In this document: positions 1-52,392 of the stretch, one piece after another
Layout of the letters: the number at the start of each line of letters is the position of its first letter
How positions within the stretch are numbered: the stretch's first letter is position 1
IMG/VR virus record: IMGVR_UViG_3300045988_103014
Span: 141,780-194,171 of that record
Source: a virus
Direction: 5' to 3' (one strand)
DNA: 52,392 nt
Position numbers and translations under genes: made by a program
The notes under the pieces: model-generated
Database searches by the model: none
What the model was told of the DNA's origin: nothing
What the model saw: only the letters and a program-made list of their open reading frames with translations

Positions 1-2464
1 ACCCATCGTTGCCAGCTTCATAGGAAGGGTGGAATATCGCCCAGGTCACACCATCGGTAATTTCCTTTTGGTCTAATCCGTCTACCGCCCATAATCTATA
101 TCGTTCTTTATAATAATCTGCCTTTGTTCCAGAAGAGTCATAAAGAATTTTTGTTGCACCTTCAATACCACAATAATCTTTATTAGCTCTATAAGGGATA
201 GGTAGATAACAAGTTAATTTTACTGCGTTTAATACTTTTGTACCTGCAGCAACTGTGGGGTCTGCAGTTACTTGCGCTTGTAATATTGCCGCATGCGGAA
301 CACTAGCACCACCAACATAACGAATGTAAAAACACTTGTCTGCATTGATTGTTGGCGCTGTACTTAATTTATTACCAAACTCATCACAAAAATATAATCT
401 GTCCTTATCGGCATCATTTAAGTGATACCAAGAAATGTTAACTCCATTATTCCAGAAGTTAGGAACCTTCTCATTATTAAAATCAAACATTGAGAGATTG
501 ACTTTAATAACTTGGTTGTCCTGTCCGGTAATACCGACATTATCTGACTCAAAACTCATTCGGAATGTAAAATCAGTGCCATTAGTACCCATAGGCCCGA
601 AAGTCATTTCTTGAGATGCTTCATATGCAACATTATTTTTAATTACATAACAATATACAGTATTATTAGTTGCGCTCTCTTGGTAATAATCTTTGATACG
701 GAATTTTTGTTCACAGCTCCAATCAGATACCGTACCTGGGTCTTGTGCGATTGCAGCACTTTTACCACTCAATCTTTTAATGTAAGCAAAACCATTCTCA
801 ACCCAATATGAAGTTGCGGCATCCGTGCTCTTATACTCCTTACCATCTTCAGGTGGGTAAATCATTGAGTTGGTTAAAGGAATCTTCCAAACGATAGATT
901 CTGCACCATCCAATGTCTGTTCACCAGTTACTAAAGATTTGTAAGTAGCTCTCATTACACGCATCTTAGTAGCTTCATTTGAGTTTTGGATTTGATTAGA
1001 AAGATTATAAAGTAAATAGTTTCCTTTATATCCCTTCTCATCTACAAGAATTTGCAAACCGTTAATAAGGTCTGCGGTCATCTTATCAAAAACAGGAACC
1101 TCGCTCTTAAATTCAATAGGTTCACTTGCATAAATCTTTCTTTGACTTTGAATATCAAACTCATATTGGTCTAATAGTTTTTTCTCATCACTATCATCAC
1201 CCTTGCCCTCGGCGTTAATAACCAAAAGCTTATAGTCAATATTCATATCTTCATCAAGCTGGTTAGTTATCCATTGTCTTGAAGGCACTTCAATAATTGC
1301 TTTATACTGTTGAGAATACTCAGTTGTATCTGGGTCTACTTCAAGAGTAAGTTTATTGCGTCCCTCCTCAATCTCAAACCACAAAGGTCCAGCCAACTCA
1401 TCCACTTCATCTTGGACTTTAAGTTGATATTTATACCAATGAATTTCTGCATTCTCTGGAATTTCATCTTCAGCATCTACAGAATAAATACCTTCATTGG
1501 TTGCGCGAATCCAGCGCAATTTCAAAGTCTTATGATTTTCTTGAGTCAAATTATTTAAGTTATAAGTTGGCTCATTTAAACAATAGATTAAAACTGCATC
1601 ATCATCAAATTTAGTAATATCATATCCAAAACCAACTTGTACATTTTGAACAAAGATATTGTCCATTAAGGTATTGCCCGTTACCGAATCCTTAGTGGGT
1701 GCGGCCTCTCCGGTTGAAGTTCCAAAGTTCGCGTCCTGGTAGAACACTAATTCCAGGTTAGTAATTTGACCTTTAATAAATGAAACATCAAATGTTTTAG
1801 ATTGAGAATAAAAACTCTCAAAATTATATGGATTACCATACATATCATCTGAGTCTAATACAAACTGTGCAACTTTAACAGAGTCTTCTGCATTTACACT
1901 TGCTTTATCAATATAAGAAACAAACAAACACAAACCAAAATTACCACTATTAACCTTTAATTTTTTTAGCCACGTTTTGAATTCTGCCTGAATTCCTAAT
2001 CGTTCAAAACCTTTTCCGTTCTGTACAGTGGCTTTCCAAATTGTTTTCCTATTAGGAACGTCTAGGGATTCACCATTTTTTGTAATCGTATTTTTAGAGT
2101 TGGCCAACAAAGACGCTGTGCTGGTGAAATTACACAAATCTCCTGTGATGTTAATAAAACTATCAAGAGGAGAGATATATGTAAGACTTTCACCTGGACT
2201 AACATGTTTGCCAACAATTAGTTTTTGGTTTCCATAATCGCCATTAGGTATGGTTACATAAACCGAATCTTCTTCCTTGAATGTAACATCTTTTGAATAA
2301 GCACTAAAAGTTGTCGCACCATCAGTAACTTCGTATTCACCATTCTCGGCATTTGATGCATCGACAATCGTACAAATAATTGTTTTGTCGAACTCTAAAT
2401 CAGACAAACGCTTGCTTACAAGTACGTCCACAGATTGCATCAAAATCTCTGAATAATCTACCAT
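1..2464 (-). CDS. tail tip / distal tail structural protein, 5' part only (gene continues past window start)
   Basis: Minus-strand ATG at 2464-2462 preceded by GAAAGGAGG (2471-2479, 6-nt spacing). No complete ORF is listed for this frame, so it stays open to position 1. It lies immediately downstream of the tape-measure gene; product starts MVDYSEILMQSVDVLVSKRL... and is beta-rich. Confidence 0.5.
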   Translation of the reverse strand, partial: MVDYSEILMQSVDVLVSKRLSDLEFDKTIICTIVDASNAENGEYEVTDGATTFSAYSKDVTFKEEDSVYVTIPNGDYGNQKLIVGKHVSPGESLTYISPLDSFINITGDLCNFTSTASLLANSKNTITKNGESLDVPNRKTIWKATVQNGKGFERLGIQAEFKTWLKKLKVNSGNFGLCLFVSYIDKASVNAEDSVKVAQFVLDSDDMYGNPYNFESFYSQSKTFDVSFIKGQITNLELVFYQDANFGTSTGEAAPTKDSVTGNTLMDNIFVQNVQVGFGYDITKFDDDAVLIYCLNEPTYNLNNLTQENHKTLKLRWIRATNEGIYSVDAEDEIPENAEIHWYKYQLKVQDEVDELAGPLWFEIEEGRNKLTLEVDPDTTEYSQQYKAIIEVPSRQWITNQLDEDMNIDYKLLVINAEGKGDDSDEKKLLDQYEFDIQSQRKIYASEPIEFKSEVPVFDKMTADLINGLQILVDEKGYKGNYLLYNLSNQIQNSNEATKMRVMRATYKSLVTGEQTLDGAESIVWKIPLTNSMIYPPEDGKEYKSTDAATSYWVENGFAYIKRLSGKSAAIAQDPGTVSDWSCEQKFRIKDYYQESATNNTVYCYVIKNNVAYEASQEMTFGPMGTNGTDFTFRMSFESDNVGITGQDNQVIKVNLSMFDFNNEKVPNFWNNGVNISWYHLNDADKDRLYFCDEFGNKLSTAPTINADKCFYIRYVGGASVPHAAILQAQVTADPTVAAGTKVLNAVKLTCYLPIPYRANKDYCGIEGATKILYDSSGTKADYYKERYRLWAVDGLDQKEITDGVTWAIFHPSYEAGNDG

Positions 2465-2540
2465 AATTGGCCTCCTTTCACTCCATAATCTCTACATAAA
2501 TTTGAAAAACAAATAAGATTTATTGGTTATATTTGACCAA

Positions 2541-2576
2541 TAAAAAAAAGGGGAGTAGGATTAAATCCTACTCCCT
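2541..2576 (-). terminator. rho-independent terminator downstream of tape measure gene
   Basis: On the minus strand: GGGAGTAGGA-TTTAA-TCCTACTCCC followed by T8; 6 nt after the TMP stop. Confidence 0.7.
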
Positions 2577-2581
2577 CATAT

Positions 2582-5500
2582 TTATCTAACGCGGTTTGCG
2601 TATTGAGAAGCTGTGTTAATAAGGTTATTGAATGCCAACTCGATTTCGCTATGGTCTGTAGCGTCAGGGAAGTCTGCGTTAATTTCAATGTTCTGTACGA
2701 TTTCAGGTGTGCCTCCACGACCAATCATAGGTTGCATCATGGAATCCATCATTGCGCTTGCGTACTTCGCATTAAAATCAATTCTATCAGACATCTCACG
2801 AACCATGTCAATGGCTTGTAAGAAATTCTCTGTATCTTTTGCATTTAAGACAATCTCTTTAGAGTGTAATAATGCTAAACGTCCTGACTTATCACCCCAA
2901 TCACCAGTGTATCCACCAGTGTCGAATGAGCCATAGTAGAACTGTTTCAACTGTGCTCTCTTACTAGCCCATGCCTTATAAATGTCTCCATTCTCAGCAT
3001 GTGCGTTAATATAAGCCTGCGCACCAGAAACTCCCTTAGCAGCCAGTCTTTGTTGTCTGGTTGAACCAGTACCCCATCCAGAAGCACTAGAACCATCCAT
3101 CCAAATTGCTGCGGCAACTCCTTCGACTTTATCAGCATTATTAGCGCCTCCTCCGGAACCGCCACCATCGCCGGAACCAGAGCCGCCTCCATTTCCGCCG
3201 CCTCCGCCAGAGCCGCCATCTCCTGAGCCTCCGCCAGGATTGTAATTACTTACAGCGCTCATTGCATCAGCCATCTCTCGCTTCATTTCATTAAATGACT
3301 CGATTAACTCTTTATTCTTAGCAATAGCATCATCGATTGCAGAACCCCATTCTGCCTCCCAGTTAGCAATAGCTGAAAGTGTTTCAGAGAATGTGTCTTC
3401 CATCTGCTGGCCCATATCAACAACTGATTCAGCTGCCTTTTCTGAGTCATGAACATTGCGGTCAGTGTCTTCCTCCATCTTATCTGCAAATTCATCAACT
3501 GAAGTACCAGCTAATTCCATCGCAGTCTCAACATCAGTTTGCCACTCACTATATGCCGCAGATAAATCCAATAACATTTCTCCAGAAGCAACGGTCCATG
3601 CATTTTGAGCCTCTTCTAAAGAGCCGAAACCAGTTAAGATTGCGTAATTAGTTTCTTCAAACTTATCTACGTAATTCTCATCATCAGAAATCTTATACCC
3701 AGTCAAGTCATGGTATTTCTGCCAATCATTTTCATATAACTCACGATTGTTGTCAAGAGCCCCACCTAATTGTGAGTAATAGAAATCCATCTTTTGGTCA
3801 TAATATGCTTGTGTGCGGTCAACCGCTTCACGCCACTCTTCGTAACTATTGAAATCACTTTCTTTAATTGCGGCGAGTGCTTCTGCACATTCTGCCTGAG
3901 TTTGGATAATCTGTTCTTGCAACTGTTTAATGTAGTCTCCGTTCAATACCTGCATTTCATGAAGTTTATCTTCATAATTCTGCTCGGCATTTGCTACATC
4001 ATCATCGTTAGCAGTATATACATAACTATAGTTACCATCTTCACCACGAACCATACCCACAGAACTTTTTGCGTTTTGAGCTTCCTCTAGTGCAATCTGA
4101 GCCTGCTTCAACTCGAATTTTTTCTGTAATACTTCTAAGTCATACTCGCTTAGTTTAGTACCATCTTCTTCGATTTGGTTGATTTCTTCAAGAAGGTCTC
4201 TATACTCTTCTTTTGCGGCGATATTATCAGTATCATCAATACTATTGTTAATATCACGAGTTAATTTACTCAACTGATAAATCTGCTCGTAATCTTCAAG
4301 ATACTGACTATCAAGGTCAGATGCTCTATCATAAGCCTCTTGAAGTTCATCTAAGCTGCCATAAAGTCCAGCAATCTTATCTGAAAACTCTTCAATAATA
4401 TTATCAACTGCTTGCGCATATCTATCCGCAGAAGCCTGTAAAGCCTCTTCCCAACTTGACATAAATGCTTCTTTAGCACTTTGAAGTTCATCTTCCATTT
4501 TGTCAAGTAACTGCTGTCTCTCCTTGAGAGCCTGGTCACTCCAACCAGAAGTGTCTTCATTCTTAAGCTGGTCATATGAAGCCTGTAAAGCTTCCATCTT
4601 AGCCTTATTAGCTTTTAATAAGTCTTGTGACTGACTCACTACTGACTTATTCATCTTGTCGATAAGGTCATTAGAAACTCCTAAGAATTTCTTACCTACA
4701 ATATCAACAATATTTTGATAACTTTGAGTAATACTCTTAAGATGTTCAATCTTTGCAAGACCTCTATCCATCTTTTCAAGATATTCTTCAAACTCATCAT
4801 TTACTTGCGCCCATGCATTTTCACGCATCTCACGCAATTTTTCATTCGCATCTGCTAAACCATCAACATATTCTTCAAGTTTTGCAAGACCTTCTTCAGT
4901 TAGTCCGCCCTCTTGAAGCTCTTCTAATGAAACATCTCCATTTAAGAATCCTTCAAGACCACCATCATAACCACTTAATGATAAGATATCCTCAATACCT
5001 TTCTTATACTGGTCAATCTCATCTAAAGTCTTACCGGTCTGAATACCAATGTTTGCGATAGCCTCAGCAGCATGGAAATCTTTATCTTCAAGTTCTTCTA
5101 ACAAAAACTCTAAATGTTTAATATCACGCTCATCTACATCAAGCTTGATTTGTACAACATAATCAATTTTTTCTAATTTTGCATCAAAAATAGCATCTTT
5201 ACGCTCTTGGATTTCATTCTGAATTTCTGTTAATTTATCTTGGTCTTCCTCATACTCTTGAATGAGTTTTTGAATTTCTTCGTTACTCTTTTCAAGATTG
5301 TCATTTAACATATCTACATATCCAGAATAGTATTCTCCATCAGCATTTGTTCTATTAGACCACTCTTTATCTAACTTTTCCTGCTGTTCTGCGCTTAATT
5401 GATTATATTCATCAACACCTAGATTGTAAGTATCATATGCCTTCTGATTCTTCATTAAAGCGTCATAATTAGTAATAACGCCATCTTTACCAAATTCTGC

Positions 5501-8500
5501 ACCTAATTTAGCCAAAGCACTTTTTTCTTTCTTTAAATTACTTTCAACCTGGTCAGCATATTCTTCATTTTTTCTAATTAACGCTTCTTGAGCTGCGATT
5601 TCATCATCAATTAGCTTTAGCTTTTTAGCACCGAATGCTCTATCTTTGGCTTTAGATACTTTTTCAAGGGCTTTAGTTAACTCTTCTAATTGTTGAGTTA
5701 CTACATGATAACGCTCAGGCTCGTCACTCTTTTTGTGACTTTCTTTCTTTGGGTCTTTTGGAGTTTTATCTCCGCCGCCGCCACCGCCAGCGCCACCACT
5801 AGTTGTAGAAGATTTGCTTGGTCTAGGAGGAGGAGCAGGAGCAAACGCAGTGGTAATTCCACCCTCACCCTCAGTACCCTCGATTTCATACTGAGGAACA
5901 ACTCCATCTACAGAAGTAACACCAGCATCGTATGTACGAGTAATCTTCTTAATTAAATTAACTTCTTGGTTTTTCCATTCACCATTCTCGCCAGGTACCT
6001 GAACAGTTGCCGTACCATTAGATACAACAGCTTCTTCGGTAATTGTCTGAGGAACTTCAACTGTTTGTGGAATGTAAGTAGTCTTTACATTGGCACTAAC
6101 ATGTAAACCTGCTAATGCAGTTTCAATTTGCTCCTTAGTCATATTACCAGCAGCAATCATCTCATTAAATGAAGCAATTAAATTACTCTGGTCTACACCA
6201 GGAGACTCAATAGCCTCTGCCATATTAGCTTTTAGGTATTCCCATTGAGCTTCAAATGAGGCTAAGTCTTCACCCTCAAGATTAACCTTGATGGTTTTAA
6301 TCATCTCTTCAGCAGCTGCAGATTGCAAACGCTGAATAGCATCAACATCTCCATCTAATGCTTTTTTAAGGTCTTCAGAATTTAATGTAGCTTCAGCAAA
6401 ATCATCAGAGAGAGTAGACATATCCATACCAAGGATATCTGCCAAATCTTCTTTAAGAGCATCCATGGTTTTTGACCACTCGGCGGTGCCCTTATTAGAA
6501 GCGTTTAAAGATTTTTTATAGTCTGCTAAATTCTTATTTAAATTCAACAAACCTCTATCCAAACGAGTATTTGCTACCGCAGCTTTCTTCGCAGCAGCTG
6601 CAGCTTGTTCTTCAGACATACCTGCGGCTTTGAACTCTTCTTTTAAACGACTTGCATATGAAGAAACTTCTTTGGCATCTAAATTATATTGCTTTGAAAG
6701 TTCTCCAATTTCAATCTCTAATTCTAAGGCTGATTGTGCCGCCTTAATTTGAGAAGAATCACCAGTTAATAAAGCCTTTGAGTAATTCTCAGCTGCTTTT
6801 GCACAGTTATCATACTGCTCAGCCATTTTAACTAATGCGTCGCCATACTCAATAGTATCTAGACCAGTATTGCCATCCTTACCAGCCGCTCTAATACGCT
6901 GTAATTCATCTAAACTTTGTGCTTGTTGAGCTAAAACGGTTAACTGTTTATCATATGCCTCATCAGAGATTTCATCTTTCATTGCCAACAATTCATCCAG
7001 ATTGGCAGCTGTTGATGCCAACATCTCTTTGAATTGAGCATCCATTTCATCAAGTTGTTCACCCTGGAACTCACCAATACGCTGGTACATTTCTCTTAAT
7101 TGAGCCGTACCTTCAGCCACCAAATCTTCCTGACCACTCTCTGCTTTAGTAATCATATCCTGAATAATTTCATCAGTATATCCTAAAGTTTCAAGCATAT
7201 CTTGAGTGGCGCCATTTGCATTAAGTAAGTTTTGAGCAGTACCTGTATCTGAACCACTTTTATTCTTCCAATCAGCGCTTACCCACTGACCAGTTTCATC
7301 ATCTTCATGACCCCAATTAGCCTTCTTAAAGCCTTCTTGTGCGGCTTTACGAGCCTCAAGCTCTTTCTGTTGTTCACGAATATTTTCACGAGTTTCCTCT
7401 CTCATGGCTTCAGCGTCGCCAATAAACATTCTTGAACCATCAGCTTGTAATATGAAGAATCGTTCCCATTCATTATTGTAATCAACTAATTTCTGGTAAT
7501 CTTCATCTTTAATAACTTGACCAAAATCAAGGTCATTTAAAATTGCGGTAATTTCATTTAAATCAGTCTTAAGTGTAGTGTAATCAGGAGTTGCTCCAGC
7601 TGCCGTACGCATTTCTGCCGCAAACTCTTTCCACTCTTTTGAAGTTAAATCAATATCCCCGCCAAATTGTTGTAAAACCTTATCTGCTTGATTAAGAGCG
7701 TCCCAAGAACTCCAATCAATATCCATCAAAGCCTGCATTGCAGCTTGCTTATCATCTGCATCTACATTCTCTAACATCGAATTTAAACCTAAAACAAAAT
7801 CCTCACCAGCCTGTTCACCAACTGGACCAAGGTTTAAATCATTAACAGTATTTTCTAAGGCTTGAGCTGTTTTTAATGACAGTCCATTTGCAATTGACTC
7901 ACTTAAAGACTCTGGAATATGAACATCTTGCCAAGCTCCAGAAGTAGAGTTAAACTCTTCTACAAAAGCCTCTTTCATAGCCTGAGCAGATTCGTATCCC
8001 ATGGCTCTGGCTTCATCATCTGTTAAAATTCCATCGCCATCTCCAATATTAGCCGCTAAATAACTATCAGCTTGATTTGCGTCAATAGTATTTCCAGCAG
8101 TCACACCAAGTTCAGATGCTATTGCATCAAACTCTTTCTTATTGGAATATTCCATATCTCCGCCCAAGAAATCTGCCAATGCTTGGTCTGCAGCATTACT
8201 AGAAGTCTCTAAACGATTAAAAGTTTCTATTAACTTATCAGTTTGTTGACCCAGTGCTTCCGCCGCCTCAGCTGCTGCTAATTGCATTGCAATTTGCTCT
8301 CGAGTTACTTCTGCAGTTTGTTTTTTACCTTCTTCGTCTATGTATTCATACTCAACATTACCACCTTTTTTATAGTTGGTAACTTTATATCCATTTAACT
8401 GGTCGAGACCCATCTGTTGAGCATAAGCTTGCATTGCTTGTTTATTTTCTTTACTTCCAATACCAAACAAGTCATCATTTTTAGTCATTTTGAAATACTT

Positions 8501-11500
8501 GTCGTAAGCATCTTCATATAAATCTTCTTGTAATTTTCCACCTACATTAGCAACTTTATCTTGGGTCTCTTCATCTGCCTGAGTGAAATTCTCATTCTCA
8601 GACATTGTAATTTCAGCCGCCATACGAGCCGCATTAGACAACTGCTCTTCAGCTGAAATGGTTTCTCTAACTATATCTTTAACGGATTCGATATAAGCTT
8701 TATTTGCAGTATCAAAACCTAATTCTTCTAACTTAGCTGCATCAAAGGCTTCATCGCCCATTTGTCTATATAAATCTGTTAAGTCGTTAATTCGAGACTC
8801 TTCTACTGCATTATCAATACCATTACTAATACCCGCAGTTAAAGCTCCGCCAATAGCTCCTATGATAGCGCCTGGAATTGCTCCAATACCTAAGAAAGTA
8901 GCTCCTGCTCCAGCGCCCGCAGCAGCACCAACTCCAATAGCTGCACCCATTGACATATCATCACTGCGCACTAAATTGGTTGCATTTGATTTTGCAGACA
9001 ACTGTCTTGCTCTAGCATCAGCCATTAAACTTGAAGCTTCTGCAGCATTAACTCTCTCACTCTCCTGGTCTTTAATGCGTTCCATTGCTTCATCGGAAAC
9101 CTTTAATTCTCCGTTCACCCAATCATAGTCTTCACCACGCTTAAGTCCATTGGTTTGATTGATTAAGTCTAAAGCGGCTTGATTGGCTTGTTTCAATGCT
9201 TCACGGTATTCTTTAGTGCCTTTTGTTAATTGGTCTAATGCGTCTCTCGCAGTTTTATATTTCTCCATGGCTTGTACCATAGATTCATAATGAGCTTTAG
9301 CCTCATCGTAAGCTTCAGCAAGACCCTTAGCAGCATTTGCAGCATTCTCTGCGGCAATAGCATCAGCATTATATGCATTTGAAATTGCTTTTGCAATAGT
9401 TACTACAACTGCAATAATAGCGGCTAAAGCGGCCATTGCGGCAACTAATAATAAAGTAACTGCAAGTAAAGGCCAGCTGGCTGCTAATTCAGCTAATTTC
9501 GCAGCTACTTTTGCCCAGATACCAGCAGTTTCACCTTTGTCTGCAATCGACTTTAATCCAGTTGCTAAAGTGCTAGCGCCTTTTATTAGTAAGTTCTTTG
9601 ACTCTGCGGCATTATCTGCTTCAATAGCTAAAGCCAAATCCTTATTCATTGATGCTAACGCTCTAACGCCCATTATCAAAGCAGGAATTCCCATTAACAA
9701 AGATTGAGTAATCTGTTTGAATTTCTCCATAGGTTTCATATCTTTATTTCCTAGGGATTCTAATGCAGAACCCAAAGAACTAATACCCATGGTAATTTGA
9801 GAAATGCCTGAAAATGCTCGGACAATTGTTTGACCAGTGGTTCCCATTGAGTCAGCAGCGTTTTTAGCGGCCTCTGCCTTTGCTTTAAATTCTTCAATCG
9901 CAGCACTAGCAGCATCAATGGCAGAATCCATATCCATACCAGCAGAAGTTAATTCAGCGACTTTTTGTCTAAATCCATCAAGTTCTTGAGTAGTCCAGCC
10001 AAACTTCTCTCCAAGTTCACCCGCTACATTGTCGATATCAATGAAAGTACGGTCAGCAAATTCTCCGTTTTGAGCCAATTCTTTAACCTTAGCATTAAAA
10101 GCATTTACATCTTTTGTGCTAGCTCCAATTGCTGAACCAAGAGCCTTAACAGTTGATGAATGTCGGCTAAAACCAGCATCGGTTAAATTCTTATGAATTT
10201 TTTTCAACCCATCTGCGTATGCTTTAACATTTTTACCAGAACCAAATTCTCTATCTAACTGCTCTAATTCACGTTTTGCTCTTGTTGCTGCTGTTTCCAT
10301 AGCCTGAATCTCTGCTAACGCTTTACGAGATGCACCAGACGACTTACCACTACGCTGAGCCTTGTTAACCATACTCTGTCGAGAATCTTGTAAATTATCA
10401 GACTTTTCATCTTTTAATTTAGCCATCTCTTCTACTTGCTTGCGGTAAGTGTTAACGATGTCTAATCTATGCTGCAATTCAGCAACATCTTCTGCACTAA
10501 TATCTTTTGCAATTCCGTATAAAACTTTTTGTAACTCATTTTGAGTTTTTAAAGAGTTGATTTTAGCATCACCAAGTTCAGTGCCGGAGTTAGCCTGAAT
10601 CTTCATAGCCTCTTCATAAGCATTTTCTCTTAAAACTGCTTGTTGCTCTTTAAATTTTTGAGTTTGTCGCTCAATATTGAAAATCATATTATCAATACTT
10701 TTTGCAACGGAATCACCATATAATTTATTGATTAGTAAAACTACTCCAGGAAGAATTCCTCGTAGTCCACCTAATGAGTCAATAACACCATCAACACCAG
10801 TTAATATTTTTTCAAATCCATTTAAAACAGAGATAAAAAACTTATCATCTAGTAATGATGAATAAATTCCTTCAGCAGCCGCTCTAACTCTGTCTCTAGC
10901 TGCCTCCCAAGATTCAGCATAAATATCTGCCTGCTCTTGTAATGCACCAGATGAGTTTTGTGCTACTTTTAAATTATCTTGGAAATCAGTTTGCCAAGAA
11001 TCCATTAACGCAATAAGTTGGTTATACTGACGTACACCCGCAACAGTTTGAGCTAAAGCTACCTGTTGGTCTTTTGCCAATGAACCCCATTTAGCACCCA
11101 TCTCATCCAAAATGACATCCATGTCTTTCAAATCTCCATTGGCATCTTTAATACTAATACCAACAGACTGTAATGCTTTTGAATATTTATTTAGGTCAGT
11201 ACCGTCATCAAGAGTTTCTCCCAAATTCAAACCTTGAATACGAGCAAAAATAGTCTTAAACGCAGTACCAACAACATCTTCACTTTGACGAGTCTTTGCT
11301 ACGACTGTTGCTAATGCAGTTGTCGCATAATCATAGCTTAAACCAATCTGCTGACCAATAGCAGCAAATTTTTCAAGACCACCGGCAATTTCAGCTGAAC
11401 TTGATGCAGTAGCCGCACCTAATGCAGTAATAACATCTGCGTATGACTCTAAATTAGCCTTTTCTCCAGCAAAGTTATTCCAAATTGCTGTCATATAAGA

Positions 11501-12226
11501 AGACACTTCTGTTTCAGAATCTTTTGTAACATTAGCCATTTTAATAACGGCATCAGTACGTTCTTTCACAGCTGCATCATCAAGACCTTGCTGATAGAAA
11601 ATCAAAGCAGCATCAGTATATGCTGTTGTAGTTGTGCTAAGAGCCTTTGCAGACTTATTAGCCTGGTCTGCGAATTTAGCCATCTGTTCAGTGGTCTGCC
11701 CAGTTACGATTCTAATATTATTTAAAGACTCATTCAAATCTTTAGCATATCCATAAGCAGATTGTAATGTACCCATGAAACCATGCAAAATACTTGAAGA
11801 AATTTGCCATCTTGCCGTATTTGCTAAAGTGGTTTTGAATTCATCTAATAATTTATTAGTTCTCTTTAACGGAGCTTCGGCTGTCATAATAGATTGACTT
11901 AATTTTAAGAAAGCTTGCTGGCCCTGTGGACCCAACTTTTCTAATTGCTGACGATAATCTTTAAGGTCTTTGTTAGAACGCTTAAAAGCATCATTAAGCT
12001 TACTTAAATCAATCGACCCGGTCGCAGTGGTTGCCCCTTGTAACGCAACTTTTAAATCTGCTGCGGCACTACGAGCCTGGACCAAATCTTTGGTTAAACT
12101 TAATTCACCGCTCTGCCCACTACCAGTAATCAAGCTGTCTAAGGCCTTCTGCAAATCTTGAATTTGCGCTTTCGCCTTACCAGTGTCAGCAGTAAACGCC
12201 AAACTGACATTTAACTGTTTAGCCAT
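2582..12226 (-). CDS. tail tape measure protein (about 3214 aa)
   Basis: Giant ORF, overwhelmingly coiled-coil composition (A/E/K/L/Q). Hydrophobic/Gly-zipper segments (WPLLAVTLLLVAAMAALAAIIAVVV; GAAIGVGAAAGAGAGATFLGIGAIPGAIIGAIGG) and Gly-rich low-complexity stretches. Sits between chaperone-like genes and the tail-tip gene. The track start at 12247 is GTG; a better start is ATG 12226 with AAAGGAG 10 nt upstream (MAKQLNVSLAF...). Confidence 0.65.
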   Translation of the reverse strand: MAKQLNVSLAFTADTGKAKAQIQDLQKALDSLITGSGQSGELSLTKDLVQARSAAADLKVALQGATTATGSIDLSKLNDAFKRSNKDLKDYRQQLEKLGPQGQQAFLKLSQSIMTAEAPLKRTNKLLDEFKTTLANTARWQISSSILHGFMGTLQSAYGYAKDLNESLNNIRIVTGQTTEQMAKFADQANKSAKALSTTTTAYTDAALIFYQQGLDDAAVKERTDAVIKMANVTKDSETEVSSYMTAIWNNFAGEKANLESYADVITALGAATASSSAEIAGGLEKFAAIGQQIGLSYDYATTALATVVAKTRQSEDVVGTAFKTIFARIQGLNLGETLDDGTDLNKYSKALQSVGISIKDANGDLKDMDVILDEMGAKWGSLAKDQQVALAQTVAGVRQYNQLIALMDSWQTDFQDNLKVAQNSSGALQEQADIYAESWEAARDRVRAAAEGIYSSLLDDKFFISVLNGFEKILTGVDGVIDSLGGLRGILPGVVLLINKLYGDSVAKSIDNMIFNIERQTQKFKEQQAVLRENAYEEAMKIQANSGTELGDAKINSLKTQNELQKVLYGIAKDISAEDVAELQHRLDIVNTYRKQVEEMAKLKDEKSDNLQDSRQSMVNKAQRSGKSSGASRKALAEIQAMETAATRAKRELEQLDREFGSGKNVKAYADGLKKIHKNLTDAGFSRHSSTVKALGSAIGASTKDVNAFNAKVKELAQNGEFADRTFIDIDNVAGELGEKFGWTTQELDGFRQKVAELTSAGMDMDSAIDAASAAIEEFKAKAEAAKNAADSMGTTGQTIVRAFSGISQITMGISSLGSALESLGNKDMKPMEKFKQITQSLLMGIPALIMGVRALASMNKDLALAIEADNAAESKNLLIKGASTLATGLKSIADKGETAGIWAKVAAKLAELAASWPLLAVTLLLVAAMAALAAIIAVVVTIAKAISNAYNADAIAAENAANAAKGLAEAYDEAKAHYESMVQAMEKYKTARDALDQLTKGTKEYREALKQANQAALDLINQTNGLKRGEDYDWVNGELKVSDEAMERIKDQESERVNAAEASSLMADARARQLSAKSNATNLVRSDDMSMGAAIGVGAAAGAGAGATFLGIGAIPGAIIGAIGGALTAGISNGIDNAVEESRINDLTDLYRQMGDEAFDAAKLEELGFDTANKAYIESVKDIVRETISAEEQLSNAARMAAEITMSENENFTQADEETQDKVANVGGKLQEDLYEDAYDKYFKMTKNDDLFGIGSKENKQAMQAYAQQMGLDQLNGYKVTNYKKGGNVEYEYIDEEGKKQTAEVTREQIAMQLAAAEAAEALGQQTDKLIETFNRLETSSNAADQALADFLGGDMEYSNKKEFDAIASELGVTAGNTIDANQADSYLAANIGDGDGILTDDEARAMGYESAQAMKEAFVEEFNSTSGAWQDVHIPESLSESIANGLSLKTAQALENTVNDLNLGPVGEQAGEDFVLGLNSMLENVDADDKQAAMQALMDIDWSSWDALNQADKVLQQFGGDIDLTSKEWKEFAAEMRTAAGATPDYTTLKTDLNEITAILNDLDFGQVIKDEDYQKLVDYNNEWERFFILQADGSRMFIGDAEAMREETRENIREQQKELEARKAAQEGFKKANWGHEDDETGQWVSADWKNKSGSDTGTAQNLLNANGATQDMLETLGYTDEIIQDMITKAESGQEDLVAEGTAQLREMYQRIGEFQGEQLDEMDAQFKEMLASTAANLDELLAMKDEISDEAYDKQLTVLAQQAQSLDELQRIRAAGKDGNTGLDTIEYGDALVKMAEQYDNCAKAAENYSKALLTGDSSQIKAAQSALELEIEIGELSKQYNLDAKEVSSYASRLKEEFKAAGMSEEQAAAAAKKAAVANTRLDRGLLNLNKNLADYKKSLNASNKGTAEWSKTMDALKEDLADILGMDMSTLSDDFAEATLNSEDLKKALDGDVDAIQRLQSAAAEEMIKTIKVNLEGEDLASFEAQWEYLKANMAEAIESPGVDQSNLIASFNEMIAAGNMTKEQIETALAGLHVSANVKTTYIPQTVEVPQTITEEAVVSNGTATVQVPGENGEWKNQEVNLIKKITRTYDAGVTSVDGVVPQYEIEGTEGEGGITTAFAPAPPPRPSKSSTTSGGAGGGGGGDKTPKDPKKESHKKSDEPERYHVVTQQLEELTKALEKVSKAKDRAFGAKKLKLIDDEIAAQEALIRKNEEYADQVESNLKKEKSALAKLGAEFGKDGVITNYDALMKNQKAYDTYNLGVDEYNQLSAEQQEKLDKEWSNRTNADGEYYSGYVDMLNDNLEKSNEEIQKLIQEYEEDQDKLTEIQNEIQERKDAIFDAKLEKIDYVVQIKLDVDERDIKHLEFLLEELEDKDFHAAEAIANIGIQTGKTLDEIDQYKKGIEDILSLSGYDGGLEGFLNGDVSLEELQEGGLTEEGLAKLEEYVDGLADANEKLREMRENAWAQVNDEFEEYLEKMDRGLAKIEHLKSITQSYQNIVDIVGKKFLGVSNDLIDKMNKSVVSQSQDLLKANKAKMEALQASYDQLKNEDTSGWSDQALKERQQLLDKMEDELQSAKEAFMSSWEEALQASADRYAQAVDNIIEEFSDKIAGLYGSLDELQEAYDRASDLDSQYLEDYEQIYQLSKLTRDINNSIDDTDNIAAKEEYRDLLEEINQIEEDGTKLSEYDLEVLQKKFELKQAQIALEEAQNAKSSVGMVRGEDGNYSYVYTANDDDVANAEQNYEDKLHEMQVLNGDYIKQLQEQIIQTQAECAEALAAIKESDFNSYEEWREAVDRTQAYYDQKMDFYYSQLGGALDNNRELYENDWQKYHDLTGYKISDDENYVDKFEETNYAILTGFGSLEEAQNAWTVASGEMLLDLSAAYSEWQTDVETAMELAGTSVDEFADKMEEDTDRNVHDSEKAAESVVDMGQQMEDTFSETLSAIANWEAEWGSAIDDAIAKNKELIESFNEMKREMADAMSAVSNYNPGGGSGDGGSGGGGGNGGGSGSGDGGGSGGGANNADKVEGVAAAIWMDGSSASGWGTGSTRQQRLAAKGVSGAQAYINAHAENGDIYKAWASKRAQLKQFYYGSFDTGGYTGDWGDKSGRLALLHSKEIVLNAKDTENFLQAIDMVREMSDRIDFNAKYASAMMDSMMQPMIGRGGTPEIVQNIEINADFPDATDHSEIELAFNNLINTASQYANRVR

Positions 12227-12261
12227 ATGTACATACTCCTTTCTCACTTTTTTTTATTTGC

Positions 12262-12300
12262 AAATAAAAAAAGGGCGGATAGAGCAATACTCTATCCGCC
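12262..12300 (-). terminator. rho-independent terminator between chaperone-like gene and tape measure gene
   Basis: GGCGGATAGAG-loop-CTCTATCCGCC followed by a T7 run on the minus strand; flanked by an AT-only palindrome TTTTTTTATTTGCAAATAAAAAAA. Confidence 0.6.
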
Positions 12301-12347
12301 ATTACTCCTATATATTTTTGAAAGTTAATATAGAAGCATAAATTTAA

Positions 12348-12878
12348 TTAGCCCAACTTGGTCAGAACCTCTTTTAAGAACTCAACGTTCTCAGCATTGC
12401 CGAGCTGCTGCTGTAAAGCAGTAACATCCATGTTGAGATTATCATACTGAGCCGCAATGCTTTCGATAATTCCATATGCAGAATTACGATATCCATAATA
12501 AGCTTTTGCACATTCCTGCACTCCATCAACAATGGTTTTATATTCCACCTTAGGAATTTGAGCAATAATTGTATTAAATACATCATTACTCTCTAAAATA
12601 TCATACAGCTTAATAATATCTTCTTTCTGCTTGTCTGTAAAAGAAATGTTCGTATATGCAAATACTATTTCAAGAGAAGTAAATACATCTAACTTAACTG
12701 GATTAGGAAAATTGTTGGAGTCAGCCGCACCACTAATGACATCACCAATTAAAATGAGTTTTTCATTAACTGGCAAATACTGCTTAATCTCAATCTCCTG
12801 GTCTCCAATCATAATAGTCTTTACATCTGAATTTACTTTCAGTCCCATTTTTGCAAATGTAGGTTTTACTGTAGCCAT
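12348..12878 (-). CDS. tail assembly chaperone-like protein (gene immediately upstream of tape measure)
   Basis: ORF 12348..12899 in track; the preferred start is ATG 12878 (MATVKPTF...) with GGAGG 6 nt upstream. Assignment rests on position only. Confidence 0.35.
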   Translation of the reverse strand: MATVKPTFAKMGLKVNSDVKTIMIGDQEIEIKQYLPVNEKLILIGDVISGAADSNNFPNPVKLDVFTSLEIVFAYTNISFTDKQKEDIIKLYDILESNDVFNTIIAQIPKVEYKTIVDGVQECAKAYYGYRNSAYGIIESIAAQYDNLNMDVTALQQQLGNAENVEFLKEVLTKLG

Positions 12879-12935
12879 AAATAGCCTCCTTTTTCTCACT
12901 ATATATTTATATTATACCACATTTTCTCAGAAAAA

Positions 12936-14144
12936 TCAAGCTCTCGCTTTCATTAACTGATAACGTCTTTGCATAGTTCTAAACTCTGGAGTCATAGAAG
13001 TAACTCCTGGATTAAATTTTAGCATAAACATATTATCTTCCATCCACTGAGATGCTGTCATAAAACCATGTTCTGTGTAGTATAATTGATTTCGATTTAA
13101 GTTAGTCATAACTATAGCTTGAGATAAACTATAATTAGCCAATGCTTCAAGGTCTTTTGAATTTTGTTCACTAGGTTCTTTAAACCAAGGATTTGGAGTT
13201 ACCAAATTATACAAATCTTCCAATCGTCCACAACAAAAACCCGTTTCTCCAAGAGAGATAGAGTTTCTCGCAGACCTTGTTAAGATTGCCTGTGAATTCA
13301 TACCAGACTTAACCTGAGCGTTTAATATTGACGCTTCTTTTAATGCATCATATAAAGGATTGGATAATTGAATAGTAAAATTACCACCATTCAACTTTTC
13401 AATTTTTGCGAACAACTCCCCAACAGAACTGGCATGTAAGGTTACGCCTCCTTTACTACCCTGTCGATTCACTCTAAAAGAAAGAGCTCCTTGCTTAAAA
13501 GACCCACTACTTTTAGAAAACGTCATAACGTCCTCGATTAGCTGCTGACCTAACTCATCTACAAAATTACCTGTTTGTAGAGCGCGCCATCCTTCATTTT
13601 TATTTAAAGCTTCAACCATCAATTGCTCGGCATAGTCAGCTTTTAAATTAGTATATGCTTTATTATCAGCACCACTTTGTTTCTTTAAACGCAAAGCCAA
13701 TCCATCAAGAATTCGACTAGAGACTCCTTCGCTTAAATCCATTTTAGCCAAAACTGATGCAGTCTCAGTCAAAATTGCATCAATTTCTTCTAATTTTTGA
13801 GATTTGTCAATTAAACCCAAAGCTTGTCGTCTAGTAGGGTTAGCTTCTTGGTTTGCCCATAAACCAGTATTTAATAACTGAATAATACGAGCATATAAAT
13901 CATTGGTAATCTCTTCTTCCATTCCCTCAACTTGAGGTAAACGCTCATTCGCTCGAGATAAAAACTCATTGACACTTTGATACTTTAAAGATGCTGAACG
14001 CTCTAAATCTTTTAAGTTATTTAATTGAATTCTAAACATTTCAGCTTCAGTGGGAATCTCTACACTATTCAAGTCTTCATAGTCGCCATAAAAATATTTT
14101 CTATTTCGTGCGGCTTTTATTAAACCCTTAAATAAATCATTCAT
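12936..14144 (-). CDS. hypothetical tail-associated protein (402 aa)
   Basis: Complete ORF between the major-tail and chaperone-like genes; no recognisable motif. Confidence 0.3.
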   Translation of the reverse strand: MNDLFKGLIKAARNRKYFYGDYEDLNSVEIPTEAEMFRIQLNNLKDLERSASLKYQSVNEFLSRANERLPQVEGMEEEITNDLYARIIQLLNTGLWANQEANPTRRQALGLIDKSQKLEEIDAILTETASVLAKMDLSEGVSSRILDGLALRLKKQSGADNKAYTNLKADYAEQLMVEALNKNEGWRALQTGNFVDELGQQLIEDVMTFSKSSGSFKQGALSFRVNRQGSKGGVTLHASSVGELFAKIEKLNGGNFTIQLSNPLYDALKEASILNAQVKSGMNSQAILTRSARNSISLGETGFCCGRLEDLYNLVTPNPWFKEPSEQNSKDLEALANYSLSQAIVMTNLNRNQLYYTEHGFMTASQWMEDNMFMLKFNPGVTSMTPEFRTMQRRYQLMKARA

Positions 14145-14161
14145 ATATTCTCACCCCTAAA

Positions 14162-14197
14162 CAAAAAAAATGGGGAGAGGATTAAATCCTCTCCCCT
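14162..14197 (-). terminator. rho-independent terminator after major tail protein gene
   Basis: GGGGAGAGGA-TTTAA-TCCTCTCCCC + T8 on the minus strand. Near-duplicate of the 2541-2576 terminator (same loop). Confidence 0.75.
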
Positions 14198-14220
14198 TAA
14201 GGTTTGTCTTTATAGTCCGA

Positions 14221-15213
14221 TTAACCGAACAAAGCATCATCAGATGCGTTGTGAACAGTCTGAGTACGGAACAAGTCTTGTGAACCAGCCTCTTCAATAA
14301 TCTGAATAGCTGCAAGAACTTTCTTACTATGGTCAAATCTTGTGTAATCAGGGAACGCATCCATTGTGAAAGTGAATGTTGAAGGGTCTCCTGAAGAAGC
14401 CATAGTGAATGTGAAGTTAGACTGAATCTTGCAGTTAGGAATGATGAACTCTGCAGGCATATCTACACCGTTCTGGTCACGGAATAAAGTAGAAGCCTCA
14501 AGGTAGTAGTTACCACCGAACTTATCTGCAGTGATTTCAATCTGCTGTGCGTTTGACTTACGCTCAGTGTAGTAATCAACGATTACAGAGTCGAAGTTGT
14601 TCTTGCTGAAGAAAGTAGCAAGATTGTAATTGTCAGTCTCATCCTCTGGAGTGTTGTAGTTATCATGCATCTTAACGGTGATAATGTAAGCTCCGTCAGT
14701 TGCAGAAATTTCCTCATGTACAGGAATGAATGGCTCAGAAATGATTTCGCCGTCCTTACAGAACATAACGTAAGCAAAATCCTCACCAGCGTCAGCAGGA
14801 AGATAAGGCTTATTAGAAAGCTTAATCTTGTAAACTGCATCAGCAGCTGCATCTGCAGTACCCTCTACATCTACATCTCCCTTATCAATAGTCTCTGTAA
14901 TATGCTGCTTAATAGTCTTGCCAGCTGTAGCTTCGATAAGACCAGCACCAGATAGAATCATGAAACCTTCTGCGGAAATAAGAGCGTCTTCCATAGTGAA
15001 AGTTACAGTACGCTCACCTTCCCAAGCAACCAAACGTGCGTTACCGCGACCACCCTGTGCATAAACAGTAGTAGCTGCACCTTCCATACTTGAAGTCTTC
15101 AATGTATCGAAATAGATAACTGGCTCGTTCTTGTAGAAGACTTTGTTACCAATCTTAGTTGCTGCTTTAGCCTTAAGAACTACGTCACAAATCTCACGAA
15201 CACCAAATTTCAT
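14221..15213 (-). CDS. major tail (tube) protein candidate
   Basis: 330-aa beta-rich ORF directly upstream (in the transcription sense) of chaperone/TMP genes. It is followed by a strong rho-independent terminator (14162-14197), as expected for an abundant structural protein. Confidence 0.45.
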   Translation of the reverse strand: MKFGVREICDVVLKAKAATKIGNKVFYKNEPVIYFDTLKTSSMEGAATTVYAQGGRGNARLVAWEGERTVTFTMEDALISAEGFMILSGAGLIEATAGKTIKQHITETIDKGDVDVEGTADAAADAVYKIKLSNKPYLPADAGEDFAYVMFCKDGEIISEPFIPVHEEISATDGAYIITVKMHDNYNTPEDETDNYNLATFFSKNNFDSVIVDYYTERKSNAQQIEITADKFGGNYYLEASTLFRDQNGVDMPAEFIIPNCKIQSNFTFTMASSGDPSTFTFTMDAFPDYTRFDHSKKVLAAIQIIEEAGSQDLFRTQTVHNASDDALFG

Positions 15214-15236
15214 GGTATATATCCTCCTTGTTAAAT

Positions 15237-15962
15237 TTATTGATGGATATTCTTCATCCAGTTGTCGGGTTGATTCTCCGGCTTGCCTCCTGCGAGACGT
15301 GAACGGATATCAATATCCCAATTTATGTATAAAGTATATCTTTCCATTAAATCATATAACTGAAACATTGTGGTTTTAAGTAATTCAGTTATAGGAATAT
15401 GAAGACCTATGGTTAGAATTGAAAGATATTGACTAAATACACTAACATTTAGTTCGCCCTTTTGGGCTGCGACTCTTTGACGACCTCGCATCAATTTTTC
15501 TGCGATTTCCTGCGCTTTTTTATTCGCAGGGTTGAAAGCTTGTTGATTCATTGGACCAGTCTTGGCACAAAAAATCATTTTTAACGCTTCTTGCAAAGCC
15601 TCAAAATTATCCTCATCTATCATGTGTGAGGCGCCTTCTTCATTAACCACAATTGACTTCGGGGTTATCATGACTTGATAATTTGGCAAAATAAGTTTTA
15701 ACACTTGTTTAACTGCATTCTTTTTATCTACAGTTTCTTTGTCAGTCATCACTGTCATAAATATCTGAAAATTATTAACTTGTTCTAGAACACTTTCGTC
15801 CTGAATAAACATAGTCTTACTTAAACAAAGAGTCTGTACTCCTACAAAAAAATCTTCTTCTCCAATAAAGGATATCTCAGAAATCGTAGGTTGATGGACT
15901 ACTAATTGACACTCGGGAACTGGAATGTCAGTTCCCGCCATTAAAGCCAATCTATTATCCAT
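15237..15962 (-). CDS. neck / tail-completion protein (hypothetical, 241 aa)
   Basis: Complete ORF in the head-tail joining block; overlaps the next gene by 8 nt (translational coupling). Confidence 0.3.
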   Translation of the reverse strand: MDNRLALMAGTDIPVPECQLVVHQPTISEISFIGEEDFFVGVQTLCLSKTMFIQDESVLEQVNNFQIFMTVMTDKETVDKKNAVKQVLKLILPNYQVMITPKSIVVNEEGASHMIDEDNFEALQEALKMIFCAKTGPMNQQAFNPANKKAQEIAEKLMRGRQRVAAQKGELNVSVFSQYLSILTIGLHIPITELLKTTMFQLYDLMERYTLYINWDIDIRSRLAGGKPENQPDNWMKNIHQ

Positions 15963-16551
15963 TAGTATCTAAACCCAACGTCTTAGCAAATTCTTCTAAG
16001 AATTTCTCTTCATCTGCTGGGTTTTCAAATCCTTTTTTATCATCTTCTCCATGAGTAGCCGCATACAAAAGATTGATTCCACCATACTCTGGGTTAATAC
16101 GAATAATTCGTCCAGCAATAAATTCTAAAGTTCCAATACCAGATAATCTTGCATTATTTAACATTGTATCAATTTCACCAGCAATTCGATATGGTCGTAA
16201 CTGGTTATTCGCAATATGCCATTGGTCATAATGGCAAACAATGTCAATAGAAATTGAATTATCTCGAAACTCTGGATTAGAAGTGGGTACAAAGTTGTCA
16301 AATTGAATAATAATATAATTTAATACCTTATCATCAATTTTAATCTTTGGAGCCGTTCTAATATGGAATTCTGTTAGAAGTCTCACTGTCTCTTCTTCAG
16401 TAAGATTATCAGCGCTCATAGGGTCTTTATTAGTCCTAAATAGCAATCTCTTTAAACGGTCATTTGATAAAAACATATCTTCGATTGTTGATATATCTTT
16501 ATCAACGCTCAAAAAGCTAGATTTAGGAGCCTTGTATCTTTCTATCTTCAT
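15955..16551 (-). CDS. neck / head-tail joining protein (hypothetical, 198 aa)
   Basis: Complete ORF, operon context only. Confidence 0.3.
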   Translation of the reverse strand: MKIERYKAPKSSFLSVDKDISTIEDMFLSNDRLKRLLFRTNKDPMSADNLTEEETVRLLTEFHIRTAPKIKIDDKVLNYIIIQFDNFVPTSNPEFRDNSISIDIVCHYDQWHIANNQLRPYRIAGEIDTMLNNARLSGIGTLEFIAGRIIRINPEYGGINLLYAATHGEDDKKGFENPADEEKFLEEFAKTLGLDTNG

Positions 16552-16571
16552 AACTCCATACTCCTTTTACT

Positions 16572-17687
16572 CTAATACAATGTTTCAACAACAATGGTTT
16601 TTTCTACGTCACCGCATTTCAAAACGAATTGACCGCTATAGAATTTATCCCATTTAAGTTGAATTTCTGTGTCTGTTTGCGAAATAATTTGAATAGGACA
16701 ATTTTTGCCCACAATCTTCCAAGAGCCTGGCACTGAGCAAGTATAAGTATGTGTAACTTTTGGTTTAATAAAACTTTCACCAATAATTACAATAGTCTTT
16801 TCTTCTTCCTCTTTCTTTAATGCCTCTTCCTGTTCAATTCTTTCAACTATTTCTTTATATTCTGGAATTTCACCAACATCATCCACATCTTCGTTAATGT
16901 AATATTCTTCAGCCACAAGTTCAATTACTCCTGGCATACTTATCCAGTTAACGGTATTAACTCTCCAACAGACAACAGGAGCTCCGTCTGAAAAACCTTG
17001 CAAATAAAATTTTGAATAGCGTCTAAAATATTTTAATGCAGATTCACTTTCTGGAATTAAGATACTTAACGAATAGTTTGGTAAATCAATGCTTTCTCCG
17101 TTTTTAGTAACAGAGTTGATTTTTGTTTCAACAGGACCTCGAACAGCCGCATAAGTAGTGTTAATTTCATTCGTCTCAGTATCCATCCACTTGATAGTAT
17201 GTGAACACTTACGAATGTCTCCTCTAAAGTATGCTAATTCTGTAAGGTCTTGTAAGTAAATAAGCCAATAGGTATTAGTACCAACCCACTTGAACACATG
17301 TCCAGGAGCTAGTCCATAATCCCAATTACAAGATACAACTTTATCGTCATAATCTTGTTTTAATTTATTGGGGTTGATAAGTGCGCGACATGGCAACTCA
17401 TCAGCCTCTCGACAAACGTCTTGGATGTCAGCACCTTGATATGAAAATCTTAATGCTCTATCTAAAGAACGTTTCTTATCATATATCATTCTTTCTTGTT
17501 GTGCATGACCGCCACCATTATTCAATAATTCTGACTGATGGTAAACACCTTCTAATGAAGTATTTACCGAGTCATGAGGTGGGTCTTTCGGGTCATGTAC
17601 AGTTGGACCTGGATAGAATACACCCAAACGTCTAGCCATTAAATTTAATGAGGGGTTACGCTTAGAATTCTTACCATCATTCGGCAT
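16572..17687 (-). CDS. hypothetical virion protein (371 aa)
   Basis: Complete ORF between capsid and tail blocks; RBS AGGAATTAACTTCAATG-like context; no motif recognised. Confidence 0.3.
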   Translation of the reverse strand: MPNDGKNSKRNPSLNLMARRLGVFYPGPTVHDPKDPPHDSVNTSLEGVYHQSELLNNGGGHAQQERMIYDKKRSLDRALRFSYQGADIQDVCREADELPCRALINPNKLKQDYDDKVVSCNWDYGLAPGHVFKWVGTNTYWLIYLQDLTELAYFRGDIRKCSHTIKWMDTETNEINTTYAAVRGPVETKINSVTKNGESIDLPNYSLSILIPESESALKYFRRYSKFYLQGFSDGAPVVCWRVNTVNWISMPGVIELVAEEYYINEDVDDVGEIPEYKEIVERIEQEEALKKEEEEKTIVIIGESFIKPKVTHTYTCSVPGSWKIVGKNCPIQIISQTDTEIQLKWDKFYSGQFVLKCGDVEKTIVVETLY

Positions 17688-17985
17688 TGAAGTTAATTCC
17701 TCTCAAAAGACTTATGCATTCAAACACTGTCTTTCGGTAAAATTCAAAATCTACATCTTCTTTACGTAAGCCCTCTAATTTGCTTAGTAGCTGTATAAAA
17801 GAAGGGCCTGTGAAAATCTCATCAAGCCCGATAATCTCCAATTTAACGGTATCTAGTTGTTTAGTCCAGTCTTCTTCATGTTCACGCATTGGAATAAGTT
17901 TCCATAATTGGTTGGTTAAGCGTTGAACATTCTTAATGCAATCTTCTTTACTGATTTCAATTCCGTACTTATTAGTAACGCCCAT
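17677..17985 (-). CDS. head-tail connector component (hypothetical, 102 aa)
   Basis: Small ORF overlapping both neighbours (coupled translation) in the neck block. Confidence 0.3.
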   Translation of the reverse strand: MGVTNKYGIEISKEDCIKNVQRLTNQLWKLIPMREHEEDWTKQLDTVKLEIIGLDEIFTGPSFIQLLSKLEGLRKEDVDFEFYRKTVFECISLLRGINFNAE

Positions 17986-18769
17986 CTAAGGCACTCTTTT
18001 CTCGAAGGGAACTCCAATTTGATGCGATAGTTCCATCTTCGTTTCTCTTGCGGCGTTTGTACAAACGCTGCATATGGAAAGCTTCTCTACGAGCCTCCTC
18101 AAGTAAACTGAGTAATTTCGCAAGGTGATTAGCCTGCGAAGTCATTTTGAAATCAGCTCCCGTATATTTCATACGAGTTACTTCAATTGAGGCTACTTGA
18201 CGCTGAACCCAACCTTGTTTCATTAAAAGCGCAAGTATATTGATTTCCTCAGAAGTTAAAGTAGATGCGAATGAAGACCTCTCAACTAAGACATCAGGTG
18301 CGGTCATTTCTCCATCTTCTGGCAACTCCGCCCATAGGACAGCCAAGATAAAATCACCTGGGCGCGCATCTGCTTCGTTAATAACACGAGTTTTAATATC
18401 ATAATCTACAAGATTACAACGAGGGAATTCAAACCCATCAATCGCGTCAATCAACAAATTCTGCAAATCCTTAATAGTGTCCTCTGGTGTGAGTTCCATG
18501 TACATATCATCAGTAATTTTTCCAAGAAAGCGATTATATATGACTGAAAACTGTGTTCCAGTGTAACCAACCTCTTCCTCTTCATCAGAACCATCTGGAG
18601 TATTATCTTCACCATTCCCGTCTTCTTCTGGTTGATGTTCAGGGTCAGGAGTTTGAACTCCTTCCCCAGAACCTTCATCTTCTCCAGCTGCCGGACCCGG
18701 CATTGTATTGGTTTCTTCTTCTTCAGAGGTGTCAGGTGTTACGCTATCTAGTTCATCTAAATCAGCCAT
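17972..18769 (-). CDS. head-tail adaptor-like protein with extremely acidic N-terminus
   Basis: 265 aa; the N-terminal ~70 residues are D/E/G-rich (MADLDELDSVTPDTSEEEE...); positioned after the capsid gene. Confidence 0.3.
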   Translation of the reverse strand: MADLDELDSVTPDTSEEEETNTMPGPAAGEDEGSGEGVQTPDPEHQPEEDGNGEDNTPDGSDEEEEVGYTGTQFSVIYNRFLGKITDDMYMELTPEDTIKDLQNLLIDAIDGFEFPRCNLVDYDIKTRVINEADARPGDFILAVLWAELPEDGEMTAPDVLVERSSFASTLTSEEINILALLMKQGWVQRQVASIEVTRMKYTGADFKMTSQANHLAKLLSLLEEARREAFHMQRLYKRRKRNEDGTIASNWSSLREKSALDGRY

Positions 18770-18789
18770 TGCCTAACCTCCTTATTAAA

Positions 18790-19401
18790 TTACTCTGCGT
18801 CCTTAGTACCTTCCTCTGCGTGAGTTTCTGCAACCTTAGTGATTGTGTACTTAGACTCAGTTCTACGTGCAGGCTGTGCTGCAGTCTTTGCAGGCTGTAC
18901 TCTACGACCTGTTGTTGCCGCAGGTTTAGCTGCAGGTGCTTCCTCTGCCTTCTCCTCTTCAATGTGACGAAGAGCTGCATCTACATCGAATCCTGTCTTA
19001 TCCTTAAGAGCCTTTCTCTTGTTCATATCAGTTAATGGTAACTGTACTGCAAGTGCCTTGATTAAATCCTGTACTCCAAGTGGAGCAAAATCAAGTGCAT
19101 CTAAGAAAGCGTCATAAGAACCAGTTGTAAGCAAATCTGCTACATCTTTCTCTGACATATTATATTCAACTTCACGGTTTACACCTAAACCTGTAGTAGC
19201 TTCTTCTTCTACAATCTGTAAGAAATTCTCAAGAAGTTCGCGGCCACCCTCCTGATAAGTCAACTTCTCTAACTCACCAAATGGAACCTGCTTCATCTCA
19301 CCAGGTGCGAATTCTCTACGAAGGTTTGTTTCTGGAATTCTATATACTACAACGCTTGAACTTCTGTTCTTAACGTTTAATTTAGATTCTTGTGTTAACA
19401 T
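18790..19401 (-). CDS. hypothetical head protein (203 aa)
   Basis: First gene after the capsid terminator; Ala/Pro/Lys-rich C-terminal tail. Confidence 0.3.
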   Translation of the reverse strand: MLTQESKLNVKNRSSSVVVYRIPETNLRREFAPGEMKQVPFGELEKLTYQEGGRELLENFLQIVEEEATTGLGVNREVEYNMSEKDVADLLTTGSYDAFLDALDFAPLGVQDLIKALAVQLPLTDMNKRKALKDKTGFDVDAALRHIEEEKAEEAPAAKPAATTGRRVQPAKTAAQPARRTESKYTITKVAETHAEEGTKDAE

Positions 19402-19429
19402 AGTCTTTAATCTCCTTTTCCTCGACTGA

Positions 19430-19474
19430 AATAAAAAATAGGGGGAGAAGGGAAGCCTTCTCCCTTCTCCCCCT
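19430..19474 (-). terminator. rho-independent terminator after capsid gene
   Basis: 13-bp stem GGGGGAGAAGGGA/TCCCTTCTCCCCC with a 7-nt loop, followed by a U-rich tail on the minus strand. Confidence 0.75.
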
Positions 19475-19502
19475 CGATAGTTCTATATACTATTTATAGG
19501 AA

Positions 19503-20612
19503 TTACATCTGTCCTGAAAGACGTCCGTCATAAGTAGCAACCTTACCAGTTACTCCATCAAAATTCCAAGTACCCATCTTACCAAGTAGAGCAGTGTCTA
19601 CATAAGAACAGATGTTGTTAGCAAGGATAGCTGTTACACCAACCTTCTTGTATACCTGGATTTCACGAGAACGGTCATAGTTGGTGTACTCATCAACGAT
19701 TGTGCCACCCTCGAACGCAATCTTTACAGGCTTTCCATCAGCACCAGTAGGAATTACCCAAGCATAACCAGGGTCAATTACCTTGCGGCTGTTAGTCTCA
19801 TCTTCGAAGCCCTGCTCAAGGATGATAACCTTAGTTCCCTTGTAGTTAGCAAGACGACCTGTATTCCAAAGCTCTGTCTTCATAGCCTCAGTGTATCTCC
19901 AAGCTTCGCTAGGAATCATACGAACTGCGAACTCATAAGTACAGTAGATAGTTGGAGTACCATAAGCAGCTGCGATGTTGATAAGTCTATCCATAGCAGC
20001 CTCATCGAAACCAGCAACAGCAACCTTGTTTGCAGGTGGTAACTGGTTAATAGATGCCTTTAATGCTGCAGCAACTTCCTTGTAGATTAACTCGTCCATA
20101 CCATCCATGATAATCTTAGTAACTTCTGCGAAGTCTACACGACCATCAAGGAACTCTTCGAAGCCAATCTGAGCTGCTCCACCGATAGCGCTAGTACGAA
20201 CTTCGAAGCTCTCGCTCTCAGCTGGTCCAAGCTTGAATACCTCATAGATACCTGCTAAACCAACACGAGTGATGAACTGCTTAGCTCTTGCGCGTGTCTG
20301 AAGTGGACGTCTAAATACAGCCTTATCGCCCTGTGCGAATGTCTTTGTCTCAGCGAACTGGTCGTACTGCTGAGAAACCTTCTTAGGAAGAACCTCATCC
20401 AAAGTCTCCTCAATCATAGAGAAGATAAGGTTCTTGTTCTCTCTATATAGAGAATATGTGCCAGCCAATTCATTCATTTCCTGGCGTAATGTTTCGTTAA
20501 GTGCTTCGTATGAAAGCTGCTTATCTCCAAAAGAGTAAGCAACAGGAGCTGAAGGGTCAGCCTTAGCAACTTGCTTCATAAGAGCAACTAAATTTGTTCT
20601 ATCTAATGCCAT
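19503..20612 (-). CDS. major capsid protein candidate (369 aa)
   Basis: Size and position (after portal and morphogenesis genes) fit. It is followed by the strongest terminator in the window, a 13-bp GC stem at 19430-19474. Confidence 0.45.
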   Translation of the reverse strand: MALDRTNLVALMKQVAKADPSAPVAYSFGDKQLSYEALNETLRQEMNELAGTYSLYRENKNLIFSMIEETLDEVLPKKVSQQYDQFAETKTFAQGDKAVFRRPLQTRARAKQFITRVGLAGIYEVFKLGPAESESFEVRTSAIGGAAQIGFEEFLDGRVDFAEVTKIIMDGMDELIYKEVAAALKASINQLPPANKVAVAGFDEAAMDRLINIAAAYGTPTIYCTYEFAVRMIPSEAWRYTEAMKTELWNTGRLANYKGTKVIILEQGFEDETNSRKVIDPGYAWVIPTGADGKPVKIAFEGGTIVDEYTNYDRSREIQVYKKVGVTAILANNICSYVDTALLGKMGTWNFDGVTGKVATYDGRLSGQM

Positions 20613-20629
20613 TACTCTTCTCTCCTTTC

Positions 20630-21553
20630 TTACGCAATTCTCATAACCTTAACGCCCTTTTGGCCGTCAGGCATTGTGTATACTTTAACAACCTGCCACT
20701 TCATAGCATCAACGTCTCCGCTCTTAGCAAGGATACCCTTTGCATTAGGAGCAAGAATGTCACCAACTACAAGAGCAGTCTCAGCAACAGTATTAGTTGT
20801 AAAAATGTCACCAACGTTAGTCTTGATTACACGAGGAACCATTGCAGTACCCTGAGGCATCTTCTTCTCACGTGCAATACCAAGCTTCTTCCATGGGTCA
20901 TTTGTAAATCCGATTTCGTAGATGTCTTCAACATCCTTAGTTACATCGTCGTAAGCATAAGTAACTGTAATCTTAGTCTTAGTCTCACCAGTAACAGGGT
21001 CGATTTCATACTCGCTACCCTTATAAGTGAACTTATTTTCAGTAATAATGCAAGCATCACCTGCAATATCAATTACCTTGTGTCCTGGCTCAGCAGTAAA
21101 GGTTCTCTCAACTGTAAAACCAGTGTTACCGTCAGAATCCTTACCATTTAAGTAAAGACCATTGTGATACTCCTGCTCAGGAATCTCATAGTCATATGGA
21201 CTATAGATACGAGCCTGGTAATCGTCCTTAATCATTGCGAATTCGCAATCCCACTGCTTACTTCCATCTGGATGGTTTCTATATAACTTGATTTCATTGT
21301 AAACCATCATCCACTCGCCTGCGCCAGTGAAGTCTACAACACCGATGCCATTATCATTAGCTGCATAGTTATACTTAACGAACTGACCCTGCTCAAGAAT
21401 GTTGATATCAGCAGCTGCTGGTAACTGAGCATAAATCTGTCCGGTTCTCTGAGCTGAAAGGTGGTTAGGTTCAACCTGACCATATCCGAACTCAACATAT
21501 GAAGCCTGTGACTTAATAGGCAAACGAGCGTCTAAAAAATCCTTAAACATCAT
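20630..21553 (-). CDS. capsid-associated protein (decoration/scaffold-like, 307 aa)
   Basis: Complete beta-rich ORF between the morphogenesis gene and the capsid gene. Confidence 0.3.
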   Translation of the reverse strand: MMFKDFLDARLPIKSQASYVEFGYGQVEPNHLSAQRTGQIYAQLPAAADINILEQGQFVKYNYAANDNGIGVVDFTGAGEWMMVYNEIKLYRNHPDGSKQWDCEFAMIKDDYQARIYSPYDYEIPEQEYHNGLYLNGKDSDGNTGFTVERTFTAEPGHKVIDIAGDACIITENKFTYKGSEYEIDPVTGETKTKITVTYAYDDVTKDVEDIYEIGFTNDPWKKLGIAREKKMPQGTAMVPRVIKTNVGDIFTTNTVAETALVVGDILAPNAKGILAKSGDVDAMKWQVVKVYTMPDGQKGVKVMRIA

Positions 21554-21573
21554 AGTTTATGTATCCTCCTTAA

Positions 21574-23205
21574 TTAGTTTAATGTTTTAGCAACATCAAG
21601 AGCGGCCTTAACCCAAGCTGGAGTTGATGAATCATCTAGTAAAGCGTCTCCCCCAAGATTATAAACATGAGGTGCGTTATCTTTATTATCGTCATCAAGG
21701 TTAAAACTTACCTTGTTGCGTACACAAATGATAGAAAGCTTAGCTTCGATATCATCTAAAGAATAAGTATCAATGTTATCAATAACATCTTTCTTATCCT
21801 CGTCAGAAAGCATGCAGAATGAATCAATCATAGCCTGCTTTTCCTTTTTATCTGAATCAGCTTTGAACTGCTTAAGAGGTTCAACCTCAGCCTTCAACTG
21901 CTCATTCTCAGATACTAAAGCATTATATTTAGTTTCTAATTCAGAGAATTTAGAAGCTAATTCTACATACTCAGGAATTTCTTCCAATGAATATTTCTTT
22001 TTCTTCTTATCCTCTTCATCATCTTTGCCCTCTTCATCTGACTTTTCGCCATCTTTCTTACCGTCAGCTGGCTTCTCGTCATCTTTAGGAGCATCTTTCT
22101 TATCATCGGGATTTTCTCCCTCTGATTTATCTTCATTTTCAGGCTTATCAGATTTATCATCCTTGCCCTTTTCTTCGTCCTCTTTATTCTTTTTGTATTC
22201 AGTCTCAAATGCTTCAACTTCTTCCAAAGAGAACTGTGGCTCTGAAGCTGGCTTATAAGTCTTAGTCACTTCTTCAAGCTCACCAATTGTAGTAAACCCT
22301 TCTGTTTCGCTAAGAGAGAAAACTAACTTGAAATACTTCATGTCTGTGCGGTTCTGAAGAACTGCAAACTTCTGTCCACCCTCTTCAAAAACGCCTTCAA
22401 TTCTGTAAACAGAACACCAGCCGTTCTCACCATCTGGGTATGTCTTCTCAATATAGCTGTAAAGGGCACTCCACAAAGCGTCGCCAATTTCTACTGCGTA
22501 TCTAGTAAACACTTGTGTTCCTCCTTCACTTAATAAAAATTCTTTCAATTCTTTCATCATTGATAACATTTCATTTTGGAAACCATCGCTGAATGAGAAT
22601 TGAACTGGAGTAATATTTGAGCCTTCAAAGCATGGCTCACATTCTTCGCCCAAAATACAAAGTTTTGATATTACTGCTTCATTGATAATGAAGAATTTAG
22701 GTTTTCCATTCTCATCTTTTGCCCAAGTTGCATCCAATGTATTTTCATCAAGTTCCATTGACTGATTATTTCCCTTATCAATGATACGTTGAGCCTCTGG
22801 ATACTGACCGGTCCAGATGTAACCTTCGGTAACAAGATACTCTCTTTCTACCGAATCATCATCATAGAATTTCTGAAACCAACACTTTGCATTCATATCT
22901 ACGAAACCATAAGGTCTTGTAGCATCCTCAATTTCAAAGTTACCATTTGAAAGCTTAATAGTTCTGTTATGCTCTTCAAAGTCCTTTGAGACTTCGTTGT
23001 AGTAACCTACAATCGGACTGCCAGGTAAAGAGTTCGCCATTTCGCGAGCGACATCCTTCGTAATAATACTTCTATTACGATTAGGCTTATCGCTCACGTA
23101 ACAAACTTTAATCTGACATTTTGAAATCAGAGGATTCATAGGTTGGACGTTAATGAACTCGCAAACCTGTCCTTGAACAGGAATACTTTTATGCTTCATA
23201 GTCAA
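21574..23205 (-). CDS. head morphogenesis / scaffold-like protein
   Basis: Globular N-terminal ~330 aa, then a K/D/E-rich low-complexity linker (KDDKSDKPENEDKSEGENPDDKKD...EEDKKKKK), then a C-terminal coiled coil (LKAEVEPLKQFKADSDKKEKQ). Follows the portal gene. Confidence 0.35.
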   Translation of the reverse strand: MTMKHKSIPVQGQVCEFINVQPMNPLISKCQIKVCYVSDKPNRNRSIITKDVAREMANSLPGSPIVGYYNEVSKDFEEHNRTIKLSNGNFEIEDATRPYGFVDMNAKCWFQKFYDDDSVEREYLVTEGYIWTGQYPEAQRIIDKGNNQSMELDENTLDATWAKDENGKPKFFIINEAVISKLCILGEECEPCFEGSNITPVQFSFSDGFQNEMLSMMKELKEFLLSEGGTQVFTRYAVEIGDALWSALYSYIEKTYPDGENGWCSVYRIEGVFEEGGQKFAVLQNRTDMKYFKLVFSLSETEGFTTIGELEEVTKTYKPASEPQFSLEEVEAFETEYKKNKEDEEKGKDDKSDKPENEDKSEGENPDDKKDAPKDDEKPADGKKDGEKSDEEGKDDEEDKKKKKYSLEEIPEYVELASKFSELETKYNALVSENEQLKAEVEPLKQFKADSDKKEKQAMIDSFCMLSDEDKKDVIDNIDTYSLDDIEAKLSIICVRNKVSFNLDDDNKDNAPHVYNLGGDALLDDSSTPAWVKAALDVAKTLN

Positions 23206-23210
23206 CCTCC

Positions 23211-24848
23211 TTAACTCATTGATTCCTTGTTTTGGATTGTTTTTTCGCTTTTCTGGTCATCGCTCTTCTCAGGACGGCCCGCAGCCTTTTCCTCAGTCTT
23301 TACGACTTTACCAGTAGCACTTCCCTCTGATTTATCTTGAGAATTAGAATTACCAGATTGTTCTTTTGTGCCCTTTCCAGACAACTGCTGCAATCCATCT
23401 GCATTCATAACTGAACTCTGCATTGGAGGAACCATAATCTCGCTCAAATGTAAAATATTATTCTCAAAATGAGCTGCATGAATAATTGAACTCTGTGAAT
23501 GTCCCATAGCAATCTGTGGCAACATCTTTGAGTAACCAATCTGCACTTGCTCTTTATACATTTTAGAAAGTTCACGGTAATTATACTGTGTTGTTTCTAA
23601 CATATACAAGCGGAAGTTATATTTCCTTTTCTGAGTTCCTTTTACCTGAGCTAATCTGTCAAAGAACATATGGAACTGGAAAAGTAAATTTCGTATAGAA
23701 GACTCATCTGCTAGAATTGACTTCTCTAGAGATAAGTTACCGTCTGTATTAAATAAGTTCTGTGAAATACCAAAGTTATTAAATACAGTACGCTCCATTT
23801 TCGCAAGGTCATCACTTGTTGTAGTAGTATTCTTATCAGACATATCTTCTACATCAATATCTGCGAAAGTAGTTAATACGTCGACACCAATAGCACGCTT
23901 TAACATTTCAACTGCGTTGTTATGAATATCACGAGCTTCATCAACGTCAAAAATCAAATCACCATTCTTATCCAATGGCAACTTCTGGATAACTATTTTT
24001 AGTAATTGCTGCATTTGCTTCTTGCGGTCAAGTTCTTGAGCAGCATCCAAGTCTAAAATAGCTGGAATTGCATTCGCAAACAAAGGTGCGTCATTTCCAT
24101 ATAAATTAAACTTAATAGCATTGCCTGGCTCAAGTAAATACCAGCCACCCTGTCTATCAGAAGGGTCATCTGATGGTAATTTACCTTGCTTGAATAACAA
24201 ATATCCTTTTGCAAATTCAGGCGGGAACATTTTCAGCACTCTCATTCGATAATTAACATCTTTGAAGTTTTCATCAAAGAATTTCATATTGAATTCAATC
24301 GCTGGAACATTACCAACAAAAAATCTTGAACGGCAATAGTTAATTGGTAATTGCTGTAGAATGGCGCCGTCGCCACCCTCAACCAAGTAACCATAATATG
24401 CCCCGTGCTTAATCACCTCAAGGGCGATGTCGCCGCAAAGTTTCTTAATATGAGTGTTATCAAGATATGCCAAAACTTTGTCATAATCTTTTAGTACCTT
24501 TTCTTCCTTAACACTTTCATCATGAATCTCAGGAATTACGTACCAATCATATCTATAAAGGAATGCAAAGTAATTACAAACTCTGGAATAAATACCACTT
24601 GTTTTGTAAAAATAGTCTGAAATCTCTCTTAACTTAGGAATATCGTTCTTATATAAAGCATCAAGAACAACAGCTTTGCTAATATTATTTCTGCTTGCCT
24701 TTTTAATAGCACCCAGGTCTAATACTGCGTCATCTAAAGTTTTAGTGCCAATCTTCATTTTACCATAGTCGATTGGACCTTCATAGCTTTGACGACGGTC
24801 AACAATGCTGAAACCCTTAGAACGAATTTCCTCCTGTCTATCTCTCAA
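23211..24848 (-). CDS. portal protein candidate (545 aa)
   Basis: Size and position immediately downstream of the large terminase (with one small inserted gene); charged C-terminal tail. Confidence 0.5.
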   Translation of the reverse strand: MRDRQEEIRSKGFSIVDRRQSYEGPIDYGKMKIGTKTLDDAVLDLGAIKKASRNNISKAVVLDALYKNDIPKLREISDYFYKTSGIYSRVCNYFAFLYRYDWYVIPEIHDESVKEEKVLKDYDKVLAYLDNTHIKKLCGDIALEVIKHGAYYGYLVEGGDGAILQQLPINYCRSRFFVGNVPAIEFNMKFFDENFKDVNYRMRVLKMFPPEFAKGYLLFKQGKLPSDDPSDRQGGWYLLEPGNAIKFNLYGNDAPLFANAIPAILDLDAAQELDRKKQMQQLLKIVIQKLPLDKNGDLIFDVDEARDIHNNAVEMLKRAIGVDVLTTFADIDVEDMSDKNTTTTSDDLAKMERTVFNNFGISQNLFNTDGNLSLEKSILADESSIRNLLFQFHMFFDRLAQVKGTQKRKYNFRLYMLETTQYNYRELSKMYKEQVQIGYSKMLPQIAMGHSQSSIIHAAHFENNILHLSEIMVPPMQSSVMNADGLQQLSGKGTKEQSGNSNSQDKSEGSATGKVVKTEEKAAGRPEKSDDQKSEKTIQNKESMS

Positions 24849-24862
24849 AACTCCACACCTCC

Positions 24863-25219
24863 TTAATATCCTGCTTTTCGCATAATATAGTCATAAGAAA
24901 TTAAATTCTCTTCGGTGTATGGAATTTCAATCAAAGTAAAATCATGCAAGGCGCAAAATCTTCGTTTCTGATTATCATTGTATTGTTGCTGATAGAAACC
25001 TCTTTTGCCACCAAATTTAGAACTTGGTTCATAGTGTTGTTTACCTTGATATTCAATAATAAAATCAATTTGACCATCATCATCGAATACAACAAAATCA
25101 AAACGAAGGGGTCTGCCGCCAGTACTTGACAATCCTGGGAACGAATATTCCATCTGGAACTTCAATCCAGCTTCCTTTAAAATTTCTTCAATCTTAATCT
25201 CGCCACGTGACGCGCGCAT
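24863..25219 (-). CDS. small endonuclease-like protein (restriction-endonuclease-fold / DUF559-like), possible homing endonuclease
   Basis: 118 aa inserted between the terminase and portal genes. Motif LRFDFVVFDDDGQIDFIIEYQGKQHY resembles PD-(D/E)XK-type small endonucleases. Confidence 0.3.
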   Translation of the reverse strand: MRASRGEIKIEEILKEAGLKFQMEYSFPGLSSTGGRPLRFDFVVFDDDGQIDFIIEYQGKQHYEPSSKFGGKRGFYQQQYNDNQKRRFCALHDFTLIEIPYTEENLISYDYIMRKAGY

Positions 25220-25234
25220 ACAACCCCTCCTTTC

Positions 25235-27010
25235 TTAGTTCATAAAACACCAGTCTTTGGCATTGAATTTCTTTTTACGTTTCTTTCCGTCTTCTTCTTG
25301 TTTAATGTAATAAAGACCATACTCGAAGGCAGAGAATTTATCTTTTCTAATTCCCTTATTAGCCTGTTTTAAGATGATATTAACACCTTCATTTTCTTCA
25401 CGAAGGTTCATCATCTCCTCTTTCAATATGGAAGTTAAGGTAAATGGTTTAAGATATTCTGCCCTTTCTTCAGGCTTCATATTCTGTCCAACCTTTGTTC
25501 CTAACAATTTTACCTTAGCCACACGCTCATCAATCAAGAATTTAACTTTACCAGAAGATAACTGCGTCTGTGCATTTGCATGTGCTTCCGTGTTAATCGG
25601 AGCATTTGCTTTGATAATGTAAATTGCGTTCTGTTCGCAATTACTTGTTTGATATTTTTTATAGTAACCCTCGTCATCATTATACACACCAAAGTCCGCA
25701 TAAATCTCACTTGTATCAGGGTCAACCTGCTGTTTAACCATGTAATCCATAAGTCCGATACCGAGACCATTACCATCGATTACCAGTCTACGAGCATTAT
25801 ATTTATAATATAATTTCTTCAACTTAATTGCCTGGTCTTCAAAATGTTCATCTGCCATTGTATAAATGTTAATCAATTGCTTTAATGAAACACCTTGTGG
25901 CTGTGGAGTAACCTTAAATACACAAACTACAGTATCACAACCCTTACGACCAACGTCGCAAGAAAGGATATAATAGCTTTGTTTTCCAGCTCTTCCAGAA
26001 GCCTCATACTCAGGCTGCTTTAAAATTCTATTCTTTTCAAAAGTTTCTACACTAAAGAATGCATCTTCTACTGTACCAGACCACTTTGACTCATACTCTC
26101 TATCAAACGCAGTTTCATTGAAAGTACCGTCCATCTTAAGGTCTTTAACAAAGTTCTTATCCAACAGCTTAACTAAAACTGGAATACGATAAGTACCGCC
26201 CATTACAATAGATTTTTCAGGTTTAACAATTTGCCATACTAATAGCTGAATTAACTTATCATAAGGATAAGTATTCTTAAATCCAGCAGTTGTAATATAA
26301 AGCTGAGATTTATTCAACTGTTCTTCTGGGTGAGTAGAACCATCCATACACATACGAGAAATGTTCATGGTAGGAATAATAACTGTTGAAAGAATATCAC
26401 CATCTACACCTACGCACTCCTCGATTACACCTGCGTGACGACGCTTACCACGGGAACTCTCTCGAGCCGCAATGTTATCAAAATATGAACCATTCTTAAA
26501 TACATATTTACAATAATCTTTACCTTCCAATGTTTTACCTCGTCCCCAGTCAATCTCATTTTTAAACGCCGGAATTAGTGAACAAATTTCCTGTACCTTT
26601 TCCTTCATAATACCCGCAGCCTGTTCCTTACCACCTGATGTAACGAACAACTTACACTTAGGATAAAGTACACATCTAATCATCAAAACCATCATAGACA
26701 AGAAAGATTTTGAATACGCACGAGGGAACACCGCATACATATATTGATGTCGCATCGCCGCACGCAAGAAAACTCTTTGATAAAAGTAAAACTTAAAATT
26801 CTGAGGATTGCCGCAAGTCAACAAAAAGTCAACAAACAAATCGGGATACTCCCTCCACAAGGCAATATAATTCCTTGCATCAGGGAGTATCGCACGAATT
26901 CTATCTTCAGAAATATCAATTTTACTATAACGGCTTTCTTGACCAGTAAATCTTGAAATATCAATTCTTCGACTTTTCTTAGAAAGGTCAATTAGTTCTT
27001 CTAAAGCCAT
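25235..27010 (-). CDS. terminase large subunit
   Basis: 591 aa. N-terminal P-loop-like segment (FPRAYSKSF), a Walker-B-like hydrophobic run ending in acidic residues, and a C-terminal RNase-H-like segment (LVIDGNGLGIGLMDYM). Start overlaps the stop of the upstream gene at 27010. Confidence 0.6.
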   Translation of the reverse strand: MALEELIDLSKKSRRIDISRFTGQESRYSKIDISEDRIRAILPDARNYIALWREYPDLFVDFLLTCGNPQNFKFYFYQRVFLRAAMRHQYMYAVFPRAYSKSFLSMMVLMIRCVLYPKCKLFVTSGGKEQAAGIMKEKVQEICSLIPAFKNEIDWGRGKTLEGKDYCKYVFKNGSYFDNIAARESSRGKRRHAGVIEECVGVDGDILSTVIIPTMNISRMCMDGSTHPEEQLNKSQLYITTAGFKNTYPYDKLIQLLVWQIVKPEKSIVMGGTYRIPVLVKLLDKNFVKDLKMDGTFNETAFDREYESKWSGTVEDAFFSVETFEKNRILKQPEYEASGRAGKQSYYILSCDVGRKGCDTVVCVFKVTPQPQGVSLKQLINIYTMADEHFEDQAIKLKKLYYKYNARRLVIDGNGLGIGLMDYMVKQQVDPDTSEIYADFGVYNDDEGYYKKYQTSNCEQNAIYIIKANAPINTEAHANAQTQLSSGKVKFLIDERVAKVKLLGTKVGQNMKPEERAEYLKPFTLTSILKEEMMNLREENEGVNIILKQANKGIRKDKFSAFEYGLYYIKQEEDGKKRKKKFNAKDWCFMN

Positions 27011-28227
27011 TATTGACCCTCCTCTCCCTTTCTAATCTGAGCTAAAAGTTCTTCATCAGAAAGTTCTTCTTCTTCGAGGAATTCACTATACTCTTCAAAA
27101 TCTTCATCTTTTAATTCACTGATTGATTCATAATCTAATTCTTCTTCATCATTATCTTCATCCTCTTCTTTAGCTTCCTCAATAGCCATCTGCTTAACAG
27201 CATTCTCAATCAAGTTACCTAAATTCATTTCTTCTACTACAAGAGAATGAGTATAATTCTTCAAATCCAATAGAGTCTCATCAACTCTATCTTTTGGACC
27301 GTCGGTATAAAATCTTGGAATAAATCCATCTTTTTCACAGATAGTAACTAACTCGGCAATCGAATCAAGATACTCACCTGTTTCAGCCTTATTCTGAGCC
27401 GCAGTAAATTTACCGGACTTCATAAGACCATCATACATCTTTATCATTTTCTGTGCGCCATCTACATCACCTATATCCAATAACTGATTAGCCTTCATAG
27501 AGGTCTTACATACTAATTTCAATGTATCTTCATGTCCAGCACCTTGAATTTCATAAGACTCTTCCATCTCTTGATAAAGCTGTTCAAGTTTAATCCATTC
27601 TTCTGGCTTATATGCTTTACCCCATTTTAGAAGCAACATTCTGCGCTCTTCATCAGTTAAATCAATAACCAAGTCTGATTCATCAACACCAGACTGTTGT
27701 GCAAAATAATCTTCTTGTGGGAAGCCGCCACCTGTTGTCGCAGGTCCTGGAATATATTCCGGCTCTTGGTAACCACCCTCCGGAATAATAATTCGTTGTT
27801 CTTCAACCGCAGCCATAATTTCCGTTGCACTATATCCTTGCGCTTTCATGGCTTGCTCTGTTTTCAAATTTCGCAATTCTTGTAATCGTTCTGTATCTGC
27901 CCATCTACAATCTGTATAAGGTTTTAATTTCATTTTAGATAAATAACGACCAAGAATTGTCATACCAGTTAGCTTACTTCTATCTTTACCATATTTCTCA
28001 AGTAAAGTGTACCAAGCTTCTGGAACCCAAGGCACGTCACATTCCTGAAGAATCCATAAGAATGACTCAGGATTGAAGTTATCTACGTGCATAGTAATGC
28101 ATTTCTTACAAGTATCTAATTTTCCGTTCGGATACTTCTCAAGATTGTTCGTTCCGTAGAATTCGTCGGCGCGCATGGTCTTTTTACATTTCTTGCAGAA
28201 TATCTGCTCTTGGTCTGTAACTGCCAT
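27010..28227 (-). CDS. terminase small subunit candidate with N-terminal zinc ribbon
   Basis: 405 aa. CKKCKK...CKKC zinc-ribbon at the N-terminus, a very acidic C-terminus, and translational coupling to the large terminase gene. Confidence 0.3.
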   Translation of the reverse strand: MAVTDQEQIFCKKCKKTMRADEFYGTNNLEKYPNGKLDTCKKCITMHVDNFNPESFLWILQECDVPWVPEAWYTLLEKYGKDRSKLTGMTILGRYLSKMKLKPYTDCRWADTERLQELRNLKTEQAMKAQGYSATEIMAAVEEQRIIIPEGGYQEPEYIPGPATTGGGFPQEDYFAQQSGVDESDLVIDLTDEERRMLLLKWGKAYKPEEWIKLEQLYQEMEESYEIQGAGHEDTLKLVCKTSMKANQLLDIGDVDGAQKMIKMYDGLMKSGKFTAAQNKAETGEYLDSIAELVTICEKDGFIPRFYTDGPKDRVDETLLDLKNYTHSLVVEEMNLGNLIENAVKQMAIEEAKEEDEDNDEEELDYESISELKDEDFEEYSEFLEEEELSDEELLAQIRKGEEGQ

Positions 28228-28270
28228 AATACTCCTCCTTTATTCAATCATAAGTTTAAGCGCCCTCAGA

Positions 28271-29329
28271 TTAGGCCTTTTTGCCCTTTGAGTTTCGACA
28301 ACATTTACAAATACTGTAAAAGCCATCTTTACTTGTCTTATTCTTGCTAAAGTACTTATTATGCGCCAATTTAATTTCGCCGCAACGACTGCACTTTTTA
28401 TATTTACCTTTTTCTACATTCAAATAATGCCAATCAAGCAAATCATCTTCTGCTTTAGAAGCTATTAAACCAGGAATTTTATTTCTCCAAAGACTTGAAA
28501 TATATTCCAAGCTATGAGTTGTTCCAAATTCTTCTTTTAATGCTTGTTGGATATCAACATTTTGCATTCCATCAATTTTATATAAAACAATTTTTTCATA
28601 CATAGGGAATTCTTTTAATGCTCTATCGCACACATCATCAAAAGACTCCATTAAATAATATAAATCAGAATCAAAACGCCCGTAAGCATCTTGTCTAAGT
28701 TTTGAATAATTACATAAAATCGCGGAGCAAACACGCGTGTCACAAAGTGAAATTCCCTTTGGAACTACATAACCTTCTGCGTCAAATGAATAATCATCTT
28801 CTAACTTAGTAGGGAAATTACTTCGTGTAATTTTGTTAAAGCGGATTGGTTTACGATACGCATCTTTTACTACATATTGGTCTTTTCGTAAATCAATAAT
28901 TGCTTTCTTAATAATATAGGCATCTCGCCCTGTTGCTGTTTTTAGTTTTTGTTCCCACCATTGGATAGCTTCTCGAATCTGCTTCAAAAATGGAATTTCT
29001 TCTAAATCCTTCTTTGTAATCTGTACCTTTGGTTGAAATATTGTCTGTTTATTATCACTAATTAAGTTATAAATACCATCTTCGCCATTTTCCAATTTAG
29101 AAATGAGGCCCTCCAACGATGTCTCTCGCTTTTGGACTGTTACTGCGTGGTTCTCACTTAATGCCTTAATCTTCTTTTCTTTGCGTTCTTGTTTTTCTAT
29201 TCCTCGAATTAAATAGTCGCCTAAAATCTCTAAATAACTATCAGTTACGTCTGGGTTCTCTTCAAGAATTTTCTTGACGAGCTCATTTCTTGCCTGTGGG
29301 TCCTCTAAAGTGTAATCTAATTTTATCAC
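28271..29329 (-). CDS. first gene of leftward operon; putative DNA-binding/regulatory protein with C-terminal CxxC...CxxC zinc ribbon
   Basis: 352 aa; C-terminal CSRCGEIKLAHNKYFSKNKTSKDGFYSICKCC. RBS GGAGGTG upstream of the ATG at 29329; transcribed from the minus promoter at ~29349-29377. Confidence 0.25.
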   Translation of the reverse strand: MIKLDYTLEDPQARNELVKKILEENPDVTDSYLEILGDYLIRGIEKQERKEKKIKALSENHAVTVQKRETSLEGLISKLENGEDGIYNLISDNKQTIFQPKVQITKKDLEEIPFLKQIREAIQWWEQKLKTATGRDAYIIKKAIIDLRKDQYVVKDAYRKPIRFNKITRSNFPTKLEDDYSFDAEGYVVPKGISLCDTRVCSAILCNYSKLRQDAYGRFDSDLYYLMESFDDVCDRALKEFPMYEKIVLYKIDGMQNVDIQQALKEEFGTTHSLEYISSLWRNKIPGLIASKAEDDLLDWHYLNVEKGKYKKCSRCGEIKLAHNKYFSKNKTSKDGFYSICKCCRNSKGKKA

Positions 29330-29348
29330 TATTAAGCACCTCCATCTT

Positions 29349-29377
29349 AACTATATTATACCAGAAATTTTGGGCAA
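29349..29377 (-). promoter_or_regulatory. leftward promoter of structural/packaging operon
   Basis: On the minus strand: TTGACT - 17 nt - TGgTATAAT (extended -10). Its -35 faces the plus-strand -35 across GTCAAA-TTT-TTTGAC. Confidence 0.55.
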
Positions 29378-29387
29378 AGTCAAATTT

Positions 29388-29417
29388 TTTGACAAACCTT
29401 AAAAATTTTGATATAAT
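29388..29417 (+). promoter_or_regulatory. rightward promoter of the 29465-34201 operon
   Basis: TTGACA - 18 nt - TGaTATAAT. Near-identical copy at 48568-48596. Confidence 0.6.
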
Positions 29418-29464
29418 ATAGGTAAATAAAAGGAAAGAAAAAGTAGATAAAAAGGGGTGGCACT

Positions 29465-29701
29465 ATGTCGATTATAATTCAAATTATTATTATGGTTTTT
29501 TGGTTCACTATGGCAGGAATAGTGTTCTTCTCAAATAGTGATGTGTTGGCAGACGCAGAACCTAAAGACCGCAACATTGCTCTACTTATAATGATTATTT
29601 TTGCACCAGTATTAGCATTAAATAATGTTATAGAAGATATATTAGATATAATATTAGGAATAGATAATGACGACGATGATAAGAGAGGAGGCTTCTTCTA
29701 A
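29465..29701 (+). CDS. small membrane protein (2 TM helices, acidic C-terminus)
   Basis: First gene of the rightward operon; hydrophobic IIMVFWFTMAGIVFF and LLIMIIFAPVLAL segments. Its stop overlaps the next ATG (TAATG). Confidence 0.5.
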   Translation: MSIIIQIIIMVFWFTMAGIVFFSNSDVLADAEPKDRNIALLIMIIFAPVLALNNVIEDILDIILGIDNDDDDKRGGFF

Positions 29702-30087
29702 TGTTTAGCAACAGACCTATTGTTGTATCAGCTGTTGGATTTGCTCGAATGGAATATAGTAGTGAATTTGAAAAAATGATGAAATCACAAGGCTATACAA
29801 ACCCATTTGTATTGCAGCGTCACGCAGCAAAGAGACTCTTTAAAGAGATAGATACTAAATCAGAACCGCAAGTACCTAAAAATGTTAAAACACTTCCGGT
29901 TGATGAATGGATATTAAAGCGAGATGAATATATTGCTCGCAAAGTATTTGAAGAATTTGGATGGGAGGAAGTACAATGGGATATCAGAACTAATCATCTT
30001 GAACACCTACTGGATGAATTAAAACCATGTGAAGACCCTATTGGTCAGTGTTCATTGTTCTGTAAATTTTTCCCTTGTGATAAATAA
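29701..30087 (+). CDS. hypothetical protein (128 aa)
   Basis: Translationally coupled to both neighbours. Confidence 0.45.
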   Translation: MFSNRPIVVSAVGFARMEYSSEFEKMMKSQGYTNPFVLQRHAAKRLFKEIDTKSEPQVPKNVKTLPVDEWILKRDEYIARKVFEEFGWEEVQWDIRTNHLEHLLDELKPCEDPIGQCSLFCKFFPCDK

Positions 30088-30888
30088 ATGAGACCAGAGG
30101 ATATTAAAGTACCAATGATATTAAAAGATATTAAAGAATTTACTGCTCAATGGAAAGCTTGTATGAAAGACTATATTGAGCGAATGGAAAAGAAGCCTGG
30201 GCTTGCAATCATTCAAGTCGGCGACGTTGAGGCCTCAAACCGATACGTCCGCAACAAGATTAAAGACTGTGAAGAAGTTGGAATTAAAACTCAATTATTC
30301 AAATTTCCTGAAGACATTTCAGACGTGGCTTTAATCTCACAGTTAAATATGATTGAGGAGAATGATGATTTTACAGGAGTATTTATTCAACTACCCCTGC
30401 CACAACACCTGCAAGGTATTGAAAAACTAATTGACCCCGCAAAAGATGTTGATGGTTTTACTCCAGATTCTGGATATACACCTTGCACACCTCTTGGTAT
30501 AGTCAAGTATTTAGACTATTGTGGTTTTAACTTGGACGGTAAAAATGTTCTTGTTATTGGCCGCAGTGATATCGTAGGTAAGCCAATGGCTCGTCTACTA
30601 TTAGATAGAAATGCAACAGTGACAGTTGCTCATAGCCATACAAAAAATCTTGACGCATTTATTTACACAGCAGATTTAATTGTATGTGCAGTTGGAAAAG
30701 CAAACTTTTTAAGCTGTGAAACAATCTATGTACCAGTTATTGATGTTGGCATCAATTTTGATGAAAATGGTAAATTAGTTGGTGATTGTTATAAAACTGA
30801 AAATCGAGATGTTACGCCGGTTCCCGGCGGTGTTGGACTACTCACCCGCTGTGCATTGCTTCACAATTTAGTAACTGGTATTTCATAA
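30088..30888 (+). CDS. folD: bifunctional 5,10-methylene-tetrahydrofolate dehydrogenase / cyclohydrolase (FolD) homologue
   Basis: 266 aa, collinear with bacterial FolD. Conserved YVRNKxKxCEEVG (catalytic Lys region), LPLPxHL, DVDGF, PCTPxGI, VIGRSxIVGKPMAxLL, ATVTxxHSxTKNL, DVGIN and PVPGGVG segments. Confidence 0.85.
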   Translation: MRPEDIKVPMILKDIKEFTAQWKACMKDYIERMEKKPGLAIIQVGDVEASNRYVRNKIKDCEEVGIKTQLFKFPEDISDVALISQLNMIEENDDFTGVFIQLPLPQHLQGIEKLIDPAKDVDGFTPDSGYTPCTPLGIVKYLDYCGFNLDGKNVLVIGRSDIVGKPMARLLLDRNATVTVAHSHTKNLDAFIYTADLIVCAVGKANFLSCETIYVPVIDVGINFDENGKLVGDCYKTENRDVTPVPGGVGLLTRCALLHNLVTGIS

Positions 30889-30904
30889 TAAGGAGGAATA
30901 GAAA

Positions 30905-31165
30905 ATGTTAAGACCAGAAAACGCAACTAGAAAGATTGACTCTCTTGGAAGAGTAACACTTCCTAAGGGAATGAGAGATAGAATGTTTATTGCCGACACA
31001 GATGAACTTGAGTTCTTTACAATGATGGCTGATGGAAGAGAATATATCTGTATGGCAAAAGTTAGCTCGGTAGACCCTAAGTATCTTGCAGCTCGCTCAG
31101 TACTTGAAGAGATGGGGGTTGAAATTCCGGAGAAGCTGGAAGCCGCATGTAATGGAGGTGAATAA
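30905..31165 (+). CDS. AbrB/MazE/SpoVT-type swapped-hairpin DNA-binding protein
   Basis: N-terminus RKIDSLGRVTLPKGMRDRMFIADTDELEFF matches the AbrB N-domain signature (VDELGRVVIPxELR...). RBS AAGGAGG. Confidence 0.65.
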   Translation: MLRPENATRKIDSLGRVTLPKGMRDRMFIADTDELEFFTMMADGREYICMAKVSSVDPKYLAARSVLEEMGVEIPEKLEAACNGGE

Positions 31166-31494
31166 TGGTACAAATGGATTCATTTACAATTAACCATTCA
31201 TGTGATACATGTATTCACTCAGAGGTTTGTCAGTATAAAACATATTTTAATGATATCGCCAGTCAGATTGAGGGAAAAGTTGATAATGTGTGTATGCCAG
31301 AAATTTTCAAAGTAAATATGGAATGCACAGCATGGGCAATGAAGTATTCAGTCCTTGCAAAAGATTGGGATGCTAAAGGTATCTTAACCACTACTGGACT
31401 ATATACTGGAGATAGTTTATATACTGTAAACCCAGTGACAACACTATGCGACACAAGTAAAGGAGAACCTAAACCACATGAGAAGAATTTATAA
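31165..31494 (+). CDS. hypothetical Cys-rich protein (109 aa)
   Basis: Coupled start (TAATG); multiple Cys/His residues. Confidence 0.4.
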   Translation: MVQMDSFTINHSCDTCIHSEVCQYKTYFNDIASQIEGKVDNVCMPEIFKVNMECTAWAMKYSVLAKDWDAKGILTTTGLYTGDSLYTVNPVTTLCDTSKGEPKPHEKNL

Positions 31495-31903
31495 ATATCA
31501 GTTGATGGAAGCAGAATGCATCACTGCAAGAATTGAAAAATTTTTACATCTTGATTATCAAGATGGTATTCCTACCGTATGGGCTATTATGAATGACGAC
31601 TATCCTGAAGTTACTTATAAAATTGTGGTTCAGGGAACTGGTTGGGATATGCCTAATGACTTAGATGAGTCAACCTATATTGGAACTCTCCAAGCAGGAT
31701 TTTTTGTATGGCATTATTTTGCAGTACCAGACCGCAGAGTCCGTGAATATCAAAAAGTTTATAATGATTATTCAAAAGACATCTATGATAATTTCAAAGA
31801 TAAAGATTTTGAAATTGATATGGAACAGGCAATTCAGTACAATGAAGCATTTCAGAATGTGCTTCGTCAGATTATAGAAAAGTCGCCCGTAGCAATGCAC
31901 TAA
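31478..31903 (+). CDS. hypothetical protein (141 aa)
   Basis: Complete ORF in the operon; no motif assigned. Confidence 0.4.
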   Translation: MRRIYKYQLMEAECITARIEKFLHLDYQDGIPTVWAIMNDDYPEVTYKIVVQGTGWDMPNDLDESTYIGTLQAGFFVWHYFAVPDRRVREYQKVYNDYSKDIYDNFKDKDFEIDMEQAIQYNEAFQNVLRQIIEKSPVAMH

Positions 31904-32196
31904 TGGACATTGCAATTATCTGTTCTCCAGGATTGGAGAATATTGAACTGATTGATGACACCATTATGAAGTGGATGTCAGATAATGATATTTGGTTGGT
32001 AGGTGTAGTTTGTGGTAAACCCACTTCCGCGGGCGCAAAGTGGGCAAGCCGCAGAGGCGCACCAATAAAGTATTCTGGTGTTTGGGAGGCAGATTTTATA
32101 TTTGCCTTCGACACCGGAGTTGACTATTCAGTAAAAAATTTCGTTTCGCAAATGAAGAATAGGGGTAAGCATGGTAGATATATACAAGTTAGTTGA
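31903..32196 (+). CDS. degenerate SLOG/DprA-like Rossmann-fold protein (paralogue of 32828..33172)
   Basis: VGVVCGKPTSAGAKWASRRGAPIKYSGVWE aligns with IVCGGARGADSLGEKWGIANGVPIKYFFPKWE of the downstream paralogue. Confidence 0.4.
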   Translation: MDIAIICSPGLENIELIDDTIMKWMSDNDIWLVGVVCGKPTSAGAKWASRRGAPIKYSGVWEADFIFAFDTGVDYSVKNFVSQMKNRGKHGRYIQVS

Positions 32197-32419
32197 GCCG
32201 CAATATGGCGATATGATTATTGTTGAAGTCGACATGAGTGATGATTCGTGGCTAGATATCGAGACTGTTCAAAAGATACATCAACATATCCAACGACAGT
32301 TCCCTTTTAATTCCGTTATCACAGTCCCTAATTATTTCTCATTAGATTTATATTCAAAAGAAGAGGCTATCAAATATTTGGAAGACCTTCTTCAAAAGAT
32401 TAGAGAGGAGAAGTTATAA
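32171..32419 (+). CDS. hypothetical protein (82 aa)
   Basis: Complete ORF with RBS AGGGGTAAG. Confidence 0.35.
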   Translation: MVDIYKLVEPQYGDMIIVEVDMSDDSWLDIETVQKIHQHIQRQFPFNSVITVPNYFSLDLYSKEEAIKYLEDLLQKIREEKL

Positions 32420-32640
32420 TGCAGGTTACAGAAAAGAAATACAACCAGACTACTACTTTTGGTAAGCTGAAGCCAGGTGACACATTCAAATATGCAAATA
32501 CAGTTTGGATGAAAACCGAGAATGTAAGTAATATGCAGACAAAGATTAACGCAGTTGTTTTGACTACTGGAACTTTTGACCAGTATTTCAAAGACACAGA
32601 TACTGTTGGTGTAATCACAGGTAGCTTTGTGGAGGGTTAA
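32419..32640 (+). CDS. hypothetical protein (73 aa)
   Basis: Coupled start (TAATG). Confidence 0.35.
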   Translation: MQVTEKKYNQTTTFGKLKPGDTFKYANTVWMKTENVSNMQTKINAVVLTTGTFDQYFKDTDTVGVITGSFVEG

Positions 32641-32643
32641 TTT

Positions 32644-32919
32644 ATGGAACCGGTGTCAGTAATACGAAAAACAGAATATCAAGTTGGCGATTTTAATCGA
32701 GAGTCTATTATTCATAACTTTTATTGCGGACATTGTCAGGCAAAAGTTGAAAAGTATCACAAGTATTGCTGGCACTGTGGTTACATGTTGCCAGATAACT
32801 TTGTAAAGAAATTAGGGGGCGATACTTGTGAGATACATAATAGCGGGGAGCCGCAATTTCTCGGATTACTCACTTATGGACGCGACGCTCAAATCATTGA
32901 ACATATCGAGCAACGATGA
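32644..32919 (+). CDS. zinc-ribbon protein (CGHC...CWHCG)
   Basis: Four-Cys motif. The 3' 92 nt overlap the next gene in another frame; the true C-terminus is uncertain. Confidence 0.4.
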   Translation: MEPVSVIRKTEYQVGDFNRESIIHNFYCGHCQAKVEKYHKYCWHCGYMLPDNFVKKLGGDTCEIHNSGEPQFLGLLTYGRDAQIIEHIEQR

Positions 32920-33172
32920 AATAGTTTGTGGAGGAGCCCGTGGTGCGGATTCACTTGGTGAAAAATGGGGTATAGCAAATGGAGTCCCTATAAAATATTT
33001 TTTCCCGAAATGGGAAGAATTTGGCAAAGCCGCAGGACACATCCGAAATGCTGAAATGGCTGAGTACGGCGACTTCTTGGTCGCGTTCTGGGATGGGCAG
33101 AGTCGGGGAACCGCAAACATGATACAAGCAATGAAAAGGAAGAAGAAGCATGGAAAAGTCGTCCGTTATTAA
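32828..33172 (+). CDS. SLOG-superfamily (DprA/LOG-like; DUF2493-like) protein
   Basis: GTG start with GGGGG Shine-Dalgarno. Motif IIAGSRNF...VCGGARGADSLGEKWG typical of the Rossmannoid SLOG/DprA nucleotide-binding fold. Confidence 0.55.
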   Translation: MRYIIAGSRNFSDYSLMDATLKSLNISSNDEIVCGGARGADSLGEKWGIANGVPIKYFFPKWEEFGKAAGHIRNAEMAEYGDFLVAFWDGQSRGTANMIQAMKRKKKHGKVVRY

Positions 33173-33461
33173 ATTTATTGAAGGCATGACAAAAGGACAC
33201 GAAGCCGCAATGGATGAAGTGTTCGCGCATGGTTATTGCTACTGGTTTGCCAAAATCCTCGAACTTCGGTTTGATGGCGAAATGTGGTATTTGCCAGTAG
33301 AAAACCATTGGGTTACCAAAATTGGTGACCACTTTTTTGATGTTAATGGAGAATATGAGGTTGGAGATGGTATCATAGGTACCTGGCACGGAGTCGCGCA
33401 AGAAGACCCTCTATTGGCAGAACGATTGAGAAGAGATTGTATTCTAAAAGAGGAGGTATAG
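33150..33461 (+). CDS. hypothetical protein (103 aa)
   Basis: Complete ORF; overlaps the upstream gene by 23 nt. Confidence 0.35.
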   Translation: MEKSSVIKFIEGMTKGHEAAMDEVFAHGYCYWFAKILELRFDGEMWYLPVENHWVTKIGDHFFDVNGEYEVGDGIIGTWHGVAQEDPLLAERLRRDCILKEEV

Positions 33462-33465
33462 TGAA

Positions 33466-34101
33466 ATGATTTATACCAGTTATTTCGCGCAAATGCGCAA
33501 TTTTCCCGTAAACTTCATACCAATAGCAATCTGCGGCGGCATACCAAAATGGTACAATGGTTTATGGTATAAGAAGGTCGCACCAAAGTGGGCTTTCTTT
33601 TCGCAATGGAAACAAACGCATGATGATGAATATTATGTAGAACATTTTAATAGAGAAGTATTGCAACCGCACGAGCCGCAAAGATTTTTGAACGAGATTC
33701 AGCTTTTGGTTCCAGAAGAGATTAGAGCTGGTATGGCAGAACCAGTTTGGCAAAGTAAGAATGTTCATGTCGTGTTGCTTTGCTATGAAAAGCGAGGTGA
33801 TTTCTGCCACCGACATTTAGTTAGTAAATGGGTCAACGACTGGGCGGGCAAAGACCTTATCCAGGAGTGGATTCCAGAAGCAGTGGAAGAAAGGGTTATC
33901 ACTGAAGATGAGTATCAGAAAGCAAAACAGTCCTTTGCCAATGGCGGCGAAGATGGCACAATTGAGCAAAGCGAACGAGATACGGAAATACCAGAAGACA
34001 GTGCAAGCACAGATTGCGGCGGTCACCAAGTCGATTCTCACAGCGACGAAACTGGGGGAGTTTTCGACGGGAGCATTGGATTTGTTGCCGGAGACAATTA
34101 A
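33466..34101 (+). CDS. DUF488 family protein with acidic C-terminal extension
   Basis: MIYTSYFAQMRNFP...PIAICGGIPKWYNG...VAPK...VVLLCYEKRGDFCHRHLVSKWV matches the DUF488 pattern (IYTSYFA ... LLCYEK...CHRRLVAEWL). The C-terminal ~85 aa are low-complexity and overlapped by a +1-frame ORF. Confidence 0.65.
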   Translation: MIYTSYFAQMRNFPVNFIPIAICGGIPKWYNGLWYKKVAPKWAFFSQWKQTHDDEYYVEHFNREVLQPHEPQRFLNEIQLLVPEEIRAGMAEPVWQSKNVHVVLLCYEKRGDFCHRHLVSKWVNDWAGKDLIQEWIPEAVEERVITEDEYQKAKQSFANGGEDGTIEQSERDTEIPEDSASTDCGGHQVDSHSDETGGVFDGSIGFVAGDN

Positions 34102-34201
34102 ACATTTAGAAGCACATGGGTATACTGTGAGTGAAAGAAATAAAGGTGCTGGTGATTACGAGATTAGTTGGCGTGAACAATATAAGGTTAATCCATCGTA
34201 A
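33908..34201 (+). CDS. overlapping +1-frame ORF (97 aa); helix-rich, uncertain
   Basis: Protein-like sequence (…LPETIKHLEAHGYTVSERNKGAGDYEISWREQYKVNPS) that extends 100 nt beyond the DUF488 ORF. No convincing RBS. Confidence 0.25.
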   Translation: MSIRKQNSPLPMAAKMAQLSKANEIRKYQKTVQAQIAAVTKSILTATKLGEFSTGALDLLPETIKHLEAHGYTVSERNKGAGDYEISWREQYKVNPS

Positions 34202-34588
34202 TCCGAAATCGAAATACGACTTGGTGGGAATTTTGCCCAGGTCATAATGATTTTCATTTTGAAAAAAATTTTTTTCCCGAAATACTACCCCCTAACAACC
34301 AGGACAATAGCTTTCGGAGTCAGCTGATAAAAATACTGTAAGTACGGCACATACACAGAGCCTTGGCGGCGCGTTGTCGATTGCGATGCGCCGTGTTTAT
34401 CAATAGAAAGGCACTACAACAATTTTGTGCGCAACACTAACACACAACACAAGCACAAAGCTTTCCTAAAAGTCTTTGTGCAATTTGCACAAACACACAC
34501 AACAATCTTTGTACATTATTACTATAGACAACACACAAGAGCTATGGTATACTTTAATTACAGTAAAGGAAAGAGAGAGGTAACAAAG

Positions 34589-34831
34589 ATGATTAAGATA
34601 GAATGTTATGAAGCAAAGACAGCACAGTGTGGTAGCGACTACTTCAATGGTGGTAGAGGTTGCGCTATGGAGTACAAGGTAGAGCACTTCTACACAGAAG
34701 AGGAAGCACAGAGGGCTTGTGCTACAGAGAGAGCAAAGGTTGCTAAAGAGATGGCTTGGTGTGATTGGTGGGTAAAGAAGTACATCACTGATGAGCACTA
34801 CACAGTAGCAAGGGTAGTAGTTACAGTGTAG
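34589..34831 (+). CDS. hypothetical small protein (80 aa)
   Basis: GAGAGAGG 8 nt upstream of the ATG; own promoter (TAGACA-17-TATACT at ~34525-34553); flanked by CA-rich tracts. Confidence 0.5.
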   Translation: MIKIECYEAKTAQCGSDYFNGGRGCAMEYKVEHFYTEEEAQRACATERAKVAKEMAWCDWWVKKYITDEHYTVARVVVTV

Positions 34832-34857
34832 GGTAAAAGGCTTAGGCACAAAGCCTA

Positions 34858-34960
34858 AGCACACACAACAACAAACACACAACACTAACAATACATACAA
34901 CAACAAAGACACACACAACACAAAGAGATAGTCAAACACACACATCAACAATACACAAAG
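34858..34960 (+). repeat. CA-only low-complexity tract (~100 nt of A and C)
   Basis: ACACACAACAACAAACACACAACACTAACAATACATACAACAACAAAGACACACACAACACAAAG... after hairpin GGCTTAGGC-ACAAA-GCCTAAGC. Similar shorter tracts at 34431-34460, 34489-34540 and 35285-35310. Confidence 0.6.
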
Positions 34961-34990
34961 ACTTATTGTTGTAATGTTATAACAAAGGTA

Positions 34991-35019
34991 TTGACAAGGT
35001 CTTCACAGTGTGTTATAAT
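34991..35019 (+). promoter_or_regulatory. promoter for 35057 gene
   Basis: TTGACA-17-TATAAT after a CA-rich tract. Confidence 0.5.
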
Positions 35020-35056
35020 AAGTATGTATTAAGAGAAAGGAAGAGAGGGATTAACA

Positions 35057-35284
35057 ATGTACAAGACAGAGGTAGCAACAAAGAAGATGTATGGTTATGT
35101 GCATTTGTCTATGGAGAACACACCTTCTAATGCTGTAGAGTTAGCAGCAGCGTGGGGGTTGTATAGTAGAAGAAGATGGCGAGAGACTTATTGGATAAAA
35201 GGTGACGACATAACCTTTAGGTTTAAGAGAAGCACCTTCAAGGAATGGTTAGAGATTGTGAAGAGTGTCACAGAGGACAAGTAA
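35057..35284 (+). CDS. hypothetical small protein (75 aa)
   Basis: Own promoter at 34991-35019 (TTGACA-17-TATAAT); RBS AAGAGAGGG. Confidence 0.5.
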   Translation: MYKTEVATKKMYGYVHLSMENTPSNAVELAAAWGLYSRRRWRETYWIKGDDITFRFKRSTFKEWLEIVKSVTEDK

Positions 35285-35465
35285 TACACACAGCATCATG
35301 ATACACACAAGGTATGTCATGGTGCTGTTTTTGTCGTGGACGAGCCTAGTTGGCGTAGGGAGGGAGGCACGCAGAAAAGCTTGCAAAGAGTTGTACAATA
35401 AAAGGCTTGACAAACTTCCTATAAATGTGTTATAATAAACACAGTAAGAAAGGAAGTGTTAAGTA

Positions 35466-35630
35466 ATGATAGAAGTACAAAGAAAAGGTTACTATGTTAT
35501 ACAAGAGAGAAAGACACACTATGTTATTACAACAGTTGAAGGAACAGTGTTTGAGAGAACAGTTACACAGACACAGTTAAGAGCAATAATGAAAGAGATA
35601 AAAATTCGTAGTGTAAAAATTAAGAAATAA
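35466..35630 (+). CDS. hypothetical small protein (54 aa)
   Basis: Own promoter at ~35407-35436; RBS AAAGGAAG; absent from the >=60-aa ORF track. Confidence 0.35.
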   Translation: MIEVQRKGYYVIQERKTHYVITTVEGTVFERTVTQTQLRAIMKEIKIRSVKIKK

Positions 35631-35634
35631 ACTA

Positions 35635-35663
35635 TTGACAAATTGTAAAAAAAATGGTATTAT
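35635..35663 (+). promoter_or_regulatory. promoter for 35705 gene
   Basis: TTGACA-17-TGgTATTAT. Confidence 0.5.
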
Positions 35664-35704
35664 AATTATAGAAAGAGAAAAGAAATTTAAGTGAGGTGCT
35701 TGCC

Positions 35705-36010
35705 ATGATGAAAGAATACCAAGTAACATTACTCGACAAGGAAGGTCACTACAAGCCTGTTAGCACCATTGTAAGGATGGAAGAGACAACAGACAAAAAA
35801 GCGATTCTAAGAGAAGGTCAAAGAAAGATAATGATAAAACGTTATTGGACAATGAGTGACTTGAAGCGCTACGGATACACCACAGCAAAGGTACGAGAGT
35901 ACGACAAGGAGAAGATAGCCCAGGAGAATGCGGCGAGATACGAGGCGATTAAGGAAGCCAAGTACGCAAGTGGAGAATGGAAGCGTCCAAAAGGTAAGAA
36001 GGGAGAGTAA
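35705..36010 (+). CDS. hypothetical basic protein (101 aa)
   Basis: Track ORF 35696..36010 begins at GTG; ATG 35705 lies 8 nt after AGTGAGG. Own promoter at 35635-35663. Confidence 0.5.
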   Translation: MMKEYQVTLLDKEGHYKPVSTIVRMEETTDKKAILREGQRKIMIKRYWTMSDLKRYGYTTAKVREYDKEKIAQENAARYEAIKEAKYASGEWKRPKGKKGE

Positions 36011-36069
36011 TCTCCCTTTGAAAAAATCCATTCGCACGCGCGCCGGCGACTGTGGCGCGCGTTATTTTC

Positions 36070-36151
36070 AGCTATTGGCAGTCTGCACAAAAATCTCCGG
36101 CGAATTTTGTGCAAAATTACCTGTTGACATTATCCCGAAATGGTGCTATAA
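36070..36151 (+). promoter_or_regulatory. operator-promoter module 1 (drives Pnk-like kinase gene)
   Basis: TGCACAAA (36084) - 14 nt - TTTTGTGCA (36105), then TTGACA 36124, spacer with ATCCCGAAAT, TATAAT 36146. Confidence 0.55.
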
Positions 36152-36183
36152 TAATTATAGTAAATGAGAGAGAGGTAATGACT

Positions 36184-36615
36184 ATGAGTACAATGTTCGT
36201 AACAATCGGAATGCCTGGATGTGGTAAGAGCACTTGGGCACAGACTAAAAACGCAAGAGTGATTTCATCTGACGCAATTCGCGAAGAGATGTTCGGAGAT
36301 GAAGCAATTCAGGGCGACCCTCGCAAGGTATTCGCAGAGGTTTACAAGAGACTTGCACAGGCTCTCATTGATGATGTGGATGTAATCTTTGACGCAACCA
36401 ACCTCGACTACAAGAGAGCAAAAGCAATCGAAATGTGCTACGAAATGGATTGCGAATGTGTTGCCGTTTACTTTGATGTAGACGCACAGACTTGCATTGA
36501 GAGACAGAACATGCGTTCTCGCAAAGTTCCTGCGTCAGTTATTCGCAGAATGTCTCATCAGTTAGTTGTTCCTTACCTCGAAGAGGGTTGGACACGAATT
36601 GAAAAAGTTTCGTAA
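36184..36615 (+). CDS. polynucleotide 5'-kinase (T4 Pnk kinase-domain homologue, P-loop NTPase)
   Basis: MSTMFVTIGMPGCGKSTWA... (Walker A), DATNLDYKR and VPASVIRRM segments align with the T4 Pnk kinase domain (LTIGCPGSGKSTWA ... ISDTNLNPERR ... VPIDVLRSM). The second ATG, 8 nt after GAGAGG, is the start. Confidence 0.8.
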   Translation: MSTMFVTIGMPGCGKSTWAQTKNARVISSDAIREEMFGDEAIQGDPRKVFAEVYKRLAQALIDDVDVIFDATNLDYKRAKAIEMCYEMDCECVAVYFDVDAQTCIERQNMRSRKVPASVIRRMSHQLVVPYLEEGWTRIEKVS

Positions 36616-36622
36616 AAGGGGG

Positions 36623-36651
36623 TTGACAAACACCCCTTTCGGTGCTATAAT
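36623..36651 (+). promoter_or_regulatory. hairpin-embedded promoter for 36684 gene
   Basis: TTGACA lies in the loop of GGGGG...CCCC; 17-nt spacer; TATAAT. Positions were confirmed by the TTG-start ORF in the track. Confidence 0.6.
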
Positions 36652-36683
36652 TAACTTATCAAATGAAAGAGAGGAAATGAAAA

Positions 36684-37022
36684 ATGTTTACAATAATTGC
36701 TTTAATAATCGCAATGATAATGAATGGAGTACCAACAGAGAACCTCAATGAAGTCAAGGTGTACAGTGACACAATGTGCGTTGTTGATGTAAACTACGCA
36801 GAGGACATTGTAACAATCGCAGACTTTAATGGATTTGAATTTCAGTTCGAGGGTTGTGAGGATTGGCTTGAGGGGGACCTTTGCTCTGTGACAATGTGCG
36901 ACAATGGAACAGAAAAAATCTTTGATGATGTAATCCTTGGCACAAGATACAGTGGTTGGGTTGAACAATGGGGTTTTGACATCGAAAGCAATGAGTATTT
37001 ATACTATTTTGATTTTGATTAA
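36684..37022 (+). CDS. hypothetical protein with N-terminal hydrophobic segment (112 aa)
   Basis: MFTIIALIIAMIMNG... signal/TM-like N-terminus; own hairpin-embedded promoter at 36623-36651. Confidence 0.45.
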   Translation: MFTIIALIIAMIMNGVPTENLNEVKVYSDTMCVVDVNYAEDIVTIADFNGFEFQFEGCEDWLEGDLCSVTMCDNGTEKIFDDVILGTRYSGWVEQWGFDIESNEYLYYFDFD

Positions 37023-37040
37023 AAAATTCAAAAAAAGGGG

Positions 37041-37069
37041 TTGACAAGTTCAACCCCATCTGTTATAAT
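37041..37069 (+). promoter_or_regulatory. hairpin-embedded promoter for 2H phosphoesterase gene
   Basis: GGGGTTGACAAGTTCAACCCC (8-bp stem) - TATAAT. Confidence 0.55.
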
Positions 37070-37099
37070 TAAATCATCAAAGAGAGAGAGGTAGATAAA

Positions 37100-37474
37100 A
37101 TGATTTACACCGCATTATTTATTAACGAAGAAGATAGAAGAACATCAAGACTTGATAAGACAATCGAGTTTCAGCACATCACACATCAGTTCAGACCAAA
37201 GACAGTAGATGAACGCTTATTCGGTCAGCAAGCAACTCTCAAGGTTGTTGGCTATGGTATCAACGAAGAGAATGAGGGCTACCTTGTAGAAATCGTTGAG
37301 GCTTCCGAGGAATTGAGAGAGGCTTTTGCAAGTGTTGAAGTACCTCACATCACAATCGGCATTTCCAACAGTGGCAAGGCTGTCAATACAAGATACCTTG
37401 AGTTTGAGGAAATTGAGCCTTTTGAAATCGTGGCAACTTACGGAGGTTTCTGCGGCGACCACGTAAAATTCTAA
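37100..37474 (+). CDS. 2H phosphoesterase superfamily protein (LigT / cyclic phosphodiesterase / Acb1-like), compact 124 aa
   Basis: Two H-x-T-x motifs (FQHITHQF near residue 26; VPHITIGIS near residue 82). N-terminal MIYTALFI resembles the LigT beta1 strand (RLFIAI). A VVGYGINEENEGYLVEIVEASEELREAF stretch separates the two motifs as in 2H enzymes. Confidence 0.5.
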   Translation: MIYTALFINEEDRRTSRLDKTIEFQHITHQFRPKTVDERLFGQQATLKVVGYGINEENEGYLVEIVEASEELREAFASVEVPHITIGISNSGKAVNTRYLEFEEIEPFEIVATYGGFCGDHVKF

Positions 37475-37493
37475 AAAAAGTTTCAAAAAGGGG

Positions 37494-37522
37494 TTGACAA
37501 ATGCCCCTTTTGGAGCTATAAT
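37494..37522 (+). promoter_or_regulatory. hairpin-embedded promoter for 37557 gene
   Basis: AAAAGGGGTTGACAAATGCCCCTTTT; 17-nt spacer; TATAAT. Confidence 0.55.
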
Positions 37523-37556
37523 AATTATAGAAAGAAACGAAAGAGAGGTAATTACA

Positions 37557-37736
37557 ATGAACGAAATGAGAGAGAACTTACTTGATAGAATGATTAGAAT
37601 TTACGGATTTGAACACGAGGTAGTAATCGAGTTCGCAAGAATGTGCGAGAGCGACGCATACACCGACAAAGACCTTGAGGTGCTTGTGAAGTGCCACGAG
37701 GAAAACCCAGTTGGGTTTGATGAGGACGAGGAGTAA
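37557..37736 (+). CDS. small acidic protein (59 aa)
   Basis: MNEMRENLLDRMIRIYGFEHEVVIEFARMCESDAYTDKDLEVLVKCHEENPVGFDEDEE; own promoter at 37494-37522. Confidence 0.45.
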   Translation: MNEMRENLLDRMIRIYGFEHEVVIEFARMCESDAYTDKDLEVLVKCHEENPVGFDEDEE

Positions 37737-37815
37737 TCCTTGTCCTTTTCATTTGGCGGCGCGCTTTCGGCCCTGGCGCGCCGAATTTATATTATACCAT
37801 ACCACCCGGGATTTT

Positions 37816-37910
37816 GTCAAGAGAAAATTTGCACAAATTTTTGGCGTTCAATTTCCCGAAATTTGTGCACATTTACCTATTGACAAATGGCTCAAGCTTT
37901 GCTATACTAT
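37816..37910 (+). promoter_or_regulatory. operator-promoter module 2 (drives a ~110-nt non-coding leader)
   Basis: GTCAAGAG ... TGCACAAAT (37830) - 22 nt incl. TTTCCCGAA - ATTTGTGCA (37861) ... CCTATTGACA (-35 37880) - 17 - TATACT. Confidence 0.55.
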
Positions 37911-37916
37911 AATTAC

Positions 37917-38030
37917 AGAAAGGGGAAGTGAGGCTTGACCGTTAAGCGTGTGCAGTTGGTATTTGACTTGACAAAGTCGGGTGCTGATTAGCGAGGGTTC
38001 AACGGAACCTCGAACCCTTTGAAAAAAAAT
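37917..38030 (+). ncRNA. candidate non-coding transcript from operator-promoter module 2
   Basis: No ORF or RBS for ~110 nt; ends in hairpin AGGGTTC...GAACCCT followed by an A-run and the next promoter. Confidence 0.25.
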
Positions 38031-38040
38031 AAAAAAAGTG

Positions 38041-38069
38041 TTGACAAAGGTTGTCAGCTATGCTATAAT
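38041..38069 (+). promoter_or_regulatory. promoter for 38100 gene
   Basis: TTGACA-17-TATAAT preceded by an A-tract. Confidence 0.55.
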
Positions 38070-38099
38070 TAAATCATCAAAGAGAGAGAGGTACACAAA

Positions 38100-38552
38100 A
38101 TGTATAGAATTGATAGAATGAGAAGAGATTACGAAAAGTTTACAGGTGCAGAGGGATACGCAATCGGTTTCCACATTGGCGAAGATGTTTACTGTGCAAT
38201 GCTTGACAGAATACCAAGAAGATTTACAAGAGTACAGAAAGAATGTTCTTCTTGTGGTGGTGGCTACGGACTTTACATCAATGTAAAGAATAAGAAAGCA
38301 AAAGCCGAACTGATGAAGAAAGCCGTTAAGGTTGGAACACTTGCAGACCTTGAGGGAGATTATAACAGAGGTGTAATGTTTGAAAAACTCGTTTACGAAA
38401 TGAATGGACAGACATTCAGAGGTAAAGACTCCGTAAGATTTACAGAGGGTGGCGACATTGTAATTGACGGAAAGGAAATTCAAGTCAAGTATGAACACGC
38501 AAGAATTTGTTATGATAGCACATTAAAAAAATTGAAAAAAGGGGTTGCATAA
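38100..38552 (+). CDS. hypothetical protein with CSSCGGG motif (150 aa)
   Basis: Own promoter at 38041-38069; RBS GAGAGAGAGG. Confidence 0.45.
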   Translation: MYRIDRMRRDYEKFTGAEGYAIGFHIGEDVYCAMLDRIPRRFTRVQKECSSCGGGYGLYINVKNKKAKAELMKKAVKVGTLADLEGDYNRGVMFEKLVYEMNGQTFRGKDSVRFTEGGDIVIDGKEIQVKYEHARICYDSTLKKLKKGVA

Positions 38553-38573
38553 TTGCTCCCCTTGTGCTATAAT
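38545..38573 (+). promoter_or_regulatory. hairpin-embedded promoter for 38605 gene
   Basis: GGGGTTGCATAATTGCTCCCC; TGcTATAAT. Confidence 0.5.
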
Positions 38574-38604
38574 AAGTATAGAAAATGAGAGAGAGGTAAT
38601 GATA

Positions 38605-38772
38605 ATGGCATTTGTAGAAATTTCCAAAAGAACAAAGAAAGAGCAGAAAGCCTACTACGCAAGTATGCGAAATGTGAACGGGTTCAACACCGGCACACGC
38701 ACAATGAAAACACCAAAAAATCCTACTCGTGCAATGCAGAAAGATGCTTGGCGAAAAGGTAAAGAAATTTAG
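38605..38772 (+). CDS. small basic protein (55 aa)
   Basis: MAFVEISKRTKKEQKAYYASMRNVNGFNTGTRTMKTPKNPTRAMQKDAWRKGKEI; ATG 8 nt after GAGAGG. Confidence 0.4.
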   Translation: MAFVEISKRTKKEQKAYYASMRNVNGFNTGTRTMKTPKNPTRAMQKDAWRKGKEI

Positions 38773-38781
38773 AAAAAAGTG

Positions 38782-38810
38782 TTGACAAACACCTCAAGCT
38801 GTGGTATTAT
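38782..38810 (+). promoter_or_regulatory. promoter for HAD phosphatase gene
   Basis: TTGACA-17-TGgTATTAT. Confidence 0.55.
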
Positions 38811-38837
38811 AATTATAGAAAGAGAGGTAAACAGATT

Positions 38838-39269
38838 ATGATGAAAGCAATTAACTTTGACATGGACGGAACATTAGCAAACTTCTACGGAGTAGAAAAT
38901 TGGTTGGAATACTTAATGGCAGAAGATGTAACACCTTACGAGGTAGCAAGACCACTCCTCAATCTTCAGGCACTTGCAAGAGTTCTCAACAGATTGCAGA
39001 GAGAGGGTTGGGAAATCAACATCATTTCTTGGTTAAGTAGAAACGGAAGTGATGACTACAACGCAAGAGTGACAGAAACCAAAAAGGCTTGGTTAGAAAA
39101 ACACCTTGCAAGTGTTCACTTCGACAACATCACAATAGTAAAGTACGGAACACCTAAACACACTTTAGGAAACGGAATACTTTTTGATGATGAAGAGCCA
39201 AACAGAAACGCTTGGGGCGTTGGTGCTTACGATGTGCAGAACATCATCGAAATTCTGAAAAATCTCTAA
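38838..39269 (+). CDS. HAD-family polynucleotide 3'-phosphatase (T4 Pnk phosphatase-domain homologue)
   Basis: INFDMDGTLA (HAD motif I DxDGT), ISWLSRNGS, and ILFDDEEPNRNAW (motif IV DD) are collinear with the T4 Pnk phosphatase domain (VIFDVDGTLA ... VVSGR ... LAIDDRTQVVEMW). Confidence 0.7.
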   Translation: MMKAINFDMDGTLANFYGVENWLEYLMAEDVTPYEVARPLLNLQALARVLNRLQREGWEINIISWLSRNGSDDYNARVTETKKAWLEKHLASVHFDNITIVKYGTPKHTLGNGILFDDEEPNRNAWGVGAYDVQNIIEILKNL

Positions 39270-39276
39270 AAAGGGG

Positions 39277-39305
39277 TTGACAAAACCCCTTGCAAGGGGT
39301 ATAAT
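39277..39305 (+). promoter_or_regulatory. hairpin-embedded promoter for 39326 gene
   Basis: GGGGTTGACAAAACCCC, then an alternative hairpin CCCCTTGCAAGGGG overlapping the spacer; TATAAT. Confidence 0.5.
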
Positions 39306-39325
39306 TAAACCATGAAAGAGAGGTA

Positions 39326-39517
39326 ATGAAAATGAAAACAGTTATTATTGAATACGCAACAATTAGTCCAGCAGTTCTTGCTAACAAGGTAGAGAAGGCT
39401 TTCTCTTGCTTGTGTAACTGGAAGGACATTGATGAGGACTACTTTGAGTTTACAGTCATTGGTGTTTGTGCTTGTGACATGGATGAACTTGAGGATGTGC
39501 TTGCAGAGTATGTGTAA
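39326..39517 (+). CDS. hypothetical small acidic protein (63 aa)
   Basis: Own promoter at 39277-39305; Cys-containing. Confidence 0.4.
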   Translation: MKMKTVIIEYATISPAVLANKVEKAFSCLCNWKDIDEDYFEFTVIGVCACDMDELEDVLAEYV

Positions 39518-39607
39518 ACTCTGCAAGCATTTTTTTGCCCAAGTTTGGGCGCCGCGCGCACGAACGATGCGCGCGGAATTTTCATTATACCATACCCCAC
39601 AGCTTTT

Positions 39608-39700
39608 GTCAAGAGAAAAGTTGCACAAATTTTCAATCGGTGCTATTCCCGAAATTTGTGCATTTTGCCAGTAGACAAAGCTCTGTTGGAGTGTTATAAT
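39608..39700 (+). promoter_or_regulatory. operator-promoter module 3
   Basis: GTCAAGAG ... TGCACAAAT (39622) - 22 nt incl. TTCCCGAA - ATTTGTGCA (39653), then TAGACA-17-TATAAT. Confidence 0.55.
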
Positions 39701-39731
39701 GATTATAGTAAATGAGAGAGAGGTAATGAGT

Positions 39732-39845
39732 ATGACAGTATTTTATTTATTCGATGAGTATGGAGTTTGTTGTGGCACTACTACTGACGAGGACTATGCG
39801 TCAGCGTGGGCAGATGCGAACGAGGGCTATTATTGTTGCGATTAG
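39732..39845 (+). CDS. tiny acidic Cys-rich peptide (37 aa)
   Basis: MTVFYLFDEYGVCCGTTTDEDYASAWADANEGYYCCD; ATG 8 nt after GAGAGG; operator-type promoter upstream. Confidence 0.3.
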   Translation: MTVFYLFDEYGVCCGTTTDEDYASAWADANEGYYCCD

Positions 39846-39848
39846 CCC

Positions 39849-39878
39849 TTGACATCATTCCAAAAGTGTGCTATACTA
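39849..39878 (+). promoter_or_regulatory. promoter for acidic-protein gene 39903
   Basis: TTGACA-18-TATACT. Confidence 0.5.
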
Positions 39879-39902
39879 ATAATAGAAAGAGAGGTAATTG
39901 CT

Positions 39903-40139
39903 ATGGTAGAAGTTTGGGCAATCAATAAGGTAACTGAAGAGGAACTATTCCTTGGATACTGCGACACTGAAGAGGACGCACAAGAGGACATTGACAACAA
40001 CATTGAGTGGGATGACCTCGACAATCCAGACGATTGGAGATTTGAAATCCGTCCAGCAGAGGACTATGAAGAGCCTTGCGACATTGATGATGATTGCGGC
40101 TTTGACCCTTACTGCGGTTGCTACACCTACGATTGTTAG
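39903..40139 (+). CDS. very acidic small protein (78 aa) - DNA-mimic / anti-restriction candidate
   Basis: MVEVWAINKVTEEELFLGYCDTEEDAQEDIDNNIEWDDLDNPDDWRFEIRPAEDYEEPCDIDDDCGFDPYCGCYTYDC; roughly 35% D/E; own promoter at 39849-39878. Confidence 0.45.
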   Translation: MVEVWAINKVTEEELFLGYCDTEEDAQEDIDNNIEWDDLDNPDDWRFEIRPAEDYEEPCDIDDDCGFDPYCGCYTYDC

Positions 40140-40168
40140 GTGTAGCTGAAAAAAATTTCAAAAAGGGG

Positions 40169-40198
40169 TTGACAAGTTCCCCACAGTGTGCTATACTT
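40169..40198 (+). promoter_or_regulatory. hairpin-embedded promoter for NDT-like gene
   Basis: GGGGTTGACAAGTTCCCC; TATACT. Confidence 0.5.
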
Positions 40199-40227
40199 AA
40201 TGTATCAAATGAAGAGAGGTAATGTGT

Positions 40228-40629
40228 ATGAAGATTTATTTGGCAAGTCCATTTTTTAATCAGTTAGAAAGAGCAAATGTTGTAAAGGTCGCAGAGAGAT
40301 TGCGTGCCGAGGGTCACGAGGTCTATGTTCCAATGGAACACGAGATTGAAAATGCGTGGGATTTACCTAACAATGAATGGTCACGCAGAGTATTCAAAGA
40401 CGATGTTGACGCAATTCGCAAGGCTGACAAGGTTGTTGCAATCACTTATGGAATGACTGATGACGCAGGAACTTCGTGGGAGATTGGCTTTGCTTACGGC
40501 ATTGACAAAACTGTTGAGGTTATTTCTGTAAATCAGACAACTTATTCTTTAATGGTTTATCAGAGTTGTGCAGAGGTTTCAGACCTTGACGGAAACCCAT
40601 TAAGAAAAAAAGAAATTTTACAAAGTTAG
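40228..40629 (+). CDS. nucleoside 2-deoxyribosyltransferase-fold protein (NDT / Rcl-DNPH1-like)
   Basis: MKIYLASPFF (compare IYFGAGWF) and DDAGTSWEIGFAYGIDKTV (compare EDVGLGMELGYALSQGKYV) are the two signature segments of the Nuc_deoxyrib_tr fold. Confidence 0.6.
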   Translation: MKIYLASPFFNQLERANVVKVAERLRAEGHEVYVPMEHEIENAWDLPNNEWSRRVFKDDVDAIRKADKVVAITYGMTDDAGTSWEIGFAYGIDKTVEVISVNQTTYSLMVYQSCAEVSDLDGNPLRKKEILQS

Positions 40630-40632
40630 GGG

Positions 40633-40661
40633 TTGACAAAACCCCACTAATGGGGTATAAT
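40633..40661 (+). promoter_or_regulatory. hairpin-embedded promoter for 40693 gene
   Basis: GGGGTTGACAAAACCCC plus an alternative CCCCACTAATGGGG; TATAAT. Confidence 0.5.
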
Positions 40662-40692
40662 AATTATAGAAAATGAAAGAGAGGTATTTACT

Positions 40693-40893
40693 ATGAGAAT
40701 TGATGTTGAAATGACTTGCCCATTCTGTGGGGCTGAACACAGTGTTGAGGTTAATCTTGCTGGCTTTGAGGCTTGGCAGAATGGCGAACTCATTCAGAGA
40801 GCAATGCCAGACCTCTCGGCAACTGAAAGAGAGCAGTTAATCTCTCAAATCTGCCCGAAGTGTCAGGCAGAGGTCTTTGGCGAAGATGAATAA
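40693..40893 (+). CDS. zinc-ribbon protein (CPFCG...CPKCQ)
   Basis: 66 aa with two CxxC pairs. Confidence 0.45.
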   Translation: MRIDVEMTCPFCGAEHSVEVNLAGFEAWQNGELIQRAMPDLSATEREQLISQICPKCQAEVFGEDE

Positions 40894-40921
40894 TCTTCCC
40901 AAAGATTTTTCAAAAAAAGTC

Positions 40922-40950
40922 TTGACAACCGACTGAAAACGTTGTATAAT
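40922..40950 (+). promoter_or_regulatory. promoter for 40976 gene
   Basis: TTGACA-17-TATAAT. Confidence 0.5.
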
Positions 40951-40975
40951 GATTATAGAAAGTGAGGTAAGGATT

Positions 40976-41152
40976 ATGTTGATGTTTTTATTAGGTATGT
41001 TGATAATGTATTTAATTGTTGGAGTTATCCTTGTGATAGAGGGATTTTCTTCAGATTGGCTTCAGTGGTTGTTTGGTTGGTGGTTTGTATTGCCAATTAT
41101 GTTTTGCCACTGGGTTAAGAAAAAAATTAAGAATTTTTCAAAAAAGTGTTGA
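40976..41152 (+). CDS. small membrane protein (58 aa, 2 TM)
   Basis: MLMFLLGMLIMYLIVGVILVIEGF...WWFVLPIMFCHWVKKKIK; ATG after AGTGAGGTAAGG. Confidence 0.4.
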   Translation: MLMFLLGMLIMYLIVGVILVIEGFSSDWLQWLFGWWFVLPIMFCHWVKKKIKNFSKKC

Positions 41153-41177
41153 CAAACTCTTCGGAGTATGTTAATAT
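41149..41177 (+). promoter_or_regulatory. promoter driving non-coding region 41185-41290
   Basis: TTGACA-17-TAATAT; no RBS-bearing ORF downstream. Confidence 0.4.
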
Positions 41178-41184
41178 ATAATTG

Positions 41185-41292
41185 TCAAGAGGAAGTGTTT
41201 AAAACCACTTAAAACGTATCCGTAGGGCAACAAGTAGCGAAGAATGAGAATCAGTAGCGATAGTAAAAACCCTTTCGATTTTCTCAAAAACC
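41185..41292 (+). ncRNA. candidate short non-coding transcript / leader
   Basis: Downstream of the TTGACA-17-TAATAT promoter; only a 33-codon ORF without RBS. Confidence 0.2.
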
Positions 41293-41321
41293 TCTTGACA
41301 AGCCGAAAGGCAAGTGCTATA
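41293..41321 (+). promoter_or_regulatory. promoter driving candidate ncRNA 41328-41519
   Basis: TTGACA-17-TATAAT; the transcript ends at the GNRA-loop terminator. Confidence 0.45.
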
Positions 41322-41327
41322 ATAAGT

Positions 41328-41519
41328 ACATAAGGTTGAGGTAGTTAATGTGTGAGCCCAAGGGAGCAAGAACCGAAACGCTACCGACAAAGACAACCTA
41401 GCGCACGGGCACTCAGGTGTGCGCTATACAAGTGTGAACCAAAACCACAGTTCCGTTTGCAAGTTTGTGGACTAGCCTAGAGTGTAATGGAACAAGAGCC
41501 GAAAGGCTCTATTTTTTTT
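41328..41519 (+). ncRNA. candidate ~190-nt non-coding RNA
   Basis: Consensus promoter at 41293-41321, no RBS-bearing ORF, internal stem GCGCACGGGCACTCAGGTGTGCGC, and termination at the GNRA-loop hairpin + T8. Confidence 0.35.
41495..41519 (+). terminator. terminator ending a non-coding transcript
   Basis: AGAGCC-GAAA-GGCTCT (GNRA loop) followed by T8. Confidence 0.6.
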
Positions 41520-41564
41520 GTCCATTTGAGCCTGCCGCGCCCGATGGTTGCGGCCGGTATTTTT

Positions 41565-41648
41565 GTCAATAGGTAGTCTGCACAAATTTTGCCACCAAAC
41601 TTTGTGCATTTTGTACAGTTGACATTTTCCCGTATCTATGGTATTATA
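41565..41648 (+). promoter_or_regulatory. operator-promoter module 4 (drives DEDDh exonuclease 1)
   Basis: GTCAATAGG ... TGCACAAAT (41579) - 13 - TTTGTGCA (41601), then TTGACA (41619, confirmed by track) - TTTTCCCGTATCTATGG - TATTAT. Confidence 0.6.
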
Positions 41649-41679
41649 ATTATAACAAATGAGAGAGAGGTAATGAATT

Positions 41680-42342
41680 ATGAACAAGATTATGTATTGT
41701 ACTTTAGACACAGAAACAGTTGGTGGCGCAAGCAATCCAACAGGCACATACAATTATGGTGGAAAAATCCACGACAGAAACGGAAATGTTTTCGCAAGTT
41801 TTTCGCTTTTGGTTTCAAGTCACTATGAGGACATCAAGAACGATGACTATGCAAAAAAGAATTTTCCACTCTATGAGAGATACATCAACGAGGGAAAAGT
41901 CACAGTAGTTCCAACAGAGGAAATGGCACTTGACATTATCCGTCAGTTGTGCAGAGCCTACAATGTAAAGTATTTAATGGCTTACAATTCAGGCTTTGAC
42001 TTTGTAAAAACTAATTGCGCCGAGTTGCTTGACGAGTTCGAGTTCATTGACATTTACTTAATGGCATTACAGACAATTACTCACATCAAGAAGTATGCGA
42101 AGTTCTGCCGAGAGAATGGCTTTGTTTCAAGAAGTGGTAAGACTTGCGCAACTTCTGCCGAGAGTATGTTTGCATACCTCACAGACAATGCAGACTACAA
42201 AGAAGAACACACTGCCTTTGAAGATGCTTGCATTGAAATGGAAATCTTCCTTGCTTGCTTACGCACTCACAAGAAATTCACAAAGAATGTTCATCAGTGG
42301 GATTGCCGAGAGGGAAAAATTTTTCCAAAATGGGTTGACTAA
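41680..42342 (+). CDS. DEDDh 3'-5' exonuclease (DnaQ/oligoribonuclease-like), paralogue 1
   Basis: Exo I LDTETVG, Exo II YNSGFDF, Exo III HTAFEDACIEMEIF. Start is the second ATG, 10 nt after GAGAGG. Confidence 0.65.
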   Translation: MNKIMYCTLDTETVGGASNPTGTYNYGGKIHDRNGNVFASFSLLVSSHYEDIKNDDYAKKNFPLYERYINEGKVTVVPTEEMALDIIRQLCRAYNVKYLMAYNSGFDFVKTNCAELLDEFEFIDIYLMALQTITHIKKYAKFCRENGFVSRSGKTCATSAESMFAYLTDNADYKEEHTAFEDACIEMEIFLACLRTHKKFTKNVHQWDCREGKIFPKWVD

Positions 42343-42363
42343 TCGGTCAACCCATGGTATAAT
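42335..42363 (+). promoter_or_regulatory. promoter for 42388 gene (-35 inside hairpin GGGTTGAC..GTCAACCC)
   Basis: TTGACT-17-TGgTATAAT. Confidence 0.5.
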
Positions 42364-42387
42364 AATTATAGAAAGTGAGGGAAGCCA

Positions 42388-42624
42388 ATGCAAAAAGAAA
42401 TGAAAGAAGTTAAGTGTCCCAAGTGCGGAGCCGAGGACGTGGAGTTCATTGACCAAAACCACCACGAATTGATGTGGGAAAGTCATACGGGTTATGAGGA
42501 CGGAATTTACGATTGCCGACATTGTCGCATTCGGTTTGGTATTTGGACAGATTTTGAAATCAAAATCACAAATGTAAAAGTCGATTGGGTCGAAGAATAC
42601 GAAGAGGAAGAGGACGAGGAATAA
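42388..42624 (+). CDS. zinc-ribbon protein with acidic tail
   Basis: CPKCG...CRHCR plus an EEYEEEEDEE C-terminus. Confidence 0.45.
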   Translation: MQKEMKEVKCPKCGAEDVEFIDQNHHELMWESHTGYEDGIYDCRHCRIRFGIWTDFEIKITNVKVDWVEEYEEEEDEE

Positions 42625-42700
42625 AATTCTCGTCCTTTTTCAGCGCCGCGCCGGCGAACGTCCGGCGCGGTGTTTATTATACCACATCGGCTCAGCATTT

Positions 42701-42795
42701 GTCAAGAGGAAAATTGCACAAATTTTCAAATAATTTTTTTTCCCAATTTGTACAATCTGCCTATTGATTTTTATTAAAAAATTTGGTATTATAAT
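42701..42795 (+). promoter_or_regulatory. operator-promoter module 5 (degenerate right arm)
   Basis: GTCAAGAGG ... TGCACAAAT (42715) ... TTTTTCCCAATTTGTACA ... CCTATTGATT (-35) - 17 - TGgTATTAT. Confidence 0.45.
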
Positions 42796-42864
42796 AGTGT
42801 CAAAAGGAAAGGGAATAAAAAAACCGAGAGGAAAAAAAATTCCAAAAAAAAATGAAAAACCTAT

Positions 42865-42892
42865 TGACAAAATAAAAAAAATTTGTTATAAT
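42865..42892 (+). promoter_or_regulatory. middle promoter of triple stack upstream of wHTH A1
   Basis: TTGACA-16-TATAAT in A-tract DNA. Confidence 0.5.
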
Positions 42893-42961
42893 AATTATAC
42901 AAGGTAAGGAAAGAATTAAAAAGCAAAAGCCAATCGGCAATAAAAAAAATAAAAAAAGTGC

Positions 42962-42990
42962 TTGACATTCTTCAAAACCTATGTTATAAT
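42962..42990 (+). promoter_or_regulatory. proximal promoter of wHTH A1
   Basis: TTGACA-17-TATAAT. Confidence 0.55.
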
Positions 42991-43033
42991 AACAATGTAA
43001 ACAAAGTAAACCAACTCAAATCAAGAAAGGTAA

Positions 43034-43438
43034 ATGGTGGTAATTATGGAAAAGATGACTAATGTTAAGGCAATCGAGTATGTTCTTGCAAACGCAACTC
43101 TCCCTACTGATGTAAAGGAGAAGTTAGAGAAGATGAAGGCACAGTTTGTGAAGAAGAACTCTGCCGACAGAAAGCCTACTGCAAATCAGGTTGAGAACGC
43201 AGAGTTTAAGGTGGCAATCCTTGACTACCTTGCAACTGTTGAGTCTGCGACTATCTCCGACTTAATGAAGTCCGTTCCTGCTCTTGCAGAACTCTCAAAT
43301 CAGAGAGTATCGGCAATCGTTAGACAGTTAAAGGACTCTGGCGAGGTTGTTAGAGAGGAAATCAAGAGAAAGGCTTACTTCTCTCTTGCCGAGGACTCTG
43401 CCGACCTTGACGAGTCCGAGGACTCTGACGAGGAGTAA
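43034..43438 (+). CDS. winged-helix DNA-binding protein, paralogue A1 of a triplicated family
   Basis: TISDLMKSVPALAELSNQRVSAIVRQLKDSGEVVREEIKRKAYF reads as helix-turn-helix plus wing; acidic C-tail. About 70% identical to 44536..44928 and 48749..49132. The true start may be the ATG at 43046. Confidence 0.55.
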   Translation: MVVIMEKMTNVKAIEYVLANATLPTDVKEKLEKMKAQFVKKNSADRKPTANQVENAEFKVAILDYLATVESATISDLMKSVPALAELSNQRVSAIVRQLKDSGEVVREEIKRKAYFSLAEDSADLDESEDSDEE

Positions 43439-43467
43439 AAAAAATCGTCAAGGGGTGTAAAAACCCC

Positions 43468-43496
43468 TTGACAACTTCTCTAAATCGTGCTATACT
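43468..43496 (+). promoter_or_regulatory. promoter for paralogue B1 (its -35 follows a terminator-like hairpin)
   Basis: AAGGGGTGTAAAAACCCCTTGACA; TATACT. Confidence 0.5.
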
Positions 43497-43521
43497 ATAA
43501 TCAAGAAAGGGGGAAAGCCCA

Positions 43522-43893
43522 ATGACAAACGAAGAAAGAATTGAACAGTTGATGAAAAGTCTTGATTGTAGTCGAGAAGAAGCAATCCAAGTAATCGCAG
43601 ACGATGAAGCCATTGACAAGGGCGAAAAGTTGTTTGAACTCTCTGCCGAACAGAAAAAGGCGAGCAAAGACGCACGAAACACAGGTGCGAAAAAGCCGAC
43701 CGTTTACAAGTTCGATACTTCCAAGAGAAAGAAAGCCGAGAATGTGGGCAAACGCACATTGATTGATACAATCAAAGCAAGCCTTGATGAAATCGGTGTC
43801 GAGGGAATGGAAGTCACGAACCCCGAACGAGAGTTGAACTTCTCCGTTGATGGTGTCAAGTACAAAATCGTGTTGAGTTGCCCGAGAAAGTAG
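43522..43893 (+). CDS. hypothetical protein, paralogue B1 (pairs with 49230..49640)
   Basis: Shares KKPTVYKFDT and the C-terminal beta-rich region with paralogue B2. Confidence 0.45.
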   Translation: MTNEERIEQLMKSLDCSREEAIQVIADDEAIDKGEKLFELSAEQKKASKDARNTGAKKPTVYKFDTSKRKKAENVGKRTLIDTIKASLDEIGVEGMEVTNPERELNFSVDGVKYKIVLSCPRK

Positions 43894-43900
43894 GGCAACT

Positions 43901-44002
43901 TGCACAAATAAAATTCTCTGTTTTGCACAAAGTTCCAGCCGGAATTTTGTGCAATTTTTTTTATCCAAAAGGCTTGACAAAAGCGGCGACCTGTGCTATA
44001 AT
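43901..44002 (+). promoter_or_regulatory. operator-promoter module 6 (two left half-sites)
   Basis: TGCACAAAT (43901) + TGCACAAAG (43924) - 12 nt - TTTTGTGCA (43945), then TTGACA-16-TATAAT. The transcript immediately enters a GC hairpin. Confidence 0.5.
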
Positions 44003-44062
44003 GGCGCGCCGCTGTCGGCAGCAGCGGCGTGAATTTCCAGTATACCACACTCTCAGCAATTT

Positions 44063-44156
44063 GTCAAGCAAAAACTCCAGGGCAATCTGCACAAATCTTT
44101 TTCCCGAAATTTGTGCAACATTGCCTATTGCATTTTGGGGGTGGGTGTGCTATACT
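44063..44156 (+). promoter_or_regulatory. operator-promoter module 7
   Basis: GTCAAG ... TGCACAAAT (44088) - CTTTTTCCCGAA - ATTTGTGCA (44109) ... CCTATTGCAT (-35) - 17 - TATACT. Confidence 0.5.
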
Positions 44157-44324
44157 TATAATTGTCAAGGGGAGGTGGCAACGTCCGATACGAACACTGA
44201 AAAAAAATTGACAAAACCCCTTGACAAACCTCTCTCAATAGTGTATAATGATTATACAAGGTAGGGATAACAAATGAGATTGAAACCCACTTAAAATAAG
44301 TCAAAAAAAACTATTGACAAATAA

Positions 44325-44353
44325 ATAAAAAAGTGTTATAATAAATATATAAA
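44325..44353 (+). promoter_or_regulatory. distal promoter upstream of wHTH A2
   Basis: TTGACA-17-TATAAT. Confidence 0.5.
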
Positions 44354-44465
44354 GAAAAGGAAAGCGTCTTAAAAGTCGGTGTGGAAAACTCCTATGGCAT
44401 TAAAACTCGCGAGGTGTTAAGAGAAAACCCATTGCAGACAATTTCAAAAAAAATTAAAAAAAACA

Positions 44466-44494
44466 CTTGACAATTAAATAAAGAAATGTTATAA
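44466..44494 (+). promoter_or_regulatory. proximal promoter of wHTH A2
   Basis: TTGACA-17-TATAAT. Confidence 0.55.
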
Positions 44495-44535
44495 TAATAA
44501 TGTAAACAAAACAAATCACATTCAAAGAAAGGTAA

Positions 44536-44928
44536 ATGGTGGTAAACATGGAAAAGATGACAAACGTAAAGGCAATTGATTTCGTACTTGGCAACTGTGA
44601 GGTTCCTGCTGATGTAAAGGAAAAGTTGGAGAAGATGAAGGCTCAGTTCATCAAGAAGTCTAGTGCGGAGCGTAAGCCTACCGCAAATCAGACTGAGAAC
44701 GCAAGCCTCAAGGTGGCTATCCTCGACGCAATGGAAGAGGGTAAGGGTTACACCATCACCGACTTGATGAAGGTTGTGCCTGAACTTGCAGACCTCTCTA
44801 ATCAGAGGGTAAGTGCAATCGTTCGTCAGATGAAGGACGAGGGTACTGTAACTCGTGAGGAGATTAAGCGTAAGGCTTACTTCACAAAGGCAACTGACGA
44901 GGTTGCCGACCTTGAGGACGAGGAGTAA
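44536..44928 (+). CDS. winged-helix DNA-binding protein, paralogue A2
   Basis: Same architecture as A1; preceded by two tandem consensus promoters in AT-rich DNA. Confidence 0.55.
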   Translation: MVVNMEKMTNVKAIDFVLGNCEVPADVKEKLEKMKAQFIKKSSAERKPTANQTENASLKVAILDAMEEGKGYTITDLMKVVPELADLSNQRVSAIVRQMKDEGTVTREEIKRKAYFTKATDEVADLEDEE

Positions 44929-45026
44929 TCCTCGCCCCCTTGGGGGTAACTGAATAACGGATAAACTAGGGCGGTTTGAGCAAAGGCTTGAACCGCCCGC
45001 TTACGTTCGACGCGGGCGGTGTTTTC

Positions 45027-45109
45027 GTCAATAGGCAGTTTCAACAAATTTTCGGCGTAAAATTTGTGCAATTTTACCTATTGCAATTTTCCCGTAATCG
45101 TGGTATTAT
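45027..45109 (+). promoter_or_regulatory. operator-promoter module 8
   Basis: GTCAATAGGCAG - TTCAACAAAT (degenerate left) - 13 - TTTGTGCA (45063) ... CCTATTGCAA (-35) - TTTTCCCGTAATCGTGG - TATTAT. Confidence 0.5.
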
Positions 45110-45415
45110 AATAATGTCAAGAGGGGATGGTAACTCGGTAACAAGTCCTTAAAAAATTTTCACAAGAGTTGAAAAAACCTCTTGACAACCTCTCTCAAAG
45201 GTGCTATAATGAGAGAGTAGAAAGGAAATAAGAAATGGCACAGATAGTAATTTGTTGTGGTGGACAACCCACAGAAAAAGATAAGCGAGAGATTTACAAC
45301 TTGCTTGAGTTCAAAAAAAGATTAAAAAAAATAAAAAAGGTATTGACAAACCTACAAAGTAGTGTTATAATAAATACATAAAGAACAGAAAACAAATCAC
45401 AGAAAGAGAGAGGTA

Positions 45416-45991
45416 ATGAGTATGAATTACAGAGAAATGCAGACAATCGCAAAGGTTAATGAAGTAGTAAAGATGATTGAGGCTCTTGGTCTTAACGGAG
45501 AGTTCACAAAGAAACAGTTTGACAAGGTTCGTGCAAACGGCTCTACAAGTCTTGATTGGATGAGAGAACAGGGTATGAGAGCAAACGGACAGTTCGGTTG
45601 CAAGCCTTGGCGTAAAGAAACTTTCAGACCTATCGCAAAGTTGGTTCGTCAGGAGTATTTCACAATCACTCTCAAAGAGCCTATCGAAAAGAGAGTTGTT
45701 GTCACTGCCGACGGCAAAGAAATTCCTAATGTCAAGGCTGATGACATTCGTTGGAACTCTACCGCAAAGGCACTTCTTGAGCAGATTTTCCCTGGCTTTA
45801 GAATTGACTATGTAACAACAAATGAAATCGAGGTTTGCCGTAACTATTACGAAATCGACTATGATGTAGTAAGAGAAATGGTAGATTGGTGCGAGAGTAA
45901 GAATGCACTTGTTGCCGACTACTACGGCGAGAAACTTGCAAAAGCAAGAGCCGAGGTTGCAAGACTTGAAAGAATTGTGAGTGCTTTCTAA
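45416..45991 (+). CDS. hypothetical protein (191 aa)
   Basis: Own promoter (~45343-45371); RBS GAGAGAGG. Confidence 0.45.
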   Translation: MSMNYREMQTIAKVNEVVKMIEALGLNGEFTKKQFDKVRANGSTSLDWMREQGMRANGQFGCKPWRKETFRPIAKLVRQEYFTITLKEPIEKRVVVTADGKEIPNVKADDIRWNSTAKALLEQIFPGFRIDYVTTNEIEVCRNYYEIDYDVVREMVDWCESKNALVADYYGEKLAKARAEVARLERIVSAF

Positions 45992-46068
45992 AAGAAAAGA
46001 GGTGGGGGAGCAATCCCCCTACCTCTCTCAATAAATTTTCGCAGCTACAAAAATTTTTCCAAAAGGTA

Positions 46069-46097
46069 TTGACAAACTATAAATTTAATGTTATAAT
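46069..46097 (+). promoter_or_regulatory. promoter for HExxH gene
   Basis: TTGACA-17-TATAAT (position confirmed via the TTG-start ORF in the track). Confidence 0.55.
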
Positions 46098-46122
46098 AAT
46101 TATAGAAAGTGAGGAAAGAACT

Positions 46123-46608
46123 ATGGGACTTAAAGGAATTAAAACAATAAACAGAACATTAAATAAGTTTCTCGCACCTTTTGAGTGTACTGCAAGAATG
46201 GGAACTGAATTTTGTTATTTATACAGTAAGAGTTTGATTTTGTATTCGTTTGTAATGCCCGACCTCGAAATTGAACACGATTTCCAAGCAAGCATTGACC
46301 GACTTAATCCAACAGTAAAAATGGATAGTTTCCTTTGGGGTTTGCTTCACGAACTCGGACACCACGAAACAATGGACGAAATCGAGGACGAAGAATACGA
46401 GTATTGCCAACAGGTAAAAGAGCAAATCAACAACCAAGAGGTAGACGCAGTTGAATACTACGACCTCATTGATGAACGACTTGCGACAGAGTGGGCTGTG
46501 AGATACGCAGACGCCCACGCACTCGAACTCAAAAAGTGGTGGGAAGAAGAAATGCAACCTGCGATAATGCACTTTTACAAAATCAACAATGTAGAAATCG
46601 AGGGGTAA
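46123..46608 (+). CDS. HExxH-motif protein (putative small zinc metallopeptidase, ImmA/IrrE-like?)
   Basis: LLHELGHHETMDE contains HELGH followed by H and E, then an acidic run. Track ORF starts at TTG (= -35 box); ATG 46123 after AGTGAGGAAAG. Confidence 0.35.
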   Translation: MGLKGIKTINRTLNKFLAPFECTARMGTEFCYLYSKSLILYSFVMPDLEIEHDFQASIDRLNPTVKMDSFLWGLLHELGHHETMDEIEDEEYEYCQQVKEQINNQEVDAVEYYDLIDERLATEWAVRYADAHALELKKWWEEEMQPAIMHFYKINNVEIEG

Positions 46609-46664
46609 CACCCTCGGTTTTTTAATTTGAGCCGCGCGCCAGTGAACGTGGCGCGTGGTGTTTT

Positions 46665-46747
46665 GTCAAGAGTAATACTGCACAAATTTTTCGTGCAAAA
46701 TTTGTGCAAAATGACCACTTGACTTTTTTCCCGTAATCGGCTATAAT
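46665..46747 (+). promoter_or_regulatory. operator-promoter module 9
   Basis: GTCAAGAG ... TGCACAAAT (46679) - 13 - TTTGTGCA (46701), then TTGACT - TTTTTCCCGTAATCGGC - TATAAT. Confidence 0.55.
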
Positions 46748-46778
46748 GATTATAGTAAATGAAAGAGAGGTGGACACA

Positions 46779-46946
46779 ATGGACGCATTCAAGAGGGAAA
46801 CTGTTGTGGGTTGCACTGTTTGGGACATCAACGCAAAGTGTGTTCATAATAAAAACAGAGCAAAGGACTATCGAAAGGTTGTTCGGTCGGCTCGCAGAAA
46901 AAATCGAGAAAATTTGAAAAAAATGCTTGACAACCTGACCGAATAG
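46779..46946 (+). CDS. small basic protein (55 aa)
   Basis: MDAFKRETVVGCTVWDINAKCVHNKNRAKDYRKVVRSARRKNRENLKKMLDNLTE; operator-type promoter upstream. Confidence 0.4.
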   Translation: MDAFKRETVVGCTVWDINAKCVHNKNRAKDYRKVVRSARRKNRENLKKMLDNLTE

Positions 46947-46955
46947 AGTTATAAT
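46927..46955 (+). promoter_or_regulatory. promoter for membrane-protein gene 46987
   Basis: TTGACA-17-TATAAT; the -35 lies within the last codons of the upstream gene. Confidence 0.5.
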
Positions 46956-46986
46956 AATTATAGAAAATGAAAGAGAGGTATTGCCT

Positions 46987-47466
46987 ATGAATACAACATT
47001 ACTTATTACTTTTATCGTTTTATCTATCGTCAATGTAATCTTACAGACAGTAAAGTCTATCGTGACTATCAAGTGTGGTAAGATTTCAGCAAGTGTGGTA
47101 AATGCCGTTGCTTTCGGTCTTTACACTATCGTTACAGTTTACACAATGTGCGACTTGCCTTTAATGATTAAGGCTTTAGTAGTTGCCCTTTGTAACCTTG
47201 TCGGTGTTTTCATTGTAAAGTGTATCGAAGAAAAGACACGCAAAGACAAGTTGTGGAAAGTTGAACTCACAGTAAGAGCAGATAGAACAAATGTTCTTGC
47301 AAGAGAGTTAGAGGAACTCGCAATTCCTTACAACTACATTCCTAATGTTGGCAAGTACACAGTATTTAATATTTACTGTGCGACACAGAAAGAAAGTGCC
47401 TTTGTTAAGGAATTGACAACTCGCCACAAGGCAAAATACTTTGTCACAGAGAGCAAAGCCCTTTAA
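46987..47466 (+). CDS. membrane protein (3 N-terminal TM helices + cytosolic C-domain)
   Basis: MNTTLLITFIVLSIVNVILQ..., AVAFGLYTIVTVYTM, ALVVALCNLVGVFIV hydrophobic segments; could be a holin-like or superinfection-exclusion protein. Confidence 0.45.
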   Translation: MNTTLLITFIVLSIVNVILQTVKSIVTIKCGKISASVVNAVAFGLYTIVTVYTMCDLPLMIKALVVALCNLVGVFIVKCIEEKTRKDKLWKVELTVRADRTNVLARELEELAIPYNYIPNVGKYTVFNIYCATQKESAFVKELTTRHKAKYFVTESKAL

Positions 47467-47518
47467 TGGGCTTGCCCTCGCAAGGGCGGAGCTGCCGCAA
47501 AATTTTTTCAAAAAAGTA

Positions 47519-47547
47519 TTGACAACCCCAGGGTTTTGGTGTATAAT
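47519..47547 (+). promoter_or_regulatory. promoter for DEDDh exonuclease paralogue 2
   Basis: TTGACA-17-TATAAT. Confidence 0.5.
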
Positions 47548-47579
47548 TAACTTATCAAATGAAAGAGAGGTTTTAAGAT

Positions 47580-48230
47580 TTGGATTTTGGAATAATGATT
47601 GATACAGAAACTACAAACGGTTTTGATGACCCTATGTTTTATGACTGTGGGTGGCAAGTGATAGACACTCTTGGCAATGTTTACAGAGAACGCTCGTTCG
47701 TAAATGCCGACATTTTTTGTGGGGAAAAGGACTTGATGAAAGAAGCCTTTTTTGCCGACAAAATTCCTCAGTATTGGGAAGAAATCAAAGACGGCTCGCG
47801 AATGTTGGCAAGTACAAACGGAATACGCAAGGCACTTGCCGAAGATGTGCGAATGTTTGGTTGCTCGTTCATTTGTGCCCACAATGCACGATTTGACTAC
47901 AAGGCACTTGCGAAAACGCAAAGATACATCACAAAGTCAAAATACAGATACTTTGTTCCTTTTGGTCTTGTGTGGTGGGATACCTTGAAAATGGCTCGTC
48001 AAGTCTTGGGAAATGATGAACAGTACCGAGAGTTTTGCGAACTCAACGACTACATTTGCAAAAATGGACAGTTGAGAATGACAGCCGAAATCGTTTACAG
48101 ATTTATTTCTGACAATAACGATTTTGTCGAGGAACACACCGGCTTGGCTGATGTGGACATTGAAAGACAGATTTTGGCTTATTGTCTTGCAAAAATGCCA
48201 GACCTTGACCGAGAACTGTGGGGAAACTAA
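47580..48230 (+). CDS. DEDDh 3'-5' exonuclease, paralogue 2
   Basis: IDTETTNG (Exo I), HNARFDY (Exo II), HTGLADVDIERQIL (Exo III). TTG start 9 nt after GAGAGG is supported by alignment with paralogue 1. Confidence 0.6.
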   Translation: MDFGIMIDTETTNGFDDPMFYDCGWQVIDTLGNVYRERSFVNADIFCGEKDLMKEAFFADKIPQYWEEIKDGSRMLASTNGIRKALAEDVRMFGCSFICAHNARFDYKALAKTQRYITKSKYRYFVPFGLVWWDTLKMARQVLGNDEQYREFCELNDYICKNGQLRMTAEIVYRFISDNNDFVEEHTGLADVDIERQILAYCLAKMPDLDRELWGN

Positions 48231-48246
48231 CCCCCACAGTTTTTTG
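48216..48246 (+). terminator. terminator after DEDDh exonuclease paralogue 2
   Basis: CTGTGGGG-AAACTAA-CCCCACAG + T6; the stop codon lies in the loop. Confidence 0.6.
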
Positions 48247-48288
48247 TGCATTTTGCCTATTGACAAATAAATTTCCATGTGATAAAAT
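48241..48288 (+). promoter_or_regulatory. operator-promoter module 10 (right half-site only), transcript enters GC hairpin
   Basis: TTTTGTGCA (48241) ... CCTATTGACA (-35 48260) - 17 - TAAAAT. Confidence 0.4.
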
Positions 48289-48347
48289 GGCGCCGCGCCG
48301 ACGGTAGAGAGGCGCGGTAATTATTATACCACATCACCCCACAAAAA

Positions 48348-48433
48348 GTCAATAGGAAAATTGCACAAATTTTAACCCCATTTTTTATCCCAAAATTGTT
48401 ACTTTTGCCTATTGACACAAAAAGTCAATAGGC
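48348..48433 (+). promoter_or_regulatory. operator module 11 with perfect 10-bp outer palindrome
   Basis: GTCAATAGG ... TGCACAAAT (48362) ... GCCTATTGAC-ACAAAAA-GTCAATAGGC (48407-48433). Confidence 0.45.
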
Positions 48434-48505
48434 AATCTGCACAAAGATTTTCTGTTCAGTTTGTGCAATTCGCACATTGATTTTTTGTAAAAAATTTGGT
48501 ATTAT
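48434..48505 (+). promoter_or_regulatory. operator-promoter module 12 (distal promoter of wHTH A3 stack)
   Basis: TGCACAAAG (48438) - 13 - TTTGTGCA (48460), then TTGATT-17-TGgTATTAT. Confidence 0.5.
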
Positions 48506-48567
48506 TATTATACAAGGTAAGGGAAAGACCTTAAAAAAACTTTTCCAAAAAAATTAAAAAAAAACTG

Positions 48568-48596
48568 TTGACAAACCTTAAAAATTTTGTTATAAT
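48568..48596 (+). promoter_or_regulatory. middle promoter upstream of wHTH A3 (near-identical to 29388 promoter)
   Basis: TTGACAAACCTTAAAAATTTTGtTATAAT, versus ...TTTTGaTATAAT at 29388. Confidence 0.5.
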
Positions 48597-48675
48597 AATT
48601 ATAGAAAGTAAAGGAAAGGGAATTTCAAAAAGCCATTCGGCAAACAAAAAAAATAAAAAAAGTTGAAAAAAACCC

Positions 48676-48704
48676 TTGACAACTTTCAAAGTAAATGTTA
48701 TAAT
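48676..48704 (+). promoter_or_regulatory. proximal promoter of wHTH A3
   Basis: TTGACA-17-TATAAT. Confidence 0.55.
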
Positions 48705-48748
48705 AAGTATGTAAGGTAAACAAAAACAAATCACTCAAAGAAAGGTAA

Positions 48749-49132
48749 ATGGTGGTAATTATGGAAAAAATGACTAATGTAAAGGCTCTTGATGTTGTTC
48801 TTAATGGTGGCGAAATCACTGCCGAGGTTCGTGAGAAACTTCAGAAAATGCGTGAGCAGTTTGTGAAGAAAAATTCTGCCGAGAGAAAGCCTACGGCAAA
48901 TCAGACCGAGAATGCCTCTCTCAAGGTTGCCATTGTGAACGCAATGGAAATCGGTCGCAAGTACACTATTACGGACTTGATGAAAGCCGTACCTGAACTT
49001 GCCGACCTCTCAAATCAGAGAGTGTCTGCCATTGTCCGTCAGATGAAAGACGAGGGAACGGTTGTTCGTACCGAGGAAAAGCGTAAGGCTTATTTCGAGG
49101 TTGCCGTTACTGACGAGGGTGAGGACGAGTAA
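48749..49132 (+). CDS. winged-helix DNA-binding protein, paralogue A3
   Basis: ITDLMKAVPELADLSNQRVSAIVRQMKDEGTVVRTEEKRKAYF; three stacked promoters upstream. Confidence 0.55.
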   Translation: MVVIMEKMTNVKALDVVLNGGEITAEVREKLQKMREQFVKKNSAERKPTANQTENASLKVAIVNAMEIGRKYTITDLMKAVPELADLSNQRVSAIVRQMKDEGTVVRTEEKRKAYFEVAVTDEGEDE

Positions 49133-49174
49133 TCGTCCTTTGCCCCAAAGGGCAAAAAAAGTTTCAAAAAAGGC

Positions 49175-49203
49175 TTGACAAATGCTTTCGGCTTTGGTAT
49201 AAT
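49175..49203 (+). promoter_or_regulatory. promoter for paralogue B2
   Basis: TTGACA-17-TGgTATAAT. Confidence 0.5.
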
Positions 49204-49229
49204 GATTATAGAAAGTGAGGGAAATGCTT

Positions 49230-49640
49230 ATGACAGACTACATTAAAGAGGTTATGGAAATCACAGGCTACACACAAGCCAAAGCCGAAAAGTATTATCA
49301 GTCGGTTTACAAGGACTTGTCCGAGGACGGCGAGGTATCAGCCGAAGATGTAATCGAGGTTATCCGAATTGAAAAAAAGGTTAAGGACAACGGCGTAAAG
49401 ACTGTTGCGAGAGCCGACAAGCCGAAAAAGGCACCAACTGTCTACAAATTTGACACCGAAAAGACCAAAAAACGTCCAAAGGACGAGGAAAAAGTGCAAA
49501 TTGTAGAAAAAATTGCCGAATTTATGGCAGAAATTAGCGAAAATGCTGAAATTTCCAACCCTGGACAGACAATTTCGTTCAAAATCGGCGAAAATTCGTA
49601 CAGTTTGACCTTAACCAAGCACAGAACACCGAAAAAATAG
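49230..49640 (+). CDS. hypothetical protein, paralogue B2
   Basis: KAPTVYKFDTEKTKK shared with B1; ATG 8 nt after AGTGAGGG. Confidence 0.45.
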   Translation: MTDYIKEVMEITGYTQAKAEKYYQSVYKDLSEDGEVSAEDVIEVIRIEKKVKDNGVKTVARADKPKKAPTVYKFDTEKTKKRPKDEEKVQIVEKIAEFMAEISENAEISNPGQTISFKIGENSYSLTLTKHRTPKK

Positions 49641-49647
49641 TGCAATT

Positions 49648-49746
49648 TGCACAAAAAACCGGTGTCAAGGGGCAAAACCGACAAGGTTTGCCCCATTTTT
49701 TTGTGCATTTTTACTATTGACAAAGGGGGTCGGTCTGTGGTATAAT
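49648..49746 (+). promoter_or_regulatory. operator-promoter module 13 (terminator hairpin between half-sites)
   Basis: GTGCAATTTGCACAAAA (49642-49657; palindrome) ... terminator ... TTTGTGCA (49700), then TTGACA-18-TATAAT. The transcript enters hairpin GGGCCGGCCGC...GCGGCCGG. Confidence 0.5.
49669..49702 (+). terminator. terminator after paralogue B2, embedded between operator half-sites
   Basis: GGGGCAAA-ACCGACAAGG-TTTGCCCC + T7. Confidence 0.6.
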
Positions 49747-49782
49747 GGGCCGGCCGCTGACGCAAGCTGCGGCCGGAATTTC

Positions 49783-49867
49783 GTCAATAGGCAACATTCA
49801 CAAATTTTTCTCTCAAAATTTGTGCAATTTGACGGGTTGACTTTTTTCCCAAAATGGTGTATTATAG
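49783..49867 (+). promoter_or_regulatory. operator-promoter module 14
   Basis: GTCAATAGG ... TTCACAAAT - 15 - AATTTGTGCA (49820), then TTGACT - TTTTTCCCAAAATGGTGT - TATTAT. Confidence 0.5.
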
Positions 49868-49887
49868 TTACATAAGAAAGAGAGGTA

Positions 49888-50166
49888 ATGAGTATGAAAT
49901 ACACAATTAGTAGAGATTGCACTTTTGGTTGGGATTTTACTGTCTATGATACAGAAACTATGACACGCACTAGGAACTCAGGTTGTGGGGACTATGGCTC
50001 AACACAGTCAACAGAAATGACCGAAGAAGAAATGCGACAGTTTATCAACAACAGAGAACTTTCGGAACTGAAAAATTTTCACTATGAAATAAAAAGACTT
50101 AAACAAAGGTATGATGAAAAATTTGAAGAAATTGAAAAATTCAAAAAAGCCCTTGACAACCGTTAA
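49888..50166 (+). CDS. hypothetical protein (92 aa)
   Basis: Operator-type promoter upstream; coiled-coil C-terminus. The -35 of the next promoter lies in its last codons. Confidence 0.45.
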   Translation: MSMKYTISRDCTFGWDFTVYDTETMTRTRNSGCGDYGSTQSTEMTEEEMRQFINNRELSELKNFHYEIKRLKQRYDEKFEEIEKFKKALDNR

Positions 50167-50181
50167 GGACTGATGTATAAT
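50153..50181 (+). promoter_or_regulatory. promoter for 50201 gene
   Basis: TTGACA-17-TATAAT. Confidence 0.5.
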
Positions 50182-50200
50182 AGTAATAGAAAGAGAGGTA

Positions 50201-50488
50201 ATGAGTATGGAAAAAGAAATTACACTTGTAGTCAGCAAAAAGAAAAAAGTGTTCGTACATCAGTTTGATACAGTGACCGAGGCTTATCGCTTCTATCTTA
50301 AAAAGTATTCCACTCTTGGCGATTGGTGGTATTATCTCACTTGTGCCCACAAGTTACTTTCTTCTGTGAGTAATGAAGAAATTATGGAGTGCGTTTTCCG
50401 TAACTGTTTCACAAATGCGTGTATCGTTGAGAGTTACGAACGCAGACAGAGAAACGCAAAAATTATCAAATTCCCCTTGACAACTTAG
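50201..50488 (+). CDS. hypothetical protein (95 aa)
   Basis: Own promoter at 50153-50181; the -35 of the next promoter lies inside its 3' end. Confidence 0.45.
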   Translation: MSMEKEITLVVSKKKKVFVHQFDTVTEAYRFYLKKYSTLGDWWYYLTCAHKLLSSVSNEEIMECVFRNCFTNACIVESYERRQRNAKIIKFPLTT

Positions 50489-50505
50489 TCGAGGGGTGGT
50501 ATAAT
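50477..50505 (+). promoter_or_regulatory. promoter for 50531 gene
   Basis: TTGACA-17-TGgTATAAT. Confidence 0.5.
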
Positions 50506-50530
50506 AAATACAGAAAGTGAGGTTGATACT

Positions 50531-50758
50531 ATGAACGATACAATGAAAATAATAATGATGAACATGCTCGGCGGTGCGGACAGTTTGGTTCGTGAGTATG
50601 GAGATGAAGAGGTTCTTGAGCCTTGGTTAATGTGTGGCGTTCCCGATGGTGCGACAGTAGAGGACTTGGCAGAAATTGCTGATGACCTCGACGGGTTCAT
50701 CGACATCATGGAGTGCTTTGTGCGTCGGCTCAAGCAGATTAAGGAAAGCGAGGGGTAA
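50531..50758 (+). CDS. small acidic protein (75 aa)
   Basis: D/E-rich; its stop codon lies in the loop of the T17 terminator. Confidence 0.45.
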   Translation: MNDTMKIIMMNMLGGADSLVREYGDEEVLEPWLMCGVPDGATVEDLAEIADDLDGFIDIMECFVRRLKQIKESEG

Positions 50759-50785
50759 AACCCTCGTATTTTTTTTTTTTTTTTT
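50748..50785 (+). terminator. terminator with 17-T homopolymer
   Basis: CGAGGG-GTAAAA-CCCTCG followed by TA + T17. Confidence 0.65.
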
Positions 50786-50796
50786 GCAAAAAACAC

Positions 50797-50825
50797 TTGA
50801 CAAGTGCGGCCAGCTATGGTATAAT
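50797..50825 (+). promoter_or_regulatory. strong promoter reading into GC-rich island
   Basis: TTGACA-17-TGgTATAAT immediately after the T17 terminator. No RBS or ORF follows for ~270 nt. Confidence 0.5.
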
Positions 50826-50831
50826 AAAAGT

Positions 50832-51110
50832 GAGCTAGAACGGGCCGCGGACGAAGGAGCAGGCCCGAATTTCCGCCCGCACACCCCATATGCAAATTTC
50901 TCCGTACTTCTAGCATATGCCGCATATGCGCACATTTTTCCCGAAAACCTAGGTCGGCCCGCCGCCGGGCGCATGCACTCGCCGGTCCGGAATTGCCGAA
51001 AGCCTTAACTAATTTCTGGGCCCGCGGGACCGGGCCGCCGCATATGCGAGAATTCCTAGAATTCTCACGAGCATGGCTCTAGCCGAGCCACGCTCCAGTT
51101 AATGCCATTG
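50832..51110 (+). other. GC-rich (~60% GC) palindrome-dense island, transcribed from strong promoter; candidate structured RNA, ori or packaging site
   Basis: Sharp composition break against the AT-rich surroundings. Four copies of GCATATGC-type palindromes, GAGAATTCCTAGAATTCTC, CCCGCGGG and GGGCCCGCGGGACCGGGCC. No RBS-bearing ORF. Confidence 0.3.
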
Positions 51111-51158
51111 TCAATATTTAGGATGCACAATGCTTCTGACGTGTTGTTGTCAGCAAAC

Positions 51159-51250
51159 TTGACAATGATATAAAATTTTGCTATAATATAATTGGGGGGA
51201 GCAAAATTAAAGAACGGTAATTTGATTTTCTAAAAAAAATATGGTACAAT
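51159..51250 (+). promoter_or_regulatory. two tandem promoters for 51284 gene
   Basis: TTGACA-18-TATAAT (51159-51188) and TTGATT-17-TGgTACAAT (51222-51250). A degenerate GTCAATA/TGCACAAT operator lies upstream. Confidence 0.45.
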
Positions 51251-51283
51251 ATATATAGATAAAATGAAAAGGAGATATGTCAA

Positions 51284-51751
51284 ATGGTTAACCAGAACGA
51301 TATTTTGAAGGCGCTCCAGGAGGGCCAGGACGCTGGCACAATCGCCCAGCAGATGACTGATGCACTGAACGCCGCAATCGCACAGAAGAAGAAGATTGAT
51401 GCTGATAAGGCGAAGACTGAGCAGGAGAAGAAGATGCAGGCTGCCCGCAAGGAGCAGATTATGCAGGACATCCTGAACTCTATCTTTGACTTCATTGACG
51501 AGTTTTATCCTGACTTTGCAGTTCCAGCAGAGCTTGAGGAGCAGATGACTGCTGCCGCAGTAATCGAGTCTATGGACAAGGCCGCTGCCGAGGTAAAGGA
51601 ACTCGTGGCGCAGATGAAGGAGTTCGAGGCTATGCTGAAGAACTCAGATAAGCCAAAAGTAAAGGCAAATGAAACAGCAAACACTGTTCGTAAGCCTGCG
51701 GCTCCAGATAAGATTATTCTGGACTTCTTGCGCTCACAGGGCTTGGCATAA
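51284..51751 (+). CDS. hypothetical helical protein with GC-richer, host-like codon usage (155 aa)
   Basis: Classical AAAGGAG RBS rather than the cassette leader. Two tandem promoters upstream and two terminators downstream. Third-position G/C usage is clearly higher than in the rest of the window. Confidence 0.5.
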   Translation: MVNQNDILKALQEGQDAGTIAQQMTDALNAAIAQKKKIDADKAKTEQEKKMQAARKEQIMQDILNSIFDFIDEFYPDFAVPAELEEQMTAAAVIESMDKAAAEVKELVAQMKEFEAMLKNSDKPKVKANETANTVRKPAAPDKIILDFLRSQGLA

Positions 51752-51780
51752 GCATAAGGCTTCTAAGAACGAACATAAGG

Positions 51781-51812
51781 AACCCCGGCAAATACTCGCT
51801 GGGGTTCTTTTG
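51781..51812 (+). terminator. terminator after 51284 gene
   Basis: AACCCCGGC-loop-GCTGGGGTT + CTTTTG. Confidence 0.55.
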
Positions 51813-51848
51813 CGTCCTAAAAATTAAATCAGAGCAGGCAAAATGATA

Positions 51849-51885
51849 AGGCTTCTCCTCTGTCGAGGGAAGCCTGTTTTTCTTT
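51849..51885 (+). terminator. second (possibly bidirectional) terminator
   Basis: AGGCTTCTCC/GAGGGAAGCCT stem + GTTTTTCTTT; an A-run upstream could serve the minus strand. Confidence 0.45.
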
Positions 51886-51998
51886 ATATTTAATTAGGAT
51901 AGCGATGACGATGACGGTGAAATGGACCGCATGTTCCAGGCGAGCCGGGCGCACGCATATCTCACCATTTCTCACATTTCATCGCAATTTTTACCCTT

Positions 51999-52392
51999 TT
52001 ATCTCTTTCCAGAAGTCACAGAAGTTGGAGTCGCAATCGGTTTAACCTCCAAACTCCACATTCCAACAGCCAAAGCAATAGGGTCCCAGTCATCTGCGAC
52101 ATAATGTAGAAACTCATCTGCGGTCGTCGGTGTAAAACCTTCACTCTGCTCTGAATGTGTACACTTATGAGAAGCCTGCGGCTTCTCTGTTTTCTGTGGC
52201 TTTGGCTTTGGCTTATCAACTGCCTTTGAGCGCGAAGCGCTCAAATAATCAAACGGATTATCATATTCCGTTACACCACCATCGGGACTAATATGCCCCA
52301 TAACCACCATATTTTTAACTAATATACTCTCATACTTACCCGGTTTAACCAGAGCATAAACAATATTTCTTTTAACCTGAGACAACTTATCA
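51999..52392 (-). CDS. hypothetical protein, possibly N-terminally truncated by window end
   Basis: Minus-strand ORF 51999..52385 with an M near the window edge; Pro/Lys-rich linker (KPKPKPQKTEKPQ). Confidence 0.3.
   Translation of the reverse strand, partial: DKLSQVKRNIVYALVKPGKYESILVKNMVVMGHISPDGGVTEYDNPFDYLSASRSKAVDKPKPKPQKTEKPQASHKCTHSEQSEGFTPTTADEFLHYVADDWDPIALAVGMWSLEVKPIATPTSVTSGKR

Follow-up and report, generated by a model that had tools for sequence, protein, structure and literature searches.

Promoters that face each other across a few tens of bp, with complementary 5' transcript ends, are known from IS10 (pIN/pOUT) and coliphage 186 (pR/pL), in both of which the paired promoters interfere; the IS10 RNA-OUT is a stable stem-loop. 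In phage lambda, the OOP promoter lies downstream of and convergent with a gene, and the RNA it produces complements the mRNA of that gene at its 3' end. Among the T4-like phages, PeSLs join a strong sigma-70-type early promoter to a G/C stem-loop, with the stem-loop proposed to attenuate incoming transcription and the copies acting as recombination points (PMC2839356, PMC4122927). At bidirectional terminators, a stem-loop positions head-on polymerase collisions and prevents read-through (bioRxiv 10.1101/2022.10.23.513370). In the Bacillus phage SPbeta, the SPBRE element is found in about ten promoter regions under one master repressor, MrpR (PMC10516654).

The stretch of DNA analyzed here (the window) comprises 52,392 nt of IMGVR_UViG_3300045988_103014 (positions 141,780 to 194,171), belonging to a large tape-measure-encoding phage of the Bacillota whose terminase is distantly related to that of the SPbeta-type phages. 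The module region consists of consecutive small ORFs, most of which could not be annotated and all of which have a promoter of their own, and its modules combine a GC hairpin, operator half-sites, a rightward promoter (P_R) and, in some cases, a backward promoter (P_L). The IS10 and 186 pairs are single switches with genes on each side, whereas the pairs described here number dozens per genome and have at least one geneless partner. P_L, like the OOP promoter, is downstream of and convergent with a gene, and its transcript would complement the mRNA of that gene at the 3' end, but OOP is a single 77-nt RNA with its own intrinsic terminator, while here the hairpin is 5' and there is no 3' terminator. 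As with the PeSLs, the units are small composites of promoter and G/C stem-loop repeated intergenically among small ORFans; PeSLs, however, aim at the next gene and end in a Shine-Dalgarno sequence and start codon, whereas P_L and the 'close' promoters (see below) aim at none (PMC2839356, PMC4122927). Further, the stems here are longer (7–16 bp), GC-only and downstream of the -10, the units possess an operator half-site and occur in back-to-back and face-to-face pairs, and they are carried by a large Bacillota phage rather than a T4-like myovirus. Collision terminators likewise place a stem-loop between converging transcription, but they separate converging genes and have flanking A- and U-tracts (bioRxiv 10.1101/2022.10.23.513370), while in these units an orphan promoter stands on one or both sides, 2–9 nt from the stem, and U-tracts are poor. 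The SPBRE, compared by description only, is likewise a short operator element, repeated across promoter regions in a large phage of the Bacillota, but it is a 15-bp motif for which no backward promoter or GC hairpin is described (PMC10516654).

An unbiased scan of the whole 52 kb for GC-rich stems of 7 bp or more with a GC content of 80% or more returned 12 stems, ten of which are the module hairpins (36036–36062, 37757–37783, 39552–39576, 41531–41557, 42644–42672, 44005–44031, 44992–45020, 46632–46658, 48293–48317, and 49750–49776), with folding energies of -16.7 to -26.5 kcal/mol, the strongest being that at 42644. All seven hairpins listed in the original prediction were recovered, offset by 1–6 nt, and an eleventh, weaker GC-rich hairpin with G.U pairs (34366–34394; -20 kcal/mol), followed by GTGTTTATCAATAG, is located upstream of the first operator module. 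The stems are approximately 98% Watson-Crick, with G.U almost absent on either strand, and form perfect palindromes read on both strands. Stem sequence drifts while pairing is retained by compensation: C-G and G-C are both found at every stem position, there are 46 distinct outer arms among 68 hairpins, and one compensatory change separates orthologues. Loops are diverse, with small loop families present in both orientations. No Rfam family matched the hairpins, the sequence of which, unlike nut or put, is not conserved between units.

The conserved box reported beside these hairpins almost certainly represents the -35, -16, and -10 of P_L, a predicted leftward sigma-A-type promoter of the strong kind that is standard in this phage. 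On the minus strand, TTATACCACA and TTTGTCAAGAG read as CTCTTGACAAA-17/18-TRTGGTATAAT, which matches the sigma-A consensus of Gram-positive bacteria and includes a -16 element. Five such minus-strand promoters had gone unnoticed in the original prediction, each matching at 11–12 of 12 positions and all with TG before the -10: 37791–37820 (TTGACA-18-TATAAT with TATG at -16, 12/12; the box formerly given as TTATACCA...TTTGTCAAGAG, with 7 nt between the -10 and the start of the GC stem), 39584–39612 (TTGACA-17-TATAAT with TATG, 12/12), 42676–42705 (TTGACA-18-TGTGGTATAAT, 12/12), 44039–44067 (TTGACA-17-TGTGGTATACT, 11/12), and 48323–48352 (TTGACT-18-TGTGGTATAAT, 11/12). P_L is complete in five of the 11 modules, and the claim that the box follows the hairpins holds for the same fraction (five of the seven originally listed), with exact ATTATACCA 3' of four hairpins (37791, 39584, 42676, and 48323) and a variant, GTATACCA, 3' of one (44040); five others lack TATACCA. 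These run directly into T-rich sequence and GTCAAGAG or GTCAATAGG, namely the hairpins at 36036 (then TTATTTTC; terminator-like on the plus strand), 41531 (TATTTTT and GTCAATAGG, with the backward promoter reduced to a -35 remnant), 44992 (GTTTTC and GTCAATAGG), 46632 (TGTTTT and GTCAAGAG), and 49750 (GAATTTC and GTCAATAGG). At all five, the hairpin, GTCAA box, operator, and P_R are kept without a backward -10; P_L is optional and the hairpin is not.

Within the window, ATTATACCA occurs 11 times (0.6 expected). Five of these copies fall on the opposite strand and there supply the -10 (TGGTATAAT) for ordinary gene promoters, the same 9-mer serving as the -10 of plus-strand gene promoters and of the sigma-factor gene promoter. 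With 13 occurrences of TRTGNTATAAT against 0.34 expected and 91 promoter-like sites where shuffled sequence gives 34.9 ± 6.1, the box promoters are not due to chance. Conservation in related units reaches 2 bits at TTGACA, TG, and TATAAT and only 0.1–0.5 bits in the spacer, a profile that belongs to a promoter on the opposite strand and not to the UAUACCACA tail of a plus-strand RNA that had been proposed. The segment does not vary freely, in keeping with the conservation originally ascribed to it, and instead varies as a -10/-16 element should, the sole freely varying base of the box being the n of TGnTATAAT (G 47, T 13, A 10). Promoter detection in the relatives demanded neither TG nor TRTG, and these were present in 69 and 61, respectively, of the 70 'far' units. 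The distance from the -10 to the stem falls into two tight classes, 7–9 nt and 2–5 nt; it is 3–7 nt at the P_L of the window and mostly 7–9 nt in relatives, including 62 of the 70 far-class units, which puts the stem 0–2 nt from the expected start, such that the P_L hairpin begins at about +1.

P_L and P_R are back-to-back, mirror-image partners in the same module, with one TTTGTGCA half-site upstream of each -35, about 8 nt from the (C)CTATTGACA -35, and the 'operator' amounts to no more than these half-sites, one from each promoter. An inverted pair, TGCACAAA ... TTTGTGCA, is positioned between back-to-back -35 elements at 37830–37869, with P_R on the plus strand at 37880–37908 (CCTATTGACA-17-TATACT), and a second pair (39622–39662) is likewise accompanied by a plus-strand P_R (39672–39700). 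Further pairs are present at 44088–44117 and, upstream of an orphan rightward promoter, at 43924–43953 (with an extra TGCACAAA at 43901), while two successive operator regions separated by the palindrome CCTATTGACAcaaaaaGTCAATAGG (48408–48432) span 48362–48467. A single TTTGTGCA half-site (49700–49707) lies upstream of another orphan promoter, its partner TGCACAAA being at 49648 with a terminator in between.

Three rightward promoters do fire into a hairpin, as had been described, all on the plus strand, with TG and of the 'close' class: 43974–44002 (12/12; the -10 ends 2 nt from the stem), 48260–48288 (CCTATTGACA-17-TAAAAT, 11/12), and 49717–49746 (TTGACA-18-TGTGGTATAAT, 12/12). Transcription had been placed 5–15 nt before the hairpin, but the -10 elements are only 2–4 nt from the stem and, assuming initiation approximately 7 nt after the -10, the start falls 3–5 nt inside the 5' arm, with the hairpin straddling +1. 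Together, P_L and the three orphan promoters are one promoter type aimed at no gene, with the GC-only, near-perfectly Watson-Crick hairpin as the sole target. The hairpins at 44005 and 48293 are flanked by face-to-face promoters, and the -10 boxes of such pairs are only about 35–45 bp apart, so two polymerases would be unable to occupy both.

The promoter-hairpin unit was recovered about a hundred times in uncultivated relatives (74 loci taken from uncultivated viral contigs). Across the window and the first 35 fetched loci, a near-perfect promoter is aimed at 95 of 169 GC hairpins (56%), compared to 7% of random positions, and 13 of the hairpins have promoters on both sides, face-to-face. An independent scan anchored on the promoter and eight G/C bases alone identified 21 new units, all of which possess a complementary second arm and 14 of which possess a TTTGTGCA-like half-site under the pattern used. 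Density can be high, for example 6–12 copies per 7–14 kb locus. Downstream of 108 units there was a convergent gene end (46), nothing (51), or a same-strand ORF (11), and the same-strand cases examined were mostly close-class promoters in tandem with P_R. In arrays such as L028, L032, and L033, P_L faces nearly every gene, and in the window it always faces a gene with an operator-less promoter.

The idea that the element is more than a simple terminator is supported by these data, and its reading as an intrinsic terminator after coding genes is half right, with a canonical terminator of the upstream gene already present no more than 60 nt from the GC hairpin in 50 of 70 related units. In the window, the hairpin at 37757 sits between such a terminator (terminator-like, 37722–37747) and P_L, and that at 39552 sits behind one (39497–39530). 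Where P_L is present, AAATTTCC, not a U-tract, is 3' of the hairpin. Past the hairpin, transcription from P_L would enter CCCAAAAAAA (1.2 T per 8 nt; at least four T in 9% of units), and because CCCAAAAAAA is T-poor the hairpin is no canonical intrinsic terminator for P_L; an A-run and, in reverse, the terminator of the upstream gene lie beyond the stem, and other terminators on the P_L strand occur at background level only (17 of 70 units, compared to 23% of random pieces). A U-tract substituting for an absent P_L was seen in the window, though in the wider set the trend was not significant (35% vs. 18%, p = 0.19).

The best explanation, to which a probability of roughly 0.45 is assigned, is that the hairpin would act as a barrier to transcription on either strand, placed on the left border of each cassette under operator control, the unit probably serving to insulate each regulated gene cassette. 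From the left, the barrier would halt read-through past the upstream terminator or from an orphan promoter, such that it could not bypass or disturb the regulated P_R, and from the right the strong P_L would yield only a dead-end transcript, very short and capped by the hairpin, with no antisense across the upstream gene. As U-tracts are poor on both sides, stopping would probably depend both on the high stability of the stem and on converging polymerases meeting head-on or occluding one another, stem-loop-positioned collision stops having a precedent (bioRxiv 10.1101/2022.10.23.513370), and the strand symmetry of the stems would suit a barrier working in both directions. The cassette borders, repeated and partly palindromic, may also be recombination points. 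As an argument from design, unchecked strong antisense on every early gene of an array would be self-defeating. Against a barrier, a second stop looks redundant where a canonical terminator precedes the hairpin, and insulation leaves the retention of perfect orphan promoters unexplained.

It is conceivable, though improbable, that P_L makes a functional antisense RNA whose 5' GC hairpin stabilises it against 5'-end-dependent decay (RNase J or Y type). A hairpin at the transcript start, here 0–2 nt from the expected position, is the geometry required of a 5' stabiliser, no terminator follows it, and the next sequence exactly complements the terminator and U-run of the upstream gene. The RNA would pair with the upstream mRNA at its terminator, U-tail, and 3' coding end, resulting in RNase III-type decay or early-gene shut-off (cf. 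lambda OOP/cII), or in protection of the mRNA 3' end. Since P_L in the window is always opposite genes with operator-less promoters, switching on the operator class could silence the previous class. Such an RNA, however, would have an undefined 3' end, with terminator-like sites at background frequency; several relatives would have every array gene under strong antisense; P_L is missing from five of the 11 window modules; and the rightward 'close' promoters, as well as the face-to-face pairs in which P_L points at a promoter and not a gene, are unexplained.

Whether the hairpin RNA is itself the product is more doubtful. The units would then be many small genes for abundant 30–45 nt 5'-triphosphate GC hairpins or, with both strands transcribed from face-to-face promoters, for short duplex RNA, and the products would serve as decoys or sponges that draw off a host function in the binding, degradation, or sensing of RNA. 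Dedicated, perfectly conserved, and regulated promoters with nothing else to express, the many copies per genome, and stems kept by compensation would all fit, but the 3' end is again undefined with poor U-tracts, the diversity of stems and loops is too great for a sequence-specific target, transcripts of the 'close' promoters would miss 3–5 nt of the 5' arm, and there is no Rfam match. This is the reading nearest to the 'short structured RNA' of the original prediction.

A primary role at the DNA level, in which the GC palindromes and the promoter and operator repeats would shuffle small gene cassettes by acting as sites of recombination or cruciform formation, as has been proposed for the T4 PeSLs (PMC2839356, PMC4122927), and promoters facing both ways permit expression in either orientation, appears distinctly unlikely. 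The stems are perfect palindromes, an exact 30-nt inversion of a hairpin distinguishes two 97%-identical contigs, a third contig has a 13-nt deletion where the inversion sits, similarity between related loci repeatedly ends at hairpins with adjoining indels, and the small, mostly unannotatable ORFs have their own promoters. Neither the tight 7–9 nt spacing of -10 and stem nor GC-only stems would be needed for recombination, however, and shuffling would be an evolutionary consequence compatible with any transcriptional role.

Regulated anti-termination at a promoter with an immediate terminator (cf. lambda P_R'-t_R'/Q, HK022 put, and lambda nut), with read-through permitted by a factor that loads either onto the hairpin RNA or at the half-site, fits the geometry of a strong promoter directed straight into a stem-loop and the 'close' promoters in tandem upstream of operator, P_R, and gene (window 49717–49900), but it is very improbable and the weakest of the short-RNA, anti-termination, and DNA-site ideas first put forward, because P_L, which is the commoner class, lacks downstream genes on its own strand, and, further, the initial GGAAATTT-plus-GC region has no -10-like pause element, hairpin sequence lacks the conservation of nut or put, there is no Rfam match, and no Q- or N-like protein was found among the proteins scanned. 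The operator-less promoters of the window (GGGG..TTGACA..CCCC) are even more PeSL-like than the units themselves.

The original prediction considered a conserved box after the GC-rich hairpins as a possible tail of a structured RNA, and the box is instead the phage's own consensus promoter facing in the opposite direction, such that a puzzling RNA-tail reading gives way to a simple and checkable promoter reading. The hairpin coordinates were accurate to within a few bases, and the box follows five of the 11 hairpins as TATACCA (37793, 39586, 42678, 44041 and 48325); it is absent at the other six, which pass straight into a T-rich stretch and GTCAAGAG or GTCAATAGG. When read on the minus strand, TTATACCACA becomes TGTGGTATAA(T) and TTTGTCAAGAG becomes CTCTTGACAAA, and a promoter scan scored the minus-strand sites at 12/12 (37820..37791, 39612..39584 and 42705..42676) or 11/12 (44067..44039 and 48352..48323), all five with a TG ahead of the -10 and a spacer of 17-18 nt. 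With a -35 near TTGACA, a -10 near TATAAT and TG (TRTG) one base upstream, as in sigma-70/sigma-A promoters, the box is a predicted leftward-pointing promoter of the sigma-A type (P_L). TRTGNTATAAT, reportedly the Gram-positive -16/-10 motif, occurs 13 times in the window against an expectation of 0.34, and four of the 13 copies fall at the five boxes. The 9-mer ATTATACCA occurs 11 times (0.6 expected), including five copies on the other strand that are the -10 regions of ordinary rightward gene promoters and one further copy that is the promoter of the sigma-factor gene. Copies of TGGTATAAT at 42355, 49195 and 50497 are each followed by a Shine-Dalgarno sequence with its start codon, and another precedes the sigma-factor gene (29355, minus strand); promoters that do precede genes in this genome use the same motif as P_L. 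The box was held to be as conserved as the promoters themselves, and it is, because it is one of them, pointing left.

P_L is positioned back-to-back with the rightward promoter of the same module (P_R), and each has one TTTGTGCA half-site ~8 nt upstream of its (C)CTATTGACA -35, with GTCAATAGG simply reading as CCTATTGAC on the complementary strand. What looked like an 'operator' palindrome is therefore the half-site pair of two divergent promoters. A third conserved box, (A)TCCCGAAA or ATCCCAAAA (TTCCCGAAA at 37853, 39646 and 44101), abuts the right half-site only and is also present in relatives, which makes the two halves of the 'operator' unequal. The three rightward promoters that were proposed to fire into hairpins are real (43974-44002, 48260-48288 and 49717-49746) and share the build of P_L and P_R, with a TTTGTGCA half-site upstream of the -35. 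Transcription would not be expected to start 5-15 nt before the hairpin, as had been proposed for these promoters; with a -10 ending only 2-4 nt ahead of the stem, initiation at the normal spacing would place the first nucleotide within the 5' arm.

The window belongs to a large tailed phage. Structural and packaging genes, among them a 3221-aa ORF for a tape-measure protein (PF10145) and a large terminase, occupy the minus strand up to ~29.3 kb, and a phage sigma factor is encoded at 28271-29329 (minus strand). The terminase is ~48% identical to its counterparts in Enterococcus and Geobacillus phages of 134-142 kb, compared with 33-36% for those of the SPbeta type. Genes run rightward from ~29.5 kb onward and, between 34.2 and 50.8 kb, a separate consensus promoter precedes almost every small gene; the window contains 91 promoter-like sites compared to 34.9 +/- 6.1 in shuffles, 33 of them perfect (12/12). 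Most of the small ORFs in this region lack a family match. Early-region genes include those for a FolD-type methylenetetrahydrofolate dehydrogenase/cyclohydrolase (30088-30888), an AbrB/MazE-type DNA-binding protein (30905-31165), an AAA_33 kinase-like protein (36052-36615), a 5' nucleotidase-like protein (38838-39269) and a nucleoside 2-deoxyribosyltransferase (40222-40629). A low-complexity, CA-rich stretch of cacacaac repeats (34400-34960) encloses both the opening operator module, which is atypical, and the region's first small gene. Three paralogous small proteins with a weak winged-helix signature and acidic tails (43034-43438, 44536-44928 and 48749-49132) are each preceded by 2-3 tandem consensus promoters, and a second paralogue pair (43522-43893 and 49215-49640) adjoins two of them; the winged-helix-like paralogues are candidates for the binder of the TTTGTGCA half-sites, as is the AbrB-type protein at 30905.

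Neither megablast of the 14.8-kb region nor blastn of one module detected nucleotide similarity among sequenced phages, and a search of viral contigs with the exonuclease-like protein (47580-48230) returned no relatives; scans for DNA patterns worked instead. A scan for TGCACAAATTT-N8-30-AAATTTGTGCA in uncultivated viral contigs identified 35 loci on contigs of 11-200 kb, and the same module is seen throughout them. Several share with the window a terminase region (65-67% nucleotide identity) and its arrangement, and are therefore the same kind of phage. Among genome contigs, promoter-hairpin units (a promoter aimed at a GC hairpin) occur only in six MAG contigs, of which four are labelled Bacilli, Clostridia, Bacillota or Erysipelotrichaceae and two are not informatively labelled; these labels, derived from binning, weakly support a Bacillota host. 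The group probably consists of large uncultivated phages of gut and rumen Bacillota. Operator-pattern matches in many Flavobacterium genomes (among the genome contigs L075-L138) were discarded as relatives, as no promoter-hairpin units are present there, and the TGCACAAATTT-N-AAATTTGTGCA matches are presumably an unrelated palindromic site.

Across the window and the 35 loci, 95 of 169 GC-rich hairpins (56%) are targeted by a near-perfect promoter with a -10 that ends 1-14 nt before the stem, compared to 7% of random positions, and 13 hairpins are promoter-flanked on both sides. The 108 non-redundant units form two spacing classes. The 'far' class, of the P_L type, comprises 70 units with the consensus TTTGTGCAaatTTtcCTATTGACAAAA-N-TRTGgTATAATGGAAATTT-stem and a distance from -10 to stem of 7-9 nt in 62, and the 'close' class comprises 38 units at 2-5 nt (TATAATGGGC-stem), the type to which the three rightward window promoters belong. 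Face-to-face pairs nearly always combine one close and one far promoter. Of the 70 far units, 69 carry TG and 61 carry TRTG, neither being required for detection. Information content in these units reaches 2 bits at each of TTGACA, TG and TATAAT but only 0.1-0.5 bits across the spacer, and the base before TATAAT, the n of TGnTATAAT, is variable (G 47, T 13, A 10). A second, independent scan, anchored only on TGGTATAATGGAAWTTY followed by eight G/C bases, matched 46 stretches, 39 of them new loci. A TTTGTGCA-like half-site occupies the same upstream position in 14 of the 21 distinct new units examined, by the pattern used, with near-variants or nothing recognisable in the rest. The promoter-hairpin unit is a conserved feature with tight spacing.

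These units are not aimed at any gene. A convergent ORF ends ahead of 46 of the 108, no ORF is called for 51 and a same-strand ORF follows in 11, the last being, in the cases listed, mostly close-class promoters in tandem with P_R; neither a Shine-Dalgarno sequence nor a start codon was found downstream of the hairpin-directed promoters. Maps of several loci repeat the order promoter, genes, terminator, GC hairpin and backward promoter every 0.7-1.2 kb. On the gene strand, the T-run of a canonical terminator is located within 60 nt of the GC hairpin in 50 of 70 units, which makes the hairpin an additional structure beyond the true terminator; the sequence after it on this strand is AAATTTCCAT and not a U-tract. 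The gene-direction tail in P_L-bearing modules is AAATTTCC, with at least 4 T in 8 nt in only 29% of units. Along the P_L direction, the stem is followed by a CCCAAAAAAA consensus, with a mean of 1.2 T in 8 nt and at least 4 T in 9% of units, and beyond it by the reverse of the upstream gene's own terminator; no dedicated terminator is apparent downstream of P_L, as terminator-like sites within 260 nt (17 of 70) equal the background (23%). The hairpins have the stable, G+C-rich stem-loop of an intrinsic terminator and, in the direction of the backward promoter, lack the U-tract 3' of the stem. A gene-direction U-tract is present at the hairpins at 36036, 41531, 44992 and 46632; the rule that it occurs only when P_L is absent is true for the window and was dropped, as it did not reach significance in the wider set of loci (p = 0.19).

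In the 52 kb, 12 GC-rich stems were detected by an unbiased scan, and ten of these are module hairpins; the eleventh hairpin, at 34366, is weaker. Predicted stabilities are -16.7 to -26.5 kcal/mol in the window and average about -19 kcal/mol in the relatives. Stems are 7-16 bp, nearly GC-only and 98% Watson-Crick (10 of 624 pairs non-standard), with G.U pairs almost absent on either strand, and because the stems are almost perfectly Watson-Crick, G.U versus A.C asymmetry was uninformative as to which strand folds as RNA (2 versus 3 and 5 versus 3 cases). Every stem position shows both C-G and G-C, and 46 different outer arms occur among 68 hairpins. When 3' arms were dealt to other hairpins pairing was 47%, a comparison that is partly circular because the hairpins were found by pairing; the second scan offers a non-circular check, with a complementary second arm in all 21 new units. 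Compensatory base changes in the stem, which the original prediction had proposed looking for, are represented by one case between the orthologous loci L032 and L034 (GGTCC/GGACC versus GGCCC/GGGCC). The combination of variable sequence and kept pairing therefore points to a constraint on pairing and G+C content, strand-symmetric, and not on sequence. Within 270 nt, the hairpins hold 20 of the 49 window copies of CGCG and 21 of the 92 of GCGC, an enrichment that follows from their GC-only composition; a restriction-site role was rejected because the hairpins do not all share any one site. A role as N4- or crAss-type hairpin promoters, used by a virion RNA polymerase, was likewise rejected, given that the 3221-aa ORF is a tape-measure protein and that host-type promoters flank every hairpin.

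The hairpin is tentatively read, with a probability of roughly 45%, as a barrier that acts alike on both strands and marks the left border of every cassette under operator control. Such a barrier would back up the termination of transcription arriving from the left, so that regulation of P_R would not be bypassed, and would allow P_L and the close promoters only dead-end transcripts. With U-tracts as poor as these, stopping would depend on the very stable stem together with head-on encounters or mutual occlusion. Face-to-face promoters are known from IS10 (pIN/pOUT) and phage 186 (pR/pL), which these units recall, and the face-to-face -10 boxes are ~37 bp apart (44002 versus 44039), too close for two open complexes given polymerase footprints. 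For the E. coli polymerase, head-on collisions positioned by a stem-loop have been demonstrated to prevent read-through (bioRxiv 10.1101/2022.10.23.513370). A design argument also favours a stop, because an elongating P_L would produce strong antisense on every early gene in arrays such as those of the viral loci L028, L032 and L033. Moreover, at five places in the window a backward -10 is missing while hairpin, GTCAA box, operator and P_R are all retained, showing that the hairpin outlasts the loss of P_L. Several points count against a barrier: for P_L the hairpin does not have the form of a canonical terminator, a second stop after that of the gene itself looks redundant, and the keeping of perfect orphan promoters is not explained. 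If the units are insulators, they would offer a compact, natural way to isolate regulated cassettes that needs no U-tract terminators, with relevance to collision-assisted termination and to synthetic biology in Gram-positive hosts.

An unlikely alternative is that P_L produces a stable antisense RNA, with the hairpin as a 5' stabiliser, that acts on the 3' end of the upstream mRNA. As with the lambda OOP RNA, P_L is convergent with the 3' end of the would-be target gene, and both the start-site geometry and the lack of a terminator after the hairpin fit; unlike OOP-type RNAs, there is no terminator of its own to define a short RNA, and this reading leaves the RNA end undefined and the close promoters unexplained, with P_L dispensable in about half of the window modules. 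It is decidedly improbable that the hairpin RNA itself is an abundant decoy, a role suited to dedicated promoters and many copies, as nothing defines its 3' end, its sequences are diverse and transcription from the close side would truncate an arm. With similarly long odds, the units may be dedicated genes of a new class of phage small RNA or, equivalently, deliberate polymerase traps, whose dozens of copies per genome would yield abundant 5'-triphosphate GC-clamp hairpins, or short duplex RNA where face-to-face promoters transcribe both strands, that overwhelm or blind some function of the host, be it an enzyme of RNA decay, a defence that senses RNA or the sigma-A holoenzyme, instead of regulating neighbouring genes. 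A functional RNA product would represent a new kind of phage small RNA.

Two 97%-identical viral contigs (L007:6503-6541 and L016:7026-7060) differ by the exact inversion of a 30-nt hairpin located between convergent promoters, a third contig (L011) has a hairpin 13 nt shorter at the same site, and alignments of related loci tend to break at hairpins with an indel beside them. Inversion, deletion and breakpoints fit a role in recombination, which is compatible with any other reading; as the primary role it is very unlikely, since it does not explain the promoter-stem spacing. Anti-termination of the Q, nut or put type is scarcely credible, as P_L has no same-strand genes needing read-through (leaving only the close promoters), the diverse stems and loops offer no conserved factor-recognised site, and there is no Rfam match. 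Loops have no general motif that could be a protein site, only small families (AGGAACG, CCGATG and GCGACCCAT), some in both orientations. Rfam searches found nothing at gathering thresholds and, in E-value mode, only two sub-threshold microRNA matches on operator palindromes, and searches for tRNA and tmRNA genes found none.

The nearest described counterparts of the units are the promoter-early stem-loop (PeSL) cassettes of T4-like phages, in which a strong early promoter and a G/C stem-loop between ORFans attenuate upstream transcription and mediate shuffling (PMC2839356, PMC4122927). Like PeSLs, the window units pair a strong sigma-70-like promoter with an adjacent stem-loop, repeated intergenically in an ORFan-rich region. 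Unlike PeSLs, they aim at no gene, their stem comes after the -10, they bear an operator half-site and they form divergent and face-to-face pairs; because of these differences, they have neither the ribosome-binding site and start codon end of a PeSL nor its host phage, PeSL phages being T4-like myoviruses from which the tape-measure ORF and the terminase (Enterococcus/Geobacillus/SPbeta-type) of the window phage differ. Operator-less gene promoters in the window lie inside GGGG...CCCC stems that span the -35 (36616-36640, 37037-37057, 37486-37510, 39270-39296 and 40629-40651), some of which score as terminators on both strands, and are compact, PeSL-like terminator/promoter composites, here in a phage with Gram-positive hosts. 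Operators recurring across many early promoters bring to mind SPBRE/MrpR of the large Bacillota phage SPbeta, where they are likewise repeated (PMC10516654). The oddity is that a group of phages keeps, without expressing any gene from them, on the order of a hundred perfect promoters linked to operators; all are aimed at GC clamps, with some facing each other across one, and it is these strongly conserved, unexplained orphan promoters that make the units moderately interesting. Whichever reading holds, the units mark cassette borders and provide a handle for annotating early regions and mosaic breakpoints.

At several sites in the window, consensus promoters, mostly operator-linked, are followed by 50-200 nt without a credible ORF (37909-38030, 41178-41290, 41324-41520, 42795-42860, 44165-44210, 45108-45175 and 48508-48560). 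These stretches, none of which has an Rfam match, often start with TGTCAAGAGG or ACAAGGTAAGG, end at a terminator or the next promoter, and may be small RNAs. A perfect promoter (50797-50825) leads into ~270 nt of non-coding DNA that is GC-rich, in contrast to the remainder of the region, with CCGCATATGCG repeats and several palindromes; the fold of this stretch (50797-51105) is not clearly better than that of shuffles (z = -1.7). It is located at the right end of the promoter-dense region, just before a change in gene style and composition.

What the first reader, a model, noticed from the sequence alone, without database searches (positions are those of the whole stretch)
36070..49867. About 14 copies of a nested-palindrome operator fused to the -35 box: a phage regulon
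At least 14 single-gene cassettes carry one composite site. It reads GTCAATAGG (or GTCAAGAG) - N5-8 - TGCACAAAT - N12-22 (often containing TTTCCCGAA) - ATTTGTGCA - N5-7 - CCTATTGACA. The outer-right arm CCTATTGACA is itself the -35 hexamer. A conserved spacer TTTTCCCG(A/T)AAT(C)G and TATAAT follow. One copy (48407-48433) is a perfect 10-bp palindrome, GCCTATTGAC-N7-GTCAATAGGC. The half-site TTGCACAAA also occurs as an abutted palindrome, TTTGTGCAATTTGCACAAA, at 34475-34491 and 49642-49657. Repeating a symmetric site over every promoter is the classic signature of a dimeric or tetrameric repressor (or activator) controlling a temporal class, comparable to mycobacteriophage stoperators. The driven genes include the Pnk-like kinase, DEDDh exonuclease 1, small acidic proteins, one promoter of the wHTH-A3 stack and ncRNA candidates. 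The binding protein is unknown. Candidates encoded in the window are the triplicated winged-helix proteins, the AbrB-like protein and the zinc-ribbon proteins.
Basis: seen in the sequence. Interest (0 to 1): 0.8.

Follow-up and report, generated by a model that had tools for sequence, protein, structure and literature searches.

The report
Dispersed operator on phage early promoters
A large uncultivated gut phage carries about 15 copies of a composite control region in which a conserved protein-binding site (TTTGTGCA-N3-TG…) sits just upstream of the -35 box of host-type promoters, and the same site recurs in over a hundred related phage sequences, so it is most likely the operator of a still unidentified phage regulator.

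Summary
All 26 exact TTTGTGCA/TGCACAAA words lie in 34.4-49.9 kb. They form 13 inverted pairs plus single and abutted sites, in 15 modules.

The "nested palindrome" is not one symmetric site. Its unit is an autonomous operator, TTTGTGCA-N3-TG.., whose full form is the 19-bp palindrome TTTGTGCA-N3-TGCACAAA. Operators pair at fixed spacings: head-to-head N14 or N24, so centres lie 33 or 43 bp apart.

The outer arms are -35 hexamers. Five belong to complete antisense promoters that fire into GC-rich hairpins; six are -35-like relics.

In 99 related loci, 857 unique sites keep the same sequence and spacing. 381 are fused to promoters and 423 are not. Changes in the two arms are not compensatory, so this is not a folded hairpin and not merely promoter consensus.

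The best reading is a dispersed operator for a phage-encoded dimeric regulator. The leading candidate is the triplicated winged-helix protein, but the binder and the sign of regulation are unproven.

The modules also sit at the boundaries of cassette insertions and deletions, as T4 PeSLs do. The kind of system is known (SPβ SPBRE/MrpR, P1 C1 operators); this family and its layout are new.

The parts
34441..34553 (+). Module M0. Three operators 33-34 bp apart: 34441-34459 (reverse, TTTGTGCT), 34475-34493 (perfect 19-bp palindrome TTTGTGCAATTTGCACAAA) and 34508-34526 (TTTGTACA...). The last overlaps the -35 TAGACA (34525-34530). The -10 TATACT is at 34548-34553. Drives gene 34589-34831.
36036..36152 (+). 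Module M1 (type G). GC hairpin 36036-36062; degenerate left arm; operator cores TGCACAAA 36084-36091 and TTTGTGCA 36106-36113 (N14); -35 36124-36129; box TATCCCGAAA 36131-36140; -10 36147-36152. Drives the AAA_33 kinase-like gene 36175-36615.
37757..37908 (.). Module M2 (type H, bidirectional). GC hairpin 37757-37783. Minus-strand promoter: -10 37791-37796, -35 37815-37820. Operator cores 37830-37837 and 37862-37869 (N24). Box TTTCCCGAAA 37852-37861. Plus-strand promoter: -35 37880-37885, -10 TATACT 37903-37908. Downstream is a short non-coding or micro-ORF transcript.
39552..39700 (.). Module M3 (type H). GC hairpin 39552-39576. Minus-strand promoter: -10 39584-39589, -35 39607-39612. Operator cores 39622-39629 and 39655-39662 (N25). 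Box 39645-39654. Plus-strand promoter: -35 TAGACA 39672-39677, -10 39695-39700. Drives the small gene ~39733-39845.
41530..41647 (+). Module M4 (type G). GC hairpin 41530-41557; orphan -35-like arm TGTCAATAGG 41564-41573 (no -10); operator cores 41579-41586 and 41601-41608 (N14); -35 41619-41624; box 41626-41635; -10 TATTAT 41642-41647.
42643..42792 (.). Module M5 (type H). GC hairpin 42643-42671. Minus-strand promoter: -10 42676-42681, -35 42700-42705. Operator cores 42715-42722 and 42747-42754 (TTTGTACA; N24). Weak plus-strand promoter: TTGATT 42764-42769, TATTAT 42787-42792. This is the first of three tandem promoters upstream of winged-helix gene A1 (43034-43438).
43890..44002 (+). Module M6. 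Three operators: 43890-43908 (overlaps the stop codon of partner gene 43522-43893), 43913-43931 and 43946-43964. Consensus promoter: -35 43974-43979, -10 43997-44002. It fires straight into GC hairpin 44003-44031.
44003..44156 (.). Module M7 (type H). GC hairpin 44003-44031, flanked by convergent promoters. Minus-strand promoter: -10 44039-44044 (TATACT), -35 44062-44067. Operator cores 44088-44095 and 44110-44117 (N14). Box 44100-44109. Weak plus-strand promoter: TTGCAT 44128-44133, TATACT 44151-44156. Leader begins GTCAAGGGGAGG. Lies upstream of winged-helix gene A2 (44536-44928).
44992..45109 (+). Module M8 (type G). GC hairpin 44992-45020; orphan arm CGTCAATAGG 45026-45035; degenerate left core 45041-45048; right core 45063-45070; -35 TTGCAA 45081-45086; box 45088-45097; -10 TATTAT 45104-45109. 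It is the left boundary of a three-cassette block that relative L300 lacks.
46631..46747 (+). Module M9 (type G). GC hairpin 46631-46659; orphan arm 46665-46672; operator cores 46679-46686 and 46701-46708 (N14); -35 TTGACT 46719-46724; box 46727-46736; -10 46742-46747. Drives gene 46779-46946. It is the right boundary of the block that L300 lacks.
48243..48316 (+). Module M10 (single unit). Operator 48243-48261; -35 48260-48265; -10 TAAAAT 48283-48288. It fires into GC hairpin 48292-48316.
48292..48417 (.). Module M11 (type H). Shares hairpin 48292-48316, which is flanked by convergent promoters. Minus-strand promoter: -10 48323-48328, -35 48347-48352. Operator core 48362-48369; degenerate partner 48395-48402. 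Arm CCTATTGACA 48408-48417 has no -10.
48424..48505 (+). Module M12. Arm GTCAATAGGC 48424-48433 forms the 10-bp palindrome with 48407-48416. Operator cores 48438-48445 and 48460-48467 (N14). The right operator TTTGTGCAATTCGCACATT is nearly the full palindrome. Weak promoter: TTGATT 48477-48482, TATTAT 48500-48505. This is the first of three tandem promoters upstream of winged-helix gene A3 (48749-49132).
49637..49776 (+). Module M13. Abutted operator 49637-49655 overlaps the stop codon of partner gene 49215-49640. An ordinary terminator hairpin follows. Single operator 49700-49718; -35 49717-49722; -10 49741-49746. It fires into GC hairpin 49750-49776.
49750..49865 (+). Module M14 (type G). 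GC hairpin 49750-49776; orphan arm CGTCAATAGG 49782-49791; operator cores 49797-49804 (TTCACAAA) and 49819-49826 (N14); -35 TTGACT 49837-49842; box TTTCCCAAAA 49845-49854; -10 TATTAT 49860-49865. Drives gene 49888-50166.
43034..43438 (+). Winged-helix protein A1, a candidate operator-binding protein. Paralogues are A2 (44536-44928) and A3 (48749-49132).
44536..44928 (+). Winged-helix protein A2, a candidate binder.
48749..49132 (+). Winged-helix protein A3, a candidate binder. The structure was predicted from this copy.

Best explanation
The repeated element is the operator of a sequence-specific DNA-binding protein, most likely encoded by the phage.

**The unit (shown).** The unit is not the nested palindrome. 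It is a site of 13-19 bp, TTTGTGCA-N3-TG... Its fully symmetric form is TTTGTGCA-N3-TGCACAAA, with half-site centres about one helical turn apart, as expected for a dimer. In most window copies the weaker half (TGCCTATT) runs into the -35 hexamer. The operator then covers about -52 to -34 of a host sigma-70-type promoter.

**Pairing (spacing shown, cooperativity inferred).** Operators come in pairs whose centres are 33 or 43 bp apart, roughly 3 or 4 helical turns. That places two bound dimers on the same face of the DNA and would allow cooperative binding.

**Two conserved layouts (shown).**
- Type G: GC hairpin, orphan arm, operator pair (N14), promoter with a TTTCCCGWAAT spacer, then a gene.
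- Type H: operator pair (N24, with TTTCCCGAAA between the sites) lying between two back-to-back promoters. One promoter is antisense to the flanking genes and fires directly into a GC-rich hairpin.

**Inferred.**
- The binder is the highly expressed, triplicated winged-helix protein (A1-A3), about 40% likely.
- It acts mainly as a repressor or feedback shut-off of this subset of early promoters and of the antisense hairpin promoters. I favour this over activation at about 55:45, because many target promoters are already consensus with an extended -10.

**Side effect (one case shown).** Because the ~130-bp modules are repeated, they also serve as recombination points at which gene cassettes are gained and lost.
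For: - **Clustering and enrichment in the window:**
- **Conservation.** A scan of viral contigs with the half-module returned more than 120 loci. Ninety-nine loci (853 kb) hold at least 3 copies, at G+C from 28 to 51%.
- **Arrangement spectrum over those loci.** Tail-to-tail occurs only at N3 (37). Head-to-head occurs at N14 (114, plus 18 at N13) and N24 (67, plus 12 and 17). Direct repeats occur at N25 and N34-36. Every case gives operator centres 33 or 43 bp apart.
- **Autonomy.** Of 857 unique sites, 381 are fused to a promoter and 423 are not. The unfused sites still keep T at +12 and G at +13. Fifty-three are full N3 palindromes.
- **No compensatory evolution between arms.** There are 703 pair-breaking one-sided changes against 55 compensatory ones.
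- **Fixed position relative to the promoter.** The -35 starts 9-10 nt after TTTGTGCA in 232 of 312 sites with TTGAC. Window table.
- **Link to hairpins.** 36% of 354 operator-fused promoters fire into a GC hairpin, against 5% of 1895 other promoters. The hairpins are structurally conserved but vary in sequence: 96 distinct stems in 122, median ΔG -20. Stems differ while keeping pairing in the module alignment.
- **Candidate binder.**
  - The family has 2266 homologues and no Pfam assignment. The recognition helix NQRVSA[IL]VRQ is nearly invariant.
  - AlphaFold pLDDT is 73, with helix-turn-helix plus β-wing. The best PDB folds are ArsR/SmtB, MarR, Fur and TubR types.
  - 38 of 55 loci selected by this protein alone are operator-rich.
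  - An operator pair lies 300-400 nt upstream of the gene in about half of ~100 homologues, the only position-conserved gene-module link found.
  - A relative with a changed helix (NQKASALVRQ, L284) has a different upstream motif in the same place.
Against: - No binding or expression data exist. Everything rests on sequence.
- The binder assignment is weak. L254 and L255 keep the same recognition helix and three paralogues but have only one operator module in 16 kb. They use other upstream motifs (TTGTTA-N7-TAACAA, GCCCGGGC).
- Differential presence/absence of window proteins between operator-rich and operator-poor loci singled out no protein.
- The fold match is generic and weak (E about 5e-3).
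- The 'weak half-site' reading is only partly borne out. The second half is consistently TGCC-ATT, with C where the palindrome has A. That may simply be promoter context.
- No operator overlaps the -10 or the start site, which is unusual for a simple repressor. A centre near -43 is also the classic class II activator position.
- Regulon membership is not conserved between phages.
Confidence: 0.6

Rival explanations
1. The modules are mobile regulatory cassettes of the T4 PeSL type. In this view they are composite terminator/promoter repeats that are multiplied and kept because they mediate homologous recombination and cassette shuffling. No dedicated regulator would be needed to explain the repetition.
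For: - The region consists of single-gene cassettes, each with its own promoter and terminator.
- Type-G modules align over ~130 bp as homologous units.
- The genes attached to modules differ between relatives.
- Relative L300 (~73% nucleotide identity) lacks the three cassettes between M8 and M9. Its single module is a hybrid of M8 (hairpin side) and M9/M14 (promoter side).
- PeSLs are described in PMC2839356 and PMC4122927.
Against: - Recombination needs only similarity. It does not explain why an 8-13-bp core stays invariant across phages of 28-51% G+C while the flanks diverge.
- It does not explain the fixed N3, N14 and N24 arrangements.
- It does not explain the 423 promoter-free sites, some in dense arrays (L153).
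- The two explanations are compatible. I rate this as a real secondary role, not the primary function.
Confidence: 0.15
2. The element is part of the promoter itself. It would be an UP-like or extended -35 element read by the host RNA polymerase (alpha C-terminal domain or sigma region 4) that marks especially strong early promoters.
For: - It holds a fixed position at -52 to -38.
- Its flanks are A/T-rich (AAAATTTGTG resembles a distal UP subsite).
- It is fused to consensus promoters.
- The same 23-nt arrangement occurs at host promoters: Fibrobacter lexA and scattered Clostridia genes.
Against: - Half of all sites have no promoter.
- Tail-to-tail N3 palindromes and phased direct repeats exist.
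- The invariant core GTGCA is not UP-like.
- Most consensus promoters of the same phage lack it.
- Host-genome hits other than Fibrobacter lexA are single, heterogeneous, and about as many as chance predicts.
Confidence: 0.07
3. The sites are centromere-like or origin-like repeats. They would be bound by a TubR/AspA-like winged-helix protein for genome partition, replication initiation or DNA compaction, with any effect on promoters being secondary.
For: - TubR and AspA are among the fold matches.
- Dense promoter-free arrays of sites with GC hairpins occur in relatives (L153).
- The genome is large, about 194 kb.
- The candidate protein is very highly expressed and triplicated.
Against: - In the window nearly every site sits in a fixed register with a -35 hexamer.
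- The sites are spread over 15 kb of the early region rather than forming one array.
- No partition NTPase (TubZ, ParA or ParM) was seen in the window, though only 52 of 194 kb were examined.
- The fold matches are generic winged helices.
Confidence: 0.08
4. The nested inverted repeats act as a folded structure: an RNA hairpin serving as a terminator or RNase III site, or a DNA cruciform.
For: - Two nested arm pairs could in principle stack into a long imperfect hairpin.
- One N14 pair followed by a T-run is flagged as terminator-like (43923-43954).
Against: - Arm changes are overwhelmingly one-sided and pair-breaking (703 against 55 compensatory).
- Outer arms differ freely from each other (CTCTTGAC against CCTATTGAC).
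- Direct-repeat and tail-to-tail arrangements at fixed spacing cannot fold in this way.
- The elements lie between a terminator and a promoter, so they are mostly untranscribed.
- There is no Rfam match.
Confidence: 0.04
5. The inner arms are half-sites for host LexA, so this would be an SOS-controlled phage regulon as in GIL01 or CTXφ. The idea was prompted by the Fibrobacter lexA promoter sharing TTTGTGCA-N5-CCTATTGACAAAT.
For: - Sixteen of sixteen Fibrobacter hits examined lie upstream of lexA.
- From my memory of Mazón et al. 2004, the Fibrobacter LexA box is TGCNC-N4-GTGCA. It uses the same TGCAC/GTGCA half-sites.
- One Clostridia hit precedes a Y-family polymerase gene.
Against: - Half-sites in the phage are 20 or 30 nt apart, or inverted at N3. 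They are never at N4.
- TGCNC-N4-GTGCA is not enriched in the window (7 against 7.8 expected, none exact, none in modules).
- The Fibrobacter promoter lacks the conserved T+12/G+13 of the phage operator.
- The winged-helix family shows no relation to LexA (hhalign probability 0.7%).
- The host is unknown. One conserved host locus among ~50 expected chance hits may be coincidence.
Confidence: 0.03

Closest known systems
SPβ repeated element (SPBRE) bound by the master repressor MrpR/YopR in Bacillus phage SPβ (PMC10516654)
   Same: A short conserved site (15 bp in SPβ) is repeated in about ten promoter regions across a large siphovirus genome. It was predicted from sequence long before its binder was found, and it is bound by one phage protein that controls many promoters. 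The window phage is a distant relative of SPβ-like phages by portal protein (24-36% identity).
   Different: - The sequence is unrelated.
- The SPβ binder has a tyrosine-recombinase fold, whereas the candidate here is a winged helix.
- Here the sites come as phased pairs at 33 or 43 bp, often between divergent promoters and tied to a GC hairpin.
- Whether this phage is temperate is unknown.
Phage P1 C1 repressor operators (from memory: about 17 dispersed asymmetric 17-bp operators, some 'bivalent' as overlapping inverted pairs)
   Same: An asymmetric operator is scattered over the genome. It occurs singly or as inverted, overlapping pairs that form an incomplete palindrome, and it controls many unlinked promoters.
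   Different: The sequence and protein family differ. The P1 operators are not tied to hairpins or to fixed 33/43-bp phasing. This comparison rests on recalled knowledge and was not tested here.
Mycobacteriophage L5 stoperators
   Same: There are many copies of one short site throughout a phage genome, in intergenic DNA, bound by one repressor.
   Different: As I recall them, stoperators are single asymmetric sites in one orientation relative to transcription, lying in transcribed DNA, and they block elongation. Here the sites are mostly inverted pairs upstream of promoters and behind terminators.
T4-type PeSLs, composite promoter-early/stem-loop cassettes (PMC2839356, PMC4122927)
   Same: A repeated composite of a stem-loop and an early host-type promoter separates small variable genes. 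Indels between relatives are bounded by the repeats (M8/M9 against L300).
   Different: PeSLs have no additional conserved protein-binding motif and no fixed operator geometry. The host and phage lineage are unrelated.
GIL01 gp6, a small LexA-N-terminal-domain-like activator that binds a site overlapping the -35 (PMC6182141)
   Same: A small phage winged-helix protein binds a site that runs into the -35 hexamer of a phage promoter. This shows that such a position can activate as well as repress.
   Different: gp6 is a LexA homologue and the protein here is not. GIL01 has one such promoter, not a dispersed set.
Lambda OOP antisense RNA (from memory)
   Same: A short transcript comes from a promoter placed just beyond the 3' end of a convergent gene and is antisense to that gene's end. 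This resembles the type-H minus-strand promoters.
   Different: No transcript has been demonstrated here. The copies are many, each begins with a GC hairpin, and each is under the operator.

Membership tests
Dispersed phage operator set (SPBRE/MrpR or P1 C1 type) | One short conserved site repeated at many unlinked promoter regions of a single phage genome | tested here: met
   There are 15 modules and about 30 sites over 34.4-49.9 kb. Nineteen sites are fused to promoter-like -35/-10 pairs.
Dispersed phage operator set (SPBRE/MrpR or P1 C1 type) | The site is conserved as sequence (not structure) across related phages, independently of the promoter hexamers | tested here: met
   857 unique sites occur in 99 loci, and 423 have no promoter. 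Changes between arms are not compensatory.
Dispersed phage operator set (SPBRE/MrpR or P1 C1 type) | A single phage-encoded protein binds the sites and controls the promoters | not testable with these tools
   Support for the winged-helix family is circumstantial only: fold, synteny, invariant recognition helix. L254 and L255 are counter-examples.
Mycobacteriophage stoperators | Asymmetric sites in one orientation relative to transcription, within transcribed intergenic DNA | tested here: not met
   Sites are predominantly inverted pairs (N14 or N24) located between a terminator and the -35.
T4-type PeSL mobile regulatory cassettes | A composite of a stem-loop and an early sigma-70-type promoter, repeated between small variable genes | tested here: met
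   A GC hairpin plus a promoter occurs in 11 modules. Type-G modules align over ~130 bp.
T4-type PeSL mobile regulatory cassettes | Indels or replacements between close relatives have their end points in the repeats | tested here: inconclusive
   There is one clear case: L300 lacks window 45.1-46.6 kb and carries a hybrid M8/M9 module. Only one genome pair was examined.
Sigma-70 UP element / extended -35 | The element occurs only as part of promoters and is A/T-rich without an invariant G/C core | tested here: not met
   49% of sites are promoter-free. The invariant core GTGCA and the N3 palindromes do not fit.
LexA (SOS) box, Fibrobacter type TGCNC-N4-GTGCA | Half-sites TGCNC and GTGCA separated by 4 nt | tested here: not met
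   7 matches at ≤1 mismatch against 7.8 expected, none exact and none in modules. Phage half-sites are spaced 20 or 30 nt apart, or inverted at N3.
Structured RNA or cruciform (nested hairpin) | Compensatory base changes keep the arms paired | tested here: not met
   703 one-sided pair-breaking changes against 55 compensatory. No Rfam family matches.
Winged-helix DNA-binding proteins (candidate binder A1-A3) | Three-helix bundle with a recognition helix followed by a β-hairpin wing | tested here: met
   The AlphaFold model has pLDDT 73: helices H52-65, H74-80 and H89-102, then strands E105-110 and E113-118. Foldseek top hits are ArsR/SmtB, MarR, Fur, MecI and TubR (E about 5e-3, probability ≥0.99). 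No Pfam or PDB sequence hit was significant.

The most novel reading that the evidence does not exclude
The conserved unit may be a three-part device rather than a simple operator: an operator pair, a consensus promoter antisense to the flanking genes, and a GC-rich hairpin whose sequence varies, placed at the very start of the transcript. In some copies the hairpin is bracketed by face-to-face promoters only 33-40 bp apart.

If so, the phage would make a family of operator-controlled short antisense or hairpin RNAs. These might be OOP-like silencers of the upstream cassette, put-like antitermination signals, or decoys. Switching between sense and antisense promoters sharing one operator pair would then time the expression of individual single-gene cassettes. 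That would be a regulatory architecture not described for any phage.
Probability: 0.2. Interest if true: 0.75.

Novelty: new variant of a known kind. Interest (0 to 1): 0.5.

Why it matters
This clade of roughly 100-200 kb gut and rumen phages is abundant in metagenomes. The candidate binder family alone has 2266 homologues. The clade has no cultured member and no known regulator.

A sharply defined, clade-wide operator with a short list of candidate binders gives a direct experimental route into how these phages time early gene expression. It also provides a sequence tag for recognising their early regions in metagenomes.

The fixed 33/43-bp pairing and the link to antisense promoters and GC hairpins suggest a control logic beyond a plain repressor-operator pair. 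The same modules appear to be the joints at which early gene cassettes are exchanged, so regulation and genome plasticity are tied together.

Tried and rejected
- **Near-identical or annotated relatives.** Megablast of 36-50 kb against 50,697 phage records found nothing. tblastn of the winged-helix protein against the same records found nothing.
- **Known RNAs.** The window has no Rfam family and no tRNA. Nine host-like loci have no Rfam family downstream of the motif.
- **LexA hypothesis.** Rejected on box spacing and on the absence of homology between the winged-helix family and LexA.
- **Host-promoter hypothesis.** Non-Fibrobacter genome hits lie upstream of unrelated genes: glutamine synthetase, a cysteine desulfurase-like gene, PadR- and MarR-like regulators, a Y-family polymerase. 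Their number is about what chance predicts.
- **Host identification.** Phage-like contigs are binned into MAGs of many phyla (Treponema, Endomicrobiaceae, Methanobrevibacter, Bacilli, Clostridia). This is uninformative. The source is gut metagenomes.
- **Presence/absence of window proteins in operator-rich against operator-poor loci.** No discriminating protein emerged.
- **Partner protein (43522-43893) as binder.** The model is confident (pLDDT 83) but has no fold match (best E 0.48) and no Pfam hit.
- **PDB sequence search with the winged-helix profile.** Nothing significant.
- **Conserved regulon membership.** Rejected.
- **Literature search for the motif strings.** It returned only unrelated primer sequences.

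Full report
**Setting.** The window comes from a large tailed phage known only from gut metagenomes.
- An identical winged-helix gene lies on contigs of 193.9-194.2 kb.
- Bases 2.5-29.3 kb carry minus-strand virion genes: a 3221-aa tape measure, portal, terminase and a sigma-like protein.
- The portal is 24-36% identical to those of phAss-1, SPβ-like and large Enterococcus phages.
- From ~30 kb onward the plus strand holds small early genes. Almost every gene has its own near-consensus TTGACA-N17-TATAAT promoter and its own terminator. About 47 such promoters lie between 34.5 and 51.2 kb.
- No annotated phage is similar at the DNA level.

- CCTATTGACA (≤1 mismatch) occurs 21 times against 3.2 expected.
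- All 26 exact TTTGTGCA/TGCACAAA words lie between 34475 and 49826.
- Inverted pairs number 19 against 1.5 in shuffles.
- I count 15 modules (M0-M14; coordinates).
- The 10-bp palindrome at 48407-48433, the abutted palindrome at 34475-34493 and the TTTTCCCGWAAT spacer are all as described.

Three things need correcting or adding.
- The inner spacing takes only two values, N14 (nine modules) or N24-25 (four).
- A GC-rich hairpin (ΔG -17 to -27 kcal/mol) belongs to nearly every module.
- The left outer arm is the -35 of a complete minus-strand promoter in five modules. These carry TTGACA or TTGACT, a 17-18 nt spacer, and TGGTATAAT or TGGTATACT, with -10 elements at 37791, 39584, 42676, 44039 and 48323.
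- In six other modules the left arm is -35-like but has no -10.

**Anatomy.** Two layouts recur, and both are conserved in relatives.
- *Type G* (M1, M4, M8, M9, M14):
  - GC hairpin, ~8 nt, GTCAATAGG, 5 nt;
  - TGCACAAA, N14, TTTGTGCA, 10 nt;
  - TTGAC(A/T), TTTTCCCGWAAT.., TATAAT, then a gene.
- *Type H* (M2, M3, M5, M7, M11):
  - GC hairpin, then a minus-strand promoter pointing back into it;
  - TGCACAAA, N24 (N14 in M7) with TTTCCCGAAA next to the right-hand site, TTTGTGCA, 5 nt;
  - CCTATTGACA and a plus-strand promoter.
- *Single units* (M10, M13, and M6 as a variant) follow a terminator and fire straight into a GC hairpin. The hairpins at 44003-44031 and 48292-48316 are therefore bracketed by face-to-face promoters whose -10 elements are only 33-40 bp apart.

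**Relatives.**
- A viral-contig scan with TTTGTGCA-N4-7-CCTATTGA returned more than 120 loci. Single hits are about what chance predicts.
- Ninety-nine loci (853 kb; G+C 28-51%) hold three or more copies, with the same architecture.
- The arrangement spectrum over these loci is sharp:
  - tail-to-tail only at N3 (37 cases);
  - head-to-head at N14 (114, plus 18 at N13) and N24 (67, plus 12 and 17);
  - direct repeats at N25 and N34-36.
- If the operator is the 19-bp unit beginning at TTTGTGCA, every one of these puts operator centres 33 or 43 bp apart, about three or four helical turns.
- Of 857 unique sites, 381 are fused to a promoter and 423 are not. The latter still conserve T at +12 and G at +13. 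Fifty-three are full palindromes TTTGTGCA-N3-TGCACAAA.
- Some relatives carry dense promoter-free arrays of sites mixed with GC hairpins (L153).
- Differences between the two arms are overwhelmingly one-sided: 703 pair-breaking against 55 compensatory.

Taken together these results exclude promoter consensus and a folded hairpin as explanations. They point to a sequence-specific protein that binds as a dimer, with adjacent dimers on one face of the helix.

**Position and likely action.**
- When fused, the operator covers about -52 to -34 (centre near -43) and its weak half, TGCCTATT, supplies the first bases of the -35.
- That position suits either occlusion of the -35/alpha contacts or class II-type activation. 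GIL01 gp6 is a documented small winged-helix activator at such a site (PMC6182141).
- Many targets, above all the hairpin promoters, are already perfect consensus with an extended -10. This favours negative control.
- Several plus-strand targets have weakened hexamers (TTGATT, TTGCAT, TTGCAA, TAGACA). This leaves activation open.
- I therefore commit to 'operator of a phage regulator, probably a cooperative repressor or shut-off factor', and I mark the sign as inferred.

**Who binds?**
- The only proteins in the window with a recognisable DNA-binding fold are:
  - three paralogous 127-134-aa winged-helix proteins (43034, 44536, 48749);
  - a MazE/AbrB-like protein (30905-31165);
  - some zinc ribbons.
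- The winged-helix family:
  - has 2266 homologues and no Pfam model;
  - has a nearly invariant recognition helix NQRVSA[IL]VRQ;
  - has a predicted fold (pLDDT 73) that matches ArsR/MarR/Fur/TubR-type winged helices, weakly.
- Each paralogue is preceded by three tandem promoters, the first of which carries a module.
- An operator pair 300-400 nt upstream is found for about half of ~100 homologues. This is the only gene-module link that is conserved in position.
- Of 55 loci retrieved through this protein alone, 38 are operator-rich.
- A lineage with an altered helix (NQKASALVRQ, L284) has a different motif (AAAATATATTAT with CCGGGCG) at the same place.
- Against this, L254 and L255 keep the helix yet have a single operator module and otherwise use TTGTTA-N7-TAACAA.
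- Presence/absence analysis singled out no protein.
- The adjacent 'partner' protein, whose stop codon is overlapped by operators in both copies, folds confidently but matches nothing.
- I put the winged-helix assignment at about 0.4.

**The hairpin link.**
- Across the clade, 16% of 2249 consensus-like promoters are operator-fused.
- 36% of these fire directly into a GC-rich hairpin, against 5% of the rest.
- The transcript would begin GGAAAUUYCG, followed by a hairpin with 96 distinct stems among 122 copies.
- Stem sequences differ between copies while pairing is kept in the module alignment.
- In the window and in L153 these promoters are antisense to the neighbouring genes. They point at the 3' end and terminator of the upstream cassette.
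- On the sense strand the hairpin is followed by a weak T-run. On the antisense strand an A-rich stretch follows.
- Whether the product is an OOP-like antisense RNA, a 5' stabiliser, an antitermination signal, or nothing at all cannot be decided here. It is the most unusual feature of the system.

**Recombination.**
- Gene-module associations are not conserved: exonuclease-like gene 8 of 77, NT5C 9 of 75.
- Relative L300 (~73% nucleotide identity) lacks the three cassettes between M8 and M9. It carries one hybrid module.
- This is the behaviour described for T4 PeSLs (PMC2839356, PMC4122927).
- I regard this as a genuine secondary role of the repeats.

**A lead that failed.**
- The genome scan hit about 35 Fibrobacter MAGs, always upstream of lexA.
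- As I recall it, the Fibrobacter SOS box TGCNC-N4-GTGCA uses the same half-sites.
- But the phage never uses N4 spacing, and that box is not enriched in the window.
- The Fibrobacter promoter lacks the operator's T+12/G+13.
- The winged-helix family is unrelated to LexA.
- This is probably coincidence or distant convergence. The host remains unknown.

**Comparison and novelty.**
- In kind this is a dispersed phage operator set. The best parallels are SPβ's SPBRE/MrpR (PMC10516654) and, from memory, the P1 C1 operators with their 'bivalent' inverted forms.
- It is not a stoperator system, because orientation and position fail.
- The new elements are:
  - the sequence family;
  - its breadth in an uncultured clade;
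  - the strict 33/43-bp pairing;
  - the TTTCCCGAAA companion box;
  - the coupling to antisense promoters and GC hairpins.

**Verdict.**
- It is a new variant of a known kind.
- Interest is 0.5.

Noticed in passing
window 37037-37057, 37490-37512, 39273-39293, 40165-40187, 40629-40650 and others: In many operator-free cassettes the -35 hexamer TTGACA sits in the loop of a GGGG...CCCC hairpin followed by T's. The terminator of one gene and the promoter of the next are therefore physically fused.
   Followed up: no
window 42764-43030, 44128-44530, 48477-48745: Each winged-helix paralogue is preceded by a stack of three or four tandem promoters. Each promoter is followed by a short purine-rich, SD-like leader without an ORF (GTCAAGGGGAGG..., ACAAGGTAAGGAAAG...). 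The same leaders are conserved in relatives L079 and L254. They may be 5' stabilisers or small RNAs.
   Followed up: partly
window 36131-36140, 37852-37861, 39645-39654, 41626-41635, 44100-44109, 45088-45097, 46727-46736, 49845-49854, 50937-50946: A second conserved box, TTTCCCGWAA, occurs always on the plus strand and once per module. It lies either in the -35/-10 spacer (type G) or abutting the operator (type H). It is conserved in relatives as TGCACAAATTTCGGGAT. It may bind a second factor.
   Followed up: partly
window 50830-51110 (homologous to L300 8319-9092): A 280-bp G+C-rich non-coding block lies behind promoter 50797. It contains several CATATG-centred palindromes, GAATTTCC and TTTTTCCCGAAAA. 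It is conserved in a 73%-identical relative. Its function is unknown; it could be an ncRNA, an origin or a genome-end feature.
   Followed up: no
L122, L126, L130, L143 and ~30 other Fibrobacter loci: Fibrobacter lexA promoters carry TTTGTGCA-N5-CCTATTGACAAAT, followed by a TGCCC-AATT-GTGCA palindrome in the spacer. This is a striking 20+ nt match to the phage promoter type.
   Followed up: yes
L284 3700-12500; L254 400-12700: More distant relatives keep the cassette architecture and the winged-helix genes but carry other motifs upstream of the -35. L284 has CCGGGCG plus AAAATATATTAT. L254 has GCCCGGGC plus TTGTTA-N7-TAACAA.
   Followed up: partly
window 45110-46630 versus L300 3447-3576: Three gene cassettes (45235-45381, 45416-45991, 46069-46608) are absent from relative L300. 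Its single module is a hybrid of M8 and M9/M14.
   Followed up: yes
window 43890-43908 and 49637-49655: In both copies of the conserved 'partner' gene that follows a winged-helix gene, an operator overlaps the stop codon. The partner protein has a confident predicted fold with no PDB match.
   Followed up: partly
window 34430-34960: A long CA-rich low-complexity stretch (ACACACAAC...) surrounds and follows gene 34589-34831.
   Followed up: no
window 19358, 31004, 36507, 47285, 47688, 49056: GAAC-N4-GTTC, the core of the Gram-positive LexA box, occurs 6 times against 0.8 expected. None of the six lies in a module.
   Followed up: no
window 2582-12247, 28271-29329, 30088-30888: The window holds a 3221-aa tape-measure protein, which implies a very long tail. 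It also holds a sigma-factor-like gene beside the terminase, transcribed from a sigma-70-type promoter in the divergent region 29330-29420, and a FolD-type metabolic gene.
   Followed up: no

What the first reader, a model, noticed from the sequence alone, without database searches (positions are those of the whole stretch)
37100..37474. Unusually small 2H phosphoesterase (124 aa)
Typical LigT/CPDase proteins are 170-190 aa. This ORF keeps both catalytic HxT motifs (HITH around residue 26, HITI around residue 83) at much shorter spacing. It has its own hairpin-embedded promoter and the standard cassette leader. A minimal 2H domain is attractive as an anti-signalling nuclease or as a minimal cyclic phosphodiesterase.
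Basis: inference. Interest (0 to 1): 0.6.

Follow-up and report, generated by a model that had tools for sequence, protein, structure and literature searches.

The report
Stripped-down CNPase-like 2H phosphoesterase in phage
This 124-residue early gene of a large gut phage belongs to a widespread, unannotated family that no sequence model recognises but that is predicted to fold as a very small two-histidine (2H) phosphoesterase most like the myelin enzyme CNPase; it probably opens 2',3'-cyclic phosphate ends of cut RNA alongside a neighbouring RNA 5'-kinase.

Summary
ORF 37100-37474 (+) encodes 124 aa with H26-I-T28 and H83-I-T85, behind a perfect sigma-70 promoter whose -35 box sits in an 8-bp hairpin.

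Pfam, PHROGs, NCBIfam, PADLOC and PDB sequences find nothing. An all-against-all HMMER scan finds 410 cluster representatives, mostly 120-150 aa. Both HxT motifs are essentially invariant: H83 in 165/165, H26 in 161/165.

Family members are fused, in both orders, to Pnkp-type polynucleotide kinases. The window has such a kinase 485 bp upstream. That kinase's nearest homologues in cultured phages are kinase-HD healing enzymes next to an Rnl1 RNA ligase.

Best reading (about 0.5): a minimal 2',3'-cyclic phosphodiesterase that forms a split kinase-CPD RNA end-healing pair. No ligase was found.

Main rival (about 0.25): a signal-degrading anti-defence enzyme. In gut Clostridia the same domain is fused or adjacent to CRISPR-type CorA-like membrane proteins.

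Verdict: a new, minimal variant of a known superfamily.

The parts
37100..37474 (+). mini-2H phosphoesterase gene (124 aa, stop included)
37175..37183 (+). HxT motif 1 (H26-I27-T28). The aromatic F31 lies at +5 (nt 37190-37192).
   Evidence: H26 and T28 are each kept in 161/165 representatives. Position 31 is Y or F in 161/165. The motif starts strand 26-31 in the model.
37346..37354 (+). HxT motif 2 (H83-I84-T85), preceded by the conserved P82
   Evidence: H83 165/165, T85 164/165, P82 154/165. The motif starts strand 83-88 in the model.
37041..37069 (+). Consensus sigma-70-type promoter with TG extended -10
   Evidence: 12 of 12 matches, 17-nt spacer.
37037..37057 (.). 8-bp hairpin containing the -35 hexamer. 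An A-run lies upstream, which reads as a T-run on the minus strand.
   Evidence: Terminator-like on both strands. RNA fold -13.5 kcal/mol for the 46-nt segment around it.
37070..37099 (+). Standard 5' leader with Shine-Dalgarno GAGAGG at 37086-37091, 8 nt before the ATG
   Evidence: Read from the sequence. Repeat family D15 shares it with 38008-38093 and 40136-40221.
37479..37517 (+). Hairpin directly after the stop codon, carrying the next gene's -35 box. Likely terminator plus next promoter.
   Evidence: Fold -18.7 kcal/mol. Promoter 37494-37522.
36184..36615 (+). Stand-alone Pnkp-type polynucleotide 5'-kinase (143 aa), the proposed partner
   Evidence: PF13671 at 8.6e-23. Best PDB hit is the C. 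thermocellum Pnkp kinase domain 4gp7 at 3.5e-10, and T4 Pnk 1ly1 also hits. TIGR04075 bacter_Pnkp at 7e-16. Homologous to the kinase module of the Tsamsavirus kinase-HD protein next to an Rnl1 ligase.
36684..37022 (+). Intervening 112-aa ORF of unknown function with a hydrophobic N-terminus. Probably not part of the system.
   Evidence: No Pfam hit. Found only in near-identical contigs. Absent between kinase and 2H in L015.

Best explanation
The gene encodes a real, catalytically competent, extremely reduced member of the 2H (two-histidine) phosphoesterase superfamily. It keeps the beta-sheet core and both HxT catalytic motifs of the fold. It has lost all but one of the flanking helices.

Its closest structural relative is the CNPase / tRNA-ligase CPD branch, the branch that is joined to a polynucleotide kinase.

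The most likely activity is metal-independent hydrolysis of a 2',3'-cyclic phosphate, either on an RNA 3' end or on a nucleotide. By analogy with CNPase, one histidine (H83) would activate water and the other (H26) would protonate the leaving oxygen. The conserved aromatic five residues after H26 (F31) would stack on the base.

In the phage it would act early in infection together with the separately encoded Pnkp-type 5'-OH kinase 485 bp upstream. The two would form a split kinase-CPD end-healing pair that prepares RNAs, such as tRNAs, cut by host defence ribonucleases for re-ligation.

Shown here: the ORF, the family, motif invariance, the predicted fold, the kinase fusions and adjacency.
Inferred: the substrate, the product, partnership with the kinase in this phage, and the existence of a ligase.
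For: **Fold and motifs**
- The AF2 model has pLDDT 92.7 and pTM 0.85.
- Both HxT motifs are essentially invariant across 165 representatives.
- An aromatic at HxT+5 occurs in 161/165. This matches the register of CNPase H230...F235, a residue needed for substrate stacking (PMC4643303).
- The best matches among viral models are Trl1-like ligase-kinase-CPD proteins of giant viruses (E 1.3e-4). Acb1 reaches only E 0.16-0.22.

**Link to polynucleotide kinase**
- Kinase-2H fusions: P0073 and P0166-P0175 (11 clusters, 300-319 aa) and P0022.
- Fusions in the reverse order, 2H-kinase: P0118 and P0126.
- The kinase gene overlaps the 2H gene in jumbo-phage locus L015 and lies 2 kb away in L014.
- It lies 485 bp upstream in the window and 1.4 kb upstream in the 53%-identical relative L046.

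**Domain-swap argument**
- After the fusions themselves, the nearest homologues of the fused kinase are kinase-HD proteins.
- The window kinase's nearest homologues in cultured phages (Bacillus Tsamsaviruses) are kinase-HD proteins. Their genes overlap an Rnl1-type RNA ligase gene.
- The mini-2H therefore occupies the slot of the 3'-end healing module.
Against: - No RNA ligase was found in the 52-kb window or in any fetched locus of the family. Only about a quarter of the 194-kb phage genome was examined.
- Kinase and 2H are separate transcription units here, with an unrelated 112-aa ORF between them.
- In the closer relative L045 (76% identity) no kinase lies within the 9.9-kb contig.
- Only about 4 of 11 distinct phage loci have the kinase within 2.5 kb, and these represent two lineages.
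- The chromosomal kinase-2H fusions P0174 and P0175 have no ligase neighbour.
- Most bacterial family members are coupled to a CorA-like membrane protein, not to a kinase. This points to a small-molecule substrate at least in that clade.
- No sequence method links the family to any 2H family. The assignment rests on a predicted structure plus motifs.
- The window carries no tRNA genes.
Confidence: 0.5

Rival explanations
1. Anti-defence signal degrader. The phage copy is a captured version of a bacterial companion phosphodiesterase. It destroys a nucleotide second messenger that would otherwise activate a membrane or other effector. This would parallel Acb1, AcrIII-1, and the phage SAM-AMP lyase AcrIIIB4.
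For: **CorA-like partner in bacteria**
- In 10 of 14 bacterial loci (gut Clostridia) the mini-2H gene lies immediately downstream of, or is fused to, a ~440-480-aa protein with two C-terminal TM helices.
- The reverse fusion order also exists (P0132, P0079).
- That partner matches the PADLOC 'CorA-like' CRISPR-accessory models PDLC01043/PDLC01174 at E 1e-11 to 1e-16. It does not match Pfam CorA.

**Precedent**
- CRISPR-associated CorA effectors are almost always paired or fused with a signal-degrading enzyme (NrN, DEDD or SAM-AMP lyase).
- Phages have captured such enzymes (PMC11229360, PMC12255297).

**Setting**
- The gene sits in an early, promoter-dense region of small genes, which is typical of host-takeover and anti-defence functions.
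Against: - None of the 10 CorA-like + 2H loci, nor L040-L042, has cas10 or other type III genes within 6-10 kb. Their neighbours are mostly housekeeping genes, and only one locus has a CARF-HEPN protein.
- No signal synthase is identified.
- The phage proteins form a part of the NJ tree separate from the CorA-linked clade. That tree has no support values.
- The structure is much closer to CNPase / Trl1-CPD than to Acb1.
Confidence: 0.25
2. Nucleotide-salvage enzyme. The protein hydrolyses free 2',3'-cyclic NMPs released by breakdown of host RNA. It feeds them to the neighbouring nucleotidase and deoxyribosyltransferase for phage nucleotide supply. The AAA_33 protein would then act as a nucleoside/nucleotide kinase.
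For: - The same early region carries an NT5C/HAD-like nucleotidase (38838-39269), a nucleoside 2-deoxyribosyltransferase (40222-40629), FolD (30088-30888) and DUF488-N3a.
- This synteny (kinase, 2H, NT5C, deoxyribosyltransferase) is kept in L046. NT5C is kept in L045.
- CNPase, the best structural match, works well on free 2',3'-cyclic nucleotides (PMC4643303).
Against: - The kinase matches polynucleotide kinases best: CthPnkp, T4 Pnk and TIGR04075. Its other AAA_33-type hits are L-seryl-tRNA(Sec) kinase (PSTK), and no nucleoside or nucleotide kinase was hit.
- Its phage homologues sit with RNA ligases.
- The CorA-like association is not explained by this reading.
- Each gene has its own promoter, and gene order is fluid.
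Confidence: 0.12
3. Inactive or non-enzymatic small protein, for example a nucleotide- or RNA-end-binding decoy or sponge, or a chance ORF.
For: - The domain is very small.
- Three of the four helices that normally wall the 2H cleft are missing; DSSP shows a single helix, 70-76.
- No activity data exist for any family member.
Against: - Near-absolute conservation of all four catalytic residues across 165 diverse representatives argues for catalysis.
- 410 homologues, a consensus promoter and a Shine-Dalgarno sequence exclude a chance ORF.
Confidence: 0.03

Closest known systems
CNPase catalytic domain (vertebrate 2',3'-cyclic nucleotide 3'-phosphodiesterase; PDB 2xmi)
   Same: - Two HxT motifs.
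- An aromatic five residues after the first His, as with F235 of CNPase (PMC4643303).
- The family is linked to a P-loop polynucleotide-kinase-like domain, as CNPase is.
   Different: - 124 aa against about 216 aa, and only 17% identity.
- No hit to any Pfam model, including PF05881 (my knowledge of that accession).
- Only one helix remains.
- The HxT spacing is 57 residues, against 79 in CNPase (H230 to H309).
- It is a prokaryotic-virus protein.
- The kinase is a separate gene here.
CPD domain of Trl1-type tRNA ligases (fungi, plants, giant viruses)
   Same: - Kinase + 2H cyclic phosphodiesterase as an RNA end-healing pair.
- The best Foldseek hits among viral models are giant-virus Trl1-like 'RNA ligases' of about 770 aa.
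- Fused kinase-2H proteins exist in the family.
   Different: - No ligase domain or ligase gene was found nearby.
- The protein is much smaller.
- The product (2'-PO4/3'-OH) is untested.
Acb1 (phage anti-CBASS 2H phosphodiesterase)
   Same: - A small phage-encoded 2H enzyme (140-160 aa).
- Plausibly an early anti-defence gene.
   Different: - No PF23474 hit, although that model does detect the canonical 2H domain of P0148.
- Weaker structural match than CNPase; Foldseek E 0.16-0.22.
- Different partners (kinase, CorA-like protein).
LigT / ThpR (bacterial RNA 2',3'-cyclic phosphodiesterase, PF02834/PF13563/TIGR02258)
   Same: - 2H fold with two HxT motifs.
- Metal-independent CPDase chemistry is expected.
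   Different: - No HMM hit.
- hhalign probability of 8.7% against a LigT-like domain.
- About 50 residues shorter.
- P0148 carries a LigT-like domain and a mini-2H domain in the same chain, so the two are not interchangeable copies.
Kinase + HD / Pnkp bifunctional end-healing enzymes (Runella HD-Pnk, C. thermocellum Pnkp, T4 Pnkp, Tsamsavirus kinase-HD)
   Same: - Same kinase clade.
- Same logic: a 5'-kinase plus a 2',3'-phosphoesterase.
- The mini-2H replaces the HD, metallophosphoesterase or HAD module.
   Different: - The phosphoesterase module has a different fold and would be metal-independent.
- A 2H enzyme would leave a 2'- or 3'-phosphate rather than a clean 3'-OH, so a further step or a special ligase is needed.
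CorA-associated signal-degrading enzymes of type III CRISPR (NrN, DEDD, SAM-AMP lyase)
   Same: Bacterial mini-2H genes are adjacent or fused to CorA-like membrane proteins, exactly as NrN and the lyase are (PMC11229360, PMC12255297).
   Different: - Unrelated fold.
- No cas genes nearby.
- The phage copy has no CorA-like neighbour.

Membership tests
2H phosphoesterase superfamily | Two H-x-T/S motifs, conserved across homologues | tested here: met
   H26/T28 are each kept in 161/165, H83 in 165/165 and T85 in 164/165.
2H phosphoesterase superfamily | Bilobed alpha+beta fold with each HxT on a central strand and the two motifs facing one cleft | tested here: met
   [not shown]
2H phosphoesterase superfamily | Match to a curated sequence model of a 2H family (PF02834, PF13563, PF23474, TIGR02258 and others) | tested here: not met
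   No Pfam, NCBIfam, PHROG or PADLOC hit for the protein or for 18 homologues. Profiles of 18 and 120 sequences find no 2H chain in the PDB. hhalign against a LigT-like domain gives 8.7% probability.
2H phosphoesterase superfamily | Metal-independent, histidine-dependent phosphodiesterase activity | not testable with these tools
   Needs enzymology.
CNPase / Trl1-CPD branch (kinase-linked cyclic phosphodiesterases) | Closest structural similarity to CNPase/CPD rather than to the LigT, AKAP18, Usb1 or Acb1 branches | tested here: met
   [not shown]
CNPase / Trl1-CPD branch (kinase-linked cyclic phosphodiesterases) | Physical or genetic linkage to a P-loop polynucleotide kinase domain | tested here: met
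   Fusions occur in both orders. Adjacent genes are found in L015, L014, L046 and the window. The linkage is not universal: it is absent in L045 and in about 7 of 11 phage loci.
CNPase / Trl1-CPD branch (kinase-linked cyclic phosphodiesterases) | Hydrolysis of a 2',3'-cyclic phosphate to a 2'-phosphate | not testable with these tools
   Needs product analysis.
CNPase / Trl1-CPD branch (kinase-linked cyclic phosphodiesterases) | Associated RNA ligase (for Trl1-type systems) | tested here: not met
   No Rnl1 homologue in the window or loci by tblastn. No ligase Pfam hit in window genes or next to the fusions. About 140 kb of the phage genome was not examined.
Acb1 (anti-CBASS) | Match to PF23474 / Acb1-type sequence | tested here: not met
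   No hit. The same model does hit the canonical 2H domain of P0148.
Acb1 (anti-CBASS) | Structure closest to Acb1 | tested here: not met
   [not shown]
Acb1 (anti-CBASS) | Cleavage of 3'3'-cGAMP and related CBASS signals | not testable with these tools
   Needs enzymology.
CorA-effector companion enzymes (functional class: NrN, DEDD, SAM-AMP lyase) | Gene adjacent or fused to a CRISPR-type CorA-like membrane protein | tested here: inconclusive
   Met for bacterial relatives: 10/14 loci plus 9 fused representatives, with PADLOC CorA at E down to 5e-16. Not met for the window gene or any phage locus.
CorA-effector companion enzymes (functional class: NrN, DEDD, SAM-AMP lyase) | Location in a type III CRISPR-Cas locus with cas10 | tested here: not met
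   No Cas10/Csm/Cmr family among 63 neighbour proteins of 10 loci; one CARF-HEPN only. None in L040-L042.

The most novel reading that the evidence does not exclude
The mini-2H domain is a previously unrecognised class of companion phosphodiesterase for CorA-like membrane effectors in gut Clostridia. These would form a stand-alone two-gene or fused module that works outside CRISPR loci on an unknown nucleotide signal. On this reading the phage-encoded copies, including this one, are captured versions used to shut that signalling down. They would be a new anti-defence enzyme family with the smallest known 2H fold. A related evolutionary point is that this family could represent the prokaryotic or phage stock from which the kinase-CPD module of Trl1 and CNPase arose.
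Probability: 0.2. Interest if true: 0.8.

Novelty: new variant of a known kind. Interest (0 to 1): 0.55.

Why it matters
- **A gap in annotation.** A family with at least 410 cluster representatives, in gut phages, Clostridia and Saccharibacteria, is invisible to Pfam, PHROGs, NCBIfam and PADLOC. The predicted fold shows it to be a 2H phosphoesterase.
- **A lower size limit for the fold.** The functional 2H fold would be pushed down to roughly 105-125 residues. That makes the protein useful for enzyme design and as a compact cyclic-phosphodiesterase reagent.
- **A possible origin for CNPase/Trl1.** The family is the first (to my knowledge) prokaryotic or phage set of proteins whose 2H domain is closest to CNPase and that is fused to Pnkp-type kinases. 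This gives a concrete candidate for the origin of the eukaryotic kinase-CPD healing module.
- **A new pairing to test.** The recurrent coupling to CRISPR-type CorA-like membrane proteins outside CRISPR loci is new. It can be tested directly as a signalling or defence module.

Tried and rejected
**Sequence searches that found nothing**
- Pfam, PHROGs, PADLOC, NCBIfam and PDB phmmer on the protein gave nothing.
- Pfam on 18 homologues gave only noise.
- PDB hmmsearch with profiles of 18 and 120 sequences found no 2H chain.
- hhalign of the family against the canonical 2H domain of P0148 aligned only the HxT motif, at 8.7% probability.
- tblastn of the protein against 50,697 deposited phage genomes found no match.

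- The afdb50 fold library was not available.
- The NJ tree of 186 domains separates a phage-rich part from a CorA-rich part, but it has no support values. I treat it as suggestive only.

**Context searches that came up empty**
- Search for an RNA ligase: Pfam on the remaining window ORFs, precomputed Pfam for window 27-47 kb, and tblastn with the Izhevsk Rnl1 and HD domain against the window and all loci. All found nothing.
- Search for type III CRISPR genes near CorA-like/2H modules found none.
- Pfam on conserved neighbours in the jumbo-phage loci L014/L015 found nothing. In Saccharibacteria the upstream gene is a Cthe_2159 beta-helix protein and looks unrelated.
- No tRNA genes in the window.

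**Ideas rejected**
- Acb1 membership.
- LigT membership.
- A chance ORF.
- That the conserved motif is HxTH; H29 is variable.

Full report
**1. The observation**

The ORF is there as described: 37100-37474 on the + strand, ATG start, 124 aa. HITH begins at residue 26 and HITI at residue 83.

It has a perfect TTGACA-17-TATAAT promoter with a TG extended -10 at 37041-37069. The -35 hexamer lies inside an 8-bp hairpin at 37037-37057. A GAGAGG Shine-Dalgarno sequence sits 8 nt before the ATG.

This promoter pattern occurs 34 times in the window against 0.08 expected. The promoter-plus-leader cassette forms repeat families of more than 20 copies. About a quarter of these promoters have a strong hairpin over the -35 box.

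The terminase large subunit is about 48% identical to those of ~140-kb Enterococcus and Geobacillus phages, and SPbeta-like markers (YonG, YunG) are present. The identical protein lies on a 193.9-kb gut-metagenome contig. The window is therefore the early-gene region of a large phage of a gut Firmicute.

**2. A large family that sequence models do not see**

Pfam, PHROGs, PADLOC, NCBIfam and PDB sequences give no hit for the protein. The word-indexed search found 18 relatives.

The exhaustive HMMER scan of 1.84 billion cluster representatives found 410 at E<=1e-3 and 194 at E<=1e-10. Most are 120-150 aa.

Conservation across 165 representatives:
- H26 and T28 in 161 each; the exceptions are mostly truncations.
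- H83 in all 165.
- T85 in 164.
- Also conserved: P82, Y52, the N58-E59-G60 turn, T97 and F102.
- An aromatic residue five positions after H26 (Y or F) in 161/165.
- H29 is variable, so the motif is HxT.

Profiles of 18 and 120 members still find no 2H protein in the PDB. hhalign against a canonical LigT-like domain aligns only the HxT motif. By sequence this is an orphan family.

**3. Fold**

AlphaFold2 with the 18-sequence alignment gives mean pLDDT 92.7 and pTM 0.85. The model has seven strands and a single helix at 70-76. Both HxT motifs start strands.

- The 17 best hits are all 2H-superfamily structures.

Among predicted viral structures the best matches are Trl1-like ligase-kinase-CPD proteins of giant viruses (E 1.3e-4). 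Acb1 models reach only E 0.16-0.22.

The aromatic at HxT+5 is in the same register as CNPase F235. That residue stacks on the substrate base and is needed for activity (PMC4643303). The correspondence is by register only, since I could not superpose coordinates.

The direct His-His distance remains unmeasured.

**4. Size**

Cellular 2H proteins among the hits are 168-216 aa. The viral chains hit are 140-148 residues.

The HxT spacing here is 57 residues. It is 76 in the LigT-like domain of P0148 and 79 in CNPase (H230 to H309, PMC4643303).

Family members are typically 130-145 aa. The CorA-linked ones keep a short extra helix after strand 1, which the window clade has deleted. The window protein is thus the small extreme of an already minimal family.

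**5. Context: a polynucleotide kinase**

The gene at 36184-36615, 485 bp upstream with one unrelated 112-aa ORF between, is a stand-alone AAA_33 kinase. Its best solved relatives are the kinase domain of C. thermocellum Pnkp (E 3.5e-10) and T4 Pnk. Its best NCBIfam model is bacterial Pnkp.

At family level the mini-2H is fused to this kinase type in both orders:
- Kinase-2H: P0073, P0166-P0175 and P0022.
- 2H-kinase: P0118 and P0126.

Gene adjacency in phages:
- In jumbo-phage locus L015 the kinase gene overlaps the 2H start.
- In L014 it is 2 kb away.
- In the 53%-identical relative L046 it is 1.4 kb upstream.

After the fusions themselves, the nearest homologues of the fused kinase are kinase-HD proteins. 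The window kinase's nearest homologues in cultured phages (Bacillus Tsamsaviruses Izhevsk and Thrax4) are 324-aa kinase-HD proteins. Their genes overlap an upstream Rnl1-type RNA ligase gene.

[quoted passage not shown] CNPase and Trl1 are themselves kinase-CPD proteins, and CNPase is thought to derive from tRNA healing enzymes (PMC5434554).

The simplest reading is that the mini-2H is the 3'-end healing module that goes with this kinase.

**6. Weaknesses of that reading**

- No RNA ligase was found in the window, in any related locus, or next to the chromosomal fusions.
- In the 76%-identical relative L045 no kinase lies within the 9.9-kb contig.
- Only about 4 of 11 distinct phage loci have the kinase nearby.
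- The genes are separate transcription units.
- A 2H enzyme leaves a phosphate, so a Trl1-type ligase plus Tpt1, or a phosphatase, would also be needed.
- An NT5C/HAD-like nucleotidase and a nucleoside deoxyribosyltransferase lie just downstream and are syntenic in relatives. That also fits a nucleotide-salvage role.

**7. Context: a CorA-like membrane protein**

In bacterial genomes (Lachnospiraceae, Oscillospiraceae, Ruminococcus and other gut Clostridia; also Saccharibacteria), 10 of 14 loci have the mini-2H immediately after, or fused to, a 390-480-aa protein.

A split pair (L009) is 48% identical over its length to the N-terminal part of the fused P0044. Nine of the 150 best representatives are such fusions, and both domain orders occur.

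This partner has no Pfam or NCBIfam hit. It does match the PADLOC 'CorA-like' CRISPR-accessory models at E 1e-11 to 5e-16. The AF2 model shows an N-terminal alpha/beta domain, a long helical stalk and two C-terminal TM helices.

CRISPR-associated CorA effectors are activated by SAM-AMP. They are almost always paired or fused with a degrading enzyme (NrN, DEDD or SAM-AMP lyase), and a phage-encoded lyase has been proposed as an anti-CRISPR (PMC11229360, PMC12255297). The CorA-like + mini-2H pairing follows the same pattern.

Points against a direct parallel:
- The module is not in CRISPR loci. Among 63 neighbouring proteins there is no Cas10/Csm/Cmr, there is one CARF-HEPN, and the rest are mostly housekeeping genes. 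Three further loci show the same.
- The flanks differ from locus to locus, as expected for a mobile two-gene cassette.

This is the basis of the main rival and of the 'novel case'.

**8. Verdict**

- High confidence (about 0.85-0.9): the gene encodes a genuine, catalytically competent, minimal 2H phosphoesterase of the CNPase/CPD type.
- Moderate confidence (about 0.5 for the whole statement): it acts as a 2',3'-cyclic phosphodiesterase with the neighbouring polynucleotide kinase in RNA end healing.
- Rivals: signal-degrading anti-defence enzyme (0.25), nucleotide salvage (0.12), inactive protein (0.03).

It is not a member of the Acb1, LigT or any other curated 2H family by sequence. I file it as a new, stripped-down variant of a known superfamily with two new associations. 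Interest is moderate to good.

Noticed in passing
L009:6674-8420; L021-L030; proteins P0044, P0056, P0062, P0095, P0097, P0132, P0079, P0156, P0165: Gut Clostridia carry a two-gene or fused module. It joins an unannotated ~440-aa CorA-like membrane protein (PADLOC CorA models; no Pfam hit) to the mini-2H. The module sits in varied, mostly housekeeping contexts without cas genes. The CorA-like family alone has more than 215 close homologues.
   Followed up: partly
window 34000-52392: More than 30 near-identical units of consensus promoter, 'aattatagaaag' and a GAGAGG leader (repeat families D1-D8, D15). Almost every small early gene is therefore its own transcription unit. About a quarter have a strong hairpin that includes the -35 box and probably doubles as the terminator of the upstream gene.
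   Followed up: partly
window 36047-36181, 37752-37888, 39545-39677, 41542-41676, 42643-42795, 44000-44136, 45004-45138, 46642-46776, 48290-48508, 49779-49866: A second class of repeated intergenic element (families D9-D12, D16-D18). It has paired TTGTGCA(A/C)AAT-like half-sites and a GC-rich hairpin. At three sites (37791-37820, 39584-39612, 42676-42705) a perfect consensus promoter points to the minus strand. These may be operator sites or small antisense RNA genes.
   Followed up: no
window 43034-43438, 44536-44928, 48749-49132: Three paralogous ~130-aa genes with conserved leaders, 72-81% DNA identity (families D6, D14). No Pfam hit for the two that were scanned.
   Followed up: no
protein P0148 (631 aa): One chain carries a canonical LigT/Acb1-like 2H domain (residues 335-426) and a mini-2H domain (500-629). 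This suggests the two 2H types do different jobs. Its N-terminus is shared with P0142.
   Followed up: partly
protein P0081 (354 aa); P0129; P0072; P0039: Further mini-2H fusions. One partner is a nucleotidyltransferase-like region (weak ANT(4')-II hit). The others are three unannotated domains.
   Followed up: no
window 38838-39269, 40222-40629, 33466-34101, 30088-30888: A nucleotide-metabolism set lies in the same early region: an NT5C/HAD-like nucleotidase, a nucleoside 2-deoxyribosyltransferase, DUF488-N3a and FolD. The nucleotidase and transferase are syntenic with the mini-2H in relatives L045 and L046. A DUF488 homologue is also near the mini-2H in jumbo-phage locus L014.
   Followed up: partly
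window 38100-38552; L045:3451-3954: By eye, the 150-aa ORF two genes downstream of the mini-2H resembles the 167-aa gene directly upstream of the mini-2H in relative L045 (shared ...GGD(I/L)(V/I)IDGK(E/Q)IQVK(Y/F)... stretch). No alignment was run. If it holds, gene order in this region is shuffled between relatives.
   Followed up: no
window 2582-12247 (minus strand): A single 3221-aa ORF in the structural block, not examined.
   Followed up: no
L012:387-695: In a conjugative-element context (TraG/T4SS coupling protein, ClpP), a mini-2H homologue (P0017) lies about 5.5 kb from a cREC_REC domain protein. Aravind's group links that domain to cyclic-phosphate processing (PMC7824862).
   Followed up: no

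Follow-up and report, generated by a model that had tools for sequence, protein, structure and literature searches.

A multi-copy winged-helix protein family behind tandem host-type promoters in large uncultured phages

Organization of the locus

The window, that is, the whole stretch of DNA analyzed here (52,392 nt), comes from a ~194-kb phage that probably infects Clostridia. Its early arm contains three paralogous genes for a winged-helix (wHTH) protein, each behind its own promoter stack, together with two partner genes and two exonuclease-like genes (coordinates are those of the window):

41680–42342, plus strand: DEDDh-exonuclease-like gene A (phrog_20187, E = 4e-26)
42632–42763, no strand: module upstream of the first stack, with a GC hairpin (42642–42674), a minus-strand consensus promoter (−35 at 42705) and a TGCACAAAT / ATTTGTACA pair
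42764–42990, plus strand: copy-1 stack, with P1 (42764–42792) weak (9/12) and P2 (42864–42892) and P3 (42962–42990) perfect
43046–43438, plus strand: wHTH paralog 1, 130 aa (ORF opens at 43034; MEKMT start at 43046), with the acidic tail LAEDSADLDESEDSDEE
43522–43893, plus strand: partner gene 1, 123 aa, preceded by a promoter of its own (43468–43496)
44221–44495, plus strand: copy-2 stack, three perfect promoters (44221–44249, 44314–44342, and 44467–44495)
44548–44928, plus strand: wHTH paralog 2, 126 aa (ORF opens at 44536), without a partner gene
47580–48230, plus strand: DEDDh-exonuclease-like gene B, 25% identical to gene A
48477–48704, plus strand: copy-3 stack, with P1 (48477–48505) weak (9/12) and P2 (48568–48596) and P3 (48676–48704) perfect
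48761–49132, plus strand: wHTH paralog 3, 123 aa (ORF opens at 48749)
49230–49640, plus strand: partner gene 3, 136 aa, preceded by a promoter of its own (49175–49203)

An earlier reading of the letters alone (the sequence-only reading) had described three wHTH paralogs of ~70% identity. The open reading frames (ORFs) are indeed present and share 61–76% of their amino acids pairwise; the other two copies are 71% and 65% identical to copy 1, and re-alignment of the three pairs gave 70%, 61%, and 76%. An HMM scan of all window ORFs found exactly three wHTH and two partner genes. Nucleotide identity among the wHTH paralogs is 65–70%, and 34–52% of their identical residues are coded by different codons, which indicates old duplicates under purifying selection. 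The sequence MEKMTNVK is the conserved N-terminus across 43 homologs, suggesting that the real starts are probably the second ATG of each ORF (43046, 44548, and 48761).

The genes following copies 1 and 3 are paralogous, as had been proposed (30% identity, E = 2e-9, PTVYKFDT common to both). Partner gene 1, for which a fold search gave no match, is laid out as three helices, an invariant PTVYKFD linker, and an alpha plus three-stranded beta domain. The proposed duplication of a two-gene cassette was borne out and can be extended, as the wider duplicated neighborhood consists of exonuclease, wHTH, and partner (identity between the copy-1 and copy-3 neighborhoods of 25%, 61–65%, and 30%, respectively) and the duplicated unit also takes in the regulatory region. 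The three wHTH upstream regions are homologous over their full length; for copies 1 and 3, 416 nt align at 73% identity, including the GCCAATCGGCAA / GCCATTCGGCAA segment already picked out as conserved spacer. Modules homologous to 42632–42763 are found at 43974–44130 and 48260–48476.

Fold and conservation of the wHTH protein

The AF2 model of the wHTH protein (pLDDT 80) has two N-terminal helices (residues 6–16 and 21–38), a canonical winged helix (46–115), made of a three-helix bundle with recognition helix and a beta-hairpin wing behind it, and an acidic tail that is disordered, in agreement with the fold and tail read from the letters. On this model it is a new winged-helix protein. No Pfam model reached its gathering score on the protein, and no Pfam assignment was found on any member of the family (1357 homologs; 2814 clusters at 50% identity). 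The MarR family was considered and rejected: MarR_2 scores 15–16 bits against a cut-off of 27 and matches 12 of 43 members (best E-value 1.6e-4), and the model has only two N-terminal helices and ends in the disordered acidic tail, with no C-terminal dimerization helices. Z-alpha domains, which bind Z-DNA or Z-RNA, are marked by a conserved Asn and Tyr of the recognition helix and a Trp of the wing; the signature tyrosine is absent from the wHTH protein, and this assignment was also rejected. The N-terminal helical hairpin and acidic tail set its architecture apart from MarR/PadR/ArsR-type repressors, Mnd1/Hop2, and Z-alpha domains alike. The family is thus a previously unannotated one, without a characterized homolog.

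Among the 43 homologs, 38 columns are invariant; they cluster in NQRVSA.VRQ of the recognition helix and in R.E.KRKAYF of the wing. The recognition helix and basic wing being the most conserved parts, the protein may have one nucleic-acid target that is shared across the clade. Other proteins also contain the winged-helix domain, in tandem arrays and fused to HIRAN, a domain that binds DNA ends, which likewise suggests nucleic-acid binding. The net charge of the proteins is acidic (−1 to −7), with the winged-helix domain approximately neutral.

Distribution in uncultured phages

The wHTH family is characteristic of a clade of large (~130–200 kb) uncultured tailed phages of gut Clostridia, and it was found solely in large uncultured phages of gut and rumen metagenomes. 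All 54 IMG/VR loci, as well as L003 and L005, have two to four wHTH copies per genome, in most cases with partner and exonuclease genes close by, and the order exonuclease, wHTH, partner is kept in related phages. In a neighbor-joining tree (~120 residues, without support values), the copies group by genome in distant lineages and by position in close relatives, which suggests that copy number itself is a maintained trait. The early arm also codes for FolD, a nucleoside 2-deoxyribosyltransferase-like protein, a 5′-nucleotidase, a kinase, and a DUF488-N3a protein.

Promoter stacks and leaders

The sequence-only reading had placed two or three consensus promoters before each wHTH gene. Consensus sites are present before all three, with perfect 12/12 matches to TTGACA-N17-TATAAT starting at 42864, 42962, 44221, 44314, 44467, 48568, and 48676; the site given as 44325 is in fact at 44314, the one at 44221 had been missed, and those at 42764 and 48477 match at only 9/12 positions (TTGATT/TATTAT with a TG extension). 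Copy-1 P1 falls into a promoter class with a TTTGTACA upstream element, and P2 and P3 are preceded by A-rich UP-like tracts. The A-tract phasing that had been proposed is weak, with only small spectral peaks at 11–14 bp. In 12 kb, 23 perfect promoters are present versus ~0.007 expected by chance, as estimated from base composition. No ORF lies between the copy-1 promoters, and none of at least 35 aa between those of copy 2 (44221–44495). With at least two consensus sites on one strand and neither gene nor terminator between them, the stacks are predicted to act as tandem strong promoters whose outputs should add up.

Promoter density alone is not special to the wHTH genes, since the early arm carries about one promoter per small gene: between 29 and 52.4 kb there are 43 plus-strand promoters matching at least 11/12 positions, 31 of them directly before a gene. 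What stands out are the orphan (gene-less) promoters, 7 of 12 of which lie upstream of the three wHTH genes. Across the clade, stacking is specific to the wHTH family: at least two promoters occur within 300 nt upstream of 65 of 81 wHTH genes, compared with 0 of 53 partner and 5 of 45 exonuclease genes.

The A/C-rich wHTH leaders (plus strand; 42991–43045, 44496–44547, and 48705–48760 for copies 1 to 3) are 40–44 nt long to the first ATG, versus 20–32 nt for other genes, and their final ~24 nt (tcaaagaaaggtaaatggtggtaa) are nearly invariant in all three copies. The translation-initiation region has stayed nearly invariant while synonymous coding sites have heavily diverged. Throughout the early arm there are near-identical promoter cassettes with a common leader (TATAATaattatagaaag...), in which an AT-rich tract, a near-perfect promoter, a Shine-Dalgarno sequence, and a stem-loop are repeated between small genes, as in PeSL elements; at 43447–43496, for example, the hairpin aaggggtgtaaaaacccctt overlaps the −35 hexamer. 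The leaders of orphan promoters keep Shine-Dalgarno-like sequences with no start codon after them. These cassettes and start-less leaders could be taken to mean that the stacks are non-adaptive, with orphan promoters as remnants of PeSL-type recombination that deleted small genes and paralogs as neutral segmental duplicates; in T4-type phages, deletions mediated by PeSL cassettes do leave tandem or degraded cassettes behind (PMC4122927). This explanation is highly improbable, as the stacked promoters are still perfect 12/12 sites, the paralogs are under strong purifying selection, and the family-specific stacking is conserved at corresponding sites of each of the three units and also in distant relatives.

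Expression level and timing

The codon bias of wHTH copies 1 and 2 is at least as strong as that of the major capsid gene. The AAG fraction of lysine codons is 1.00 in copy 1 (14/14), copy 2 (16/16), and the capsid gene, compared with 0.1–0.6 in typical early genes; the GAG fraction of glutamate codons is 0.81, 0.75, and 0.62, and the fraction of C-ending codons 0.74, 0.76, and 0.61, respectively. Copy 3 has a weaker bias than copies 1 and 2. Codon bias could also mark the origin of a gene and not its expression level.

The sequence-only reading had deduced very high expression from the stacking, and this deduction is backed by three independent lines, namely the codon bias of copies 1 and 2, the clade-wide multi-copy state, and the family-specific stacking. 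From four independent signals (dosage, tandem promoters, initiation region, and codon bias), the wHTH product is likely among the most heavily expressed of these phages. Very early timing, as had also been suggested, is predicted from the host type of the promoters and from where the genes lie in the early arm.

Relationship to the TGCACAAAT motif

The TGCACAAAT motif lies at a fixed distance, 9–10 nt, upstream of the −35 hexamer of a second promoter class. Its 13 exact copies are confined to 37.8–49.8 kb, and its apparent dyads are back-to-back divergent promoters. The spacing of the half-sites varies from N12 to N22, which fits a motif tied to its own promoter and not a fixed dimer site.

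That the wHTH proteins read TGCACAAAT operators, as had been proposed, fails a covariation test of recognition helix against motif. The helix (S/T)NQRVSA(I/L)VRQ is unchanged in the related loci L006, L052, L053, and L049-L058, which have 0–4 copies of TGCACAA per 12 kb, and the same helix is also found in loci with 10–16 motif copies. Conversely, L059 has the divergent helix STPKVSALMKQ, yet 11 motif copies in the same promoter context, and L030, whose helix is altered too, also retains the motif in this context. An operator-specific regulator is not supported on these grounds, the helix being constant over a range of 0–16 motifs per 12 kb and the motif being kept beside the divergent helix of L059. 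The wHTH protein is probably not a classical low-copy repressor of TGCACAAAT sites.

Spelled out, the idea is that the protein binds the TGCACAAAT / TTTGTGCA elements and activates or represses the second promoter class, including its own distal promoters, with a high dosage needed as the sites multiply with genome replication. The winged-helix fold and the restriction of the 13 exact motif copies to 37.8–49.8 kb are consistent with this, as is the layout of the locus, in which a second-class promoter opens the wHTH stacks (42764 and 48477) and motif pairs occur at 42715/42746, 44088/44109, and 48438/48459. A search of the window's early genes turned up no other recognizable DNA-binding protein or fold, which leaves the wHTH protein as the sole in-window candidate binder of TTTGTGCA elements. 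Such a regulator is nevertheless unlikely given the missing covariation and the variable half-site spacing, and L006 keeps stacked promoters and multiple copies though the second promoter class is nearly absent there.

Potential role of the wHTH protein

The reading we favor, albeit tentatively, is that the locus floods the cell early in infection with an abundant, stoichiometric DNA-binding factor of global or architectural function. Two to four wHTH copies per genome would raise dosage, and each would be transcribed from two or three tandem, mostly perfect host sigma-A promoters (UP-like A-tracts, TTGACA, 17-nt spacer, TGnTATAAT); the long unstructured A/C-rich leader, the conserved translation-initiation region, and, in copies 1 and 2, the optimal, capsid-grade codons would add to the yield. 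A single nucleic-acid target across the clade would suit such a factor, which may coat or organize the DNA of phage or host, or may act as a global off switch for early promoters; the acidic tail might modulate binding or recruit partners. On the other hand, non-specific DNA-coating proteins are usually basic, unlike the net acidic (−1 to −7) wHTH proteins, and the winged helix is a generic fold that can also mediate protein-protein contacts.

Alternatively, the protein may be a host-takeover factor, as the sequence-only reading had also allowed, in which the winged helix, the invariant linker ERKPTA(N/T)Q.EN, and the acidic tail bind and neutralize an abundant host protein; candidates are RNA polymerase, sigma, a nucleoid protein, and a defense protein. 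Dosage would then reflect stoichiometric titration, for which codon bias and stacking speak equally well, and the partner protein could be a cofactor. In line with such a role are the net acidic charge and poly-acidic tail, the extreme sequence conservation, which includes the low-confidence linker region, and the setting among small, individually promoted early genes, which resembles the SPO1 host-takeover module (PMC8892312). We consider it rather unlikely, because the most conserved surfaces are canonical DNA-contact elements (recognition helix and basic wing), the tandem arrays and HIRAN fusion suggest nucleic-acid binding, and no host partner can be named.

A bolder form of the DNA-binding reading seems quite doubtful: a phage chromatin protein, reaching capsid-like amounts within minutes, that would selectively coat DNA and either mark or shield the phage's own, possibly base-modified genome or silence the host nucleoid. 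The phage genome would be protected from host nucleases and defense systems, and gene conversion would maintain copy number because dosage is limiting. DNA modification would fit the FolD, nucleoside 2-deoxyribosyltransferase-like, 5′-nucleotidase, kinase, and DUF488-N3a genes of the early arm. If true, this would make the wHTH protein the winged-helix equivalent of SPO1 TF1 in a large clade of phages that are abundant in the gut.

The family is large, extremely conserved, unannotated, and restricted to big uncultured gut and rumen phages. The heavy investment that these phages appear to make at the start of infection suggests that the wHTH protein is central to takeover or genome protection, and it is a good first biochemical target for a phage group without a cultured member. 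The promoter stacks should also serve, without modification, as very strong sigma-A promoter parts in Clostridia and other Firmicutes.

Comparison with known systems

The closest functional analogs of the favored global DNA-binding factor are phi29 p6 and SPO1 TF1, which are, like the wHTH protein, small early proteins of Firmicute phages. The likeness in proposed role, global DNA organization and early-promoter control, is a functional analogy only. The proteins are unrelated in sequence and fold: TF1 adopts the HU fold, p6 is no winged-helix protein, and a search for homology of the wHTH protein to p6 or TF1/HU gave no match in PDB sequences, PHROGs, or BFVD. Abundance and DNA binding are known for p6 and TF1 and predicted for the wHTH protein, whose very high copy number is implied by the design of the locus. 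Both p6 and TF1 are encoded by single-copy genes, and p6 also has an acidic C-terminus.

The promoter stacks resemble T7 A1/A2/A3, strong host-RNA-polymerase promoters arranged in tandem ~100 bp apart upstream of the early genes; here, too, several strong host-polymerase promoters lie on one strand at ~100-bp spacing. However, T7 has one stack at the genome end for its whole early operon, whereas here each copy of one gene family has its own stack, in a region where genes already come with one promoter apiece.

In the PeSL cassettes of T4-type phages (PMC2839356, PMC4122927), an AT-rich tract and a near-perfect sigma-70 promoter are combined with a Shine-Dalgarno sequence and a neighboring stem-loop between small genes (PMC4122927). 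The same parts are repeated here in a plastic early region, a likeness of sequence layout alone. Phage lineage and host phylum differ, some stem-loops here enclose the −35 hexamer, and the stacks are conserved rather than sporadic.

The SPO1 host-takeover module, as far as it is described in a summary of Stewart et al. 1998 (PMC8892312), comprises small early genes with promoters and ribosome-binding sites built for very high expression, and some of its members inhibit RNA polymerase and HU (PMC8892312). The two regions are alike as clusters of small early genes, each with a strong host-type promoter and ribosome-binding site, but their proteins are not homologous, and here a single family is present in three copies, each with tandem promoters.

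Duplicated winged-helix cassette

The locus appears to hold an early gene family built for maximal dosage, whose product is a new winged-helix (wHTH) protein; its three wHTH copies and associated genes are as follows.

41680-42342, plus strand, DEDDh-exonuclease-like gene
43046-43438, plus strand, wHTH copy 1
43522-43893, plus strand, partner gene after copy 1
44548-44928, plus strand, wHTH copy 2
47580-48230, plus strand, DEDDh-exonuclease-like gene
48761-49132, plus strand, wHTH copy 3
49230-49640, plus strand, partner gene after copy 3

The sequence-only reading described the three wHTH ORFs as paralogues, and this holds: amino acid identity to copy 1 is 71% and 65%, and a MAFFT alignment gave pairwise identities of 70, 61, and 76%. 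The copies share 65–70% DNA identity and use different codons at 34–52% of conserved residues, which marks them as old duplicates under purifying selection. Because the N-terminus MEKMTNVK is conserved in 43 homologues, translation probably starts at 43046, 44548, and 48761. An exact-sequence look-up found the 126-aa form on record, with the 130-aa form absent. The ~148-aa versions of four database homologues (P0038, P0043, P0046, and P0120) open with MLDK... (ATGCTTGACAAA); these N-terminal extensions are annotation artefacts, gene callers having translated through the proximal promoter.

The second genes behind copies 1 and 3, likewise proposed as paralogues, proved to be related (30% identity, E = 2e-9), and an HMM scan of the window recovered exactly three wHTH and two partner genes. 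Conservation of the upstream spacers was also borne out, as the three upstream regions align end to end (73% over 416 nt for copies 1 and 3), which means that regulatory DNA was included in the duplication unit. The exonuclease-like genes that precede copies 1 and 3 are themselves paralogues (25% identical; phrog_20187), and such genes accompany wHTH cassettes in most related phages. Since copies 1 and 3 share both upstream exonuclease and downstream partner paralogues, the ancestral repeat was probably exonuclease–wHTH–partner; between the two cassettes, identity is 61–65% for the wHTH, 30% for the partner, and 25% for the exonuclease genes, the wHTH genes being by far the best preserved.

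Genome layout and probable host

Structural and packaging genes of this tailed phage occupy the minus strand at 2.5-29.3 kb, and small genes the plus strand from 29.4 kb to the window end (early arm).

2582-12247, minus strand, tape-measure protein, 3220 aa (Pfam PhageMin_Tail)
2.5-29.3 kb (structural arm), minus strand, portal and large terminase (PHROGs)
19503-20612, minus strand, HK97-type capsid gene
30088-30888, early arm, FolD (methylene-THF dehydrogenase/cyclohydrolase)
33466-34101, early arm, DUF488-N3a protein
36184-36615, early arm, AAA_33 kinase
38838-39269, early arm, NT5C-type 5'-nucleotidase
40228-40629, early arm, nucleoside 2-deoxyribosyltransferase-like protein

The tape-measure protein implies a very long tail, and the five early-arm enzymes listed suggest nucleotide-pool remodelling and, possibly, modified DNA bases. 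Back-to-back consensus promoters at 29383-29417, with -35 hexamers 5 nt apart, divide the two arms, and no further promoter that matches at least TTGAC[AT]...TA[TA]A[AC]T lies in the 27-kb structural arm.

Metagenomic contigs that carry the exact wHTH protein reach 193,905-194,171 bp. Portal relatives include gut phage phAss-1 (36%), ~140-kb Enterococcus phages, and SPbeta-like phages, and related contigs were mostly binned with MAGs of Lachnospiraceae and other Clostridia, which makes a Clostridial Firmicute the probable host. The host search returned MAG contigs only, with no isolate genome or prophage. No cultured relative was found amongst GenBank phages, where the DNA search gave only ~80-nt promoter-like matches and tblastn with the wHTH protein a single unannotated metagenomic fragment (34% identity).

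Promoter stacks

Promoters were scored by matches to the TTGACA and TATAAT hexamers (n/12). On its plus strand the early arm has 43 promoters scoring at least 11/12, and for 31 of them a gene starts 20-50 nt further on; as a rule, small genes here have one consensus promoter each. Given this density, what stands out is the promoters that have no gene of their own, 12 in all, of which 7 precede the three wHTH genes. The proposal of two or three consensus promoters per wHTH gene stands in large part: the promoters at 42764 and 48477 are weaker (9/12), and seven are perfect.

42864, 42962, 44221, 44314, 44467, 48568, and 48676 (starts), plus strand, perfect TTGACA-N17-TATAAT promoters (12/12)

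A leader, TATAATaattatagaaag..., and a neighbouring stem-loop are common to many early-arm promoters. In the stem-loops at 43447-43496, 39268-39305, 40160-40197, 40625-40661, and 37485-37522, the loop or 3' arm holds the -35 of the next gene (e.g., ggggTTGACAaatgcccctttt). As terminator-like hairpin and next promoter overlap, the small genes look like separate transcription units. This early-arm layout is similar to the SPO1 host-takeover module (PMC8892312) and to the promoter-terminator (PeSL) cassettes described in T4-type phages (PMC4122927).

Phased, curved A-tracts, also part of the sequence-only reading, were dropped, as the periodicity signal is weak and a UP-element reading suffices. 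Within the copy 2 promoter stack, 44380-44445 shares short blocks (GGAAAACTCCTATGG ... TAAGAGAAAACCCATT) with positions 9830-9900 of L005, the locus of the closest relative; such blocks are common only to the closest relatives. An RNA role for the inter-promoter segments was rejected on this distribution and because Rfam returned no family for the window and four related loci, and 44350-44470 showed no folding advantage over shuffled sequence (z = -0.06). The segments contain no conserved micro-ORF.

Conservation in related phages

Two to four wHTH copies per locus occur in L003/L004 (185 kb), L005, and all 54 IMG/VR loci, with partner and exonuclease genes nearby in most of them. Stacked perfect promoters precede wHTH genes in L003, L005, L006, L052, and L040, and promoter stacking is clade-wide and specific to the wHTH family.

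Non-redundant genes with at least two promoters within 300 nt upstream
wHTH genes: 65/81
Partner genes: 0/53
Exonuclease genes: 5/45

In a neighbour-joining tree, copies cluster by position in close relatives (the window with L005; L009 with L016) and by genome in the distant lineages L006, L023, L030, L039, L042, L048, L049, L052, and L059. As synteny is shared, we take this pattern to reflect gene conversion now and then, or possibly re-duplication. Under either process selection preserves the multi-copy state itself, and it is very improbable that the stacks and copies are non-adaptive remnants of cassettes.

Signs of high expression

The very high expression that had been proposed from promoter stacking is also suggested by independent signs, namely codon bias, leaders, a conserved start region, and the lower divergence of the wHTH genes than of their duplicated neighbours.

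Codon use (AAG/Lys; GAG/Glu; C-ending codons)
wHTH copy 1: 14/14; 0.81; 0.74-0.76 (copies 1 and 2)
wHTH copy 2: 16/16; 0.75; 0.74-0.76 (copies 1 and 2)
Capsid gene: 1.00; 0.62; 0.61

AAG/Lys is 0.1-0.6 in most early genes, and the bias is lower in copy 3 than in copies 1 and 2. Leaders from the proximal wHTH promoters are A/C-rich and longer than usual, and over the ~24 nt that lead up to the start codon the three copies are near-identical, although synonymous sites are heavily diverged.

In the region 50797-51751, two perfect promoters without a gene of their own (50797 and 51159) precede a separate gene at 51284-51751, which encodes 155 aa, matched no family, and has the strongest early-arm codon bias after the wHTH genes (AAG 0.94, GAG 0.86). 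It is a candidate for a second very highly expressed early protein.

Motif promoters and the operator question

The motif TGCACAAAT has 13 exact copies, all within 37.8-49.8 kb. It defines another class of promoter, (A)TTTGTGCA-N9-10-TTGACA, which often starts at a GC hairpin and has the motif at a constant distance of 9-10 nt ahead of the -35 hexamer; motif 'dyads' with N12 or N22 spacers are divergent promoters back to back.

The sequence-only reading saw the wHTH proteins as prime candidates for readers of the TGCACAAAT operators, or for a host-takeover factor, and comparison with relatives argues against the operator idea. The recognition helix (S/T)NQRVSA(I/L)VRQ is constant in loci with 0-4 TGCACAA per 12 kb (L006, L052, L053, L049-L058) and equally so in loci with 10-16 motif copies, and in L059 (STPKVSALMKQ) and L030 (NQKVTALVRN) the helix is altered and the motif kept in the same promoter context. 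L006 is nearly devoid of the motif promoter class and yet retains three wHTH copies, with stacked promoters. Helix and motif thus do not track each other, and a specific regulator of the TTTGTGCA class is unlikely, although the absence of any other recognised DNA-binding fold among the early genes of the window speaks for one. The evidence against the operator idea is moderate, not proof, because of that same absence, the 12-kb length of each locus, and the existence of degenerate motif variants.

A repeated intergenic module occurs at 42632-42792, 43974-44156, 48260-48505, and 49717-49870, at ~37770-37910, 39560-39700, and 46630-46750, and in the related phages L003, L005, L049, and L040. A stable GC-rich hairpin (-17 to -27 kcal/mol), whose stem is kept while its sequence differs between copies, lies between convergent consensus promoters whose transcription begins right at the hairpin, and is adjoined by a divergent promoter pair in which TGCACAAAT / ATTTGTGCA stands at a constant 9-10 nt ahead of each -35. 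The module might produce short sense/antisense hairpin RNAs or act as a bidirectional terminator.

The wHTH protein and its possible function

An AlphaFold2 model built with the 43-sequence alignment (pLDDT 80) comprises two N-terminal helices, a linker, a canonical winged helix, and a disordered acidic tail; the linker (ERKPTA[NT]Q.EN) has low model confidence yet is sequence-invariant. Invariant residues cluster in the recognition helix and basic wing, which favours a nucleic-acid target common to the whole clade, although the protein is net acidic (charge -1 to -7) and its winged-helix domain nearly neutral.

No Pfam model reaches threshold, the commonest weak matches among the 43 members being Mnd1 HTH (21/43), MarR_2 (12/43), and TrmB (11/43). 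The PDB profile search gave no meaningful match, PHROGs weak matches only, NCBIfam no match, BFVD only uncharacterised phage proteins, and PADLOC only sub-threshold matches to Csa3/CARF-associated winged-helix regions (E ~0.002-0.005). The partner protein model (pLDDT 84) matched no known fold. In five long metagenomic proteins (P0148, P0152, P0160, P0269, and P0284) the winged-helix domain occurs 2-4 times in tandem or is joined to a HIRAN domain or Sel1 repeats; these arrangements gave no clear pointer to a function.

A takeover factor that targets proteins is doubtful. The reading we favour is that the wHTH protein is, quite possibly, an abundant, stoichiometric DNA-binding or global factor. 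As such it would work in the manner of p6 or TF1, but it is unrelated to both.
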